From Phallusia mammillata (lineage: Eukaryota), in assembly GCA_965637545.1 (NCBI GenBank), contig OZ281494.1, forward strand, positions 5,580,001 through 5,644,000: a DNA stretch of 64,000 bases. Reading direction: 5' to 3'. The notes beneath the pieces were generated by a model that saw only the letters and a program-made list of their open reading frames with translations, was not told where the DNA came from and ran no database searches. The position numbers and the translations under genes were made by a program. The number at the start of each line of letters is the position of its first letter. Position 1 is the first letter of the stretch. Of this stretch, positions 1-64,000 are shown piece by piece.

Positions 1-905
1 TACTCATCAATCATTTCTAACAAATCTAAATAGTTGAAAAAAATTAAAACATTTACTAGAAATCAGTGGCCCTGTTTTTAAATGCAAGAAATGGTACAAA
101 ATAAAATAGAAGGTGGTTTAGCTCGCATTGCTGCTTGTGCATCAGTAAGACTGTGACTTATATGCTTTCAATTTTTGCTTGGGTCACAAATTAAGTTTTG
201 TAACCTTTGTTTGTTTCTGCAGGTAGAAGCTCACAGGTCCCAACACTGGCAAATTTGTGAATGATGCATTTAAAGTGATAAATGTGAAAAAAATTGCTGA
301 TGTAAACCAAACTATGGAAATCAACATACTATTACTTTCGGTTACAAAAAATTGCATGGAGGCCTAAAAAGAAAAAAATGAATACTGTCAGTTTTCTTTT
401 GAGTGATTCCACTATATACAGAAACAAAGCTGTTGGGCGCAGCCATTAGATTGAACACATCGATAGTCATGATTGTAGGCTAGGGCCAGTTGGTTTCTGC
501 TGTCCAGTGTGTATCTAGTTCACACTGTCCAGTGTGTTTCCAGTGCGGAGTGTAGAGTGTTTTATTAAATGAAACACATATTTTTATATATAGTGAAAAA
601 AACATGTGGTACAAAATTCAGCAGGGAACACTAAATCCCATTTGCAGGGGCATGGCTGGAAACACAAGCTTTCTGACGTCATAACAAAGAGAAATTGTAA
701 CGGCCTAATCCTCAACACACAAACACGAACAGCTATCAAATTTAGGACATGCAAAATCACGCTACATTTAAATGACTTAGAGCTTGGGCAATTTTAGAAT
801 TTTATGATGTGAAATCTAATGCTTTTGTAAACAGCCACTACAAAGCCATGTTTATTTTAGGGCTATAGGTTCACAACCCAAAATATTTAAAGTGACAACA
901 TTTAC

Positions 906-1441
906 TTTTCATTTGAAACATAGAAGCAGCTTGTAGAATGCCAAATACATCTTCAACACAAAGAAAGATGTTTCCAGAGTAAATAAAATCCAATATTTGT
1001 TCAATGGCTTGCCAAGACAACTCCTTCAGCTCAACAGTATCAGAGTATTTTTCCATCATCTTAGCAAAGAAAGTTTAAGTCATTTATTATTGGCTATTGT
1101 GTTTACAGTCTTAACAAACACATAGATTGTGCTGCCAACAGTAGCTGTAGCATTTGATATGTTAATTACAATCTCAAACAATGGTGTGTGAAATAAAATT
1201 TGTGCATGCAAGCGCTGTAAATACAAAAACCTTAAATTTATTCTATGTGTTTTAAGGATATAAATTAAGGTGTACGATTTCTAAATACTCACATCTGTTC
1301 GAAACATTGTTGCAAAGTAATCACAACTTGTTGCTAACACATTTCTATGAGCTGGAAATCTTTTTTCATTCACCACAAGTTCAATATCACAAAGAAACCC
1401 TTCTTTTCTCTGTCTAAAGGTGAGAGCTTGATCAGTAACAA
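906..1441 (-). CDS. BTB/POZ-domain protein, probably Kelch-like (two exons seen; gene incomplete here)
   Basis: Exons 1441-1293 and 1059-906 with AG/GT boundaries join in frame: VTDQALTFRQRKEGFLCDIELVVNEKRFPAHRNVLATSCDYFATMFRTD|MMEKYSDTVELKELSWQAIEQILDFIYSGNIFLCVEDVFGILQAASMFQMK, which has typical BTB motifs (CD..L.V..KRF.AHR.VLA.S.YF..MF; ILDFIYSG). Kelch repeats were not seen, so Kelch-like is an inference. Confidence 0.78.
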
Positions 1442-1685
1442 CTAGAATGGTATTACTTTAAATACTGCTTTCACGCACGTTTTATGACATGATTAAAAAA
1501 TTTTCATAAAAAATGTAAAGTTGTTGTTTTTAACTCAATAACTAACTCGCCCCTTCTAGAATTGTTTGACTTTTGCAAATTATAGTTTTGTTTCACTTTT
1601 AAACTGGGTTTGGGATTGGCTATTGTCAAAACAATAACGGCTTTTTTCTTAGGAAGTAGGCTGGGGTAAAAATACAACATTAAAC

Positions 1686-2060
1686 GGGCTCCTCTAAAAT
1701 ACGCAATCTACGCAATCTGTACGCAATCTGCTTATAAAACGTATGCAACCTTTAAAAAATGTTGGCGGTTAGGGCTTTTAGGGTCTGGGTGAGGGTTTAT
1801 AATAAAATTAACACTATAATTTAGTTTTAGATGTCCAGTTTGGGCTTAATATTCTCATATGTGTTGAGAGTGGTACTAAACACTGTATGGTACCGCATGT
1901 TAACACTTGTAGAGAAAATTAGACCTGAAAGGCATCTGAAGTTAAATTATAAAGTTAATTGTATCACAAACCATCACCCTGACCCTAATAGCACTAACCG
2001 TCAACATCTTAGTTAGTTTTTGTTAGTAGATTGCGTAGATTGCGTATTTTAGAGTGGCCC
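1686..2060. mobile_element. Non-autonomous foldback/MITE element with long imperfect TIRs and 9-bp TSD (Mutator-like)
   Basis: Ends GGGCTCCTCTAAAATACGCAATCTACGCAATCT / AGATTGCGTAGATTGCGTATTTTAGAGTGGCCC; inner segments ~1764-1800 and ~1968-2005 are also inverted; ACATTAAAC duplicated at 1677-1685 and 2061-2069; paralogous site near 8145-8165 is empty. Confidence 0.85.
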
Positions 2061-2904
2061 ACATTAAACATTCTCAAATGCAATTTTGAGGTACAAGTAT
2101 TATAAGTAAGTGTCAGCCACCAGCAATGTTTGATAAACGAACAAAATGAGTTATTCGAAGCTGTTCCTTTACTATTAACGTTTAGGCCGAGAAATCAACC
2201 ATTAAAACAAAACTCACCTATTTAGATAATCAAGGCATTGTCCTGGATAGTTTTCAATTGATACCTGTCTTTTATTGCTCATCTTTGTGCACTACAGACT
2301 ACATCTCTTTGAAACATATAATGACAAATCTCACATCACTGTGTAAGAATCTATACTCTGAAGTTAATTATCAACCATATATTTAGATAAACATCTCAGA
2401 AACAATTTTTGTGTACAGATGTACGACCTTGCTTTATCACAGTTGTTTGCTTACCAGTTTTAAAACTTTTACGCCATTCCCTTGAGTACAACGTGTTTTA
2501 TTCACAAATCCATGCAACATATTTTACGTGTGTCACCTTATATTACTGAAATTTTGCAACATCAAGAAATAATTAAATAAATAAAACTTTACTAAAATAG
2601 CAAAACTAAATTTCCGTCTTGATTGTTATGTTTACTTTTGTTTCTGGGGAATTCCCTCTCAGGAATAAGGAATGTTTATGAGATAACCCAGTATTTGTTC
2701 ACAAATGTCATTTCGCCGAAATGGAAGTCAAAAATATTTAGAGGAAATTTTTTTGATTTCGCAACCATTATGCAAAATCACATTGCAAGCATTGTTCATT
2801 ATCAAAAACAAACACTTTTTTAAACAAAGCCAAAAGGAAAGCTCTAAATCCTTTTACAAGTCAGTGGTGAATTAAAAGGAAGGTCAAAAGTTAACGTAAG
2901 TTAC

Positions 2905-3812
2905 AAGTTTGACGAACAACGAAATTATATTCCGGCAATGAAGGAAAAGGTTTGACAAGTGTTTTTGAAACATATACCCGAGTACTATCCATTTCTGCAA
3001 TAAAAAGCGGACGAACGACTTTATAAAATACTACCCCCAGTGGTTAAAAGTGGTTCATTTGTTCAAAGGGGCCCAGCTCAGTAGACATTTTTCGAAAGTT
3101 TGACGAACAACGAAATTATGTTCCGGCAATGAAGGAAAAAGTTTGACAAGTGTTTTTGAAACATATACCCGAGTACTATCCATTTCTGCAATAAAAAGCG
3201 GACGAACGACTTTATAAAATACTACCCCCAGTGGTTAAAAGTGGTTCATTTGTTCAAAGGGGCCCAGCTCAGTAGACATTTTTCGAAAGTTTGACGAACA
3301 ACGAAATTATGTTCCGGCAATGAAGGAAAAAGTTTGACAAGTGTTTTTGAAACATATACCCGAGTACTATCCATTTCTGCAATAAAAAGCGGACGAACGA
3401 CTTTATAAAATACTACCCCCAGTGGTTAAAAGTGGTTCATTTGTTCAAAGGGGCCCAGCTCAGTAGACATTTTTCGAAAGTTTGACGAACAACGAAATTA
3501 TGTTCCGGCAATGAAGGAAAAAGTTTGACAAGTGTTTTTGAAACATATACCCGAGTACTATCCATTTCTGCAATAAAAAGCGGACGAACGACTTTATAAA
3601 ATACTACCCCCAGTGGTTAAAAGTGGTTCATTTGTTCAAAGGGGCCCAGCTCAGTAGACATTTTTCGAAAGTTTGACGAACAACGAAATTATGTTCCGGC
3701 AATGAAGGAAAAAGTTTGACAAGTGTTTTTGAAACATATACCCGAGTACTATCCATTTCTGCAATAAAAAGCGGACGAACGACTTTATAAAATACTACCC
3801 CCAGTGGTTAAA
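2905..3812. repeat. 191-bp tandem repeat, about 4.75 near-identical copies
   Basis: Unit start AAGTTTGACGAACAACGAAATTAT at 2905, 3096, 3287, 3478, 3669; only the first copy shows two substitutions. Confidence 0.95.
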
Positions 3813-4546
3813 TGTGGAAAGTTTGACCTTTCTCATTCTTGCTCGTATGGGATATAAGAGATAAAAGGAACCCAATATCGTCATAATTCGCGGATTCATG
3901 GAAATCATATGTCTAATTACAAAATGAAGTGTTTTAGATAATTTATGTTGCATTATTAATATTTGTTGGTGTCAATGAAGGAAAATAATTGCAAAAAAAT
4001 CCAAAATGATCGTACCTGATTCATGTTTTACGGGAGGGACCATTAGCGTATTTTATGGGAGGGAGGGGGGGGGGACATCGTGCCATGCCCCCTCCCCCCT
4101 CAAGAAATTTTGACCGGCTGTTTTAGTATTGAATCTTGCAATTCCAGACAAAACTGTAACGCAATGTGCGTAACGCATTGATGCTCATCACATTCACACA
4201 TCTCAATAAACAATGCATGCCAATCTAGGTCACTTGGCGTCCAACTGCGCGTATTATGTTACAATGGATTTTATAATAGTCACACTCATATAAGTGAAGA
4301 TAAGTCATCAAATGTACGAGGTGTTTATTCGAGGTACATGGTAATAGAATAACACAATGAGCGAATACGCCGCATAAGACGAGAGTCAGAGAAAGAAGGC
4401 AATCTGTCCGGTTCGCTGTAGTATGAAGGCACACGGTAACGGTAGTGAGAGAGGCCGCTACAACAGTATGATTAGGAGGCAACCATTGTTACTTGTTAGA
4501 AACAATTGTGTGGAGATAGATTCAGCGTAGGCTACTATTGTTTAAA

Positions 4547-6961
4547 ATGAAGCGAGGTAATAAAATAAACGCATATTTTTGCCAAAACGTAAAATCACCT
4601 CGGAAAATTCAGAAACAGAAATAGCCTCGACAAGCCAGGGTAACAAATCTTCCAAGACTTTTGAATTACTTTCGGATGCTATTTCGCCATTAGATATTGG
4701 ACATGCGATTGATACACCAGTTATTGATGACAGAAAGCGATTGGAATTACTTGACAATGTTTGGTCTCGATCTGACAGTTTTGTATGGCCTTTTTCCGAA
4801 CGCAAAGAAGGTGAAAAAACTCAAAAATATCTTGGAAAGCAGCACATCAGCGGGTTTTACGATTGCTTTGCGTTTTCACAGTTAAAGAAAGGACTTTACT
4901 GCGAGTATTGTATTGCGTTATATTTGCTCCTCAGGAGATTCGCGAAGTCATATTAAATCGATTAGTCAAAACTCCTTTGCAAAAATATACACATTTAACC
5001 GGAAAAGATGGTTATTTGACGTCTCATCTTGCGCATGGCTTTCACAGTGAATGTATACGACAAGCAACAGAACTACGATTGCGCATAAAAAATGGGATTG
5101 GCAACGTTTCCCAACAAGCGAATTCGGCTTTTGAAACGCAGCGACAGAAAAACAGAGAGGCTCTGAAGAAAATTATACGAGCAGTGGAACATATCAGAAA
5201 ACTGGGGTTGGCGTTCAGTGGCCACAGAGACAGCGGTAAATTGGCACTTGACTCAGAAAACCTTTACTCTCAAGGAAATTTCGAGCTCTCGAGTGTGGTC
5301 CTCTCGAAATTTCGAGTGTGGTCCAATAAGTGGCCTCGTTTCAAGCTTTGTGTGTTTCCTGTGCATGTATATAATCGCCATTTTGTTTTTGTTACGATCG
5401 AGACGCGGGCCAATGCATATCCGCCTAGGCGGGGAGTAAAAGCCCACGTGCTCTTCCTTTGTTCCCAGTGGTGACCCATTGTTTCACTGTCCGTTTGTTT
5501 ATTTGTTTCCTAGTGTCTATGTGTCCTTTTGAACCATTGACTACTTTCAACCCTTTGTGGTATGTGTTTCCGTATAATTATTTTTTAGTTTTTTATTGTG
5601 CGTTGATTCGCCAATACGCTCGTTTATTAGCGTCATAATAAACAAAAGATGGAACAACTGAGCTTGTGTCTCCGCTACGTTCACGACTTCCGCATTTGCG
5701 AGAGATTCCTATGTTTTGCCGTGGCACATATTTCACTGGAAAAGGATTGACAAAACAGATTATTGGTATATTTCTAGACTCCGGAGTGGACATTTCTTTT
5801 ATGGTTTTATGGTTTACGTACATTGTGCGGCACACAACCTGAATCTCAGTCTGGCCAAAGCTTCAAATGTGCCACCAATATCTGCGGCACTAGCCACTAT
5901 TCAATCTACAGCCGTATTCTTTTCTGATTCTAATAAAAGGATGGCCTCTCTGACATCGTTTATACTTTATACGATCTGTTTGTCCAGAAAGCGCTCACAC
6001 AAGACTGCAGCAACACTGTCAGACACGATGGGTCGAAAAGCAGACTTCTGTTTTAATATTCAGAGAGCTTTACCCTGCTGTTGTCGCAGCATTAGATTCT
6101 TTGACTTCGTGCCCTCGCAACGGAGGTAAAGCACTGATGTTAATGAGAGCTATCAGTGAGCAATCATTGTTAGTTGCTCTTGAGGGTACTGCAAGAGTAT
6201 TGGAAGTTACTAAACCGTTAGCAATGCTCCTCCAAACTGTCTCTTTGGATTTGCATAAGGCTACAGCATCTGTAAATAACTGCGTTGGCACGTTGAAGCA
6301 GGTGCGAGAAGATGACACATTTTCAATGTTATTTTCGAAGGCCGAGGCTCGCCATGGCGGTCCTATAACCCTGCCCTGAATTATTGGACGCCAAGTTCAC
6401 AGAGGAAACGCATGCACCGGCCGATTCTCCAGCATCGCACTACAAGCGAAATGTTTTTACCCCTTCATTGATACTGCCATATCACAGCTTCGTGAACGGT
6501 TTTATGAACACTCTGCCAAGGCACTGTCCATGCAGTCTCTTCTTCCGAAGTTCTGTGTAAACGAACCGTTCGGGCGGATCGAAGCTGCTGTTGAAGAGTT
6601 TGGTCGCTTCCTTCCAGGATCGAAAAATGCAGTAGAAGTTGAGTTTTTGCGATGGAAAAACCACTGGAAGCGCAAAGACGTCAAACCAACAAATATCATT
6701 GATGTGTTGAAAGCAGCAAGTGAACTGCAGACATTTCCCTGCATTCCGAAATTGCTACAAATATTTGCGACTTTTCCAGTCACAACCGCATCAAGTGAGC
6801 GTTCATTCAGTACATTAAAATACATCGAAAATTACCTGCGTTCTACTATGGGTGAACCTCGATTGAATGGCCTTGCCTCTTTATTTATTCACCGCGACAT
6901 TAAATTACGACGACGTAATTGTGGAATTTTCGAAAAAAATAGACGTATAGACCTCATGTAG
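4547..6961 (+). pseudogene. Decayed hAT-superfamily transposase (DUF4371 / ZMYM1-THAP12-like)
   Basis: Fragments across frameshifts: MKRGNKINAYF, KKGLYCEYC, LAFSGHRDSG..QGNF, VYVHCAAHNLNL, HCQTRWVEK, and the hAT dimerisation-type FPCIPKLLQIFATFPVTTASSERSFSTLKYIENYLRSTMGEPRLNGLA. Several frameshifts, a stop at 6377-6379, an unrelated ~400-bp segment at ~5285-5700, and the central catalytic segment is missing. Confidence 0.88.
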
Positions 6962-7526
6962 ATAGTGTATATTTCCTGTGTCGTATTACGTAAGTGTATG
7001 TTTTCTATTTCTTCCATTCTTCATTCGTTTCCGTTAAAAAAACAAGTGTTACATGTATACGATCGAATCGTGACAATAACGTTAGTTACTTACAGCAAGA
7101 GTAAGGGCTTCACAGGGCCTTAGGCTAACCAGCATTTAGTTGATATTGCGAGTTTAGTAGGCACAACAGGTGCTAACAGAGAGGTCTACACAGTCTACCG
7201 CCAGATGGCGCAATATATTTCATATTATTGCCCTCCCCATTTTTGGTGACGTCATGAGAAGGCATGATGACGTCATGTATAAAGTTTTGGCTCGCTACGA
7301 TGAATGTTTCGCAAAATGACGTTTATTTGAAGGCCTGCAGAATTCTATGATGACGCCATAGTGACGTCAATATGTGTGTGACGTATCCGAGTTATGACGT
7401 AAACAAAAAAATAACAATTTATGTGATAAGATAAAAATAAAATTTGAAACTGGTATGTGGTAATCAGTTCTATTGCAAAATTTCCCACAAAAAAAATTCG
7501 ATTCTCATTTCGGCGAAATGACGGTG

Positions 7527-7929
7527 GTATTTGTTCAATGGCTTGCCAAGACAGCTCCTTGAGCTCGACAGTAGAGTATTTTTCCATCATCTAAGCGAAG
7601 AAAGGATCAATTCAGTTACTATTTGCTATTGTGTTTATTGCATTTAATATCTTACATACGATTTCAAACAATGTTGTGTTTAAATTTTTTTGTGAGCAAG
7701 TGTTGTAAGTACAAAAGCCTTGAGTTTATTCTATGTGTTTCAAGGATATAAATTAAGATACAGTCTTTGGTAACACTCACATCTGTTCGAAACATTGTTG
7801 CAAAGTAATCACAACTAGTTGCTAACACAATTCTATGAGCTGGAAATCTTTATCCATCCACAACAAGTTCGACATCACACAGAAATCCTTCTTTTCGTTG
7901 TTTAATGGTGAGAGCTTGATCAGTAACAA
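7527..7929 (-). pseudogene. Disrupted paralog of the BTB gene at 906-1441
   Basis: Exon 7929-7781 (149 bp, same length as 1441-1293) has in-frame TAA at 7852-7850 where the paralog has K; next exon starts 7590 and is interrupted at 7527 by the 4.8-kb element, with its diverged remainder at ~2699-2630; intron homology extends to ~8210. Confidence 0.85.
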
Positions 7930-9460
7930 CTATAATGGTGTTACTTTGAATAATGCTTTGACACATGTTCAAAAACATTATTCGCAAGTTGGGTTAAAAA
8001 AATTAAAGTTGTAGTTCTTAACCCACCTCAGAAATTTAAGGTTATTGTTCTACGTCACTGCCAAACTGTGTTTGCTGTTCCTTACAGCCAAAACAGTGTA
8101 AACTAATTGCTTTGTATTGTATACAGTAGTCTGAGGTAGAATTAGAACACTGAATATTCTCAAATGCAATTTTGCGGCTCATGTATTGTAAAAAAGTGTC
8201 AGCCACTAGGTATTTTTAACAAACAAAACAACATCAAATAATAGGATTTTTTTTACTATATACCTTTAGGAAATTCTGGGGATGGTGCTCGTAGCCTTTA
8301 AAAAACATATAAATTGGCAAGATGTAGAAAAGCCAGGCATGTAGTTAGCAACTGTTTTGTAGATAAACAAGTAATACTTGGTTTGTTGTGGCTCACATGT
8401 GTATAAGTTGGCAAATTTTTCCCCAAATGTTTTGCTTTAAAGACTATTGATCAATTGTCAAATATACAATTGTATAAAACAATATCTCTTATTAACAGAT
8501 CCAACATTCAACCTACAGGACCAGCCAAGTGACGTTTTGGTTCAACAAAATCAGAGTTGCGGGTAAATAAAATAGGCCGATCAATAGAACTGTAACAAAT
8601 ATTATTACATGGATGTTCAAGTGTTTGGTTTTAATTTAACAGAATACCTTCAAATATGTGGCAGAGATTGAAGAAAAAATGGGAGACAAAGAAGCAAAAC
8701 TAATAGTCGGTGGGTGTATTGTTTATATTTTACCGAGAGCACTAGCAATGTAATGAACATCAAACTTACTGCTGTGTATGGATATAGACACACTACAAAT
8801 GCAATTTTGTTACATCAATTGATTTTCGCGGCAAACAATTAATTTTGGTCAAAATCATTAAACATCTTTTTGAAGAGTCACATAGCTATAAGAACTTTAC
8901 TTCTTTAACAATTTTGGGGATGTCCCCACAAAGCAATGTATTGCATCATGCATTTTATTTACATGAGTTTTAAGCAGCAATAATTTAAATTCTAGCATTA
9001 GATTTAACAAATTTGTATTTTGCGATTGCCATTTTGTGTAAAGTTTTGTTTGTACAAATAAGCATACTACTGCCATGCATTGGAAAAGCTGAGCTGATAA
9101 CGAGCCATTTTTTTGATTAGGCAATGATTACATTGCTGTGTAAATTTAGTATTTTTTAGTTTGTCATTTGTAAAAATTGTAAACAGGAAGAGGTTACACC
9201 ACTTCCAAAGTGTGAACCCACAGGACAAACTATTAACAAACCTGTGACTATCCGGCTTCAAACTTGTTATATTACTGACCCTGATAAAAAAGTTGAGGTA
9301 TCACATACTGGGTATTTTAAGTAAACTATATTTTGGTTTGCAGTTATAAAAAAATGCTTCGGAAGGTTTTTGACTGGCCACAAGTTTAAAAACTTGTATA
9401 CACATGGCATCAAGTCAATTTTTACCAAAAAAACTTTAAACATACACCCATAATGTAGTA

Positions 9461-11180
9461 CAGACGAATCCGGTTAATCGCATACCGGTTAATCGCATAA
9501 TCCGTTTAATTGCATCACAATTAAAAATCCCAAACCGTCGCCCATCGTTTGTTAAGAAAATCGTCCGGTTAATCGCATACCGGTTTATCGCATAAACCGG
9601 ATATTCGCATCGATTTTCCACGAAATATGCGATTAACCGGATTGATGATCTCTATGTGAAAGTCGAACAGCCCGAGTATTTGGAATAAAAAACGACGATA
9701 TGATAGTAAAATCCTCCGGAGGTAATGTACGCGAAAAAGACGTAGATGCATTTTTGCATTCCACACCAAATAACGCGTTTAACGTTGAAAATGACACGTC
9801 TCGACCATAAAATATTTTGGAAAAGTTATTAGAAGATTAAATCGGCGTTCAGTGTACCGCTGTGCGATAACAAGGAGTCGTTATCTCACAGCCGTGCACA
9901 TTCCTCCTTTTTTGGCTTATCTAATCGCCAATAGTAATATAACAAGCGTTTAAATAAAGAGTTCAACGTGTTAAAATTACGAAACTTGTGTTCCGGCAAA
10001 GACGCTGATTGCAATTTCTTACTAAGTGCGAACTGCACCAAATTCGAAGTGTTAAACTGTATTGAAATTTAAACAAGGTTAAATGTAAAACAAATGTTTA
10101 AAAATGTTTTCTGTTATATTGTTCATGACCCGCCAAACACGTAATGGTTGTAAAAAATGTTAGATCGCAAGTAATCACACCATGTTGTTTAGATTCACGT
10201 AGTTGGTAACGTGCCAATGATTGCCATATTTTGACTTCTGTTCGTGACCTTGCGCAACTTATCAGGTAAAACACCGATTAAGAAAGGCATTTATTTCTGT
10301 AGTATTTGTTGCTGCTTTAAATTTTTGAAGCAACGATCACACGTTGATCACGTGACAGTCACGCTAATCTTGCAACTGCAGTTTTGCTGAGTAAGCTAGA
10401 AAGTAGCGCCATAATCTGAGTCGTTAAAGTTTTGCTAAAATTAAATATTCTTTTTGTCAATTGGATAACGGGTTATAATAGAAACTGATGCAGCTCGCCT
10501 TATTGCCCTTGCGCTGTAGAATTTGCCAAAGTTTTAAGTTTGACTAGGTTTCGGTCGTGTACTTGCGGGTTTGGGGTTGCTTACAATTATGCATCTAGCA
10601 CTTTGCCGCTTAACGCGTTGGTTTGAACTAGAAAACGAAATAGGTTAGAAACAACAGGCCATTTTACGTGTATATTAGGCGAGAGGCCTGGCACATTTAT
10701 ATAGAAAACTACCGAAAACAAGACTAAAACGTCATAAATCGTCTTCATAGGGAAGTTCCCAAATTTAAATGTTGGGCCGCTTAGCTACGATGCGATGTAA
10801 CATATCTTTTCAAATAAACCTGACTGCAAGAGAAAGCACAAATCAAGCGAACTGTGGCGTGTGCGCCAATTAAGAGTGTGTGTGTGCGTTTCTACTGTTT
10901 CTTTAACACACTTAGGCGATTGCACCATAGCCACGATAGTTAGGAAGCATGACGTCATGTATTGCGCTGAGAGCAGCAATTTTTTCAATTCTCGGCAACA
11001 AAAGAGAGAAAATACTGCTCCGTTGCCATAGTTGAGCGTCACTGCAACTTTGTTTCAGCTGGGGAAGTGAAAATGAGCACTTTTGTTAACAGCGTGTACT
11101 GTTTACATAGCAACCGGATTATCGTTAATCGCATCAAATAACCTTGGCAAATCGATGATGCGATTAACCGGATTCGTCTG
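9461..11180. mobile_element. Non-autonomous Tc1/mariner-pogo-like element in an intron of the ZU5 gene
   Basis: TIR CAGACGAATCCGGTTAATCGCAT / ATGCGATTAACCGGATTCGTCTG, flanked by TA on both sides (9459-9460, 11181-11182), subterminal CCGGTTAATCGCAT repeats, no transposase ORF. Confidence 0.88.
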
Positions 11181-11960
11181 TATTGATATAAATTTTAGAT
11201 TAAATCTGGTAAAGATGGAAAGACATGGCAAATAATAAACAAAGTTGATCACAGTGATGAGGATTATGTCACTTTTGAAAGACACCACTTCTCATAGTAT
11301 GTTAATTCAAAAGCAAAATATTTAACTTCATTGATTTCTTCTTTAGTTTTTAGGCATTTATTGGCATCAAACACATTTTAAAACAAGAAGTAATGCAGAG
11401 AATCTACTTTCCAACACACCATGAAAGTCAAAATTCAGTTCGAAAAATAAGGTAAAAATTACATTAATTTCACTATTCATATATCTTGTGCAAACATTGT
11501 AACAATAAGAAGATGCACATACTTCTTATTGTGGGTTATGTATAATTTATATATTTCTCAGGGAGCAACTGCAACTCACTTGTGCAAAGGGGTATTTTTT
11601 TCGAATATATATAACTTTCCCCTATAGTTACATAACTGTTTTGTTTATGATATACAAAAGAAACTTTAGGTAAAAAAGAAATTAATCTACAAGTAATCAA
11701 ATTGTAAATTTTGTTGCTTAAAGTAAAAATTTTAGGACTTAAATTAAATCCTAAATACTTCTGAAGATTTTAATGTTCTAGTTGTTTGTTTTTGTACACA
11801 GGTCAAATTCTCCAATGAAGGTTCAGTATGGAAGGAATTGAAAACACTGCTGGATATAACAGATACACATATCTCATTTCAAACTTTTCACTTTACCTGG
11901 TAACAATATGCCATCAGTGGTAACTACAAGAGTATATATTGCTAAATATAAAACAGTGGT

Positions 11961-12033
11961 ACCCCAAAATGCATAATAAACAGTCTATAATATAGATAAT
12001 ACAATATAGACTGTTTATTATGCATTTTGGGGT
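11961..12033. repeat. Perfect intronic hairpin (29-bp arms, 15-nt spacer)
   Basis: ACCCCAAAATGCATAATAAACAGTCTATA (11961-11989) is the exact reverse complement of 12005-12033. Confidence 0.85.
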
Positions 12034-14914
12034 CATATAGACTCTATATGTTCATGTTAATGTATTACTTTGATTCAACTTCTCAAATAAAATAAGAATA
12101 CAAGTCACCTGGGAAGCCTTCAGATAACGATGTTTGGAACTACTGATTATAGAAAAACAAAATACTTACTATAGAAAAACAAATGCTAACTTATGTCTAA
12201 ATCTATATTTCATAAAACAAAGATTTATTTAGGTTTGGTACAGATGCAAATGTTATTGCAAAAAAGAAAGTTGTGAAATTTGGTGCAGGGAAACCAATAA
12301 ATCATACTGGAAATTCTCTTCTGCTAATTGCTTTTATCAAAGACAATTTAAACATAATTGGAGGCAGTAATATTTTCAGTAGATGCACTCTTGCTCATGG
12401 AGACCAGTTCCAAATGGGGTAAAAGATTGTTGTCGGTTAACAGGAAAAACAATATAAAAAAGTTACTTTTAATGTTTACTAGAAAAACAGACCATCAGCA
12501 TACATTTATCATGCGACAGAATGCCATCACCATTTAAATCAAAAAAGGTCTATGGCTGTGATAAAGCTATGCTACAATACCTCATAACTTACAGTGATCA
12601 CGCTCAAGTTGACTACCAGGTTTTTGGCTGTACACTGGACCAAAAAGCAACTGGAGATTTTTTTGTTCCTGGTATGCTATTAAATGTGTTAAATCTATGA
12701 AGGTAACAAGCTCCAATGTGTTTTTGTTTGCAGATTTGACACAAAAAGCAACTAGACAAGTTTTAGGTGAGTATAAATGTCATTTAATTAGGATCGCAAT
12801 GTGTGAATAAACATCGTTATGCACACCTGTATACCATTGTGTACCCAGTTTGAAAACAGTCAGGTATGACACAGAATATTGTATTGTTTGTCATGGTGGT
12901 GCAAGCTGTTTTTTTCAATTAATATCACAATCATGAACATCTAAAAAATATTATTGTGCATTGAAAATGTCCACAACTCAGCATGCACATCTAATGTTGC
13001 TCACAGTGGTCTTTGGCATGCTCAAATATCGTGTGTATTCCAACAAACAAGAAAAATTAAATAAATTGTTATAACATTACATATTTTACGACATTTAGTG
13101 TACAATTTGTGACTTTAACTGCTCAGAATCAACTGTCCAAAACTTGGTACAAATTTCACTAGCCATACCAGAAGAACACTGGGGTGATTTCTCAGATATT
13201 ATTTTACTTGAAGATGAGATAAGGACAGAAGATATGATTTCAGAAAATGCACAAAATTCAGAAATGCGATGGTTTGCATTTGAAGTTTGGTGCGAGGAAG
13301 GTAATAAAAAAGAATGAAATGTGTAACAATAGCTGTAACCACCTAAATAGCAATAATCAAAAGAGGAACCAAATCATTTAAATGATATGCAAGATGCTGA
13401 CTGCATTGCTTTTGTTTAGAAGGAAATAATGCAGAGAAACTTCTCATACACATTGTCCACTATCAAAAAGAATTGATTAAGAGGTTAAGAAGACGGTGTC
13501 CAAATCTTTAACTACATTTGCATTTGTCATAAACATTTTAATTAGTTTTCAGATATTATATGTTACAGTTTATTAATGTCCATACCCTGAAGTAATCATG
13601 CACACTGATATGAAATTTCCAAACAGAAGTAGTGTCTTTGTCTAAAACACTTTCAATTTGTCGATAAGTTGATTGGTCTGTTGTACATTTATTGTGTAAA
13701 TAATTAGCTGTATAAATGCAAGTTTTGGGATCTATTTTGTGAATATTATTTTTGTTTTCAATATGGCATCTTTAATTGATGTTGTGTCGTGTTTTTTTTT
13801 CTGTTTCAAATTTATCTTTATTTTATGTCGCAAGTCATTTAAAGATATGCTACAGTAGAAATGCAAAGCACTTGTTTTGTCTTCTTTTTTTAACCTTTAT
13901 GTTATCTTTGCCATCTATATATTTAGATTACATTTGTGTGATTATTTGTACCTTTTTTGATAAATTGTTTCTGAAATCTTATCATTATCTTAGTTTCAAT
14001 GCTATGTAGTGCTTCAAACAAATTTGTACTAAATACTGTGCTGTTAATCAATGGAGTTGCTTTAACTAATACTTTTAAGCGAATATCAGGAGGTTTAATT
14101 TATTCTGTAATGTGATAACTCAAAATATATTTTTTCATCTGGATCGCAGTTGGAAAACAAATATTTTACTCTCCACAGCTTAATATAATGTTAGTGTTAT
14201 ATGTTAAAAAACTTTTGTTGCCTTACTTGACTGTTGGCAAACCTCAAAATGCAAACTTAGAAGTTGTGATTTACTTCAAATCCCTACAAAAACCTGCACT
14301 GACAACCAAACAGGACCTTCCGACTTTTGTTTAAATTCCGCCTGATGTGCATAAATTCAACAGCTACGGAGAAACGGCATCATGTTAAAAAATACAAAAA
14401 ATTTAAGATTGCCCACTTGTTGCTAAGAAAGTCATGCAAGCAATTGGCGCAATATAAAAGTCTTGTCACAAATCGTTGAAATTATACATTCCAAAATTAC
14501 TTTTTGCCAAAAAATGATAAGATTCAGCTGGTCAAAAAGAAACAACATAGTAACAAAATTTCTCTATCCCAACAAAAGTAAAGCTTGGAAATTGTCAGAC
14601 TTTGATATTTTGTTTGTTACTTTAATGCATTTAAAAACTATTTGCTATTTATGGTACATTTTGTCTTAAAATAATACTCTCTCCTTCTAATCAATACCTG
14701 TAAAACTTTGACAATCAGTAGGTTACAGCCTCACCGGGGATAATCTCAATATCAGAGTCAATAATAGAGAGATGTGGGTGCTCAATAATAGAGGGAATAC
14801 CTCTAGCCTTCTACAAAACCTGCTTTGCGTTTTTAGTGGGTTTTGTTTTTAGCGCCAAAAATGGGTTCAGACTCTATCCGCTAATTGGCGCTGCGGAGTA
14901 AGGAAATTAAACAA

Positions 14915-15085
14915 ATTTGTTGTTCAACTGGTGTAATGCTAAACCGAATACTAGTTTTTTTTTCAAGAATTTATATTTGTGCTGACGTTTCGCCCACGAG
15001 GACTGTAGGGCTTCTTCAGAGCAATGTATGGTATATTGCGGGCACACAGGCGAAAATGCACAAGTGCAGCGGTATATGACGAAAA
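14915..15085 (-). mobile_element. Penelope-like (PLE) terminal-repeat fragment, diverged relative of the 53-60 kb copies
   Basis: Reverse complement aligns by eye with 59480-59660 (TAATTATTTTTC...CATTGCTCTGAAGAAG...CGAAACGTCAGC...ACTAGTATT...ACACCAGTTGAAC) and carries a hammerhead core. Confidence 0.65.
14979..15024 (-). ncRNA. Minimal type I hammerhead ribozyme motif
   Basis: UUGCU-CUGAAGA-A-GCCC[UACAGUCCUCGU]GGGC-GAAAC-GUC-AGCAC: stem I, CUGANGA core, stem II, GAAA and a palindromic 2-bp stem III with GUC cleavage triplet. Confidence 0.75.
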
Positions 15086-15845
15086 ATAATTACACAGACA
15101 ATATTTTATAATGTTAAAAATCAATTTAAAACCCGATAACAACTTTGACATTATGTTTCGTTACTATTAAAATCATGAGCATTTGCCGGAACGTTTGAAC
15201 AATACAGCATGTCGCTTTTCTATTCATGTCGTGTCCTTAATTCCAGTTCTGCATATCACCTTTGAGTTGAGGATGACAGCAAGAGGGGTGACTTTTCTAA
15301 GTGGCATTTATATAAATTTATTTGGAGTCAGTATTACATTGAATTAGGTAAAAGATGACATAAACAAGTAAATAAAGGGCACACTCACAAGTCCACATAT
15401 GCAATGTAAAAAATAAAAATCTACATATATCATATAACTTAGAACGAAAAACATGACAAAATGCTCCCTGTTTCTGCTAACCATAGAACGCCATGCCAAT
15501 TACAGGCGCTATACCGAATCCTACGCCTTACCATATGGTGGTTTGGTGACCGCATAGACGAAGTGATTGTGTTTTAGGCACTTCTGTGATATACACGCTA
15601 TATTTCTGGTAGGCTATATCATGTGTGATTTAACAACAGCCCTGGTATAAAGTTTGCCTTGGGCACACTCAGTACTTGCAAAAACAACATTGCACAGCAT
15701 TTAAACGAAGAGGAATTTGCAGGATGATGCCCATTGTATAGGTGATTTTCGATTAATTTCGGCTAAAGACATCATGACTATTTTGTGCACATTGATGACA
15801 GCACATTTAACATGCAGCTTATACCTGTAACATACGGAAGAACCA

Positions 15846-15960
15846 CAGATCGTGGAAAATATCGGGATCTAGATGTTTGTAACATATTATCTAAATAACG
15901 TATGTGTCTTACAAAGGTGAAAACATAAATTGGAAATAAAATCGTGGAAAACGACAGGAT
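15846..15960 (+). promoter_or_regulatory. Conserved upstream block with paired ATCGTGGAAAA motifs (putative regulatory)
   Basis: Equivalent blocks at ~24378-24492, ~37720-37835 and, inverted, ~54810-55035, i.e. 0.45-0.85 kb upstream of each complete GPCR ATG. Confidence 0.35.
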
Positions 15961-16694
15961 TTGAGTATTCCTCTGTTGCAACAACATGTTGTTGTTGTGC
16001 AATGTGGTCTCATAAGAGGTAAACTGTTTTTTTTTTGGTTGCTTTGACTTTTTAATTGGATGGTATGTTAGGCAGATACGTTCAATGGGTGTGGTCAGAT
16101 TGCTACCACGATTCTTTAAGGCTGTGGCGCGTTAAGAAGTAATAAGAAACCCTAGCCCAAGATATGTCTGTACAGCAACCAGAAAGCAGTTTTCTTGCCA
16201 ATGTGTAAAATCGACAGCATAGAAGCGATAAACCTAAGACAACGTTTTCGCGAAAATTGTCCAAAACAATATTCCGTTTATAACTGGGAACTAATTGCAA
16301 TATGCTGGGACTTATATAATAGAGTGTGGTTATGCGTAAACAAGTATGCAATTCAAGTCATAATCCAGATTAGTTTTAAGAAGTTAAACATGAAACATAA
16401 TTAAGTGGTTTGTAGCCTATACAGCAGTGAAGGTTAAATTAAATGCATGTGTTTTCTTGCAGTTTGCTGGACAAGTTGTTAAATGGTTAACACCGAAATG
16501 TGTTCTTTACCAGTTAAGTCTTACTTAAAATGATTTTAATTGTTTTTACTTGTGTTAGTCTTTTTACTAGTGCTAGTCAGAAAAACTGTGCGGGTAAATG
16601 TAAATTACTCCTTGACACTAACACGATGCTTCGTTTTTCGTCAATTACCTTTATTGGATTGTTCGTTTAACATTCAGGTTTTGATGGTATTGAT

Positions 16695-19600
16695 ATGTTG
16701 TTTATAAACATTATCTTGCTTTCGGTTGTAAGATCGGTTTGGTCGCAAGTTCCTGTTTCAGGTAAGGAAATGCGGTGTGATACCATTTCATGAAATAAGC
16801 TCAACTAAACTAAACTCAATACAAGAGTGTGTTAAATCCACTTTTTATACAGCACCGGTTATTAACTGGGGGTGAATTTACCATCGCAATGTATGTTTTC
16901 TTTTAAGAGAATATTGTGCAAATAAATCTTGGTAATATTGTTAAAAAAATATTTTTACAGTGATTTCAATTTCTTAAAAGTTCCAGCTTTGTGCGTAAAG
17001 GCTATCGTACACCTAAAATAAATTTTAATTCTTGATATTTTTTTCGTGTGTAATACCACATCTTTTTCCGTGTAAATACATCACATGAACTTTAAGTTTA
17101 TGACTGTATTGGCCGAGATTCATTTTTAAATTCGATATGCCATCATACAACAAAGCTCGTAAGCAGTGCTACCAAAACACGGTTAATTTAAATCGGTGCT
17201 GCTATATTTATTGCATTTATGTCGTCTCATAATTTACGATTGAAAATTTTATTTTGCTAAAAGATGTTTCTTTCGACTTAGGTCGATTCTGTCCAAGATA
17301 CGCTTGCGACGATTTCGTTGATTGCTTTCTCGAAGGAGAAACGCAGCTTTCAGCGAATGCTACAGGAACAATCTTGCAAATGTGGAGAAAATTCCGACAA
17401 GAATCTTGTCCACAGGTATGGGATTTTGCCGCAAAAGACAAGGGTGAAGACCTTCGCAAGGGAGAAGTCTTCTACTGCCAATACCTTCTGCAAACGGCCG
17501 AGGTTCAGTTGGAGTTTCTCAAAGCAGGTAACATGGTTTACGCCTAAGCAGTAAGTTGCTTTGCAAAGCTGTATAAGCACTGTACAGACTAATAAGCGTC
17601 ACTTTCTTGATCCTTGCCTAAATGATTACAAGTGTTGTTGTTGTTTTACTTTTGAATAAACTATTCGTTTTTGTCAAAAATAACTGCTTATGAGTTGATA
17701 TTTAACCACATATTCTCGCGATCGTTTTTGTAGAATTTTCATGTATAAGCGTATAACAGACAGCAGTATTAATTTGGCATGTTTTGCTAAAAATCCGTTC
17801 CATCCCGAAGCTACCTGACAACATAGCCATCACAATCCCAAAAAGCCATCAGGTGTTTCATCGAGCCGAAACAGAAGCGATGAGTCCACGAATTGTTTTA
17901 CTTACAAGCTTCTTTTGATGGTTTACAGGCGTTCCAGTCTTTCCTGATTTCCTCATAATGATAAAAAACAACGTTCCGAACTTTGCTGAAGCATCATCGC
18001 GTACTACACAGGGCTGTTACGCTTTACCAGACCCTTCAGTCCTTCTTAGCCCGGCCGCTATTGTCAATCAGAAACAGAATGACATTGTTTCCTGCTTGGG
18101 AAGAAATACATCGAGTCCGTTTTTGGTCTTAAGTAAGTAAACGCTGATGTAGTTTTAACATTTTTGCGTATGCAACTGATTTTGTTACTACCAAAACCTT
18201 TTTAAACCCTAATTAATTTTAGACGTAACTTTAATGCTTGTTTGTGTCTTTTCAATTGAGACAACCCTATTGATTTTCAGACGTGACAGCGAAAAACAAA
18301 ACACACCCGGGTGACAAAAACTCGTACGTTGATGGCTATACCAACAAACCTCCCACTTACACAAACTGGATTACCGGTCCTCTTAACAACACCAAGGACC
18401 ACGCCTGTGCGGCAGTGCGGGTTCTGGACGGACTCTGGACCAACAGAGATTGTTCAAACATAGATGTGGCTTGTAATTACTCGGGTTCGTAAAATAAGAG
18501 ATTAATTAAAACAAAATTAAAACAATATGAAGCAACAAATTAAATCAGATTTTCCTAAACCTAAAACATTAGAAGCTTCAGATTAAAACGTAACAACAAC
18601 ACAAAAGATATGACAACTGTGTTTTATTGTACAGCGGCTGTAACATAATGTCGCTTTTCCGAAACTGTCCGACAATGAGCAATCCCCATAATCTTATTAG
18701 TCGTTTGTGCATACCTGTCAGCTTGAGTTTTCTGTAGGTATTTAAACAAATATTAATGATTCTTTTTCATCATTAGCTTTAGCCACTGGCATGTACTTGA
18801 TTTACCACAGGAATACACCTATACCAAAACTAGGCATGTTAAAACACGTGTTCCGCATGAATCAACAATATACATGTCGCATTACAAGTTCAACACGTTT
18901 CAGTCAAAATAACCATAAACATGTGCAGTGTTACAATGATGTTATGTATGTTTGTTTCATTTCAATGTATTTTGCAGTGTTGCTCTCTCCGGTGGTTGCG
19001 TTGATGCAAGACGCAGTGCTTGGTACATCGGGAGATCCAAATATTCTCATCGGAATCGAACAACAGCTCCGCATAGTGGCAATAAACAATCCCGACTTCG
19101 TGAATCCAGGAGAGATTCTTACCCTCGGATCCGTGCAGCTTTCCATTAACACCACGATTGTCGACAGCAAAGATAAAGATAAAGTATTGGAGGCGAGCTT
19201 AAATCTCACTAGCGCCTTCGTCACTTACCGATTGTCCTTGAAACCGATCAGAAAAAAAGAAGACGAAAAGGTGGATACCCCAGTCATGTCTTTTCCCCGC
19301 AACGTCACTGATTCAATCAAAAGCGATGCCGCAAGTGGGGACGGAGAAAGGCTCGTCTCGCCAGGAACCGTCTCCTTCATAACGGTCTCAGGCTACTACG
19401 GTAAAAACGGGACTTTACCGGGGTTCGTTGACATCCGAACGAAGCGCCCAGAATCGGCTGGGGCTTGCGAAGATCTCATCTTTGCCACAATGAGAACCGA
19501 AGGCAAAAGCTCACTCAAGCTTCGTCCCGTTTGCGCCTTTATCAACCAAACCACCAAGCTGTACAGCACTTCCGGCTGCGTGACGTCATACGACATCGTG

Positions 19601-21628
19601 ACCACCGACGTCAATTGTACGTGCAACCACCTGACCATGTTTGCTGTTCTTTTGGCGGTGAGGAATGTGGTTGTCCCAACCGGAGTATCTGTGAGTGTGA
19701 TTTCTATAAAATAATTTATGATCTCTGTAGCTTAGCAGTTTTGGTGAAAAAGCATTTGTCACCTCCTGAGTTTTGCAGTTTTTAAACAACATAAACATCA
19801 GGGTTGAAACAACATCTCTTAATGCAATTTGTCGCTACAGATGGTGTCTTACACCACTGAATCGTCATCCATAGCTTTCCTTGGCATCACTATTGCTATT
19901 CTACTCTGGTTCAAGGACAGTGTAAAGGGCGATCGTACTCCTGTTCAGATCAACCTGGCTGTAGCACTCCTAATTTTCCATTCCGTCAACTTGTCACATG
20001 ACCTCGCCATCCTGCATGATGAGTTCTGTGTGGCGCACTGTGCAATTAACCACTACTTCTTGCTTGCAACAGGTTGGTATTGAGTTACAATTTATTAAGT
20101 GTTGTTACATATCAGTTGCATTTTGACACGGATCATCAACGTAAAAGATTCATGTTTGGTTGCGGAAATTCAGTCGGCTTCAGCATTTATTTTCAATCAG
20201 TTTCAATTATTTACTTGCCTGCGAATATTTCTTCTACACACAACTACATTTTAATTAAACTCGTTTAAATCATGCATTTGTTTACCATGCATACAGTATG
20301 AAGTTGAAAAAAGCTTTTTTTATGAATTTGTAAGAAAATTTAATCACAAATTGACACACAAATTCCAAGAAGTACAAAACACCTAAAATTTTCTGTAATA
20401 AGTCACAACCCTGCGTATTTGTGCACGATTAATGGATTCTATCTACTTAAGGATGTTGGCTGTGTGTCGAGGGAGTTCGCATCTTCATGGCAACCTCTGA
20501 TCCAGTAGGTTTCAAGGTGCAGAACGAACAGAAGAGATACAGAGTCTTCCTCGTTGTAGGATGGGCAATCCCTCTCGTCATTGTGGGGTCATCACTCGCT
20601 GTGGGGATTCCCCTGGGACTACACATGGAGCCTCAACCCTTTTTCACCCAGTGTCAGCAATATCGCAATGAAACCGTTCTCATCCCCAAGTATGAGAGAT
20701 GCTGGTTGGCTCCTGGTACTCCGATCTTCTACTCCACGGTCGTCGCTCCTCTTGCTGTCATCCTTCTCATTAATCTCATCATCGTGGTGAAGACATCAGT
20801 GGTGATGCTCAACTCGAAGAGGATGCAGAATAGGAATCAGGGACACAGTATGAAGGACATCTCGAGAGCTGGAAAGTCCCTCTTCTTTCTCTTCGTGATG
20901 TTGGGAGGAACTTGGGCAATCGCTTTCTTCACAGGTAAGACTATGTGCAGTATATGTTCATGTTTTTCAGTACATTAGGAATCGAGTTAATATTAGGCAT
21001 GGATATTTAAGTGCCGCTAAACTTTTGTACGGAATCGATTAGCTTTGCACAATGGTGCTCTAGCGCTTCCTGGTTGCCACAATTTTTTTCTGTGATAAAC
21101 CTTTCACCTATTTAGGAATTATATATAGGTCTGTATTAACTGTAATGAACAAAAGATGGAACAGCTAGTGCTTTTAAGGGTAAACCTATTGCACTGGACT
21201 GACTGTTTGTAATTTCACAAAAAAAAACACCAGCCAACGCTGCGAACAAATACAATAAAAAATTATTCACTTAAACTGTTTTCGTAGGAATTGGGAATGA
21301 AGTCACCTCCCAGGTCTTCCTGTACATCAATGCGATTGTGAACGGGGCTCAAGGCGTCATCGTCTTCCTGCTGTATTGCGTCATAAATGACACCATACGC
21401 GAGAAGCTCCTTCTGTTGTTGAACATAAAGAAAAAGAAGAAAAATACCTCGAAGGGAAAAATCACCGAGTCCAAACCAATCAAGAGCGTCCCACGACCGA
21501 AAAAGACGAGTGCGGCCAAGGCCAAAGCGAAGGTGCAGGCCAATGTGAAAGCTGCCAACCGCAAAACCTGTTTGATCAGGGAAAACCCATCTACCGGAAT
21601 AATTCCATTAACAACTGTCGAGCAGTAA
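16695..21628 (+). CDS. Adhesion GPCR copy 1 (signal peptide, Cys-rich module, C-type lectin-like domain, GAIN/GPS, 7TM), intact, ~829 aa
   Basis: Exons 16695-16761, 17282-17527, 17929-18132, 18281-18484, 18978-19690, 19841-20072, 20452-20934, 21288-21628; all GT-AG, phases consistent, total 2490 nt. Signal MLFINIILLSVVRSVWSQ; CTLD YTNWITGPLNN...CAAV..DGLWTNRDC; GPS SGC...CTCNHLTMFAVLL; family-B TM motifs HYFLLATGCWLCVEG, LVVGWAIP, CWL, NGAQGVIVFLLYC. Confidence 0.92.
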
Positions 21629-21821
21629 CGTCAGTAACATTCGTGCAAAACTGGACAAAACACACAACACATACAGAATAAAACAAACACTTGTTTGAAA
21701 TTTAAACACCTTATTTTTTAGACATTCGAATTTGAAAATAATGTTTCAAGTAGAGTCGTTACCGTTTTTCTGCATCTCATCACGTTTTATTTTACTTTTT
21801 GCACGCAAGATGAACATAAAT

Positions 21822-21926
21822 ACTAATACTAAAACAGCCGGTCAAAATTTCTTGAAGGGGGGGGGGGGGGGGGGGGCATGTCACCTTGTTCCCCCCCCCC
21901 CCCCAAATCCTCGTCAATTTCTAATG
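21822..21926 (-). mobile_element. Solo terminal fragment of the hAT element whose end lies at 4041-4130
   Basis: Reverse complement CATTAG...G-run...ACATGCCCC...TCAAGAAATTTTGACCGGCTGTTTTAGTATT matches 4041-4130; sits where the copy-1 flank lacks several hundred bp present behind copy 3. Confidence 0.7.
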
Positions 21927-22359
21927 TAGCTTGTTTCTTTGAGTATTTTCTTCACCTGAAATACTGTCTTTTTACAATTTTTTTGAATAACTTTATAAAT
22001 GACAATAATGAAACATATTGATATGTAATTTAATTATACAGTAGCACCTAAATATATAAAAAGTTGTACAGCAAATACCAATTTAATTCACTTTTTAGTT
22101 CAACATGCTTTCTTTTTCCAAGCAGATAAGTTTTTGTTGTTGTTTTGCAGCTCTTTATTTGACACATAAAACTTTTTACTTTGTTTCCAAATTTAGCTAC
22201 GTAGTTGCATGTATAAATAATTGTAACATTAACTTTACTTCACAGCGAAAACTAGCCGAAAAGTAATAATCAGCTTTAAACAAACCTGCTAAAAACGTGT
22301 TTCTTCGCAGCGTTTAGTCTTTTAATTAACACCGCCCCTGTTTTCTTCTGTAACCTACT

Positions 22360-22700
22360 TTTGTCAATACAAAATTTGTACAGCTATTTGAAAGCAAAGA
22401 GACAAAACAGCAAAGGTATTGTTCAATAATTCGGATGTTCGACCGGTTTGCGTTGCAACTTTAGGATAAAGGTTATACTATGGAAATTTGTAATATTTGC
22501 TGTAACCACCCAACCAGTATTACAGGAAATGAGGAAAAAATCGGTCAAGCGAAATATGATGCACATGCATTTTCGTAGCAGGCAATAGCATTTTATATAT
22601 TTACTTTTTGGAACGAAATGATGCAGAGAGGCTTATACTGAGAAAGATTGTCCACCATCAAAACGAAGTAATCGAACGTTCAAGGGGAAAATGTCATAAT
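22360..22700 (+). pseudogene. Decayed copy of the two death-domain exons (13127-13511) behind GPCR copy 1
   Basis: AATTCGGATGTTCGACCGGTTTGCGTTGCAACTT aligns with 13254-13290; NDAERLILRKIVHHQNEVIER aligns with NNAEKLLIHIVHYQKELIKR; frameshifts and stops present. Confidence 0.6.
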
Positions 22701-23012
22701 CATTACCAAAACAATGTTGTTTTCATGCTGTTATTGCTGTCTATACCTCGAAGTAATTATGCACACTGAAACTAAACTTCCCCAAAAAGTAGTGTCATCA
22801 GCACAAATACTTTGCTTTTAGACCGATTTGATCTATTGTAAGCATGAATACACTTTTATTTTTATTTTTTTGCTAATTATTTTTATCAATTTAACTTTTA
22901 TTCGAAATGTTGTGTATGTTGTTTTTCGGGTTTAATTTATCATTAGCAGAAATATTATGTTATTGTTCTAAGTTAAATACTATTTTTTATGTGGATTTTT
23001 ATTGTCGTAGAC

Positions 23013-23380
23013 CAGTGGTTCTCAACCGGGGCCCTCGGACCCAGGGGTGGCACGAGCTGTAATCCGGGGGTCCACGGGTGTAGCCTCACCAGAAACAGCC
23101 ACTAAAAATCACTGAGTCTTTTTCTTTTTCAATGGGCAGAATTGAGTGTGTGTTGCAAATATCTTTATTCCCTACCACTCTTTATCGATATTGAGGTTTG
23201 TCAAGATTACAGTTGGTTGTTTAATCCATTCGACTTGAAATTAATACCAAATTTCAACACGAGTTTACCATTTAATATTTTTGCCGGAGGACCACAAATC
23301 TTAAAATATTATTTGAAATGGGGCGAGGCCCAAAATATACTTTTAGGGGGCCACAGTCCATTAAAGGTTGAGAGCCACTG
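23013..23380. mobile_element. hAT (Charlie-type) MITE
   Basis: TIR CAGTGGTTCTCAACC / GGTTGAGAGCCACTG; 8-bp TSD TCGTAGAC/GTGTAGAC; orthologous copy at 45497-45864. Confidence 0.85.
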
Positions 23381-24912
23381 GTGTAGACTGTATTTGTAGC
23401 TTATCTTGTGCTGTAGCAACACAGTAACGTATACCACAATGCTTTACATTTGAGTCGCGGTTGCAACACAGATTTTTTACAGACCAAACCTTTTTCCGGT
23501 CATTGTTCGTATTTAAAATTCGTAATCCTTATTTAGTTGTCGGCAAACCTTCAATTAAAAACTTTCGTGTATGTGAAGTCGTGATCTACTAAAATTTATT
23601 GTAGCTTTGATACCAATCTGCATTGACAACTATACGCTTGGCTTTGACAACTTCTGGCAACTACACACTTGGCCTTTTTTCTATCGTCATCTATACCCTT
23701 TTTATGTTTTAAATGTCGTCCGATGAGTAGAAATTCAACATCTTTTGGCAACAGAAATTATTTTATATTAACAGATTGCACACAAACAAGTATTACCAAC
23801 TAGCTAAACATTGCGAGTTTTTACACTTTTTATATGTTGTTTATGTGATCATTGCGCTCAGGATCTTTTTTTCAAAAATTTGTTTAGAATAAAGTCTATT
23901 TTTTCATGATCTCTTTGCTGTTTTGTGTCAAAATTATACTCTTTGCTGTCAAATCAATAACAGTACAAAGACTTGTATTGACAAAAGTATGATAAAAAAA
24001 ATACAGATTGATGATACTAAAAATATTTGCCTCCACGGACCCCTTGGGTGTCCGCGAACTCCAGGTTGGGAACCACTGGATTAACCAGCCGCATAAACAA
24101 AGTGATTATGTTTTATGCACTTCTGTGATATGCACGCTATATTTTTGGTATATTATGTGTTATTTAACAACAACCCTGGTATAAAGTTTGCCTTGGGCTC
24201 ACTCATTACATGCAAAACCACATTTGCACAGCATCTGAACGAAGAGGAATTTGCAGAATGATGCCCATTGTAGGTGATTTTCCATTAATTTCAGCTAAAG
24301 ACATCATGACTATTTTGTGCACATTGAAGACAGCACATTTAACATGCAGCTTATACCTGTAACATATGGAAGAACCACAGATCGTGGAAAATTTCGGGAT
24401 CTACATGTCTGTAACATATTATCTAAATGACGTATGTGTCTTACAAAGGTGAAAACATAGATTGGAAATAAAATCGTGGAAAACGACAGGATTTGAGTAT
24501 TCGTCTGTCATTGCTGTTGTGCAGTTTGGTCTCATAACAGATAAAACGTTTTTTTGCGTTGCTTTGGCATTTTAATTGGTTGGTATGTTAGGCAGATACG
24601 TTCGATGGGTGTGGTCAGATTGCTACCACGATTCTTTAAGGCTGTGGTGCGTTAAGAAGTAATAAGAAACCTTAGCCCAAATATGTCCGTACATCAAGCA
24701 AAAGTGATTTTTCTTGCCAATGTGTAAAATCGACAGCATACTTACCAGTTAAGTTTTACCAAAGCCTAAAATGATTTTAATTGTGGTTTTACTGGTGCTA
24801 GTCAGAAAAAGTTTAAGGGTCAATTTTAATGATCACTTGACACGAAGTTTTGTTTTTTGTCAGGTCATTATTCACGTTCAACATTCAGGTTTTGATCTGG
24901 TATTGATTCAAG

Positions 24913-27900
24913 ATGTTGTTTGTAAAAATTATCTTGCTTTCGGTTGTAAGATCGGTTTGGTCGCAGGTTGTTCCAGGTGATTTTTGTCGTCTAATATTTA
25001 ACGACTGAAAATTTTATTTTGTTAAAAGTTGTTTTTTTCGACTTAGGCCGATTTTGTCCAAGATACGCTTGCGACGATTTCGTCGATTGTTTTCTCGAGG
25101 GCGAAACGCAGCTTTCAGCCAATGCTACCGGGACAATCTTGCAATTGTGGAGACGATTCAGACAAGAAACCTGTCCAACAGTATGGGATTTCGCCGCACG
25201 AAGCGATGGTGGAGACCTTCGCCCCGGAGAAGTTTACTATTGCCAATACCTTCTTCAAACGGCCGAAGTTCAGCTGGAGTTTCTCAAAACAGGTAACTTG
25301 GTTAACGCCTGAACAGCACAGTTTGCCCTGCACCACAGGAACAATTTGCCTTGCACCACAGGAACAGTTTGCCCTGCACCCCAGGAACAGTTTGCCCTCA
25401 CCAAAACTTATACAAATTAGCGTTACATTCTTGATCCTTGCTTAAATGATTACAAGTGTTGTTGTTGTTCTACTTTTTAATAAAACAATTTGTTTTTGTC
25501 AAAATAACTGCTGATGAGTTTATATTAACCCATAAATTCCCGCGATCGTTTTAATCGTCAGTATTAATTTGGCAATTTTTGCACAAAATCTCATCACCGA
25601 CTTATGCATCTCACCCAGCAGCTACCTGGCACCATGGCCATCTCAATTGCTGCAGGCTTGGTGGTTCATCAAGAAAGAAACAAAATCGACGAGTTCATCA
25701 ACGGTTAAACTCACAAGTTTCATTTGTGTTCGCAGGCGTTCCAGTTTTTCCTGATTTCCTCATCATGGTCAAAAAGAACGTTCCAAACTTTCACTGGGCA
25801 TCGTCGCGTAGCCCACAGGGCTGTTACGCTTTACCGGATCCTTCAATCGTTCTTGGTCCGGCCGCCATTGCCAATAAGAAACAGAATGACATCGTTTCCT
25901 GCTTGGGAAGAAATGCATCGACCCCGTTTCTTGTCTTAAGTGAGTAAACACTGATGCACATGTTTCCCTTTTTTTGCATATACAGCTGATTTTTCTGAAA
26001 ACAAAACAATAAACGAAAGTTGCAGCATGATAAACTACAGAACAAAAACGTCACAAAAAACAAAAGTATAATCAAGACGGCTTCCTCTGAAAACCATACT
26101 ACATACTTTTCCCAAAAGTTGATTTAGTTCATTTAATATTTTTACGCATCGGTTAAATTTATCACTAAATGCAAAGACTTCTGAACGATTTTGTACTTTT
26201 ACACAAAAACTTTATTCACCTTTACATGTTATTTGCATTTTTAGTTTAGTTAAGACTCAATACATTTTTGGGGAGATTTTAAATACTTCTTGTGTCTGTT
26301 CAACCCAGATTTGATTTGACTATTTCAAAATAACCCTATTTATTTCAGACGTGACTTCAAAGAACACAACGCACCCAGGGGACAAAAATTCGTACATTGA
26401 TGGCTACACTAACAAACCTCCCACTTACGCCAAATGGATTACCGGTCCTCTTAACAACACCAAGGACCACGCATGTGCGACAGTGCGAGCTTCAGATGGA
26501 CTCTGGACCAACAGAGATTGCTCAAACATAGATGTTGCATGTAACTATTCAGGTTCGTTTAATCAAGATTAATTGAAACCAAACTACTTAACACCAGCAT
26601 AAAAACAAGACAAATACGTTTTACTACACAACAACTATAACATAACACGTACCGCTTTTCTGACTCAGTCTGGCAATAAGCACCACACCTAACGTCATAA
26701 TTTGTCTGCACATTGTCTGTTTTGTGAAATTTGGTTACATGAAATAAATAGTAATGATTCTTTTTTATCAGCATTAGCTAGTGGCATATACACATATGTT
26801 CTTGATTCACCACAGGAATGTAGTTATAGCAAAACCACCAGTTCAATACGTTTCAGTCAAAATGCCCATAAACATGTGCAGTGTTACAATAATGTAGTGT
26901 ATGTATATTTTATTTCGATGTATCTTGCAGTGTTGCTTTCTCCGGTGGTTGCATTGATGCAAGACGCAGTTGCAGGTACATCGGGTGATCCAAATGTTCT
27001 CATCGGAATCGAACAACAGCTTCGTACAGTGGCAATAAACAATCCCGACTTCGTGAATCCAGGAGAGATTCTTACCCTCGGATCCGTGCAGCTTTCCATT
27101 AACACCACGATTGTCGACAGCAAAGATAAAGATAAAGTATTGGAGGCGAGCTTAAATCTTACTAGCGCCTTCGTCAGTTACCGATTGTCCTTGAAACCGA
27201 TCAGAAAAAAAGAAGACGAAAAGGTGGATACCCCAGTCATGTCTTTTCCCCGCAACGTCACCGATTCAATCAGAAGCGATGCCGCAAGTGGGGACGGAGA
27301 AAGGCTCGTCTCGCCAGGAACCGTCTCCTTCATCACGGTCTCAGGCTACTACGGTAAAAACGGGACTTTACCGGGGTTCGTCGACATCCGAACGAAGCGC
27401 CCTGAATCGGCTGGGGCTTGCGAAGATCTCATCTTTGCCACAAAAAACATCTCCGGCAAAAGCTCACTCAAACTTCGTCCCGTTTGCGCTTTCATCAACC
27501 AAACCACCAAGCTGTACAGCACTTCCGGCTGCGTGACGTCATACGACATGGAGACCAATGACGTCAACTGTACGTGTAACCACCTGACCATGTTTGCGGT
27601 TCTATTGGCGGTGAGGAATGTGGTTGTCCCAACCGGAGTATCTGTGAGTGAGATTTCTAAAAAATAATTTATGGTCTCTGTAGCTTAGCATTTTTGGTGA
27701 AAAAGCATTTGTCACTTCTTAAGTTTTGCAGTTTTCAAACAACATAAACATCAGGGCTGAAACAACATCTCTTAATGCAATTTGTCGCTACAGATGGTGT
27801 CTTACACCACTGAATCGTCATCCATAGCTTTCCTCGGCATCACTATTGCTATTCTACTCTGGTTCAAGGACAGTGTAAAGGGCGATCGTACTCCTGTTCA

Positions 27901-29582
27901 GATCAACCTGGCTGTAGCACTCCTAATTTTCCATTCCGTCAACTTGTCACATGACCTCGCCATCCTGCATGATGAGTTCTGTGTAGCTCACTGTGCAATC
28001 AACCACTACTTCTTGCTTGCAACAGGTTGGTATTGAGTTACAAATTATTAAGTGTTGTTACATATCAGTTGCATTTTAACACGGACCAGAAACGGAAAAG
28101 ATCCATGTTTGGTTGCGGAAATTCAGTCGGCTTCAGCATTTATTTTCAATCAGTTTCAATTATTTACTTGCCTGCGAATATTTCTTCTACACACAACTAC
28201 ATTTTAATTAAACTCGTTTAAATCATGCATTTGTTTACCATGCATACAGTATGAAGTTGAAAAAAGCTTTTTTTATGAATTTGTAAGAAAATTTAATCAC
28301 AAATTGACACACAAATTCCAAGAAGTACAAAACACCTAAAATTTTCTGTAATAAGTCACAACCCTGCGTATTTGTGCACGATTAATGGATTCTATCTACT
28401 TAAGGATGTTGGCTGTGTGTCGAGGGAGTTCGCATCTTCATGGCAACCTCTGATCCAGTAGGTTTCAAGGTGCAGAATGAACTGAAGAGATACAGAGTCT
28501 TCCTCGTTGTAGGATGGGCAATCCCTCTCGTCATTGTGGGATCATCACTCGCTGTGGGGATTCCCCTGGGACTACACATGGAGCCTCAACCCTTTTTCAC
28601 CCAGTGTCAGCAATATCGCAACGAAACTGTTTTCATCCCCAAGTATGAGAGATGCTGGTTGGCTCCCGGTACTCCGATTTTCTACTCCACGGTCGTCGCT
28701 CCTCTTGCTGTCATCCTTCTCATTAATCTCATCATCGTGGTGAAGACATCAGTGGTGATGCTCAACTCGAAGAGGATGCAGAATAGGAATCAGGGACACA
28801 GCATGAAGGACATCTCGAGAGCAGGAAAGTCCCTCTTCCTTCTCTTCGTGATGTTGGGCGGAACTTGGGCAATCGCTTTCTTCACAGGTGAGACTATGTG
28901 CAATTTATGTTCATTTTTTTTTCAGTACATTAGGAATCGAGTTAATATTAGGCATGGATATTTAAGTGCCGCTAAACTTTTGTACGGAATCGATTAGCTT
29001 TGCACAATAGTGCACCAGCGCTACCTGATGGTTGCCACAATTTTTTCCTGTGATAAACCTTTCACTTATTTAGGAATTATATATAGGTCTGTATTAACTG
29101 GAATGAACAAAAGATGGAACAGCTAGTGCGTTTTAGGGTAAACCTATTGCACTTTACTGACTGTTTGTAATTCCACAAAAAAAACACCAGCCAATGCTGC
29201 GAACAAATACAATAAAATATTGTTCACTTAAACTGTTTTTACAGGAATTGGGAACGAAGTCACCTCCCAGGTCTTCCTGTACATTAATGCGATTGTTAAC
29301 GGGGCTCAAGGCGTCATCGTCTTCCTGCTGTATTGCGTCATGAATGACGTTATACGAGAGAAGCTCCTTCTATTGTTGAACATAAAGAAAAAGAAGAATT
29401 CCTCGAAGGGAAAGAGCACCGGGTCCAAACCAATCAAGAGCGTTCCACGACCGAAAAAGACGAGTGCGGCCAAGGCCAAAGCAAAGGTGCAGGCCAATGT
29501 GAAAGCTGCCAACCGCAAAACCTGTTTGATCAGGGAAAACCCATCTACCGGAATAATTCCATCACCAACTGACGAGCAGTAA
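24913..29582 (+). CDS. Adhesion GPCR copy 2, intact, ~827 aa
   Basis: Exons 24913-24976, 25047-25292, 25736-25939, 26349-26552, 26931-27643, 27794-28025, 28405-28887, 29245-29582; total 2484 nt, open; same motifs as copy 1. Confidence 0.92.
25318..25402. repeat. 23-bp minisatellite (~3.6 copies) in intron 2 of copy 2
   Basis: Unit CACCACAGGAACAGTTTGCCCTG at 25331, 25354, 25377 plus a partial unit before; not seen in the other copies. Confidence 0.85.
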
Positions 29583-30569
29583 TGTCAGTAACAGTCGTGC
29601 AAAACTGGACAAAACACACAACATATACAGAATAAAACACACACACTTTAGAAATTTAAATATCTTATTTTTTAGATATCAGAATTTGAAAATAATGTTT
29701 CAAGTAGCGTCATTACTAGTTTTGTGCATCTTAGCACGTTTTATTTTGTATTTTGCCCGCAAAATGAACACAAATACGGTTCATTGTAAGGTACGAAACA
29801 TTATGAAAAAATGTACATGTTCTTCAAATCGACACCATTCAACTATTTTTACACACTGCATCGCTCATTTTGTCATTGTTTAACAGGTTGGAAATTTTTT
29901 GGATATTTGTTTATTTCATTTTGAAACAGCACAATGTTACTAATTTCAACACTAATATCTGTCTTGTTTATTTTGACATGTGTTACTTTTATCCCCCCAA
30001 AAAAATCCCCGAAAAATCTCTCTTCAATCCATCATGCGCTTGTCCAAGCTTTGTGTTGTTGAGTTTTAACGAAAATATGTTCGTGCGCTTGGTCGTTTTT
30101 TAGCTAATTTGGTTGACGTAAAATGTTAACACACATGGTTTGAGTATAATTTGAACCCGTTTTCTACAAACTTGGCATATTATTATGAACTGTTGCACAA
30201 ATGCTCGTCAATGTTTGTAGCTTGTCTCTTTGTCAATCTCTTTCTCGTCAATGTTTGTAGCTTGTCTCTTATCATGCGATTTAATTGCACTTTATAGCTA
30301 CAGTTTCAACTAAAATTTAATTTCACTTTATAACATATTTCTTTTTTAAGCAGATAATTGCTTTTATTTTTGCAGCTTTGCATTTGAAACATATCACTCT
30401 TTACTTTGATTTTAAATTTACCTACATAGTTGCATGTAAAAATAGTTCTGCAGTAATTTACTCCACAGCGTCAACTAGCGAAAATATGAAATTCAATTTT
30501 GAACAAACCGGTATTTCTTCATGGCGTTTAGGCTTTTAATTAACACCATCCCTGTTTTCTTCTGTAACC

Positions 30570-30870
30570 TACTTTTGTCAATAAAAAATTTGTACAGATA
30601 TTGATTTGAAACCAAAGAGACGGAACAACAAAGGTATTGTGCAATAATTCTGAAATTCGACGGTTCGCGTTGCAACTATGTCAAGAAGGTTATACATTAA
30701 AAATTTGTAAAGGAAACGAGGTTTAAAACGGTCAAATTAAATAAGTGCCCAATGCATTTTTGCGGCAGGCAAATGCATGTTATTTATTCGTTTCTTGAAA
30801 AAAGTTGAATACATAAAAACTAAAACTGATACAGATTATCTACCACAGAAAAAGTAATCGAGAATTTAAG
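30570..30870 (+). pseudogene. Decayed death-domain exon relic behind GPCR copy 2
   Basis: NNSEIRRFALQLCQEG|gt at ~30645-30690 corresponds to QNSEMRWFAFEVWCEEG|gt at 13250-13300. Confidence 0.55.
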
Positions 30871-31300
30871 AGCAAGGTCTTCACATCATTACCTACATTG
30901 CATTGACTTAAAAAATTTGTTGTTTTTGTACAGTGATTATTTATGTTATATGATATATTTGTCATGTAGATTTTATTTGTTTCAGATTGCAATTGTTACG
31001 TAATGCTTTTAAACAAATATTAGTAGCTTCAACTTCTGTTGTCATAATATTTTATCATATACATTTTTGTTGTTTAGTACTGATGAAGCACCACAATATA
31101 CCAAGATGTTTTTACATTTGAATCGCGTTTGTAATACAAATTTTTTTACAGCCAAACCTATTTTAGGTCTTTGTTGGTATTTTTTAATTCGTTACCTCTA
31201 TTTGTTAGATGCCAAACCTTCAATGGCATATTTGAGTGTATGTGAAGTCATAATTTACTAAAATTTAATGTAGCCTAGAATCCCAGATCTCAATCTAGAC

Positions 31301-31517
31301 CAGGGGTTCTTAACCTGGGGTGCACGCACCCCCAAGGGGTGCGAGAACTGTTCCTAGGGGGTGCGGGGATGCTGAATCATTAAGGTTGGTTAGGTCAATT
31401 CTATTTAAGCAATTACAGAAGGGGGAGCGAAAATTGGTTAGTGATTTGTAAGGGGGTGCGAAAATTGGTTGGTGATTTGAAAGGGGTGCAGCAAGGAAAA
31501 AAGGTTAAGAACCACTG
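31301..31517. mobile_element. hAT (Charlie-type) MITE
   Basis: TIR CAGGGGTTCTTAACCT / AGGTTAAGAACCACTG; perfect 8-bp TSD ATCTAGAC (31293-31300, 31518-31525); empty sites near 23620 and 46100. Confidence 0.9.
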
Positions 31518-32584
31518 ATCTAGACTGACAACTACACACTGGGCTTTTTTCTATTTTTGTCATCTATAGCTTTATCATCGATGTTTAAATACCGTTCGAT
31601 AAGTAGAAATTTACAACTTTTGACAACAGTATTGATTTTATACTAACATATTATACACAAACAAGTATTACCAACTATCTAAACATTGAGAGTTTTTACA
31701 CTTTTTATATGTTGTTTATGTGGTCAGTGGTCACTCAGGATCTTTTTTAAAATTTTGTTTAGAACAATTCTATGTTTTATTGTTCTTGTTGCTGTTTTGT
31801 ATCAAAATAAAACTCATTGCTGTCAAATCAATAGCTGTACAAAGACCTGTATTGACAAATGTATGATAAGAAAAAGACGTGACTGTATACAAAAGTTTAA
31901 ACGCTACTAAGAAACACGTGTTTAAATTTTTTTGTGTTTGGCGCCAAAATTGATTGAAAATTGAGTCAATTAATGTGCAATGATTCTTACATGCAAACTT
32001 TGTAGCGAAACTCAAAACGAAAGTAAAAAGTTTTATGAGTCAAATACAACACTGCGAAAACCAACAAAATCTTATCTCTCAAGAAACAGAAAACATGTTA
32101 TAGCGATAAAGCAAAATATTCAAGACAGATGTTGGTGTTACAACACGGAAATTGCGATGTTTTAAGAATTATACTTAAAAATTATCGTTCACCAAGCCAA
32201 TTAATAAGATAATACCGACAAATTAAACAGTTAAGAAAGCGTTTATGTTACAAAGACAAGATGTCGTTACAAAGAATACATAGTGTCGTTTTAAAGAATG
32301 CATATTTAACACAACGTCAAAATCTAATTAACCGAATATGTGCGTATCGTGCTGCTCTAAAAGTTTATAAAAATGTAATTAATTCTTTGACAAAATTGAA
32401 AGTAGAAAAAACACGTGCAAAATGCACACATCTGTTATTGCCGTTATGTCAAAGATGATTAGTTTAATTTCTAATGTCTGAACAAACTTTTGCTGTGTTC
32501 GGGTCCAGGTGACTATTTTACAAATAAAAAATCCTTATATAAAAGCACGTGACAAAATTCACACGACCACTGGTGACGTCACTG

Positions 32585-32919
32585 CTAGTAATTTGCTGTT
32601 TGTGTTATGCCGGAAGTTGGATTTTCCCTGATCAAACAGGTTTTGCGGTTGGCAGCTCTCACATTGGTCTGCACCTTTGCTTTGGCCTTTGCCTCACTCG
32701 TCATTTTCGGTCGTGGGACGCTCTTGATTGGTTTGGACTCGGCGCTCTTTCCCTTTGAGGAATTATTCTTCATTTTCTTTATGTTCAACAATAGAAGGAG
32801 CTTTTCGCGTATGACGTCATTCATGACGCAATACAGCAGGAAGACGATAACACCTTGAGCGCCATTCACAACCGCATTGAGGTAAAGGAAGACTTCGGAG
32901 GTGATTTCGTTTCCGATTC
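32585..32919 (-). pseudogene. Orphan last exon (TM7 + C-tail) of an inverted adhesion GPCR
   Basis: Acceptor at 32921/32920; GIGNEITSEVFLYLNAVVNGAQGVIVFLLYCVMND...TANY stop; flanks ~31870-33115 parallel ~46990-48230 (copy 4) but no exons 1-7 follow. Confidence 0.85.
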
Positions 32920-33169
32920 CTGCAAAAAGAGAAATAAAAACTGTCAGTAAAGTGCAATTGGTTTATCCCCAAACGTACTAGCTAGCTGTTCGCCTTATGT
33001 TTATTAATGGTAATACAGACCGAAAATATCATGTACTTCACAAATATAGTAAAAAGTTTTATCACAGGAAACAAATGTGGCAACTAAGCAACGCTAAAGC
33101 GTCGTTGTACAAAGCTAATTGACTAAGTATAAGCGTTTAACAGCACATACAAGTCCATGCATAATATTA

Positions 33170-33260
33170 ACTTCTGATTTCCTTATTACGAAAAAAAGAA
33201 CGTTTCGAACTTTGCTGAAGCATCATCGCGCACTCCCGATGGCTGTTTTCATTTTAACGA
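33170..33260 (+). pseudogene. Decayed fragment of GPCR exon 3
   Basis: TTCCTTATTACGAAAAAAAGAACGTTTCGAACTTTGCTGAAGCATCATCGCGCACT resembles 17949-18005 (FLIMIKNNVPNFAEASSRT). Confidence 0.55.
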
Positions 33261-33629
33261 GCTATTGGTCACCGAATGCATGGCGACAATGTAGAGTCAC
33301 TGAAATGTCTATTCAGCCAAGGTAATCTATTCTAAGTACCCTATCCAGTCAACTTCTACAGAAGTCGTACTTAACAGTTCGGTCTACACTAATGGTAGCT
33401 TTAATGTTTATATATCATTAAATCAAGCGTATCATTGATCTAATGCGGGTGATTTCTAGCTTATTTTTCGTGGCAAGACATCGAAACAATTTTGTACACT
33501 CATTGCATTCAAACAACCTTTGCTCAACATTTAAACGTAGAGGGATTTGTAGACTGATATCCATTGTAGGTGATTTTCCATTAATTTCAGCTAAAGACAT
33601 CGTGACCATTTTGTGCACCATGATGTCAC

Positions 33630-36600
33630 TGTGATGTATGTATTTACCGCTAGATGTCGTCCCTGAGTTATGACGTCACGTTTCGTATATAACCGTGTAC
33701 CGCGTCTTAAACGTGGCAGTCAATACAGGTAACCGCTTAAAGGTGTGTGCGTTCATGACATGGTGTCAGAAGTGGTTTTATAAAATGGAAGGTTCGTTCT
33801 CACTGCCTGAAGCTATGCAATGGAGTGGCAATGTGTCACAAAACTGGGTTAAGTTTATCAGGGGATTTAGGCTTTATTTGACAGCTGTTGGTTATGACGG
33901 AAAGGCTGCAAAAGTTAAAACATCTATGTTGCTCCACGTGTTGGGAGAGCAAGGTCAAACCATCCACTCAACATTTAAATTTGAAGAAGGACAAGAAATG
34001 CACTTTGAAACTGTGGTCAATGCCTTCGAAAGCTACTGTTGTCCGAGGAAGAATATCACCAGCGAGCGATACAGGTTTTTTTTCTAGAAATCAAAATGAT
34101 GGTGAAAGAATAGATGTTTTTATAACCGATTTAAAAAAACTGTCTAAAAGCTGTGATTTCGGTGAACTTTGCGACTCATTAATCCGAGACAAAATTATTA
34201 TTGGTATCAAGTGTGTTCAACTTCGTCAAAGTTTGCTGCGGGAAGAGGAACTAACGCTTGAAAAAGCTATTAAAATGTGCATAACAAACGAAACAGTAAG
34301 ATCGCAAATGACAATGTTTCGATCAACAAATTCTACAAGTTGTAGCTTGGATGCTGTTCAACGCGAACCACGTGGTAATCAATTACCAGCGCCTCGATTT
34401 TGCAGATTCTGTGCCTTGCGACATGACGTCAGAGCGTGTCCTGCCTGGGGAAGGCGATGCTTGAAGTGTGGTGGAAGAAACCACTTCGCTCGATGTTGCA
34501 GTGCAGCTAATCACCCGCAAGCGCAACGCGCGGATACAATTCAGACGTACAACATGCAATCTGTAAGTACTACTAGTTCACCAAAAGATTGGCTTGTTGA
34601 CATTTTTGTGCTTTCATGTACACTTCGTTTTAAGATAGACACGGGAGCCCAAGTAAATATTTTGTCACGAAATGATTTTCAAAAACTTCAGGGACGTCCA
34701 TATGTTTCTATTACTAATATTCGATTGATCTCATATACTGGCCACCATATTCCAGTTTGTGGGACAATTAGTTTAACACTTCAATACAGAGAGCATTCAT
34801 TTACTCTACCATTTGTTGTTGTGGAGATTAATGCATTGCCTATTATAGGATTAAATGGAGCAGTAACTCTTGGCCTAATAAATAGACTGGAACCGATTGT
34901 CAGTGACGAACAAAATTTGCTGTCCAGCTTTTCAGATTTATTTCAAGGGTTGGGTTGTGTTCCAGGTTGTCACCGAATAAAGACCGATAACAAAATTTGT
35001 CCCGTAGTCCGTCCCAGCAGAAAAATTCCATTTGCACTCAAAAACAAACTACAACAGGAGCTACAAAGAATGGAAAGCATGCAAGTAATCAAAAGAATAG
35101 AAGAACCAACTAAGTGGGTGAACTCTCTTGTAATAGTAGAAAAGAAAAACGGAAAACTAAGAGTTTGCTTAGATCCGCGAGATTTAAATAAAGCAATTTT
35201 GCGTGAGCATTTCTGTCTTCCGACTAGAGAAGAAATTATGAGTCAATTTTCAAATGCTAAAGTATTTTCTAAACTCGACGCTTTGTCTGGGTTTTGGCAA
35301 GTAAAGTTGGATGAAGATAGTTCTAAGCTTTGTACGTTTAACACCCCGTTTGGACGGTATAGATTTTTGCGCATGCCGTTCGGCATTTGTTCTGCTCCAG
35401 AAGTGTTTCACAAGTTGGTGTACATGATGTTTGAACACATGAACGGCGTTGTAACGTCTATGGACGATATTGTGGTTTGGGGTTCAACTAAGCAGGAACA
35501 TGACATGAGGCTTAAAAATGTGTTAACGGTTTTGCAACGCAATAATCTGAAACTCAATAAGGAAAAATGTGTGTTCGGTGTAGACAAGATTACTTTTCTT
35601 GGTGAAGTTGTTAGTGCTTCAGGTGTTCAACCTGATCCAAATAAAGTTCATGCAATAGAGCAACTAAAGCGTCCTCAGTCTAAGGGTGACTTGCTGAAAT
35701 TTTTGGGAATGGTCACGTACCTAGGTCGTTTCATTTCCGACTTGTCTACTAAAACATCTTCTTTGCGTTTGTTATTGCATAAACGGAGCAACTGGGAGTG
35801 GACGCAAGCACACGAAATGGAATGGAGGAATTTAAAACGGCTGGTCACAACTGCCCCAGTACTTCGGTTTTTCGACCCCAAGAAATCGATCAAAATTTCG
35901 GCAGACGCATCTAAACATGGACTTGGAGCTGTAATTTTGCAACAGCATGACAACATGTGGCAGCCAGTGGCTTATGCGGCAAGAGCTTTAACAACCGCTG
36001 AAACAAGGTATGCACAAATTGAAAAGGAATTGCTTGCTATCACCTTTGCATGTGAAAGATTTTATCAGTATGTTTATGGTCAGAAATTTGTGGTAGAAAC
36101 TGATCACAAACCTCTCATAGCGTTGTTTCTCAAGGAGTTAAATAACTGTCCGTTGCGCATTCAACGTCTAGTGATCCGGTTGCAAAGATTTCATTTCACC
36201 GCAGAGTTTACTCCAGGTAAATTCATGCACACAGCTGATTTGTTATCAAGATGTGTGGAGAACAGTGTGTCCGTTCAATCGCTTTCTTGTCACAGTGTAT
36301 GTGAATATGTAGATCTAATTGTATCCGCTATTGCTTGTATGCCATTAGTTAAACAAAAGTTACAAAGTAAAACCATATGTGACGAACAGTTGCAAATTGT
36401 AATGCGTCTTGTAAATAATGGTTGGCCTTTACATAAGCATGCTTGTCCTGTTTTAGCAAAACCCTTTTGGGATGTCAAAAATGAACTTTCTGTTGTTGAA
36501 AATGAACTTTCTTTTCTGCGGTATTTTGTTTCGTGGATCTCGAATAGTTGTTCCAATGTCTATGCGCAGTTATTTTTTAGAACGTGTGCATGAAGGCCAT

Positions 36601-37658
36601 TTGGGTGAAGTAAAATGCAAAGGACGAGCTCGGGAAAGTATATATTGGCCTGGGTTATCCAACGACATATCTGGTTTGGTTTCTTCCTGTGCCATTTGTG
36701 CAAAATTCAGGTCACAGCAACAACGCCAACCGTTAGAACCTCACCAAGCTCCTTCTTATCCGTTTCAGAAAGTGGCAACTGACCTGTTCTATTGGAACCG
36801 AAAAATGTTTTTGGTAACAGTGGACTACTACTCCGGATATCCAGAAGTAACCCCGTTGACTACAACTTCTGCGGCGTCTGTTATAAGTGGTTTGAAAACT
36901 ATTTTTTCCAGGTTTGGAATTCCCGAAACTGTTATTAGTGATAACGGTCCTCAGTTTTCTAGTGAGGAGTTTGCAAAATTCGCCGAGGAATGGGGCTTTC
37001 TTCATTTAACCTCGAGTCCACATTATCCACGATCTAACGGACTGGCTGAGAGGAGTGTCCAGACAACGAAGCAACTACTTAAAAAAGCTCATGCCAGTGT
37101 ACAGGATTTTAACAAAAGTTTGTTAATATTTAGGAGTGCTCCCCTCCTTTGCGGAAAATCACCTGCACAGCTTCTCATGGGTCGGCAAATCAGACACACG
37201 ATGCCCCTGGATATCGAAACGTTAAAAAGTTCAACTTGCCGTCCGTTTGGAAAAGAAAGAAAACAACAAAAGAAGTATTATGACAGGGGAACAAGAAACA
37301 TGCTGCAATTACAAGTGAACACTCCTGTAAAACTGTACAATACCCAAAACAAACTATGGGATCAACAAGGAACTATAGAAAAACAGTTATCTCATCGCTC
37401 TTATCTTGTAAAAACTAGTGATGGTGTATTGTATCGGCGTAATCGTGTTCATTTACGTCCATTGAATGTTATTGTGAATCCTTACCCTTCGAGACGTCAG
37501 TTAAGTTCAATTTAAACGAAGGGAAGTTGTGATGTATGTATTTACCGCTAGATGTCGTCCCTGAGTTATGACGTCACGTTTCGTATATAACCGTGTACCG
37601 CGTCTTAAACGTGGCAGTCAATACAGGTAACCGCTTAAAGGTGTGTGCGTTCATGACA
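33630..37658 (+). mobile_element. Full-length Ty3/Gypsy LTR retrotransposon (4029 bp)
   Basis: Identical 131-bp LTRs 33630-33760 and 37528-37658 (TG...CA); 5-bp TSD GTCAC (33625-33629, 37659-37663); PBS TGGTGTCAGAAGTGG (33761-33775) complementary to a tRNA-Leu(CAA)-type 3' end; purine tract AAACGAAGGGAAG before the 3' LTR. Confidence 0.97.
33785..37515 (+). pseudogene. Gypsy gag-pol polyprotein with two frameshift lesions
   Basis: Gag knuckles CRFCALRHDVRAC / CLKCGGRNHFARC; protease FKIDTGAQVNIL; RT LRVCLDPRDLN, TSMDDIVVWG; RNase H DASKHGLGAV, ETDHKPL; integrase HEGHLG..CAIC, SDNGPQF, SNGLAERSVQT in PR-RT-RH-IN order. Breaks: T8 run 34076-34083 and a 16-bp insertion 36504-36519. Confidence 0.93.
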
Positions 37659-38424
37659 GTCACCACTTTGAATATATAGGTTATGAGTGACAGTAACAAA
37701 CAGGAAAAACAAACAGATATACAGATCGTGGAAAATATCGGGACCTGCATGTTTGCAACATATTATCTACCTGCCGTTTGGTATTATCAAATGACAAAAC
37801 ATATATGAAAAATAAAATAGTGGAAAACGACAGGATTTGCGTACTCCTCTGTTCGTGTTGTGCAATGTGGTTTCATGTGAAACGTGTTTTTGCGTTGCTT
37901 TGCAGGCATTTTTAACTGGACTATATATTAGGCAGTTTTGTGCATATGGGTGTGATCACTACTGTGCTACTATAAGGTAGTGACTTGTTAAGATGTGTAA
38001 AGACAGGTTACTAACTGCTAATTCTAATGGCTAAACTAATTGTAATATGTTAGGACTTATAACCGAAAACGATTAGGCTTCAACAACATCTAAATGTAGA
38101 TTTAAAGTCACAATTTAGTACAGTAAAGTCACAAAGTATTAAACACATTTAAAGTTTTGTATGTAGCAGTTCAGCTTGTATACAAATAACTGGATGTTTG
38201 AACTATATTGCGGTTTGCTGCGAAAGTTGTTGAAAAGCTAACCCCCAAATGCTTCTTATATTTGTTTACTCCTAAAATAAGATTTGTAGTGATTGAATTT
38301 AAAACTAAAAATACAGATATACTTATTGATTACTCAACACCAGTTTATATATTTTTTCGGCAGAGTAGCTATAATAGAATTGAATTGAATCAAGCGTTTA
38401 GATATGATCTGGCATTGATTCAAA

Positions 38425-41400
38425 ATGTTGTTTGTAATAATTATCTTACTTTCGGTTCTGACATCGGCTTGGTCGCAATTCAATCCAGGTATAAGAAATT
38501 ATATTTAACTTTAACTCAAGAATTAGTTCTCGCTACACCTACAAGTGTGCGTTAAATGCTCCAAACTGGGGTAAATTTACTCCGTTAATGTGTGTTTATA
38601 AGATGATGATAAGGAGTTTTAATTTCTAAAAGGTTTCAAAATACAGTCTACGAAGCCAAACGTAAACAAATTTTGATTTCTCTTTTCTCTATATGCGTAA
38701 TCTATTTTTGTGTTAAAGTATATAAATATATTTATGGCTAAATGTAGAGCTTTAAATTGCCCTAAAGCATTTTTTAAATCGATTTGTTACCTAACAATAA
38801 AAGTTGGAATTAAAGTCGGTAAATTTAAAAACATTTATATTGTCCAACATTTTCCAAATGATAATTTTGTTTTTCTTGATTTCCTACAAAAAATGTTTCT
38901 TCGGATTTAGGTCTATTCTGTCCAAGATACGCTTGCGACGATTTCGTGGATTGCTTTCTCGAGGGAGAAACGCAGCTTTCAGTCAATGCTACAGCGACAA
39001 TCTTGCAGATGTGGAAAAAATTCCGTCAAGAAACCTGTGCAGGGGCATGGGATTTCGCCGCAAATGCGTTGCATGATACCGACTATTGCCCTGGAGAAGC
39101 TTACTACTGCCAATACCTTCTGCAAACTGCCGAAGTTCAGTTGGAGTTTTTCAAAGCAGGTAACTTGCTTGATGGGTGTTGACTTAATTGTAATAACTTC
39201 ATGGCTAAACTTGTAAAATGTAAATTGAAAAACCGTATGCACTGCACAGAACTGTTTGTCCTATACAAGATCACAGACAAATTTATTTTATATTTTTGAT
39301 GCAAGTGATTTAATTACTTTTTTATGACAAAATTCGTATTGGTCAAAACTGATTGTTGCTCATCATTTCCCAAAATCGTTTTTATTGACTGTTTATTCAC
39401 TTGCATACAGCAGATATTAGTATTTGTGTTGCTTAAAAACTTACTGATATGCGTTTAACACCGGAGCTATGTGACACAATAGGTGTCAGAATTCCGGCAA
39501 GCTTGGTGTTTCATTAAGCAATAAACGAAAACGACGAGTTTATCAAGTGTTATGTTATAATCACATACGTTTATTTGTGTTTAAAGGCGTGCCAGTTTTT
39601 CCTGAATTTCTCATAATGATCAAAAAGAACGTTCCTAACTTTGCTGCAGCATCATGGCGTACTACCGATGGCTGTTACGCTTTACCGAATCCTGCACTCA
39701 TCCTTGGCCCGGCTGCTATTGCCAATAAGAAACAGAATGACATCGTTTCCTGCTTGGGAAGAAAAGCATCGAGTCCGTTTCTAGTCTTAAGTAAGTGGAC
39801 GCGGACGCACATCAATACCTTTTTTGCATATCTAACTAATTTTACTGCTCACAAAACAATAAACGAAAGATGCACCAAGATAAACTATGAAACAGATAAG
39901 GTGAGTTTTTGGTACTCACAATATATCAACTATACCTATGTTGTTGTCCTGAATTGTTGGTAAAAATCTAATGGTAACAAAAACATTACTAGAAACAGCT
40001 ATAAAATCAAGGTGGCTTCCTCTGTAAACTATACCACATACTTTTACCCCAAAAGTTGATTTAGTTTATTATAGGCGTCCATTTAATATTTTGACGCCCT
40101 GGTTAAATTTATCACTAAATGTATTTCTACACAAGACAACGATGTTTGTTCACTTCTACACGACAACTTTATTGACCTTCAGATGTTAATTATTTTTTTT
40201 ACGTTTAGTCGAAACTCAAACCATTTTTCAACGAGATTTCAAAACTTCTTTGATTTTTAAGTAAACTCCCTTCACTTTTACACAAAAACCCTTAATCATT
40301 TCAGACGTCAACTTCAATACTTCTTGTGTCTTTTCAACCGAAATTTGATTTGACTTTAACACTATGACCCTATTAATTTTCAGACGTGACTACAAAGAAC
40401 ATAACACACCCAGGAGACAAAACTTCGTACATTGATGGCTACACTAACAAACCTCCCACTTACACAAATTGGATTACTGGTCCTCTCAACAACATCGAAG
40501 GCCACTCCTGTGCAGCAGTGCGGGATGTGGACTGACGCTGGACCAATAGAGATTGCACAAACATAGATGTTGCATGTAAATACTCAGGTTGGTCTAACAG
40601 AACATTAATTTAAACGCAAATCACTTGACTCGGCACTGATAAATATACGACAACTTTTCGTATTTTTTACTTGGTATAACAATATGAAACACCGAATTGA
40701 ATAAAGTTTTGCAAAAATTAATAACATGCACATGTTTATGTACTTCGTGATTGCCTCTAATTTGTTTTGGCGTAAGTTGTTTTGCCACTATCTTGAAAAA
40801 TTGCATTCGAAAAGCGTTAGATAAAAACCTAACAACAGCATAAAAACAAAACAAGTACGTTTTATTACACAACGACTGCAACATAATGCCGCTTTTCCGA
40901 AACAGTCTGACAATCTTCCCTAACCTTATACTTTGTTTTCGCATCTCTGGCAGCTTGAATATTGTAGTTATTTAAATAAATATTAGCGTTAGGCACAGAC
41001 ATGTACACTTGTCCTTGATTCACCACAGGAATGCAATTATAGCAAAACCATGCATGAATTAATAATATAAATGTCGCAATACGAGTTCAATACGTTGCAG
41101 TCAAAAACCCCATAAACATGTGCAGTGTTACAATGATGTAGTGTATGTATATTTCATTTCAATGTTCTTTGCAGTGATGCTCTCTCCGGTGGTTGCGTTG
41201 ATGCAAGACGCAGTGCTTGGTACATCAGGTGATCCAAATGTCCTCATCGGAATCGAACAACAGCTTCGCACAGTGGCAATAAACGATCCTGACTTGGTGA
41301 ATCCAGGAGAGATTCTTACCCTCGGAAGCGTGCAGCTTTCCATCAAAACTTCGACAATCAAACGCAACAGAAAAAGGAAGTATTTGAGTCGAGCCCAAAT

Positions 41401-43789
41401 CTCACTAGCGCTTTCGTCAATTACCGATTTCCCTTACATAACATTAAACGAAGACACGAAACATTGAATACCCCCGTCATGTCCTTTCCCCGCAACGTCA
41501 CCGATTCAATCAGAAGCGATGCCTCAAGTGGGGACGGAGAAAGGCTCGTCTCGCCAGGAACCGTCTCCTTCATCACGGTCTCAGGCTACTACGGTAAAAA
41601 CGGGACTTTGCCAGGGTTTGTCGACATCCGAACGAAGCGCCCTGAATCGGCTGGGGCTTGCGAAGATCTCATCTTTGCCACAACGAGAACCGAAGGCAAA
41701 AGCTCGTTGAAGCTTCGTCCCGTTTGCGCCTTTATCAACCAAACCACCAAGCTGTACAGCACTTCCGGCTGCGTGACGTCATACGACACCGAGACGAATG
41801 ACGTCAATTGTACGTGTAACCACCTGACCATGTTTGCGGTTCTATTGGCGGTGAGGAACGTGGTTATCCCAACCGGAGTATCTGTGAGTGTGATTTCTAT
41901 GCAGCAATTTATAAACTCTGTAGTTTTGCTTTCACATTTTGGTGAAAAGCATTTGCCACTTTTTAAGTTTTGCAGTTTTAAAACAACGTAGATATCTGGG
42001 TTGAAATAACATGCCTTAATGCAATTTCTTGTTACAGATGGTGTCTTACGCCACTGAATCATCATCTATAGCTTTCCTCGGCATCACGCTTGCTATTCTA
42101 CTCTGGTTCAAGGACTCTATTAAGGGCGACCGTACTCCTGTTCAGATCAACCTGGCTGTAGCACTCCTAATTTTCCACGCGGTCAACTTGTCACATGATC
42201 TCGCCATCAGGCATGATGAGTTCTGTGTAGCTCACTGTGCAATCAACCATTACTTCTTGCTTGCCACAGGTTAGTGTAAAGTTTCAAACTACAGAGTGTT
42301 GTTAAACATAGGATGCATTCAAACTCGGAAAATTAGCAGAAAAATTGATGTTTGGTTGTGAACTTGAAATAAAATCGACTTCTGCATTTTTTATGAGCAA
42401 TTTCAAGTATTTAATTGTCTGCTAGTATTTTTTTATTACATTTACATTAAACTCTCCGGTAAACTTGTTTAAATCGTTCAAGTGCTTGTTTGTACTAATG
42501 TGCACAAAGTTTCAATCACAAATTGGCACACGAATGATTAAAAATACAAACTGTGTAAAATTAAATCTTTTTTTGACATCATCTGTGATAAGTTACTACC
42601 CTGCGTATTTATACACAAACAAATCTTTTTAAGGATGTTGGGTGTGTGTCGAGGGAGTTCGCATCTTCATGGCAACCTCTGATCCGGTGGGTTTCAAGGT
42701 GCAGAACGAACAGAAGAGATACAGAGTCTTCCTCGTTGTAGGATGGGCAATCCCTCTCGTCATTGTGGGAGCATCACTTGCTGTGGGGATTCCCCTGGGA
42801 CTACATATGGAGCCTCAACCCTTTTTCACCCAGTGCCAGCAATATCGCAATGAAACCGTTCTCATCCCCAAGTATGACAGATGCTGGTTGGCTCCCGGTA
42901 CTCCGATCTTCTACTCCACGGTCGTTGCTCCGCTTGCTGTGATCCTCCTCATCAATCTCATCATCGTGGTGAAGATTTCAGTGGTGATGCTCAACTCGAA
43001 GAGGATGCAGAATCGGAATCAGGGACACAGCATGAAGGACATCTCGAGAGCTGGAAAGTCCCTCTTCTTTCTCTTCGTGATGTTGGGAGGAACTTGGGCA
43101 ATTGCTTTCTTCACAGGTAAGACTGTTGTTTATGTTAATATCTTTTTCAGTCCATTAGGGCTCGAGTTTATATTACGCATGGATTTTTAAGTGCCGTTAA
43201 ACTTTTGTACGGAATCGATTAGCTTTACACAATGGTGCTCTAGCGCTACCTGGTTGCTACATTTTTTTCCTGCGTTAAACCTTTCACTTATTTAGGAATG
43301 ATATATAGGTCTGTATTAACATTAATGAACAAAAGATGGAACAGCTAGTGCGTTTTAGGGTAAACCTACTGCACTTTACTGACTGTTTGTAATTCCACAA
43401 AAAAGCAACAAATACAACAGAAAATTGTTCACTTAAACTGTTTCACAGGAATTGGAAACGAAGTCACCTCCCAGGTCTTCCTGTACATCAATGCGCTTGT
43501 GAACGGGGCTCAAGGCGTCATCGTCTTCCTGCTGTATTGCGCCATGAATGACATCATACGCGAGAAGCTTCTTCTATTGTTGAACATAAAGAAAAAGAAG
43601 AAGAATACCTCGAAGGGAAAAAGCACCGAGTCCAAACCAATCAAGAGCGTCCCACGACCGAAAAAGACGAGTGAGGCCAAGGCCAAAGCAAAGGTGCAGG
43701 CCAATGTGAAAGCTGCCAACCGCAAAACCTGTTTGATCAGAGAAAACCCATCTACCGGAGTAATTCCATTAACAACTGACGAGCAGTGA
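38425..43789 (+). pseudogene. Adhesion GPCR copy 3, probable pseudogene
   Basis: Exons 38425-38488, 38911-39159, 39587-39790, 40384-40587, 41175-41883, 42038-42269, 42634-43116, 43449-43789. TGA at 40533-40535 where copy 5 has GGA; exon 5 is 709 bp versus 710 in copy 5 (one A missing in the run at ~41371). Confidence 0.85.
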
Positions 43790-44819
43790 CGTCAGTAACA
43801 ATCGTGCAAAACTGGAAAAAACACAACATAGAGAATAACACTCACACGTTAGAATTTTAAATATCTTTATATTTTAGACATTAGAATTTTTATATTTTGT
43901 CTTTAAAATGGCACCAACACCAGTTTTGTGCATTTTATCACTTTTTATTGTTCTTTTTGCACGCAAGGTGCGCACACATACGGTTCGTCTCATGTCTGAC
44001 GTTGTGAAAAAATGTACATATTCCTCAAATTGACACCATTCAACCATTTGTACCCACTGCTTCAAACGTTTTGTCATTTGTTTATAGATTGGAAAAATGT
44101 TATGGTATTAGTTCAAATCATTTTAAAAACAGGGCCATTTTACTAGTTTTAACACCAATGTTTTGTTTATTTTGACATGTGTTACTTTAATTCCCTCCAA
44201 AGTTCCAAAAACACTCTTTTACCTTTGTATATTTTTGCATATGTCAATTCTTTACTCGCTTTCCCAAGCTTTGTATTGTTGGGTTGTAATACAAATATCT
44301 TACTGCATTTGGTCTTTTTTTTAGCTACGTTGCTCGACGGAAATTTGAACCCGTTTTCAACAAACTTGGTATATTATTATTATAAAAATGTAGCTTGTTT
44401 CTTTGAGTATTTTCTTCACTTGAAATACTGTCTTTTTACCTTTTTTTGGAATAACTTTAGAAATGACAATAATGAAACATATTGATATGTAATTTAATTA
44501 TACAGTAGCACCTTAATATATAAAAAGTTGTACAGCAAATACAAATTTAATTTCACATTTCAGTTTAACATGCTTTCTTTTTCCAAGCAGATAAGTTTGT
44601 TTGATTTTTGCAGCTCTGTATTTGACAAATAAAACTTTTTACCTTGTGGTTCCGAATTTAGCTACGTAGTTGCATGTATAAATAATTGTACATTAACTTA
44701 CTCCACAGCGAAAACTAGCGGAAAAATAATAATCAACTTTGAACAAACCTGCTAAAAACGTGTTTCTTCGCAGCGTTTAGTCTTTTCATTAACACCGCCC
44801 CTGTTTTCTTCTGTAACCT

Positions 44820-45160
44820 ACTTTTGTCAATACAAAATTTGTACAGCTATTTATTTTAAAGCAAAGAGACAAAACAACAAAGGTATTGTGCAATAATTCG
44901 GATGTTCGACCGGTTTGCGTTGCAACTTTGGAAAAAAGGTTATACTATGGAAATTTGTAACATTTGCTGTAACCACCCAACCGGTATTACAGGAAATGAG
45001 GAAAAAATCGGTCAAGCGAAATATGATGCACATGCAGTTTTGTAGCAGGCAAATGCATTTTATATATTTGATTTTTCAAGCGAAATGATGCAGAGAGGCT
45101 TATACTGAGAAAGATTGTCCCCCATCAAAACGAAGTAATTGAACGTTCAAGGGAAAAATG
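44820..45160 (+). pseudogene. Decayed death-domain exon relic behind GPCR copy 3
   Basis: RFALQLWKKG|gt at ~44912-44940 and NDAERLILRKIVPHQNEVIER at ~45085-45145; highly similar to 22360-22700. Confidence 0.6.
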
Positions 45161-45496
45161 TCATAATCATTACCAAAACAATGTTGTTTTCATACTCTGA
45201 TTGCTGTCTATACCTCGAAGTAATTATACACACTGAAGCTAAACTCTAAACTTCCCCAAAAAGTAGTGTAATAATAACAAACACTTTGTCTTTAGACCGA
45301 TTTGATCTATTGTACTTTTAGCAGCATGAATACAATTTTATTTTTATGTTTTAACTAATTATTTTTATCAATTTAACTTTTAATCGAAATGTTGTGTATG
45401 TTGTTTTTGGTGTTTAATTTATCATTAGCAGAAATATTATGTTATTGTTCTAAGTTAAATAATATTTTTTTCATGTGGATTTTTATTGGTGTAGAC

Positions 45497-45864
45497 CAGT
45501 GGTTTTCAACCGGGGCCCTCGGACCCAGGGACAGCACGAGCTGTATTCCGGGGGTCCACGGGTGTAGCCTCAGCAGAAACACCCACTAAAAATCAGTGAG
45601 TCTTTTTCTTTTTCAATGGGAAGAATTGAGTCTGTGTTGCAAATATCTTTATTCCCTACCACTCTTTATCGATATTGAGGTTTGTCAAGATTACAGTTGG
45701 TTGTTTAATCCATTCGACTTGAAATTAATACCAAATTTCAACACGAGTTTGCCATTTAATATTTTGCCGGGGCCCACAGATCTTAAAATATTATTTGAAA
45801 TGGGCCACAAGGCCCAAAATATACTTTTAGGGGGCCACGGTCCACTAAAGGTTAAGAGCCACTA
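45497..45864. mobile_element. hAT MITE, orthologous to 23013-23380
   Basis: Same internal sequence and insertion site; perfect TSD GTGTAGAC (45489-45496, 45865-45872). Confidence 0.87.
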
Positions 45865-46376
45865 GTGTAGACTGTTATTTGTAGCTTATCTTGTGCTGTA
45901 GCAACACAGTAACTTATACCACAATGTTTAACATTTGAATCGCGGTTGTAACACAGAATGTTTTACAGACCAAACCTTTTTGCCGGTCATTGTTCGTATT
46001 TAAAATTCGTAATCTTTATTTAGTTGTTGGTAAACCTTCAACTAAAAACTGTCGTGTATGTGAAGTCATGATTTACTAAAATTTATTGTAGCTTTGATAA
46101 CAATCTGCATTGACAACTATACGCTTGACTTTGACAACTTCTGGCAACTACACACTTGGCCTTTTTTCTATCGTCATCTGTATCCTTTTTATGTTTTAAA
46201 TGTCGTCCGATAAATAGAAATTCAACATCTTTTGGCAACATAATTTATATTATATATAACAGATTACACGCAAACAAGCACTACCAACTAGCTAAACATT
46301 GCAAGTTTTTACACTTTTTATATGTTGTTTATGCGGTCATTGCACTCAGGATCTTTTTTTAAAATATTGTTTAGAC

Positions 46377-46866
46377 CAGGGGTCACCAAACTACCGCGAG
46401 GTCATTTCATCCGTCCCGCGACCACATCTTTGGTTTGCCAAATTGTATTAACAACTTTGTAACATTAAAAGTTAATCTACTCCTTACAAAAGTTTTCCTG
46501 TGGCGATATTCAGAATTGATATTACCGAGTTTCATAGGATTATAACGCCCAGGATTGATCCAAAGCCAGTTTGTTACGTCACAGACAAGACTACAAGCGT
46601 TAATTGTGCGCAAACAATTGCCTTCTTTTGTCACTTGTGGCGTAATATACAAGCAATGCTAGTAAGATGAGACTAATTATACAGTTTAACAGTCGCATGA
46701 CCAGTTTTTGAATGGATTGTAGAAAGATCATATCTTGGCGCACCTAAAAAATCGCCTCACGGGCGAAGTTTGGAAAGACGGTGCTAGGGCATGTAAACTA
46801 TGCGGCCCGCGCGAATCATTATTAGCACTCATCCGGCCCGCAGTGAAAAAAGTTTGGTGATCCCTG
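46377..46866. mobile_element. hAT MITE
   Basis: TIR CAGGGGTCACCAAACT / AGTTTGGTGATCCCTG; degenerate TSD GTTTAGAC/GTTCAGGC; empty sites near 23882 and 31758. Confidence 0.8.
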
Positions 46867-47655
46867 GTTCAGGCTAAAGCCTTTTTTTAATGATATCTTT
46901 GCTGTTTTGTGTCAAAATTATACTCTTTCCTGTCAAATCAATAGCTGTACAAAGACTTGTATTGACAAAAGTATGATAAAAAAAAACAGACAGACGTGGC
47001 GTTAAATAAAACAATAAACTCTACGAAGAAACACGTGTTTAGTAAGTTTTGTGTTTGGCGCCAAAATTGATTAGATTTTGTTTTCACTAGTTGACGCTGT
47101 GGAGTCAATTAATGTACAATTATTCATACAAGCAAACTATGTAGCTAAATTTTAAACAAAAGTAAAATGTTTTATGAGTCAAATACAACGTTGCAAAAAC
47201 CAACAAAAATTGATCTGTCCTGGAAAAGGAAACATATTGAGCAATGAAGTAAAATATTTAAAACAAATGTTGGTGTAACAACTCGAAACAATTTAAAAAT
47301 TAGACACGAAAATTAAAATCATCGTACACCAATCCCATTAAAGGCGTATAACCGACATGTTAAACAGCAAAAAAAAAAACTTCAGAATAAAAAACACATG
47401 ACAAAATGAGAAAGGCAATAAAGACTACTCGTCGAATGATATCGATTCAAAAGAATGTATACAAATTTAACTAATTCTTAGACAAAATTGAATGCCGAAA
47501 AAACACGGGAAAAGTATACTCAACTGTTATTTGTGTTGTTTGAAAGATGATTGGTTTAATTTCTAATGTCTGAACTAAAATTTTCTGTGTTCATCCCCGG
47601 TGACTTTATTTACAAATAATAAATCCTTTTATAAAAGCACGTGACTAAATTGACG

Positions 47656-50600
47656 TCACTGCTCGTTATTTGTCGTTTGTGTTATGCCAGAAGTCGGGTT
47701 TTCCCTGATCAAACAGGTTTTGCGGTTGGCGGCTTTCACATTGGCCTGCACGTTCGCTTTAGCCTTGGCCTCACTCGTCATTTTCGGTCGTGTGAAGCTT
47801 TTGATTGGTTTGGACTCGGTGCTTTTTCCCTTCGAGGAATTTTTCTTCTTTTTCTTTATGTTTAACGATAGAAGGAGCTTCTCTCGTATGATGTCATTCA
47901 TGACACAATACAGCAGGAAGACGATGACGCCTTGAGCCCCGTTCACAATCGCATTGATGTACAGGAAGACATGAGAGGTGACTTCATTCCCAATTCCTGC
48001 GAAAACAGTTTAATTTTTTATTGTATTTGTTCGCAGCGTTGGCTGGTGTTTTTGTGGAATTACAAACAGTCAGTAAAGTGCAATTGGTTCACCCTAAAAC
48101 GCACTAGCTGTTCCATCTTTTGTTCATTAATGGTAATGCAGACCTAAAATATCATGTAGTTCACAAACAAAAAGAAACGTTTTATCACAGAAACAAATGT
48201 GGCAACCCGGCAACGCTAAAGCGTCGCTAATTGATTCCGTACAAAAGTTTAACGCCATTTGAAAATCCATGCCTATTATTAACTCGATTCCTGATGGACT
48301 GAAAAAGATATGAACATAAACTGCACATGGTCTTACCTGTGAAGAAAGCGATTGCCCAAGTTCCTCCCAACATCACAAAGAGAAAGAAGAGGGACTTTCC
48401 AGCTCTCGAGATGTCCTTCATGCTGTGTCCCTGATTCCGATTCTGCATCCTCTTCGAGTTGAGCATCACCACTGATGTCTTCACCACGATGATGAGATTG
48501 ATGAGAAGGATGACAGCAAGAGGAGCGACGACCGTGGAGTAGAAGATCGGAGTACCGGGAGCCAACCAGCATCTCTCATACTTGGGGATGAAAACCGTTT
48601 CGTTGCGATATTGCTGGCACTGGGTGAAAAAGGGTTGGGGCTCCATGTGTAGTCCCAGGGGAATCCCCACAGCGAGTGATGACCCCACAATGACGAGAGG
48701 GATTGCCCATCCTACAACGAGGAAGACTCTGTATCTCTTCTGTTCGTTCTGCACCTTGAAACCTACCGGATCAGAGGTTGCCATGAAGATGCGAACTCCC
48801 TCGACACACAGCCAACATCCTTCATAAACATAAAATTACTGGTTATATACAACTTTATAGTCTACATTAAGTAATTCAAGACGGGCAAGAAAATGTTCAG
48901 AACTGGGCTTAACATCACGCAAGGCTTCGAAACTTCAGACTAACCTGTGGCAAGCAAGAAGTAGTGGTTGATTGCACAGTGAGCTATACAGAACTCATCG
49001 TGCCTAATGGCGAAGTCGTGCGACAAGTTGACCGCGTGAAAAATTAGAAGTGCAACAGCCAGATTGATCTGAACAGGAGTACGGTCGCCCTTAATAGAGT
49101 CCTTGAACCACAGTAGAATAGCAATGGTAATGCCAAGGAAAGCTATAGATGACGACTCCGTGGCGTAAGACACCATCTGAAACAAAAAAATTAATAAAAT
49201 ATGTTGTTTTAATCTCGTATGCAAAACAGAATCAGTGGCATATTCCTTACTGAAAGTAGAAGTAGAACAATAGAGATCATAAAGTAGTACATAGAAATCA
49301 CACTCACCGTAACTCCCGCTGGAATAACCACGTTCCTAACCGCCAAAAGAACCGCAAACATGGTCAGGTGGTTGCACGTACAATTGACGTCATTTGTCTC
49401 GATGTCATATGACGTCACGCAGCCGGAAGTGCTATACATCTTGGTGGTTTGGTTGATAAAGGCGCAGACCGGACGAAGCTTGAGCGAGCTTTTGCCGGAG
49501 ATGTTGTTTGTGGCAAAGATGAGATCTTCGCAAGCCCCAGCCGATTCAGGGCGCTTCGTTCGGATGTCGACAAACCCCGGTAAAGTCTTGTTTTTATCGA
49601 AATATCCTGAGACTGTTAAGAAGGAGACCGATCCTGGCGATACGAGCCTTTCTTCGTTCGCGCTTAATGGGCCGCTTTCTATAGAATCAGTGACGTTGCG
49701 GGGGAAAGCCATGACCGGGGTTAGCACGTCTTCACTTTTCTTAATCGGTTCCAAGGACAATCGGTAGTTGACAAAGGCGCTAGTGAGGTTGAGACTCGCT
49801 TCCAGTAATTTATCTTTGCGGTTGACTTTCGTAGCGTTGATGGAAAGCTGCACGGTTCCGAGGGAAAGAATCTCTCCTGGATTCACGAAGTCGGGATCGT
49901 TTATTGCCACTGTGCGAAGCTGTTCCTCGATTCCGATGAGAAGATTTGGATCACCTGAAGTACCGAGCACTGCGTCTTGCATCAACGCAACCACCGGAGA
50001 GAGCATCACTACAAGATAGATTCAAATAAAACTCAACTGCATGCACATCACAAAAATACAATGTCAAGTTTGCTGCAGTTTGTGGAGACTGTTTTGATAT
50101 GAGTCACTTTTCATTCAGTCACTTTCAACAAACTGAAGTGTCGTAGCTTGGTAACACGGGCCTATACAACCAAAGTGTTGTCGCCAGCCGCACTGACAAG
50201 AGAGCCTGCAGCTAGCTTCCACATTGTTGTTATATTGCTTACGGTTAGTCATATTGACGTGTTTTCACCAACCGTAAAATACCTAAAACGCGTATAACAT
50301 GCCGTTTTTTCTTTATCCGCTTTTCTGTGGCAAATCAACAACTATTTCGTGTGTGCATTTAAACTGATTCACAACTGAAATAGCATTTTTTTCAGTCCAT
50401 GTTTCACTCAGACAAACGAAAATCGATGGTTTTGTGAATACTCGTAACCAGTGTCAACCTATAACAATCTGCTGACTCTAAACGTATAGTGTTTCAGTTG
50501 TTTTTCACACACCTGAATAGTTACATGCAACATCTATGTTTGTGCAATCTCTGTTGGTCCAGAGTCCGTCCACATCTCGTACAGCTGCACATGTGAATCC

Positions 50601-53600
50601 ATTAGTGTTGTTGAGAGGACCAGTAATCCAGTTGGTGTAAGTGGGAGGTTTGTTAGTGTAGCCATCAATGTACGAGTTTTTGTCACCTGGATGCGTTATG
50701 TTCTTTGTAGTCACGTCTGAAATGTTTTGAAAATAACTGAAAACAGGTTGTAAAGGCCCAAGAAATAATAAAGATACTTCTAAAATGAACAAAGACTTTT
50801 TCTGAAAGTACGAAAAAGTTTTTAGGTTACGTCTAACACACAAACGTTTTTCGTAGTTTTATTAAAGTTTACAAAAGTAATCCACCAGGTTTTTACAATT
50901 GTTAAAATGTTTGACAGGTTTTTGCCTTCAAGTATTGACCAAAAAATACTCACAACTTCCAGTTTTATAAGGAAAACTGACAGCAGGGGTATACTTATGT
51001 ATAAAGTTTATTTCAATCTCACTTGATAACTCTGATTTTTGACATGTTTTTAACACTTATCAATAACCTTCATTAGTTTTGTTGGGCGCCAGAGAACAAA
51101 GTCAGTTAAAACTTATAAACTATATCATCCTCTACTTACTTAACACCAGGAACGGGCTTGAGGTATTTCTTCCCAAGCAGGAAACGATGTCATTCTGTTT
51201 CTGATCGGCAATGGCGGCCGGGCCCAGAACGATTGAAGGGTCTGGTAAAGCGTAACAGCCCTGGGTTGTTCGCGACGATGCCGCGTCAAAGTTTGGAACA
51301 TTCTTTTTGACCATGATGAAAAAATCAGGAAAAACTGGCACGCCTGCGATCAAAAATAAAAGCTTGTGAGTTTAACATTTAATGGGCTGATATATTTTGT
51401 TTTCTGTTTGAAGAAACACCAAGCTTGATGGAATTGTGATACCCACGGTGTTAGGAAGCTTCGGAGTGCAATGTGTAAGCCAGCGATGAAATTTAAACCT
51501 ACAACTGCAGTGAAAATTTTCCAATTAACACTTGACTGCTGTACGGTGATACACAAAAAGTTTATTGGCGATTACCAAATATGTGGGTTCAGTGCTGGAT
51601 TAACCTATAAGCAATATAAGCACGTGCTTAGGGCATCAAGTAAAGTAGGGGCACCACAGAAATGGTTTCTAGGCAAATTATTAAATCTAACAAAAAAACT
51701 ATATTCAAAATGTAATGAAAATGAATAAGTTCTGTTTATAAAGCAAGAAAATTAAATTAAATAACTGACAAAAGGGATTGATTGCGTGCTATATGACGTA
51801 ACAACGCTGCGTTGTTCTGTTTGTTAAAACCTGAAACAGCCAAGACTCATGGGTGCCCAACCCGTCGATCGCGATCGACTGGTCGATCTCGGACTGATAT
51901 CAATTCGATCGCGAAGGATTCAGAAAATTATTTAAAATACTTGTTTTGTAATGCGTTTTTAGGGAATGTTGCCCTACATAGATGACTTTATTGTGAAAGT
52001 TATTCTTTAGGATTTGTTGATATGTTCACACCACAAATACTCAGTCGACGCATTACGTCGCAAAAGTAATAGTTACGTCACAAAAATAATAATTACAGCA
52101 GTAATGGTTACTTTGTGCTGGTACTTTTCTATTATCAAGATTAGCATCGGATGAATTATAAAAAAATTAAGTTCAATGCAGTGTGAAAAGTCACACCCAA
52201 ACTGCGATAAAAAACGTAAAAGAGGGCTCGGAAAATGCTAGTTGTAATACACACATAGTCTTGCATTATCTTGTTAGTTTGTATTGGAATGGTAGATCCC
52301 GGAGTCGATGTTGAGTCAAAAAAGATTGGGCACCCCTGGTCAAGACAGTAAGGCAATGCTTAGTTAATAGCATGCTGTTGAAAAAATATTTGCGTATGTG
52401 GCAAACGTAAATTAAGCACGACGCTAATACTAGTATGTTTTACAATTGGGCAACAGTGCTGAGACTGGGGAAGGCAGCAGCAAAATTAGGCGTTTTAATT
52501 GAGTTTTGGAGTATTTCTGACATTCTGAAACAAATCTGCAAGTTTAATATCAGCTAAGCTTATAGTCTATTACCCGTGCTGTATATTAAGTTAATATCGA
52601 AATCTCGATGAATAATTTTGTTTTTACGTTTATATTTCGAATGAAAAATGGTGTAAGGGGCACCAAATTGTTTTAGTACTTAGGGCCTCTAATGGTGTTA
52701 ATCCGGCCCTGTGTGGGTTGATTGAAAGTAATAATTAATTGTTGACATAAACGTTACAAAATAATAATTAAAACCACTAAAGTAAGCGTTAAAGCACAAT
52801 CAAGGGTAAGACGTAATTTTGTTTATGTCTGGCGGATGACAAACTGTTCTGTATGACTTTGCAAACTAATAAGTTCAGTTACCTGCTTTAAGAAACTCCA
52901 ACTGAACCTCGGCCGTTTGCAGAAGTTGTTGGCAGTACTCAGCTTCTCCTCTGCGATAGTCGTAATTTTGAGGCCCACCAAGAACCAATTGAGTATACTG
53001 AGGACAGGTTTCTTGCCGAAATTGTCTCCACATCCGCAAGATTGTGCCGGTAGCATTAGCTGACAGCTGCGTTTCACCCTCGAGAAAGCAATCCACGAAA
53101 TCGTCGCAAGCGTATCTTGGACATAGTTGCCCTGAATTCAATGCAAAATGAATTAACATTTTAAGTCGGAAACAAGTGTAAAAAACGAATCCAATAAAAT
53201 AAACCGAGTATATTTTTAATCAATCCTGCAGCTACTATTAGAGCTGCACATTATATTTTTGTGTGACATTATAACTTACACAAAGAGAAAAGATCAGAAA
53301 CTCACGGAGCTAACTAATAAGCCTTGTAAAAACGTATAGTCTAAAATAAATCTCCGAGGTTTACGTTTGATTTTTAGAAAACCATTTTCTCAGGCAAAGT
53401 TTTCTCCTGGTTTGATTAACATACATTAATTCATTTAACAAAAATGTCGTTCAACTGGTGTTAATGTTAAACAAAAATACTAGTTGTTTCTATCCATAAC
53501 TTGTATTTTCGCTGACGTTTCGTCCACCAGAACGGTAGTTCTTCAGAGCAATGAATGACGAATGCAAGCAACAAGCGAAAGGCACAAGAACAGCGTTTCG

Positions 53601-54199
53601 CTTGTTGCTTGCATTCGTCATTCATTGCTCTGAAGAAGTCCTACCGTTCTGGTGGACGAAATGTCAGCGAAAATACAAGTTATGGATAGAAACAACTAGT
53701 ATTTTTGTTTAACATTAACACCAGTTGAACGACATTTTTGTTAAATATGCAACCTGGTGGACGAAAACGCCTGTCCAGCATTTTTTATACATTAATTCCG
53801 CAAACAAACATATGTCAAGGGATAAGTTTGGATCAATTTAAAGCCAGTGGTTGAAGAAAAAAGATACAACGTCGGTTACTCAATTGTAGGGAGAACAAAA
53901 GCGGTTTAGAGGCAAAGACAGTTCATATCACCAGTTGGAGGAAAGTATGGCGACACATTTGGATTGAATATTCAGGAAGTACCTGCGCAACGTTAAAACG
54001 TCTTGGGGCACAAAATGGCAAAACGCGCAACAGCTACAACGTTTCGTTTTTAGGCGGGCAGATAATTGAGCAGGATATAGGATTAATTAGTAAAGACAAA
54101 ACCATTACTAGAGTCAAACACCAAACCTTATTCACCTGCGGCAAATTGCGACCAAACCGATTTCACAACCGACAGTAGAATAAAGTTCGCTACCAACAT
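47656..54199 (-). CDS. Adhesion GPCR copy 4 (inverted, most divergent), intact, ~825 aa
   Basis: Exons 54199-54136, 53131-52883, 51343-51140, 50716-50513, 50008-49308, 49176-48945, 48819-48337, 47996-47656; total 2478 nt, open; signal MLVANFILLSVVKSVWSQ; GPS CTCNHLTMFAVLL. Confidence 0.9.
51590..52711. mobile_element. Non-autonomous hAT element in intron 2 of copy 4, containing a nested MITE
   Basis: TIR CAGTGCTGGATTAAC / GTTAATCCGGCCCTG; perfect 8-bp TSD TGTGGGTT (51582-51589, 52712-52719). Confidence 0.88.
51848..52338. mobile_element. hAT MITE nested in the 51590-52711 element
   Basis: Ends CATGGGTGCCCAAC / ATTGGGCACCCCTG; near-TSD GCCAAGAC/GTCAAGAC. Confidence 0.75.
53509..53551 (-). 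ncRNA. Hammerhead motif with broken stem II
   Basis: UUGCU-CUGAAGA-A-C[UACCGUUCUGGU]GGAC-GAAAC-GUC-AGCGA; GUC of the 5' strand of stem II is deleted relative to the other copies. Confidence 0.55.
53625..53670 (+). ncRNA. Minimal type I hammerhead ribozyme motif (stem III variant)
   Basis: UUGCU-CUGAAGA-A-GUCC[..]GGAC-GAAAU-GUC-AGCGA; C-to-U at 53662 turns a C-G pair into U-G. Confidence 0.65.
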
Positions 54200-57071
54200 T
54201 TTAAATCAATTAAACTTATAAAAGCAGTTAAATTCTGCTGAAGTTAATTTAAAAATCTGATAAAAGGAAGCCACAAGGATATCTAATAATTAAATTTAAC
54301 CACATAATTAATTAAGTTATAACACCTGAAATAACTTACTAACTATCCTACCATTTAAAGCCCTTGGTTTTGGGCATTAACTGTTGTAACACCTTAATTA
54401 CCCATCAAACTGCAAGGTAATTTGTAAGTGTATAGTAGAACAAATATTGATAAATGCAAAACAGTTATTTCTGTTTAAAATGACAACAATTAGCTTTACC
54501 AGTTCCAGTACAAGATTTTTAATTCATTGTGTCAAATGCTTTACTGAAAGCACGGTCTTTCATATGGGGTTTCAATGTCGTTTTAAGCTATACAGTTGCC
54601 CATTGACAAGAACACTGCCATATCGTTTGACCAGGGATCTATCTTAACTTCGTCCCTGTCTCGTAGAAACACAACAGCGATCTGACCATACCAAAATGTA
54701 CATAACTGCCTAATATACCGCCCAGTTCAGAATACCTGCAAAGCAACGCAAAACATCCTCGTTTCACCTGTGATGATAACACACTGCATAACAACAATAA
54801 CCAAATACAAGTCCCGTCGTTTTCCACGATTTTTGTTTCTTTGCGAAACTCATTTTGTCTTTTTTCGAACCCAGATGACTCGTAGATAATATTTTGCAAA
54901 CACGTAGATCCCGAATATTTCCACGATTTTGTTTCCAATTATTGTTTTCGGCTTTGCAGAACACAATCCGCAAACTCTGACGACTCGTAGACACTATTTT
55001 GAAATAACGTAAATCCTGATTATTTCCCCGATTTGTGATTCCTCTCTTTTCGGTTTTACAAAATACGCATAGCATTTTGTGTGGACCGAATTCAACCCAG
55101 CATGTTGTTTTGTGGTTTCGAACAGCCAAATTTTTCTTTGTATTGATGCATTCTGCCTTATGTGTTTATTTGAGTGGAAACAGGCCGGAAATTGGAGCCG
55201 AACTCTGCCCGAACCCGAATCGTAGTTAAGAAACCCGTTTAAGCCCGAGAGTTTAATTGATAGGTCCATACATTTAAGCCCACAAAATGATAGACCTCTA
55301 AAGAATAGAATAAAGAAAACACACACAATGTGCAAGTACGTTTGGAGGTTGTTGGGCTTTAGGTTATATCTGAGCTAGGTAATCACTTTATTTAAAAAAT
55401 TATGGACACACAATGTACATGTAAAGTCAGGTCCGAATCAAGCCCGTTTCTTAAAAAACTTGAGTTACAGCTCTGGGCATGCATGAAGGTGACGTTACTG
55501 TACGATGAGTGTGCACAATTAAATTTTGATGTCATTTGAATAAGTTAGTGGTAATTCCCTACAATGAATATCAGTCTGCAAATCAACTTTTGTTTAAATA
55601 CTGTACAAAGGTGGTGCTGCATGCAACGATTTGGCACAAAAATAATTGCGGTGTCTTACAACGAAAACGTAGCTAGAAATCACCGACATTATATTTCGTA
55701 GACGCCGTTGGTTTACGATATACAGACATTAATGCTATCTATTGTGTAAGCAGAACTGGCAACCACTTCTATAATCTTACCGCTGATGTCCCCCGATTAT
55801 ATTTCACGGCAGAACATATCCATACTCATCCATTTATCATCCAGATCCTCATAGGATACTTGATGATATTTTCGTGGTCCTTATTGTTCTATCAATTAAC
55901 TGTAAAAGATTCGATGATTAATAATGCAAATAGAATATGACAGACCGGATGCGTATGACGTATGGTTGCACGAACTTAGTTGTTTGGGTTTTAAGGTTGC
56001 CTCGGACATCGTTGCAAGCCTGAAAATGAAATGAATACCGATCTCTTGTCTGGAGTAGACTAAACAATAATGAAAAGTGATACTAGTTGACGCGGTTTTA
56101 GATGTTGCCCTCTTAAATGAATTGGTGTTGCGTATTTCGTTATATATTCGGTTTGGCCTAAGCGAAACAAATTGTTAAACCAAAAGTGAAGCTTCATACA
56201 ATGCAAATTTAACAAAATAAATTTGACAAACCAAATATCCGTTACATCATTTATTGGAAACAAATTCCATATATGATTGATCTCCAATCTCGTGTGGAAA
56301 CCGTTACTGTACCAGGCATTGTGGTTGGTATTACAATTCCGTACAATTGAATTAAAACAATTACGACTCCGCATCAAACATCACGAACCATAGGAACCCT
56401 TGGTACCAAAATTTTACGGCTCCACCCGTACTAACAGTGTAAATCGATCGGAGCACCAATAACCGCGCAATATTTGCCAAACCCTAATTCAGTAATGCAC
56501 TGTAGTGCCTGCCATGTTAGCAGAGAATTTGATTCGGTTAGATAAAAGCAATTTGAAATGTCTTATCTAATAATCAGGTAAAATTTGTGTCACCTTAAAG
56601 CAGATTGTCTATATTTTAATGTAATGTAAGATATGGTTTCGTGTCACTAGAAACTGAGTGTGAGGTATGGAGACATATGATGCGTATAAACACTTTATGA
56701 ACAAGATATCAACCACGCCTGTAATATCCGTAGATTTTTAAGTGAAGCATGAAAGATTTGAGTAATTAATTTTACCGATTTAACCAGCATTTTCATATGC
56801 GAAGCATGGGGCCTTAAATTTAAGCTTAAACTTGGCTCAAAACAAAAATGTTTTAAAGCTCGAAATATACTCGAGGTTAAATCATCGTTAATAAACTAAG
56901 TGTTATATTTTCACATCATTTTTTTTGTCTGGCGTACCGCTTTTGGCAAAGATCTTTTTCAAATTGCGAAAGTGGAGTTGGAAATATAAGTCCTGATGTT
57001 TATACATTTTCATATTTTAAAGGTAAATTCATCCAGTTTATTTTACTTGCCTAAATTATCATTTTGACATC

Positions 57072-58584
57072 ATGAAGATACTCCTTTGCCTTCTAGCCTT
57101 GTTTGCCTCCTGCAGAGCTCAGTGCGCTTTATCGAACAACTGGAAACCACAATCTATATATGAAAGGGCTGGACAGGTTGATTATGTCGTCGATGTGAAG
57201 GTAAGAATTATAATTTTTTTTTTTTAGTTGGTTTAAGTACATGTGTAACATAAAAAGTACGATTGGATTTTATGACATGAAAATTGAAAATGGCAGGCCT
57301 GCAGTATATAGTGAATGATGTCATGAAGTTTGTTGTGTTACAAACGAAATTTAGCTTCAAAAATGTAAAGTTGTAAACCCTACGGCAAAAAAATTGGTAT
57401 TTGCTGTTTCAAACTTTTTGCGTTCCATGTGTACTTTTGTAGTAGGGAGCAACCATAAAATACAATTAATTGACATCAAAAACGTTTGTGGAACTATTTA
57501 ATTACATAAGCCATACTCAATAAGAACAAATGTATTTCAGGTCGTTGAAATTATGCCACCTCCGTCCGGGTCAACTTTGTTCCCAGTAAGAGTTGATCTA
57601 ATTTGCGGGATAAAGTCAACCGGTTCCCCGCCACCGGCATCATTTGTAGTCGATGGTTTCGGTCCTCGACCTTCTGGTTGCCCGTATCGCGATGTTGTTC
57701 AGGATCAGGATTACATCTTGCTCCTTTCCTCGTAAGTTTCCCAACATTTAAAACTTACGCGTTAATTTTTGTAACTTACTGTCAGCAGCAGTTGGCGCCT
57801 TAGGTGTAAATTTTGTAACTTATCCAATCAACGTATTGCTCCCAACCATTATGTTAAGTACAGTTTTTTTTTCTCACTTAATGTAAGGTATAACTTTTTA
57901 CACAAGTTGTGTAAAAAATTATCTGAACTTAGTTTATTTACGTACTTTGCCCAAGATATATCACACTAGCGTTCATTTGTTTGCAGACCTGACAGTAATA
58001 ATGCGTTCTCGTTGACGGAAGTTAACCAACAAAGTGCAGTTCTCGATGAGTCCGAAGAAGTATTATTCGTAAGCGCAAACGTCGTTCAATCGTTTCAAAC
58101 GGGTTAACTTTGCATCTTACTGGTTTAAGCTTATGCAAATGTTTTTTTACGAGATCTTTTCCTCTACTGTAAAGACACGTTATATTGTCAACTTTATTAT
58201 CAGTTTGTTAGGCTCAACACTGCATTTCTGCTTACTTTTTGGCAATTAGTTTTGCTTTTGCTATGTTTATAAAGTTAAAAACACCAAGAAGACAAAAGCT
58301 GCAAGTTATAAACATTACTGTCGCTCTTGTTGTATTAATCAGTTAAACACCGGTTAAGCATTACATTCTGAGCAGGGATTTGAACCCACTAGCCGATGAA
58401 CAACGTTCACTAATCTACATTTTTTACACAGGCGCTAGGCAACATGACTAAAGATTGTACAAGCACAAGTGATTGTGAACAAAGACCACCAGGATGGCAA
58501 GCGCAAGAGGAACAGGAGAGGGCAAAAGATGCTGACATTGTTGTCAAGGCTTTCGTTAACTCTATTCACTACTACGGGGCAAAT
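57072..58584 (+). CDS. Secreted protein with NtA/TIMP-like (CCDC3 N-terminus-like) domain repeats; 3' end not found
   Basis: Exons 57072-57200, 57541-57731, 57987-58068, 58432-58584 join in frame (185 aa): signal MKILLCLLALFASCRA, then CALSNNWKPQSIYERAGQVDYVVDVK|VVEI...VRVDLIC...GFGPRPSGCPYRDVVQDQDYILLL...EVNQQSAV, and a second repeat start CEQRPPGWQAQEEQERAKDADIVVKAFV. Domain call from remembered similarity to agrin NtA/CCDC3, not from a search. Confidence 0.7.
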
Positions 58585-59471
58585 GTAAGTATTGTTTGTG
58601 TTGTAGTGAAGTAACTAAGTCACATTTGTTTGATAAAATCCACTGTCGAATCGCATGCTCTACACATTTTAGTCATAGGAAATATCTTCTTTTTCATTAT
58701 TATGGGTATCAATTAGGTTTAAGCAATGCTGCTAAAGCAAAGAGTGTTTTTAAGAAAGGCAAGGCGAAACTATAACCCACAGCCTGCTATTGCAAATTCA
58801 TTAGACAGCTATACTAGCTACCTAAATATTGATTTGTTGTCGTTTATACGCTATTTAATATTACGTACGAAGCTGCAAAATTTAAATATTTGTTTACGCT
58901 GTTTAAAGCAGGGCGCTTACACATACGAACTCCGACGCCTTTTGTTTGTTTATGAGCCACGCACTTTAGTTAAAGCTATTTAATGAAAAAACAAAGCCGA
59001 TAGAAGAGAAGTAGTGTCTCCGTGGGGTAAATAAGAGCCTCCATATATTAGTGCACAGTTGATTGTTTTCGACATTGTAGAAAATAATATTTGAAAAAAC
59101 ATGTTTTGACACTCTGCTGCTGTGATGATGACAACAGAGGTTTGGAAAAGTCTTGCACAACAATGAATTTAATATATGCAACCTATCTAGCAGTTTTAAG
59201 TTGATCACCCTTTTTATAGACTTGAAACGCTATTTGAAATGTCCTGTTGGGGCTTATGTATCTAAGGGACTATTTATCGGATTTTTTCCTCAGAACTGCC
59301 CATTAGAGAAACAGACATGATTTGTGTTTTCACTTATTTAGCTATAGGTTTAACCATCGGCACTCTTTTTAGTGATACGATACATGGTTTTGAGTTTGGC
59401 TCCCCTGGCCAATCGTCTAAGTCAGTGGTTCCCAACCTTATGAAGGCCATCCGAAAAGTGTAGCGTCCGTT

Positions 59472-59700
59472 AATATAATTATTTTTCATGGTATCACGCT
59501 GTTCTTGCGCCTTTCGCTTGTTGCTTGCATTCGTCATTCATTGCTCTGAAGAAGTCCTACCGTTCTGGTGGACGAAACGTCAGCGAAAATACAAGTTATG
59601 GATAGAAACAACTAGTATTTTTGTTTAACATTAACACCAGTTGAACGACATTTTTGTTAAATATGCAACCTGGTGGACGAAAACGCCTGTACAGCATTTT
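59472..59700 (+). mobile_element. PLE-type terminal repeat, first of a direct pair
   Basis: Direct repeat of 59980-60170; 3' part matches 53596-53790. Confidence 0.8.
59541..59586 (+). ncRNA. Minimal type I hammerhead ribozyme motif
   Basis: Stem I 59541-45/59582-86, CUGAAGA 59546-52, stem II GUCC/GGAC extended by ACC/GGU, GAAAC 59574-78, GUC 59579-81 (predicted cut after 59581). Confidence 0.8.
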
Positions 59701-59979
59701 CTATTATCAGAAGAGATTATAATGAAGCGAGTCTATCAGCGGTCAAAGGGTATGTCAAGGCAGTCGATATCGGTACCATCAAAAAAGAATATGGCCACAT
59801 CAGATTTGGATAGACTACATTACGAACTTAGGCTCAATCGCTCCTAGGGGGCAGCTCGATGTACCAACGGTTTGAAAAGGAATCCACCCAAGACGCCCGA
59901 CCAATTCATCAAATTTCGGACATTAGTGCCGCTTCATCGTTTTGCAACGGACGCTACTATTTTCGGATGGCCTTTGTTA

Positions 59980-60170
59980 TAATATAATTATTTTTCATGG
60001 TATCACGCTGTTCTTGCGCCTTTCGCTTGTTGCTTGCATCCGTCATTCATTGCTCTGAAGAAGTCCCACCGTTCTGGTGGACGAAACGTCAGCGAAAATA
60101 CAAGTTATGGATAGAAACAACTAGTATTTTTGTTTAACATTAACACCAGTTGAACGACATTTTTGTTAAA
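59980..60170 (+). mobile_element. PLE-type terminal repeat, second of the pair, abutting GPCR copy 5
   Basis: Ends ...GACATTTTTGTTAAA and runs directly into AATTCGTATTGGTC, which matches intron 2 of copy 3 at ~39333. Confidence 0.8.
60050..60095 (+). ncRNA. Minimal type I hammerhead ribozyme motif
   Basis: Same as 59541-59586 except for the bulged base in stem II; GUC at 60088-60090. Confidence 0.8.
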
Positions 60171-60426
60171 AATTCGTATTGGTCAAAACTGATTGTTGCT
60201 CATCATTTCCCAAAATCGTTTTTATTGACTGTTTATTCACTTGCATACAGCAGATATTAGTATTTGTGTTGCTTAAAAACTTACTGATATGCGTTTAACA
60301 CCGGAGCTATGTGACACAATAGGTGTCAGAATTCCGGCAAGCTTGGTGTTTCATTAAGTAATAAACGAAAACGACGAGTTTATCAAGTGTTATGTTATAA
60401 TCACATACGTTTATTTGTGTTTAAAG

Positions 60427-63400
60427 GCGTGCCAGTTTTTCCTGAATTTCTCATAATGATCAAAAAGAACGTTCCTAACTTTGCTGCAGCATCATGGCGT
60501 ACTACCGATGGCTGTTACGCTTTACCGAATCCTGCACTTATCCTTGGCCCGGCCGCCATTGCCAATAAGAAACAGAATGACATCGTTTCCTGCTTGGGAA
60601 GAAAAGCATCGAGTCCGTTTCTAGTCTTAAGTAAGTGAACGCGGACACACATCAATACCTTTTTTGCATATCTAACTGATTTTACTGCTCACAAAACAAT
60701 AAACGAAAGATGCACCAAGATAAACTATGAAACAGATAAGGAGAGTTTTTGGTACTCACAATATATCAACTATACCTATGTTGTTGTCCTGAATTGTTGG
60801 TAAAAATCTAATGGTAACAAAAACATTACTAGAAACAGCTATAAAATCAAGGTGGCTTCCTCTGTAAACTATACCACATACTTTTACCCCAAAAATTGAT
60901 TTAGTTTATTATAGGCGTCCATTTAATATTTTGACGCCCTGGTTAAATTTATCACTAAATGTATTTCTACACAAGACAACGATGTTTGTTCACTTCTACA
61001 CGACAACTTTATTGACCTTCAGATGTTAATCATTTTTTTACGTTTAGTCGAAACTCAAACCATTTTTCAACGAGATTTCAAAACTTCTTTGATTTTTAAG
61101 TAAACTCCCTTCACTTTTACACAAAAACCCTCAATCATTTCAGACGTCAACTCCAATACTTCTTGTGTCTTTTCAACCGAAATTTGATTTGACTTTAACA
61201 CTATGACCCTATTAATTTTCAGACGTGACTACAAAGAACATAACACACCCAGGAGACAAAAATTCGTACATTGATGGCTACACTAACAAACCTCCCACTT
61301 ACACAAATTGGATTACTGGTCCTCTCAACAACATCGAAGGCCACTCCTGTGCAGCAGTGCGGGATGTGGACGGACGCTGGACCAACAGAGATTGCACAAA
61401 CATAGATGTTGCATGTAAATACTCAGGTTGATCTAACAGAACATTAATTTAAACGCAAATCACTTGACTCGGCACTGATAAATATACGACAACTTTTCGT
61501 ATTTTTTACTTGGTATAACAATATGAAACACCGAATTGAATAAAGTTTTGCAAAAATTAATAACATGCACATGTTTATGTACTTCGTGATTGCCTCTAAT
61601 TTGTTTTGGCGTAAGTTGTTTTGCCACTATCTTGAAAAATTGCATTCGAAAAGCGTTAGATAAAAACCTAACAACAGCATAAAAACAAAACAAGTACGTT
61701 TTATTACACAACGACTGCAACATAATGCCGCTTTTCCGAAACAGTCTGACAATCTTCCCTAACCTTATACTTTGTTTTCGCATCTCTGGCAGCTTGAATA
61801 TTGTAGTTATTTAAATAAATATTAGCGTTAGGCACAGACATGCACACTTGTCCTTGATTCACCACAGGAATGCAATTATAGCAAAACCATGCATGAATTA
61901 ATAATATAAATGTCGCAATACGAGTTCAATACGTTGCAGTCAAAAACCCCATAAACATGTGCAGTGTTACAATGATGTAGTGTATGTATATTTCATTTCA
62001 ATGTTCTTTGCAGTGATGCTCTCTCCGGTGGTTGCGTTGATGCAAGACGCAGTGCTTGGTACATCAGGTGATCCAAATGTCCTCATCGGAATCGAACAAC
62101 AGCTTCGCACAGTGGCAATAAACGATCCTGACTTGGTGAATCCAGGAGAAATTCTTACCCTCGGAAGCGTGCAGCTTTCCATCAAAACTTCGACAATCAA
62201 ACGCAACAGAAAAAAGGAAGTATTTGAGTCGAGCCCAAATCTCACTAGCGCTTTCGTCAATTACCGATTTTCCTTACATAACATTAAACAAAGACACGAA
62301 ACATTGAATACCCCCGTCATGTCCTTTCCCCGCAACGTCACCGATTCAATCAGAAGCGATGCCTCAAGTGGGGACGGAGAAAGGCTCGTCTCGCCTGGAA
62401 CCGTCTCCTTCATCACGGTCTCAGGCTACTACGGTAAAAACGGGACTTTGCCAGGGTTTGTCGACATCCGAACGAAGCGCCCTGAGTCCACTGGAGTCTG
62501 CGAAGATCTCATCTTAGCCACAACGAGAACCGAAGGCAAAAGCTCGTTGAAGTTTCGTCCCGTTTGCGCCTTCATCAACCAAACCACCAAGCTGTACAGC
62601 ACTTCCGGCTGCGTGACGTCATACGACACCGAGACGAATGACGTCAATTGTACGTGTAACCACCTGACCATGTTTGCGGTTCTATTGGCGGTGAGGAACG
62701 TGGTTATCCCAACCGGAGTATCTGTGAGTGTGATTTCTATGCAACAATTTATAAACTCTGTAGTTTTGCTTTCACATTTTGGTGAAAAGCATTTGCCACT
62801 TTTTAAGTTTTGCAGTTTTAAAACAACGTAGATATCTGGGTTGAAATAACATGCCTTAATGCAATTTCTTGTTACAGATGGTGTCTTACGCCACTGAATC
62901 ATCATCTATAGCTTTCCTCGGCATCACGCTTGCTATTCTACTCTGGTTCAAGGACTCTATTAAGGGCGACCGTACTCCTGTTCAGATCAACCTGGCTGTA
63001 GCACTCCTAATTTTCCACGCGGTCAACTTGTCACATGATCTCGCCATCAGGCATGATGAGTTCTGTGTAGCTCACTGTGCAATCAACCATTACTTCTTGC
63101 TTGCCACAGGTTAGTGTAAAGTTTCAAACTACAGAGTGTTGTTAAATATAGGATGCATTCAAACTCGGAAAATTAGCAGAAAAATTGATGTTTGGTTGTG
63201 AACTTGAAATAAAATCGACTTCTGCATTTTTGATGAGCAATTTCAAGTATTTAATTGTCTGCTAGTATTTTTTTCATTACATTTACATTAAACTCTCCGG
63301 TAAACTTGTTTAAATCGTTCAAGTGCTTGTTTGTACTATTGTGCAAAAAGTTTCAATCACAAATTGGCACACGAATGATTAAAAATACAAACTGTGTAAA

Positions 63401-63957
63401 ATTAAATCTTTTTTTGACATCATCTGTGATAAGTTACTACCCTGCGTATTTATACACAAACAAATCTTTTTAAGGATGTTGGGTGTGTGTCGAGGGAGTT
63501 CGCATCTTTATGGCAACCTCTGATCCGGTGGGTTTCAAGGTGCACAACGAACAGAAGAGATACAGAGTCTTCCTCGTTGTAGGATGGGCTATCCCTCTCG
63601 TCATTGTGGGAGCATCACTTGCTGTGGGGATTCCCCTGGGACTACATATGGAGCCTCAACCCTTTTTCACCCAGTGCCAGCAATATCGCAATGAAACCGT
63701 TCTCATCCCCAAGTATGACAGATGCTGGTTGGCTCCCGGTACTCGCATCTTCTACTCCACGGTCGTCGCTCCTCTTGCTGTGATCCTCCTCATCAATCTC
63801 ATCATCGTGGTGAAGATTTCAGTGGTGATGCTCAACTCGAAGAGGATGCAGAATCGGAATCAGGGACACAGCATGAAGGACATCTCGAGAGCTGGAAAGT
63901 CCCTCTTCTTTCTCTTCGTGATGTTGGGAGGAACTTGGGCAATTGCTTTCTTCACAG
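60427..63957 (+). CDS. Adhesion GPCR copy 5, 5'-truncated (exons 3-7 open; exon 8 beyond window)
   Basis: Exons 60427-60630, 61223-61426, 62014-62723, 62878-63109, 63475-63957, all open; near-identical to copy 3 including introns at an offset of ~20840 bp; no exon 1 or 2 upstream. Confidence 0.82.
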
Positions 63958-64000
63958 GTAAGACTGTTGTTTATGTTAATATCTATTTCAGTCCATTAGG

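What the first reader, a model, noticed from the sequence alone, without database searches (positions are those of the whole stretch)
16695..64000. Expanding array of lectin-adhesion GPCRs with an unrecognised N-terminal module carrying one hypervariable loop
Seen: exon 2 of four copies encodes an 82-83 aa module with a near-invariant frame (CPRYACDDFVDCFLEGETQLS.NAT.TIL..W..FRQE.C ... YCQ.LLQTAEVQLEF.K.G) around one 21-22 aa segment that differs in every copy: PQVWDFAAKDKGEDLRKGEVF (17410-17472), PTVWDFAARSDGGDLRPGEVY, AGAWDFAANALHDTDYCPGEAY, PQYTQLVLGGPQNYDYRRGEAE. The 7TM exons are almost identical between copies. Established: adhesion GPCRs signal through GAIN/7TM and bind ligands through distal N-terminal domains. 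Inference: a family with a constant signalling core and a diversified, Cys-bracketed recognition loop, as expected of an immune, allorecognition or chemosensory receptor cluster. I do not recognise the module as any known domain.
Basis: partly seen in the sequence, partly recalled or inferred. Interest (0 to 1): 0.82.

Follow-up and report, generated by a model that had tools for sequence, protein, structure and literature searches.

The report
Sea-squirt adhesion receptors with orphan tip
A small, fast-turning-over cluster of adhesion-type G-protein-coupled receptor genes, probably from a sea squirt, carries at its outer tip a previously undescribed 82-residue five-cysteine module whose one loop is the fastest-evolving part of the protein, but the evidence that this loop is adaptively diversified is only moderate and about half the copies are broken.

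Summary
Four exon-2 copies lie at the stated places. Each is a symmetric phase 1-1 exon of 246 or 249 nt with a near-invariant frame around one variable segment between the fourth and fifth cysteines.

The genes are adhesion GPCRs: signal peptide, orphan module, C-type-lectin-like domain, GAIN/GPS, seven-helix domain. The whole genome holds only nine module copies, all within about 285 kb of one contig.

The module matched nothing in Pfam, PDB sequences, the ESM Atlas, 1.84 billion protein representatives or fold searches. Its model is low-confidence and helical.

The frame is under purifying selection (omega about 0.2). The loop runs at omega 1.45-1.8. Loop omega above 1 is not robust (p=0.10 once an unalignable stretch is masked). 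Site-class tests favour a few loop sites at omega 2-6 (p=0.00015-0.03), but recombination inside exon 2 weakens them.

The "constant" 7TM core is partly due to gene conversion. Copies C and G are broken, and E and H are truncated. No RNA evidence was found.

Earlier scan notes describe other adhesion-GPCR arrays in this genome, but not this module.

Verdict: a lineage-restricted variant of a known receptor class. The immune or allorecognition reading remains unproven.

The parts
16695..21628 (+). Gene A, apparently intact, 8 exons: 16695-16761 (signal peptide), 17282-17527 (orphan module), 17929-18132 and 18281-18484 (C-type-lectin-like domain), 18978-19690 (GAIN/GPS), 19841-20072, 20452-20934, 21288-21628 (7TM and tail)
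   Evidence: Open frames and GT/AG sites read directly. Pfam finds GPS, 7tm_2 and a weak Lectin_C. Exons 2-4 are all phase 1-1.
17410..17475 (+). Variable Cys4-Cys5 segment of copy A (codons 43-64 of the in-frame exon-2 piece)
   Evidence: AF2 gives pLDDT below 50 at residues 48-55.
24913..29582 (+). Gene B, apparently intact. Exon 2 is 25047-25292 and the loop is 25175-25240.
   Evidence: tblastn of copy-A exons; splice sites and absence of stops.
32606..33255 (.). Gene fragments: an exon-8-like piece on the minus strand (32917-32606) and a partial exon-3-like piece (33178-33255)
38425..43789 (+). Gene C, probable pseudogene. Exon 2 (38911-39159, loop 39039-39107) is intact. Exon 4 has a TGA at 40533-40535, and exon 5 has lost 1 bp in an A-run near 41370, compared with copy E.
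47656..54199 (-). Gene D, apparently intact, on the minus strand. Exon 2 is 53131-52883 and the loop is 53003-52935. The first half of its loop cannot be aligned with the other copies.
   Evidence: A 98.5-99.3% identical second copy (D2) lies about 165 kb away.
60427..64000 (+). Copy E: exons 3-7 in the window (exon 8 lies just beyond it). It is 98.7% identical to C from 60157 onward. No exon 1 or 2 was found upstream.

Best explanation
This is a lineage-restricted subfamily of adhesion GPCR genes, in what earlier scan notes call the ascidian Phallusia mammillata. It evolves by tandem and block duplication, pseudogenisation and gene conversion. Each intact gene encodes a signal peptide, an orphan 82-83-residue five-cysteine module (probably helical, with a conserved N-glycosylation sequon), a C-type-lectin-like domain without the sugar-binding motifs, a GAIN domain with an intact H-L|T cleavage site, and a secretin-type 7TM domain. 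Shown: the module frame is under strong purifying selection, while the segment between Cys4 and Cys5 is the least constrained part of the protein, tolerates length change, and evolves at or somewhat above the neutral rate. Shown: the 3' halves of the genes are homogenised by gene conversion. Inferred: the module forms the membrane-distal tip of the ectodomain, possibly disulfide-linked to the lectin-like domain, because each has an odd number of cysteines (five). Inferred: its Cys-bracketed segment is a surface loop at or near a ligand-contact face that has diverged between paralogs. Inferred: ligand engagement would signal through the usual tethered-agonist route. The diversity seen here is between paralogs, not a demonstrated hypervariable allelic system.
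For: Architecture and splice phases. Nine module copies in the genome, all at C1:5.597-5.882 Mb. Selection: NG86 frame omega 0.07-0.5 against loop 0.3-1.6; maximum-likelihood partition omega 0.22-0.25 against 1.45-1.8, different at p of 4e-14 or smaller. M2a beats M1a at p=0.00015-0.03, with sites 43, 44, 51, 56 and 60, all in the loop; the lectin-exon controls are negative (p=0.84 and 1.0). The loop is the top-ranked variable window. A distant paralog (the L009 gene, 7TM 50% identical) keeps all five cysteines, the sequon and the TAEVQL helix, but has a 13-residue loop interrupted by a phase-1 intron directly after Cys4. Gene conversion. Orphan status.
Against: Loop omega above 1 is not significant once D's unalignable stretch is masked (p=0.10). 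Three independent close pairs give loop omega 0.51. Exon 2 is mosaic: the nearest neighbours of the 5' frame and of the loop disagree, about half of the informative site pairs fail the four-gamete test, and a PHI-like test without D gives p=0.014. Recombination of this kind is known to inflate M2a tests. Only seven sequences were available, the codon code is my own, and site calls are naive posteriors. Copies C, G and H, which were used in the tests, are broken or truncated. The structure model is weak (pLDDT 64), so 'surface loop' and 'tip' are inferences. No RNA evidence exists. The zero-hit protein search did not return even this genome's own proteins, so its coverage of ascidian proteomes is uncertain.
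Confidence: 0.6

Rival explanations
1. The variable segment is simply a tolerant linker. It drifts neutrally and takes up indels, while the rest of the module is constrained. No adaptive diversification or ligand contact is involved.
For: Pairwise loop omega centres on 1 (0.3-1.6) and pooled close pairs give 0.51. The test for omega above 1 is not significant after masking (p=0.10). Loop dS is about equal to frame dS in pairs without D. Loop length differs (13, 21 or 22 residues) and a paralog has an intron there. AF2 confidence is lowest there. Recombination can explain the M2a signal.
Against: M2a is preferred over M1a across topologies and subsets (p=0.00015-0.03), while the same code finds nothing in the lectin exons. 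In pairs A-G and C-H the loop dN (0.35 and 0.31) exceeds the divergence of the adjacent intron (0.17 and 0.12). Several loop positions (W, F, A, D, G, E) are conserved, so the segment is not a free linker.
Confidence: 0.35
2. The module is a structural neck, cap or oligomerisation element for the lectin-like domain, comparable to the helical necks ahead of collectin or tetranectin C-type lectin domains. The odd cysteine would form an inter-domain or inter-chain disulfide. Ligand contact would lie elsewhere and the loop would be peripheral.
For: The fold is predicted as all-helical, and its last long helix runs straight into the lectin-like exon. There are five conserved cysteines in the module and five in the lectin-like exons. 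The last helix is the best conserved part even in the distant paralog. The collectin and tetranectin comparison is from my own knowledge.
Against: No sequence or fold match to any coiled-coil neck or other known domain. No disulfide map or complex prediction was made. This reading does not explain why the loop is the fastest-evolving window of the protein.
Confidence: 0.25
3. The cluster is largely a decaying, unexpressed gene family, and the pattern is a relic of past constraint.
For: C has a nonsense codon and a frameshift, G has a 40-nt deletion in exon 4, E lacks exons 1-2, H has only exons 1-3, and further fragments exist. No RNA contigs matched. No protein in the large library carries the module.
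Against: A, B, D, D2 and F keep all eight exons open with canonical splice sites. Low omega holds in the frame, lectin, GAIN and 7TM exons. The sequon and the GPS site are conserved in all copies.
Confidence: 0.12

Closest known systems
Ascidian 'unclassified Adhesion' GPCRs (Ciona intestinalis repertoire; PMC2396169)
   Same: These are lineage-specific adhesion GPCRs with no vertebrate orthologue, densely clustered, and 21 of the 30 Ciona Adhesion receptors had no recognisable N-terminal domain beyond GPS. The genes here have the same GAIN/GPS plus 7tm_2 body, and this genome holds at least 115 matches to the 7TM exon.
   Different: Here the unrecognised N-terminus is resolved into a defined, selectively constrained 82-residue five-Cys module followed by a lectin-like domain. 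No Ciona counterpart of the module was found in the protein search, though that search's coverage is uncertain.
Amphioxus adhesion GPCRs with a C-type lectin domain (PMC2246102)
   Same: A C-type lectin domain sits on an adhesion GPCR N-terminus in an invertebrate chordate.
   Different: That paper reports no additional orphan tip module. The lectin-like domain here is sub-threshold in Pfam (19.8 bits against a cutoff of 22.6 on a half domain) and lacks the EPN/QPD and WND motifs.
Ciona s-Themis / v-Themis self-sterility receptors (PMC7018956)
   Same: These are ascidian surface receptors with a GPS site and a hypervariable N-terminal region used for self/non-self recognition.
   Different: Themis variability is allelic and multi-allelic, the receptor is polycystin-like (REJ, LH2) and is paired with a polymorphic ligand gene. 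Here the variation is between paralogs, the body is a 7tm_2 adhesion GPCR, and no allelic data or partner gene is known.
Helical neck plus C-type lectin domain of collectins and tetranectin (from my own knowledge)
   Same: A helical element immediately precedes a C-type lectin fold.
   Different: No sequence or fold match. The module here is cysteine-rich and appears to be a four-helix unit rather than a coiled coil.

Membership tests
Adhesion GPCR (class B2) | Secretin-like seven-helix domain (Pfam 7tm_2) | tested here: met
   Exon 6 gives E=3.4e-5 and exon 7 gives E=1.2e-19 to PF00002, covering profile positions 3-224. Seven hydrophobic helices can be read across exons 6-8.
Adhesion GPCR (class B2) | GAIN domain ending in a GPS motif with the H-L|T cleavage site just before TM1 | tested here: met
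   PF01825 GPS at E=1.8e-8. The C-x-C-N-H-L-T-M-F-A-V-L-L motif is conserved in A, B, D, D2, E, F and G. The GAIN fold itself was not modelled.
Adhesion GPCR (class B2) | Autoproteolysis and tethered-agonist signalling | not testable with these tools
   Needs biochemistry.
C-type lectin-like domain (CTLD) | Significant match to the CTLD profile or to solved CTLDs | tested here: inconclusive
   Exon 4 alone scores 19.8 bits, E=0.0014, below the 22.6 cutoff. A profile of exon 4 finds CTLDs in 12 of its 13 PDB hits (mannose receptor E=0.0011, MBP-C 0.024, aggretin, conglutinin); the weakest hit (E=0.86) is a ribosomal protein. Exon 3 matches nothing. The joined domain was not searched.
C-type lectin-like domain (CTLD) | Calcium and carbohydrate site motifs (EPN or QPD, and WND) | tested here: not met
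   Reading the exon-4 alignment against the known motif positions gives P-L-N and W-T-N at those places. Sugar binding by the canonical mechanism is therefore not expected.
Hypervariable immune or allorecognition receptor system | Excess of non-synonymous change (omega above 1) in the recognition segment | tested here: inconclusive
   Loop omega is 1.8 (p=0.004), or 1.45 (p=0.10) after masking. M2a p=0.00015-0.03. Recombination is present and close pairs give omega 0.51.
Hypervariable immune or allorecognition receptor system | High allelic polymorphism in populations | not testable with these tools
   Only two DNA-like runs from one study hold the locus. They show no differences in exon 2 of A.
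Hypervariable immune or allorecognition receptor system | Expression in immune, gamete or contact tissue | not testable with these tools
   No RNA run held the stretch.
Any described protein domain (for the 82-residue module) | Sequence or fold match | tested here: not met
   Pfam: none at E up to 1. Word search: none. ESM Atlas features: none. 1.84-billion-protein profile search: 0 hits. PDB profile search: best E=4.4. Foldseek PDB: best E=3.2. VIA-align wide: best Z=7.6, generic helices. Atlas shape search: unrelated helical proteins.

The most novel reading that the evidence does not exclude
The five-cysteine helical module is a new ligand-recognition domain confined to ascidians. Its Cys4-Cys5 loop is kept diverse by positive selection while gene conversion homogenises the rest of the genes. 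The cluster would then be a paralog-diversified recognition system (microbial, gamete or self/non-self) read out through adhesion-GPCR signalling.
Probability: 0.2. Interest if true: 0.7.

Novelty: new variant of a known kind. Interest (0 to 1): 0.42.

Why it matters
Most adhesion GPCRs have no known ligand, and ascidians have expanded them massively with N-termini that domain databases cannot read. This case resolves one such unreadable N-terminus. It is a compact, clearly constrained, apparently orphan domain with a single fast-evolving loop, sitting on a receptor whose signalling half is kept uniform by gene conversion. If the loop proves to be a specificity determinant, the cluster would be a small, tractable model of how a constant signalling chassis acquires diversified recognition heads in a chordate relative. 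If it does not, this is an ordinary example of birth-and-death evolution in a large gene family.

Tried and rejected
1. Word-index protein searches with exon 2 and exon 7 found nothing. The length window of that tool excludes full-length receptors, so these blanks carry little weight.

2. The spliced full-length protein was never joined, searched or folded. All searches were done exon by exon by reference. X-plus-lectin and whole-ectodomain models are therefore missing.

I did not attempt it by any other route and used pairwise and likelihood methods instead.

4. I checked whether D's odd loop half is a frameshifted version of the others or was copied from elsewhere. Ungapped and gapped DNA alignments show no relation, and the genome holds that 69-nt stretch only in D and D2.

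5. I looked for the module in other adhesion-GPCR paralogs of the genome. The profile and the L009 query find only the nine copies. Inspection of three paralog loci found no similar exon.

6. RNA evidence: four runs were laid. Two behave as genomic DNA because they cover introns evenly, and two presumed RNA runs gave nothing.

7. I considered a relation of the loop's C-x-x-x-W-D start to the hormone-receptor (HRM) motif. Pfam gives no HRM hit at E up to 1, so I rejected it.

8. No complex-prediction job was sent, because no binding claim is made.
Full report
**1. What is there**

The window is G000:C1:5580001-5644000 of a 240-Mb eukaryotic assembly. Earlier agents' notes name the organism as the ascidian Phallusia mammillata. 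I did not verify this myself.

Reading copy A with its GT/AG sites gives an eight-exon gene:
- 16695-16761: signal peptide
- 17282-17527: module
- 17929-18132 and 18281-18484: lectin-like domain
- 18978-19690: GAIN/GPS
- 19841-20072, 20452-20934 and 21288-21628: 7TM and tail

Exons 2, 3 and 4 are all phase 1-1, the classic layout of shuffled extracellular domains.

Pfam finds GPS (E=1.8e-8) and 7tm_2 (E=1.2e-19 and 3.4e-5). It gives a sub-threshold Lectin_C hit on exon 4 and nothing on exon 2 or exon 3. A profile of exon 4 hits C-type lectins in 12 of 13 PDB matches (mannose receptor, MBP-C, aggretin, conglutinin); the thirteenth and weakest is a ribosomal protein (E=0.86). The positions of the EPN and WND motifs read P-L-N and W-T-N. 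The domain is therefore lectin-like in fold, not a demonstrated lectin. The H-L|T GPS site followed by T-M-F-A-V-L-L is conserved in every copy.

Everything was done exon by exon by reference.

**2. The family**

A profile of the module finds eight strong copies in the whole genome, plus one weak match at C1:5.882 Mb described below. The eight strong copies all lie in C1:5.597-5.798 Mb. In contrast, the 7TM exon has at least 115 matches genome-wide at 45-62% identity, so this is one small subfamily within a very large adhesion-GPCR expansion.

Mapping all exons gives the following:
- **A, B, D and F:** intact.
- **D2:** a 98.5-99.3% copy of D over more than 13 kb, about 165 kb away. It is either a very recent duplication or an uncollapsed haplotype.
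- **C:** a TGA in exon 4 (40533) and a 1-bp loss in exon 5, compared with its 98.7% twin E.
- **G:** a 40-nt deletion in exon 4 that shifts the frame.
- **E:** exons 3-8 only.
- **H:** exons 1-3 only.
- **Fragments:** loose pieces lie next to a Ty3/gypsy-type element.

This is birth-and-death turnover rather than plain expansion.

**3. A distant member**

The weak ninth hit (L009, C1:5.88 Mb) belongs to a gene whose 7TM is only 50% identical to A but which has the same domain order.

In that gene the module is split by a phase-1 intron with a perfect AAG|GTAAGG donor directly after Cys4. A second small exon supplies Cys5 and a last helix almost identical to that of the cluster copies. All five cysteines and the N-x-S/T sequon are kept. 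The Cys4-Cys5 segment is only 13 residues, against 21-22 in the cluster.

The module is therefore older than the cluster, and the variable segment is a length-tolerant join between two conserved halves.

**4. Is the module known?**

Every search was negative:
- Pfam at E up to 1
- the word-index search
- ESM Atlas features
- a profile search of 1.84 billion representatives, with zero hits at E of 0.001 or less
- a PDB profile search

AlphaFold2 on the eight-sequence alignment gives a four-helix model of low confidence (pLDDT 64, below 50 at residues 48-55). Foldseek against PDB, VIA-align wide and the Atlas shape search return only generic helical bundles.

One caveat applies. The big search did not return this organism's own proteins either, so its coverage of ascidian proteomes is uncertain. 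'Orphan' here means 'no match in what could be searched'.

**5. Selection**

Synonymous differences are spread through the frame.

- **Nei-Gojobori:** frame omega is 0.07-0.5, highest in pairs involving the broken copies. Loop omega is 0.3-1.6.
- **My own codon-likelihood partition model:** omega_frame is 0.22-0.25 and omega_loop is 1.8, or 1.45 when D's unalignable half-loop is masked. The two differ at p of 4e-14 or smaller. Loop omega above 1 has p=0.004 unmasked and p=0.10 masked. A separate synonymous rate for the loop is not needed (p=0.28 and 0.66).
- **Site classes:** M2a beats M1a at p=0.00015-0.03 over three topologies and three subsets. The extra class has omega 2.2-5.9, and the high-posterior sites 43, 44, 51, 56 and 60 are all in the loop.
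- **Controls with the same code:** p=0.84 and 1.0 for the two lectin exons, and p=0.04 for the GAIN exon.
- **Other evidence for fast loop change:** the loop is the top-ranked variable window of the whole coding sequence. In pairs A-G and C-H its dN (0.35 and 0.31) exceeds the divergence of the neighbouring intron (0.17 and 0.12).

Three points count against a strong claim:
- Three phylogenetically independent close pairs pool to loop omega 0.51.
- The exon-2 tree is poorly supported.
- Exon 2 is mosaic. C shares its 5' frame with H but its loop with F, and H shares its loop with G. About half of the informative site pairs fail the four-gamete test, and a PHI-like permutation test without D gives p=0.014. 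Recombination is a known cause of false positives in M1a/M2a tests.

My reading is that the loop is clearly released from the constraint that holds the frame. Positive selection at a handful of its positions is plausible but not established.

**6. The constant core**

Exon 7 dS is 0.09-0.2 for all pairs, against 0.3-0.9 in exons 2-4. A and B are 94.7% identical over 2.9 kb including introns, but only 75-86% identical around exons 1-3.

The uniform 7TM half therefore reflects gene conversion as well as purifying selection (omega 0.03-0.13). Loop types persist while their flanks are homogenised. This could mean selection for loop diversity, or it could simply reflect where conversion tracts happened to end.

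**7. Expression and alleles**

Both cover introns evenly, so they behave as genomic DNA. They show no differences in exon 2 of A. Presumed RNA runs of the same species gave nothing. Expression and allelic diversity remain untested.

**8. Mechanism proposed**

- **Shown:** gene structure, domain order, the selective regime, turnover and gene conversion.
- **Inferred:** the module is the membrane-distal tip of the receptor.
- **Inferred:** its five cysteines and the five in the lectin-like exons suggest one inter-domain disulfide.
- **Inferred:** the Cys4-Cys5 segment is an exposed loop on or near a ligand face that differs between paralogs.
- **Inferred:** signalling follows the general adhesion-GPCR scheme of GAIN cleavage and a tethered agonist.

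**9. Comparison with what is known**

Ciona was reported to have 30 Adhesion GPCRs, 21 of them with nothing recognisable in the N-terminus beyond GPS (PMC2396169). Amphioxus has adhesion GPCRs with C-type lectin domains (PMC2246102). Ciona s-Themis combines a hypervariable region with a GPS site for self-recognition, but on a polycystin-like body and through allelic variation (PMC7018956).

The present genes are members of the adhesion GPCR class, with both defining features met. They carry a new tip domain. They do not meet, or could not be tested for, the criteria of a hypervariable recognition system.

**10. Verdict**

This is a real, well-defined, lineage-restricted variant of a known receptor class with an apparently orphan domain. 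It is of moderate interest. The immune or allorecognition reading remains a hypothesis, at about 20%.

Noticed in passing
window 33888-37515 (+): Two overlapping long ORFs encode reverse transcriptase, RNase H and integrase (Pfam RVT_1, RT_RNaseH, rve, Integrase_H2C2). This is a Ty3/gypsy-type LTR retroelement lying between genes B and C, next to loose receptor-gene fragments. I only observed it.
   Followed up: partly
window 4579-6961 (+): A string of ORFs in a GC-richer stretch. The last ORF carries the hAT-family C-terminal dimerisation domain (E=2.5e-12), so this is probably a decayed hAT DNA transposon.
   Followed up: partly
window 2905-3817: A tandem repeat of a roughly 191-bp unit at 99% identity, seen as self-BLAST offsets of 191, 382 and 573.
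   Followed up: no
window 59471-59664, 59980-60173 and 53433-53788: A roughly 194-bp element occurs twice in direct orientation just upstream of truncated copy E. It also occurs, in direct and inverted copies, inside intron 1 of gene D (96-98% identity). This may mark the rearrangement that removed E's first exons.
   Followed up: partly
L026:2897-3552 (-), genome C1:5.880-5.882 Mb: In the distant paralog the module is encoded by two exons. A phase-1 intron sits exactly where the variable loop starts in the cluster copies, and the loop has only 13 residues.
   Followed up: yes
window 44813-58332 versus C1:5789547-5803000: More than 13 kb including gene D is present a second time about 165 kb away at 98.5-99.3% identity. 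This is either a very recent segmental duplication or an uncollapsed haplotype in the assembly.
   Followed up: partly
window 20075-20449: One contig of run X1 joins 20075 to 20449, skipping 373 nt with non-canonical ends GG..TT. The joint is offset by 3 nt on each side from intron 6 (20073-20451). It is unexplained and may be a paralog with a shorter intron or a graph artefact.
   Followed up: no
L019:3973-5357 (genome C1:5647973-5649357): An inverted fragment of exons 7-8 and a partial exon 3 lie between truncated copies E and H. This suggests that one rearrangement broke both genes.
   Followed up: partly
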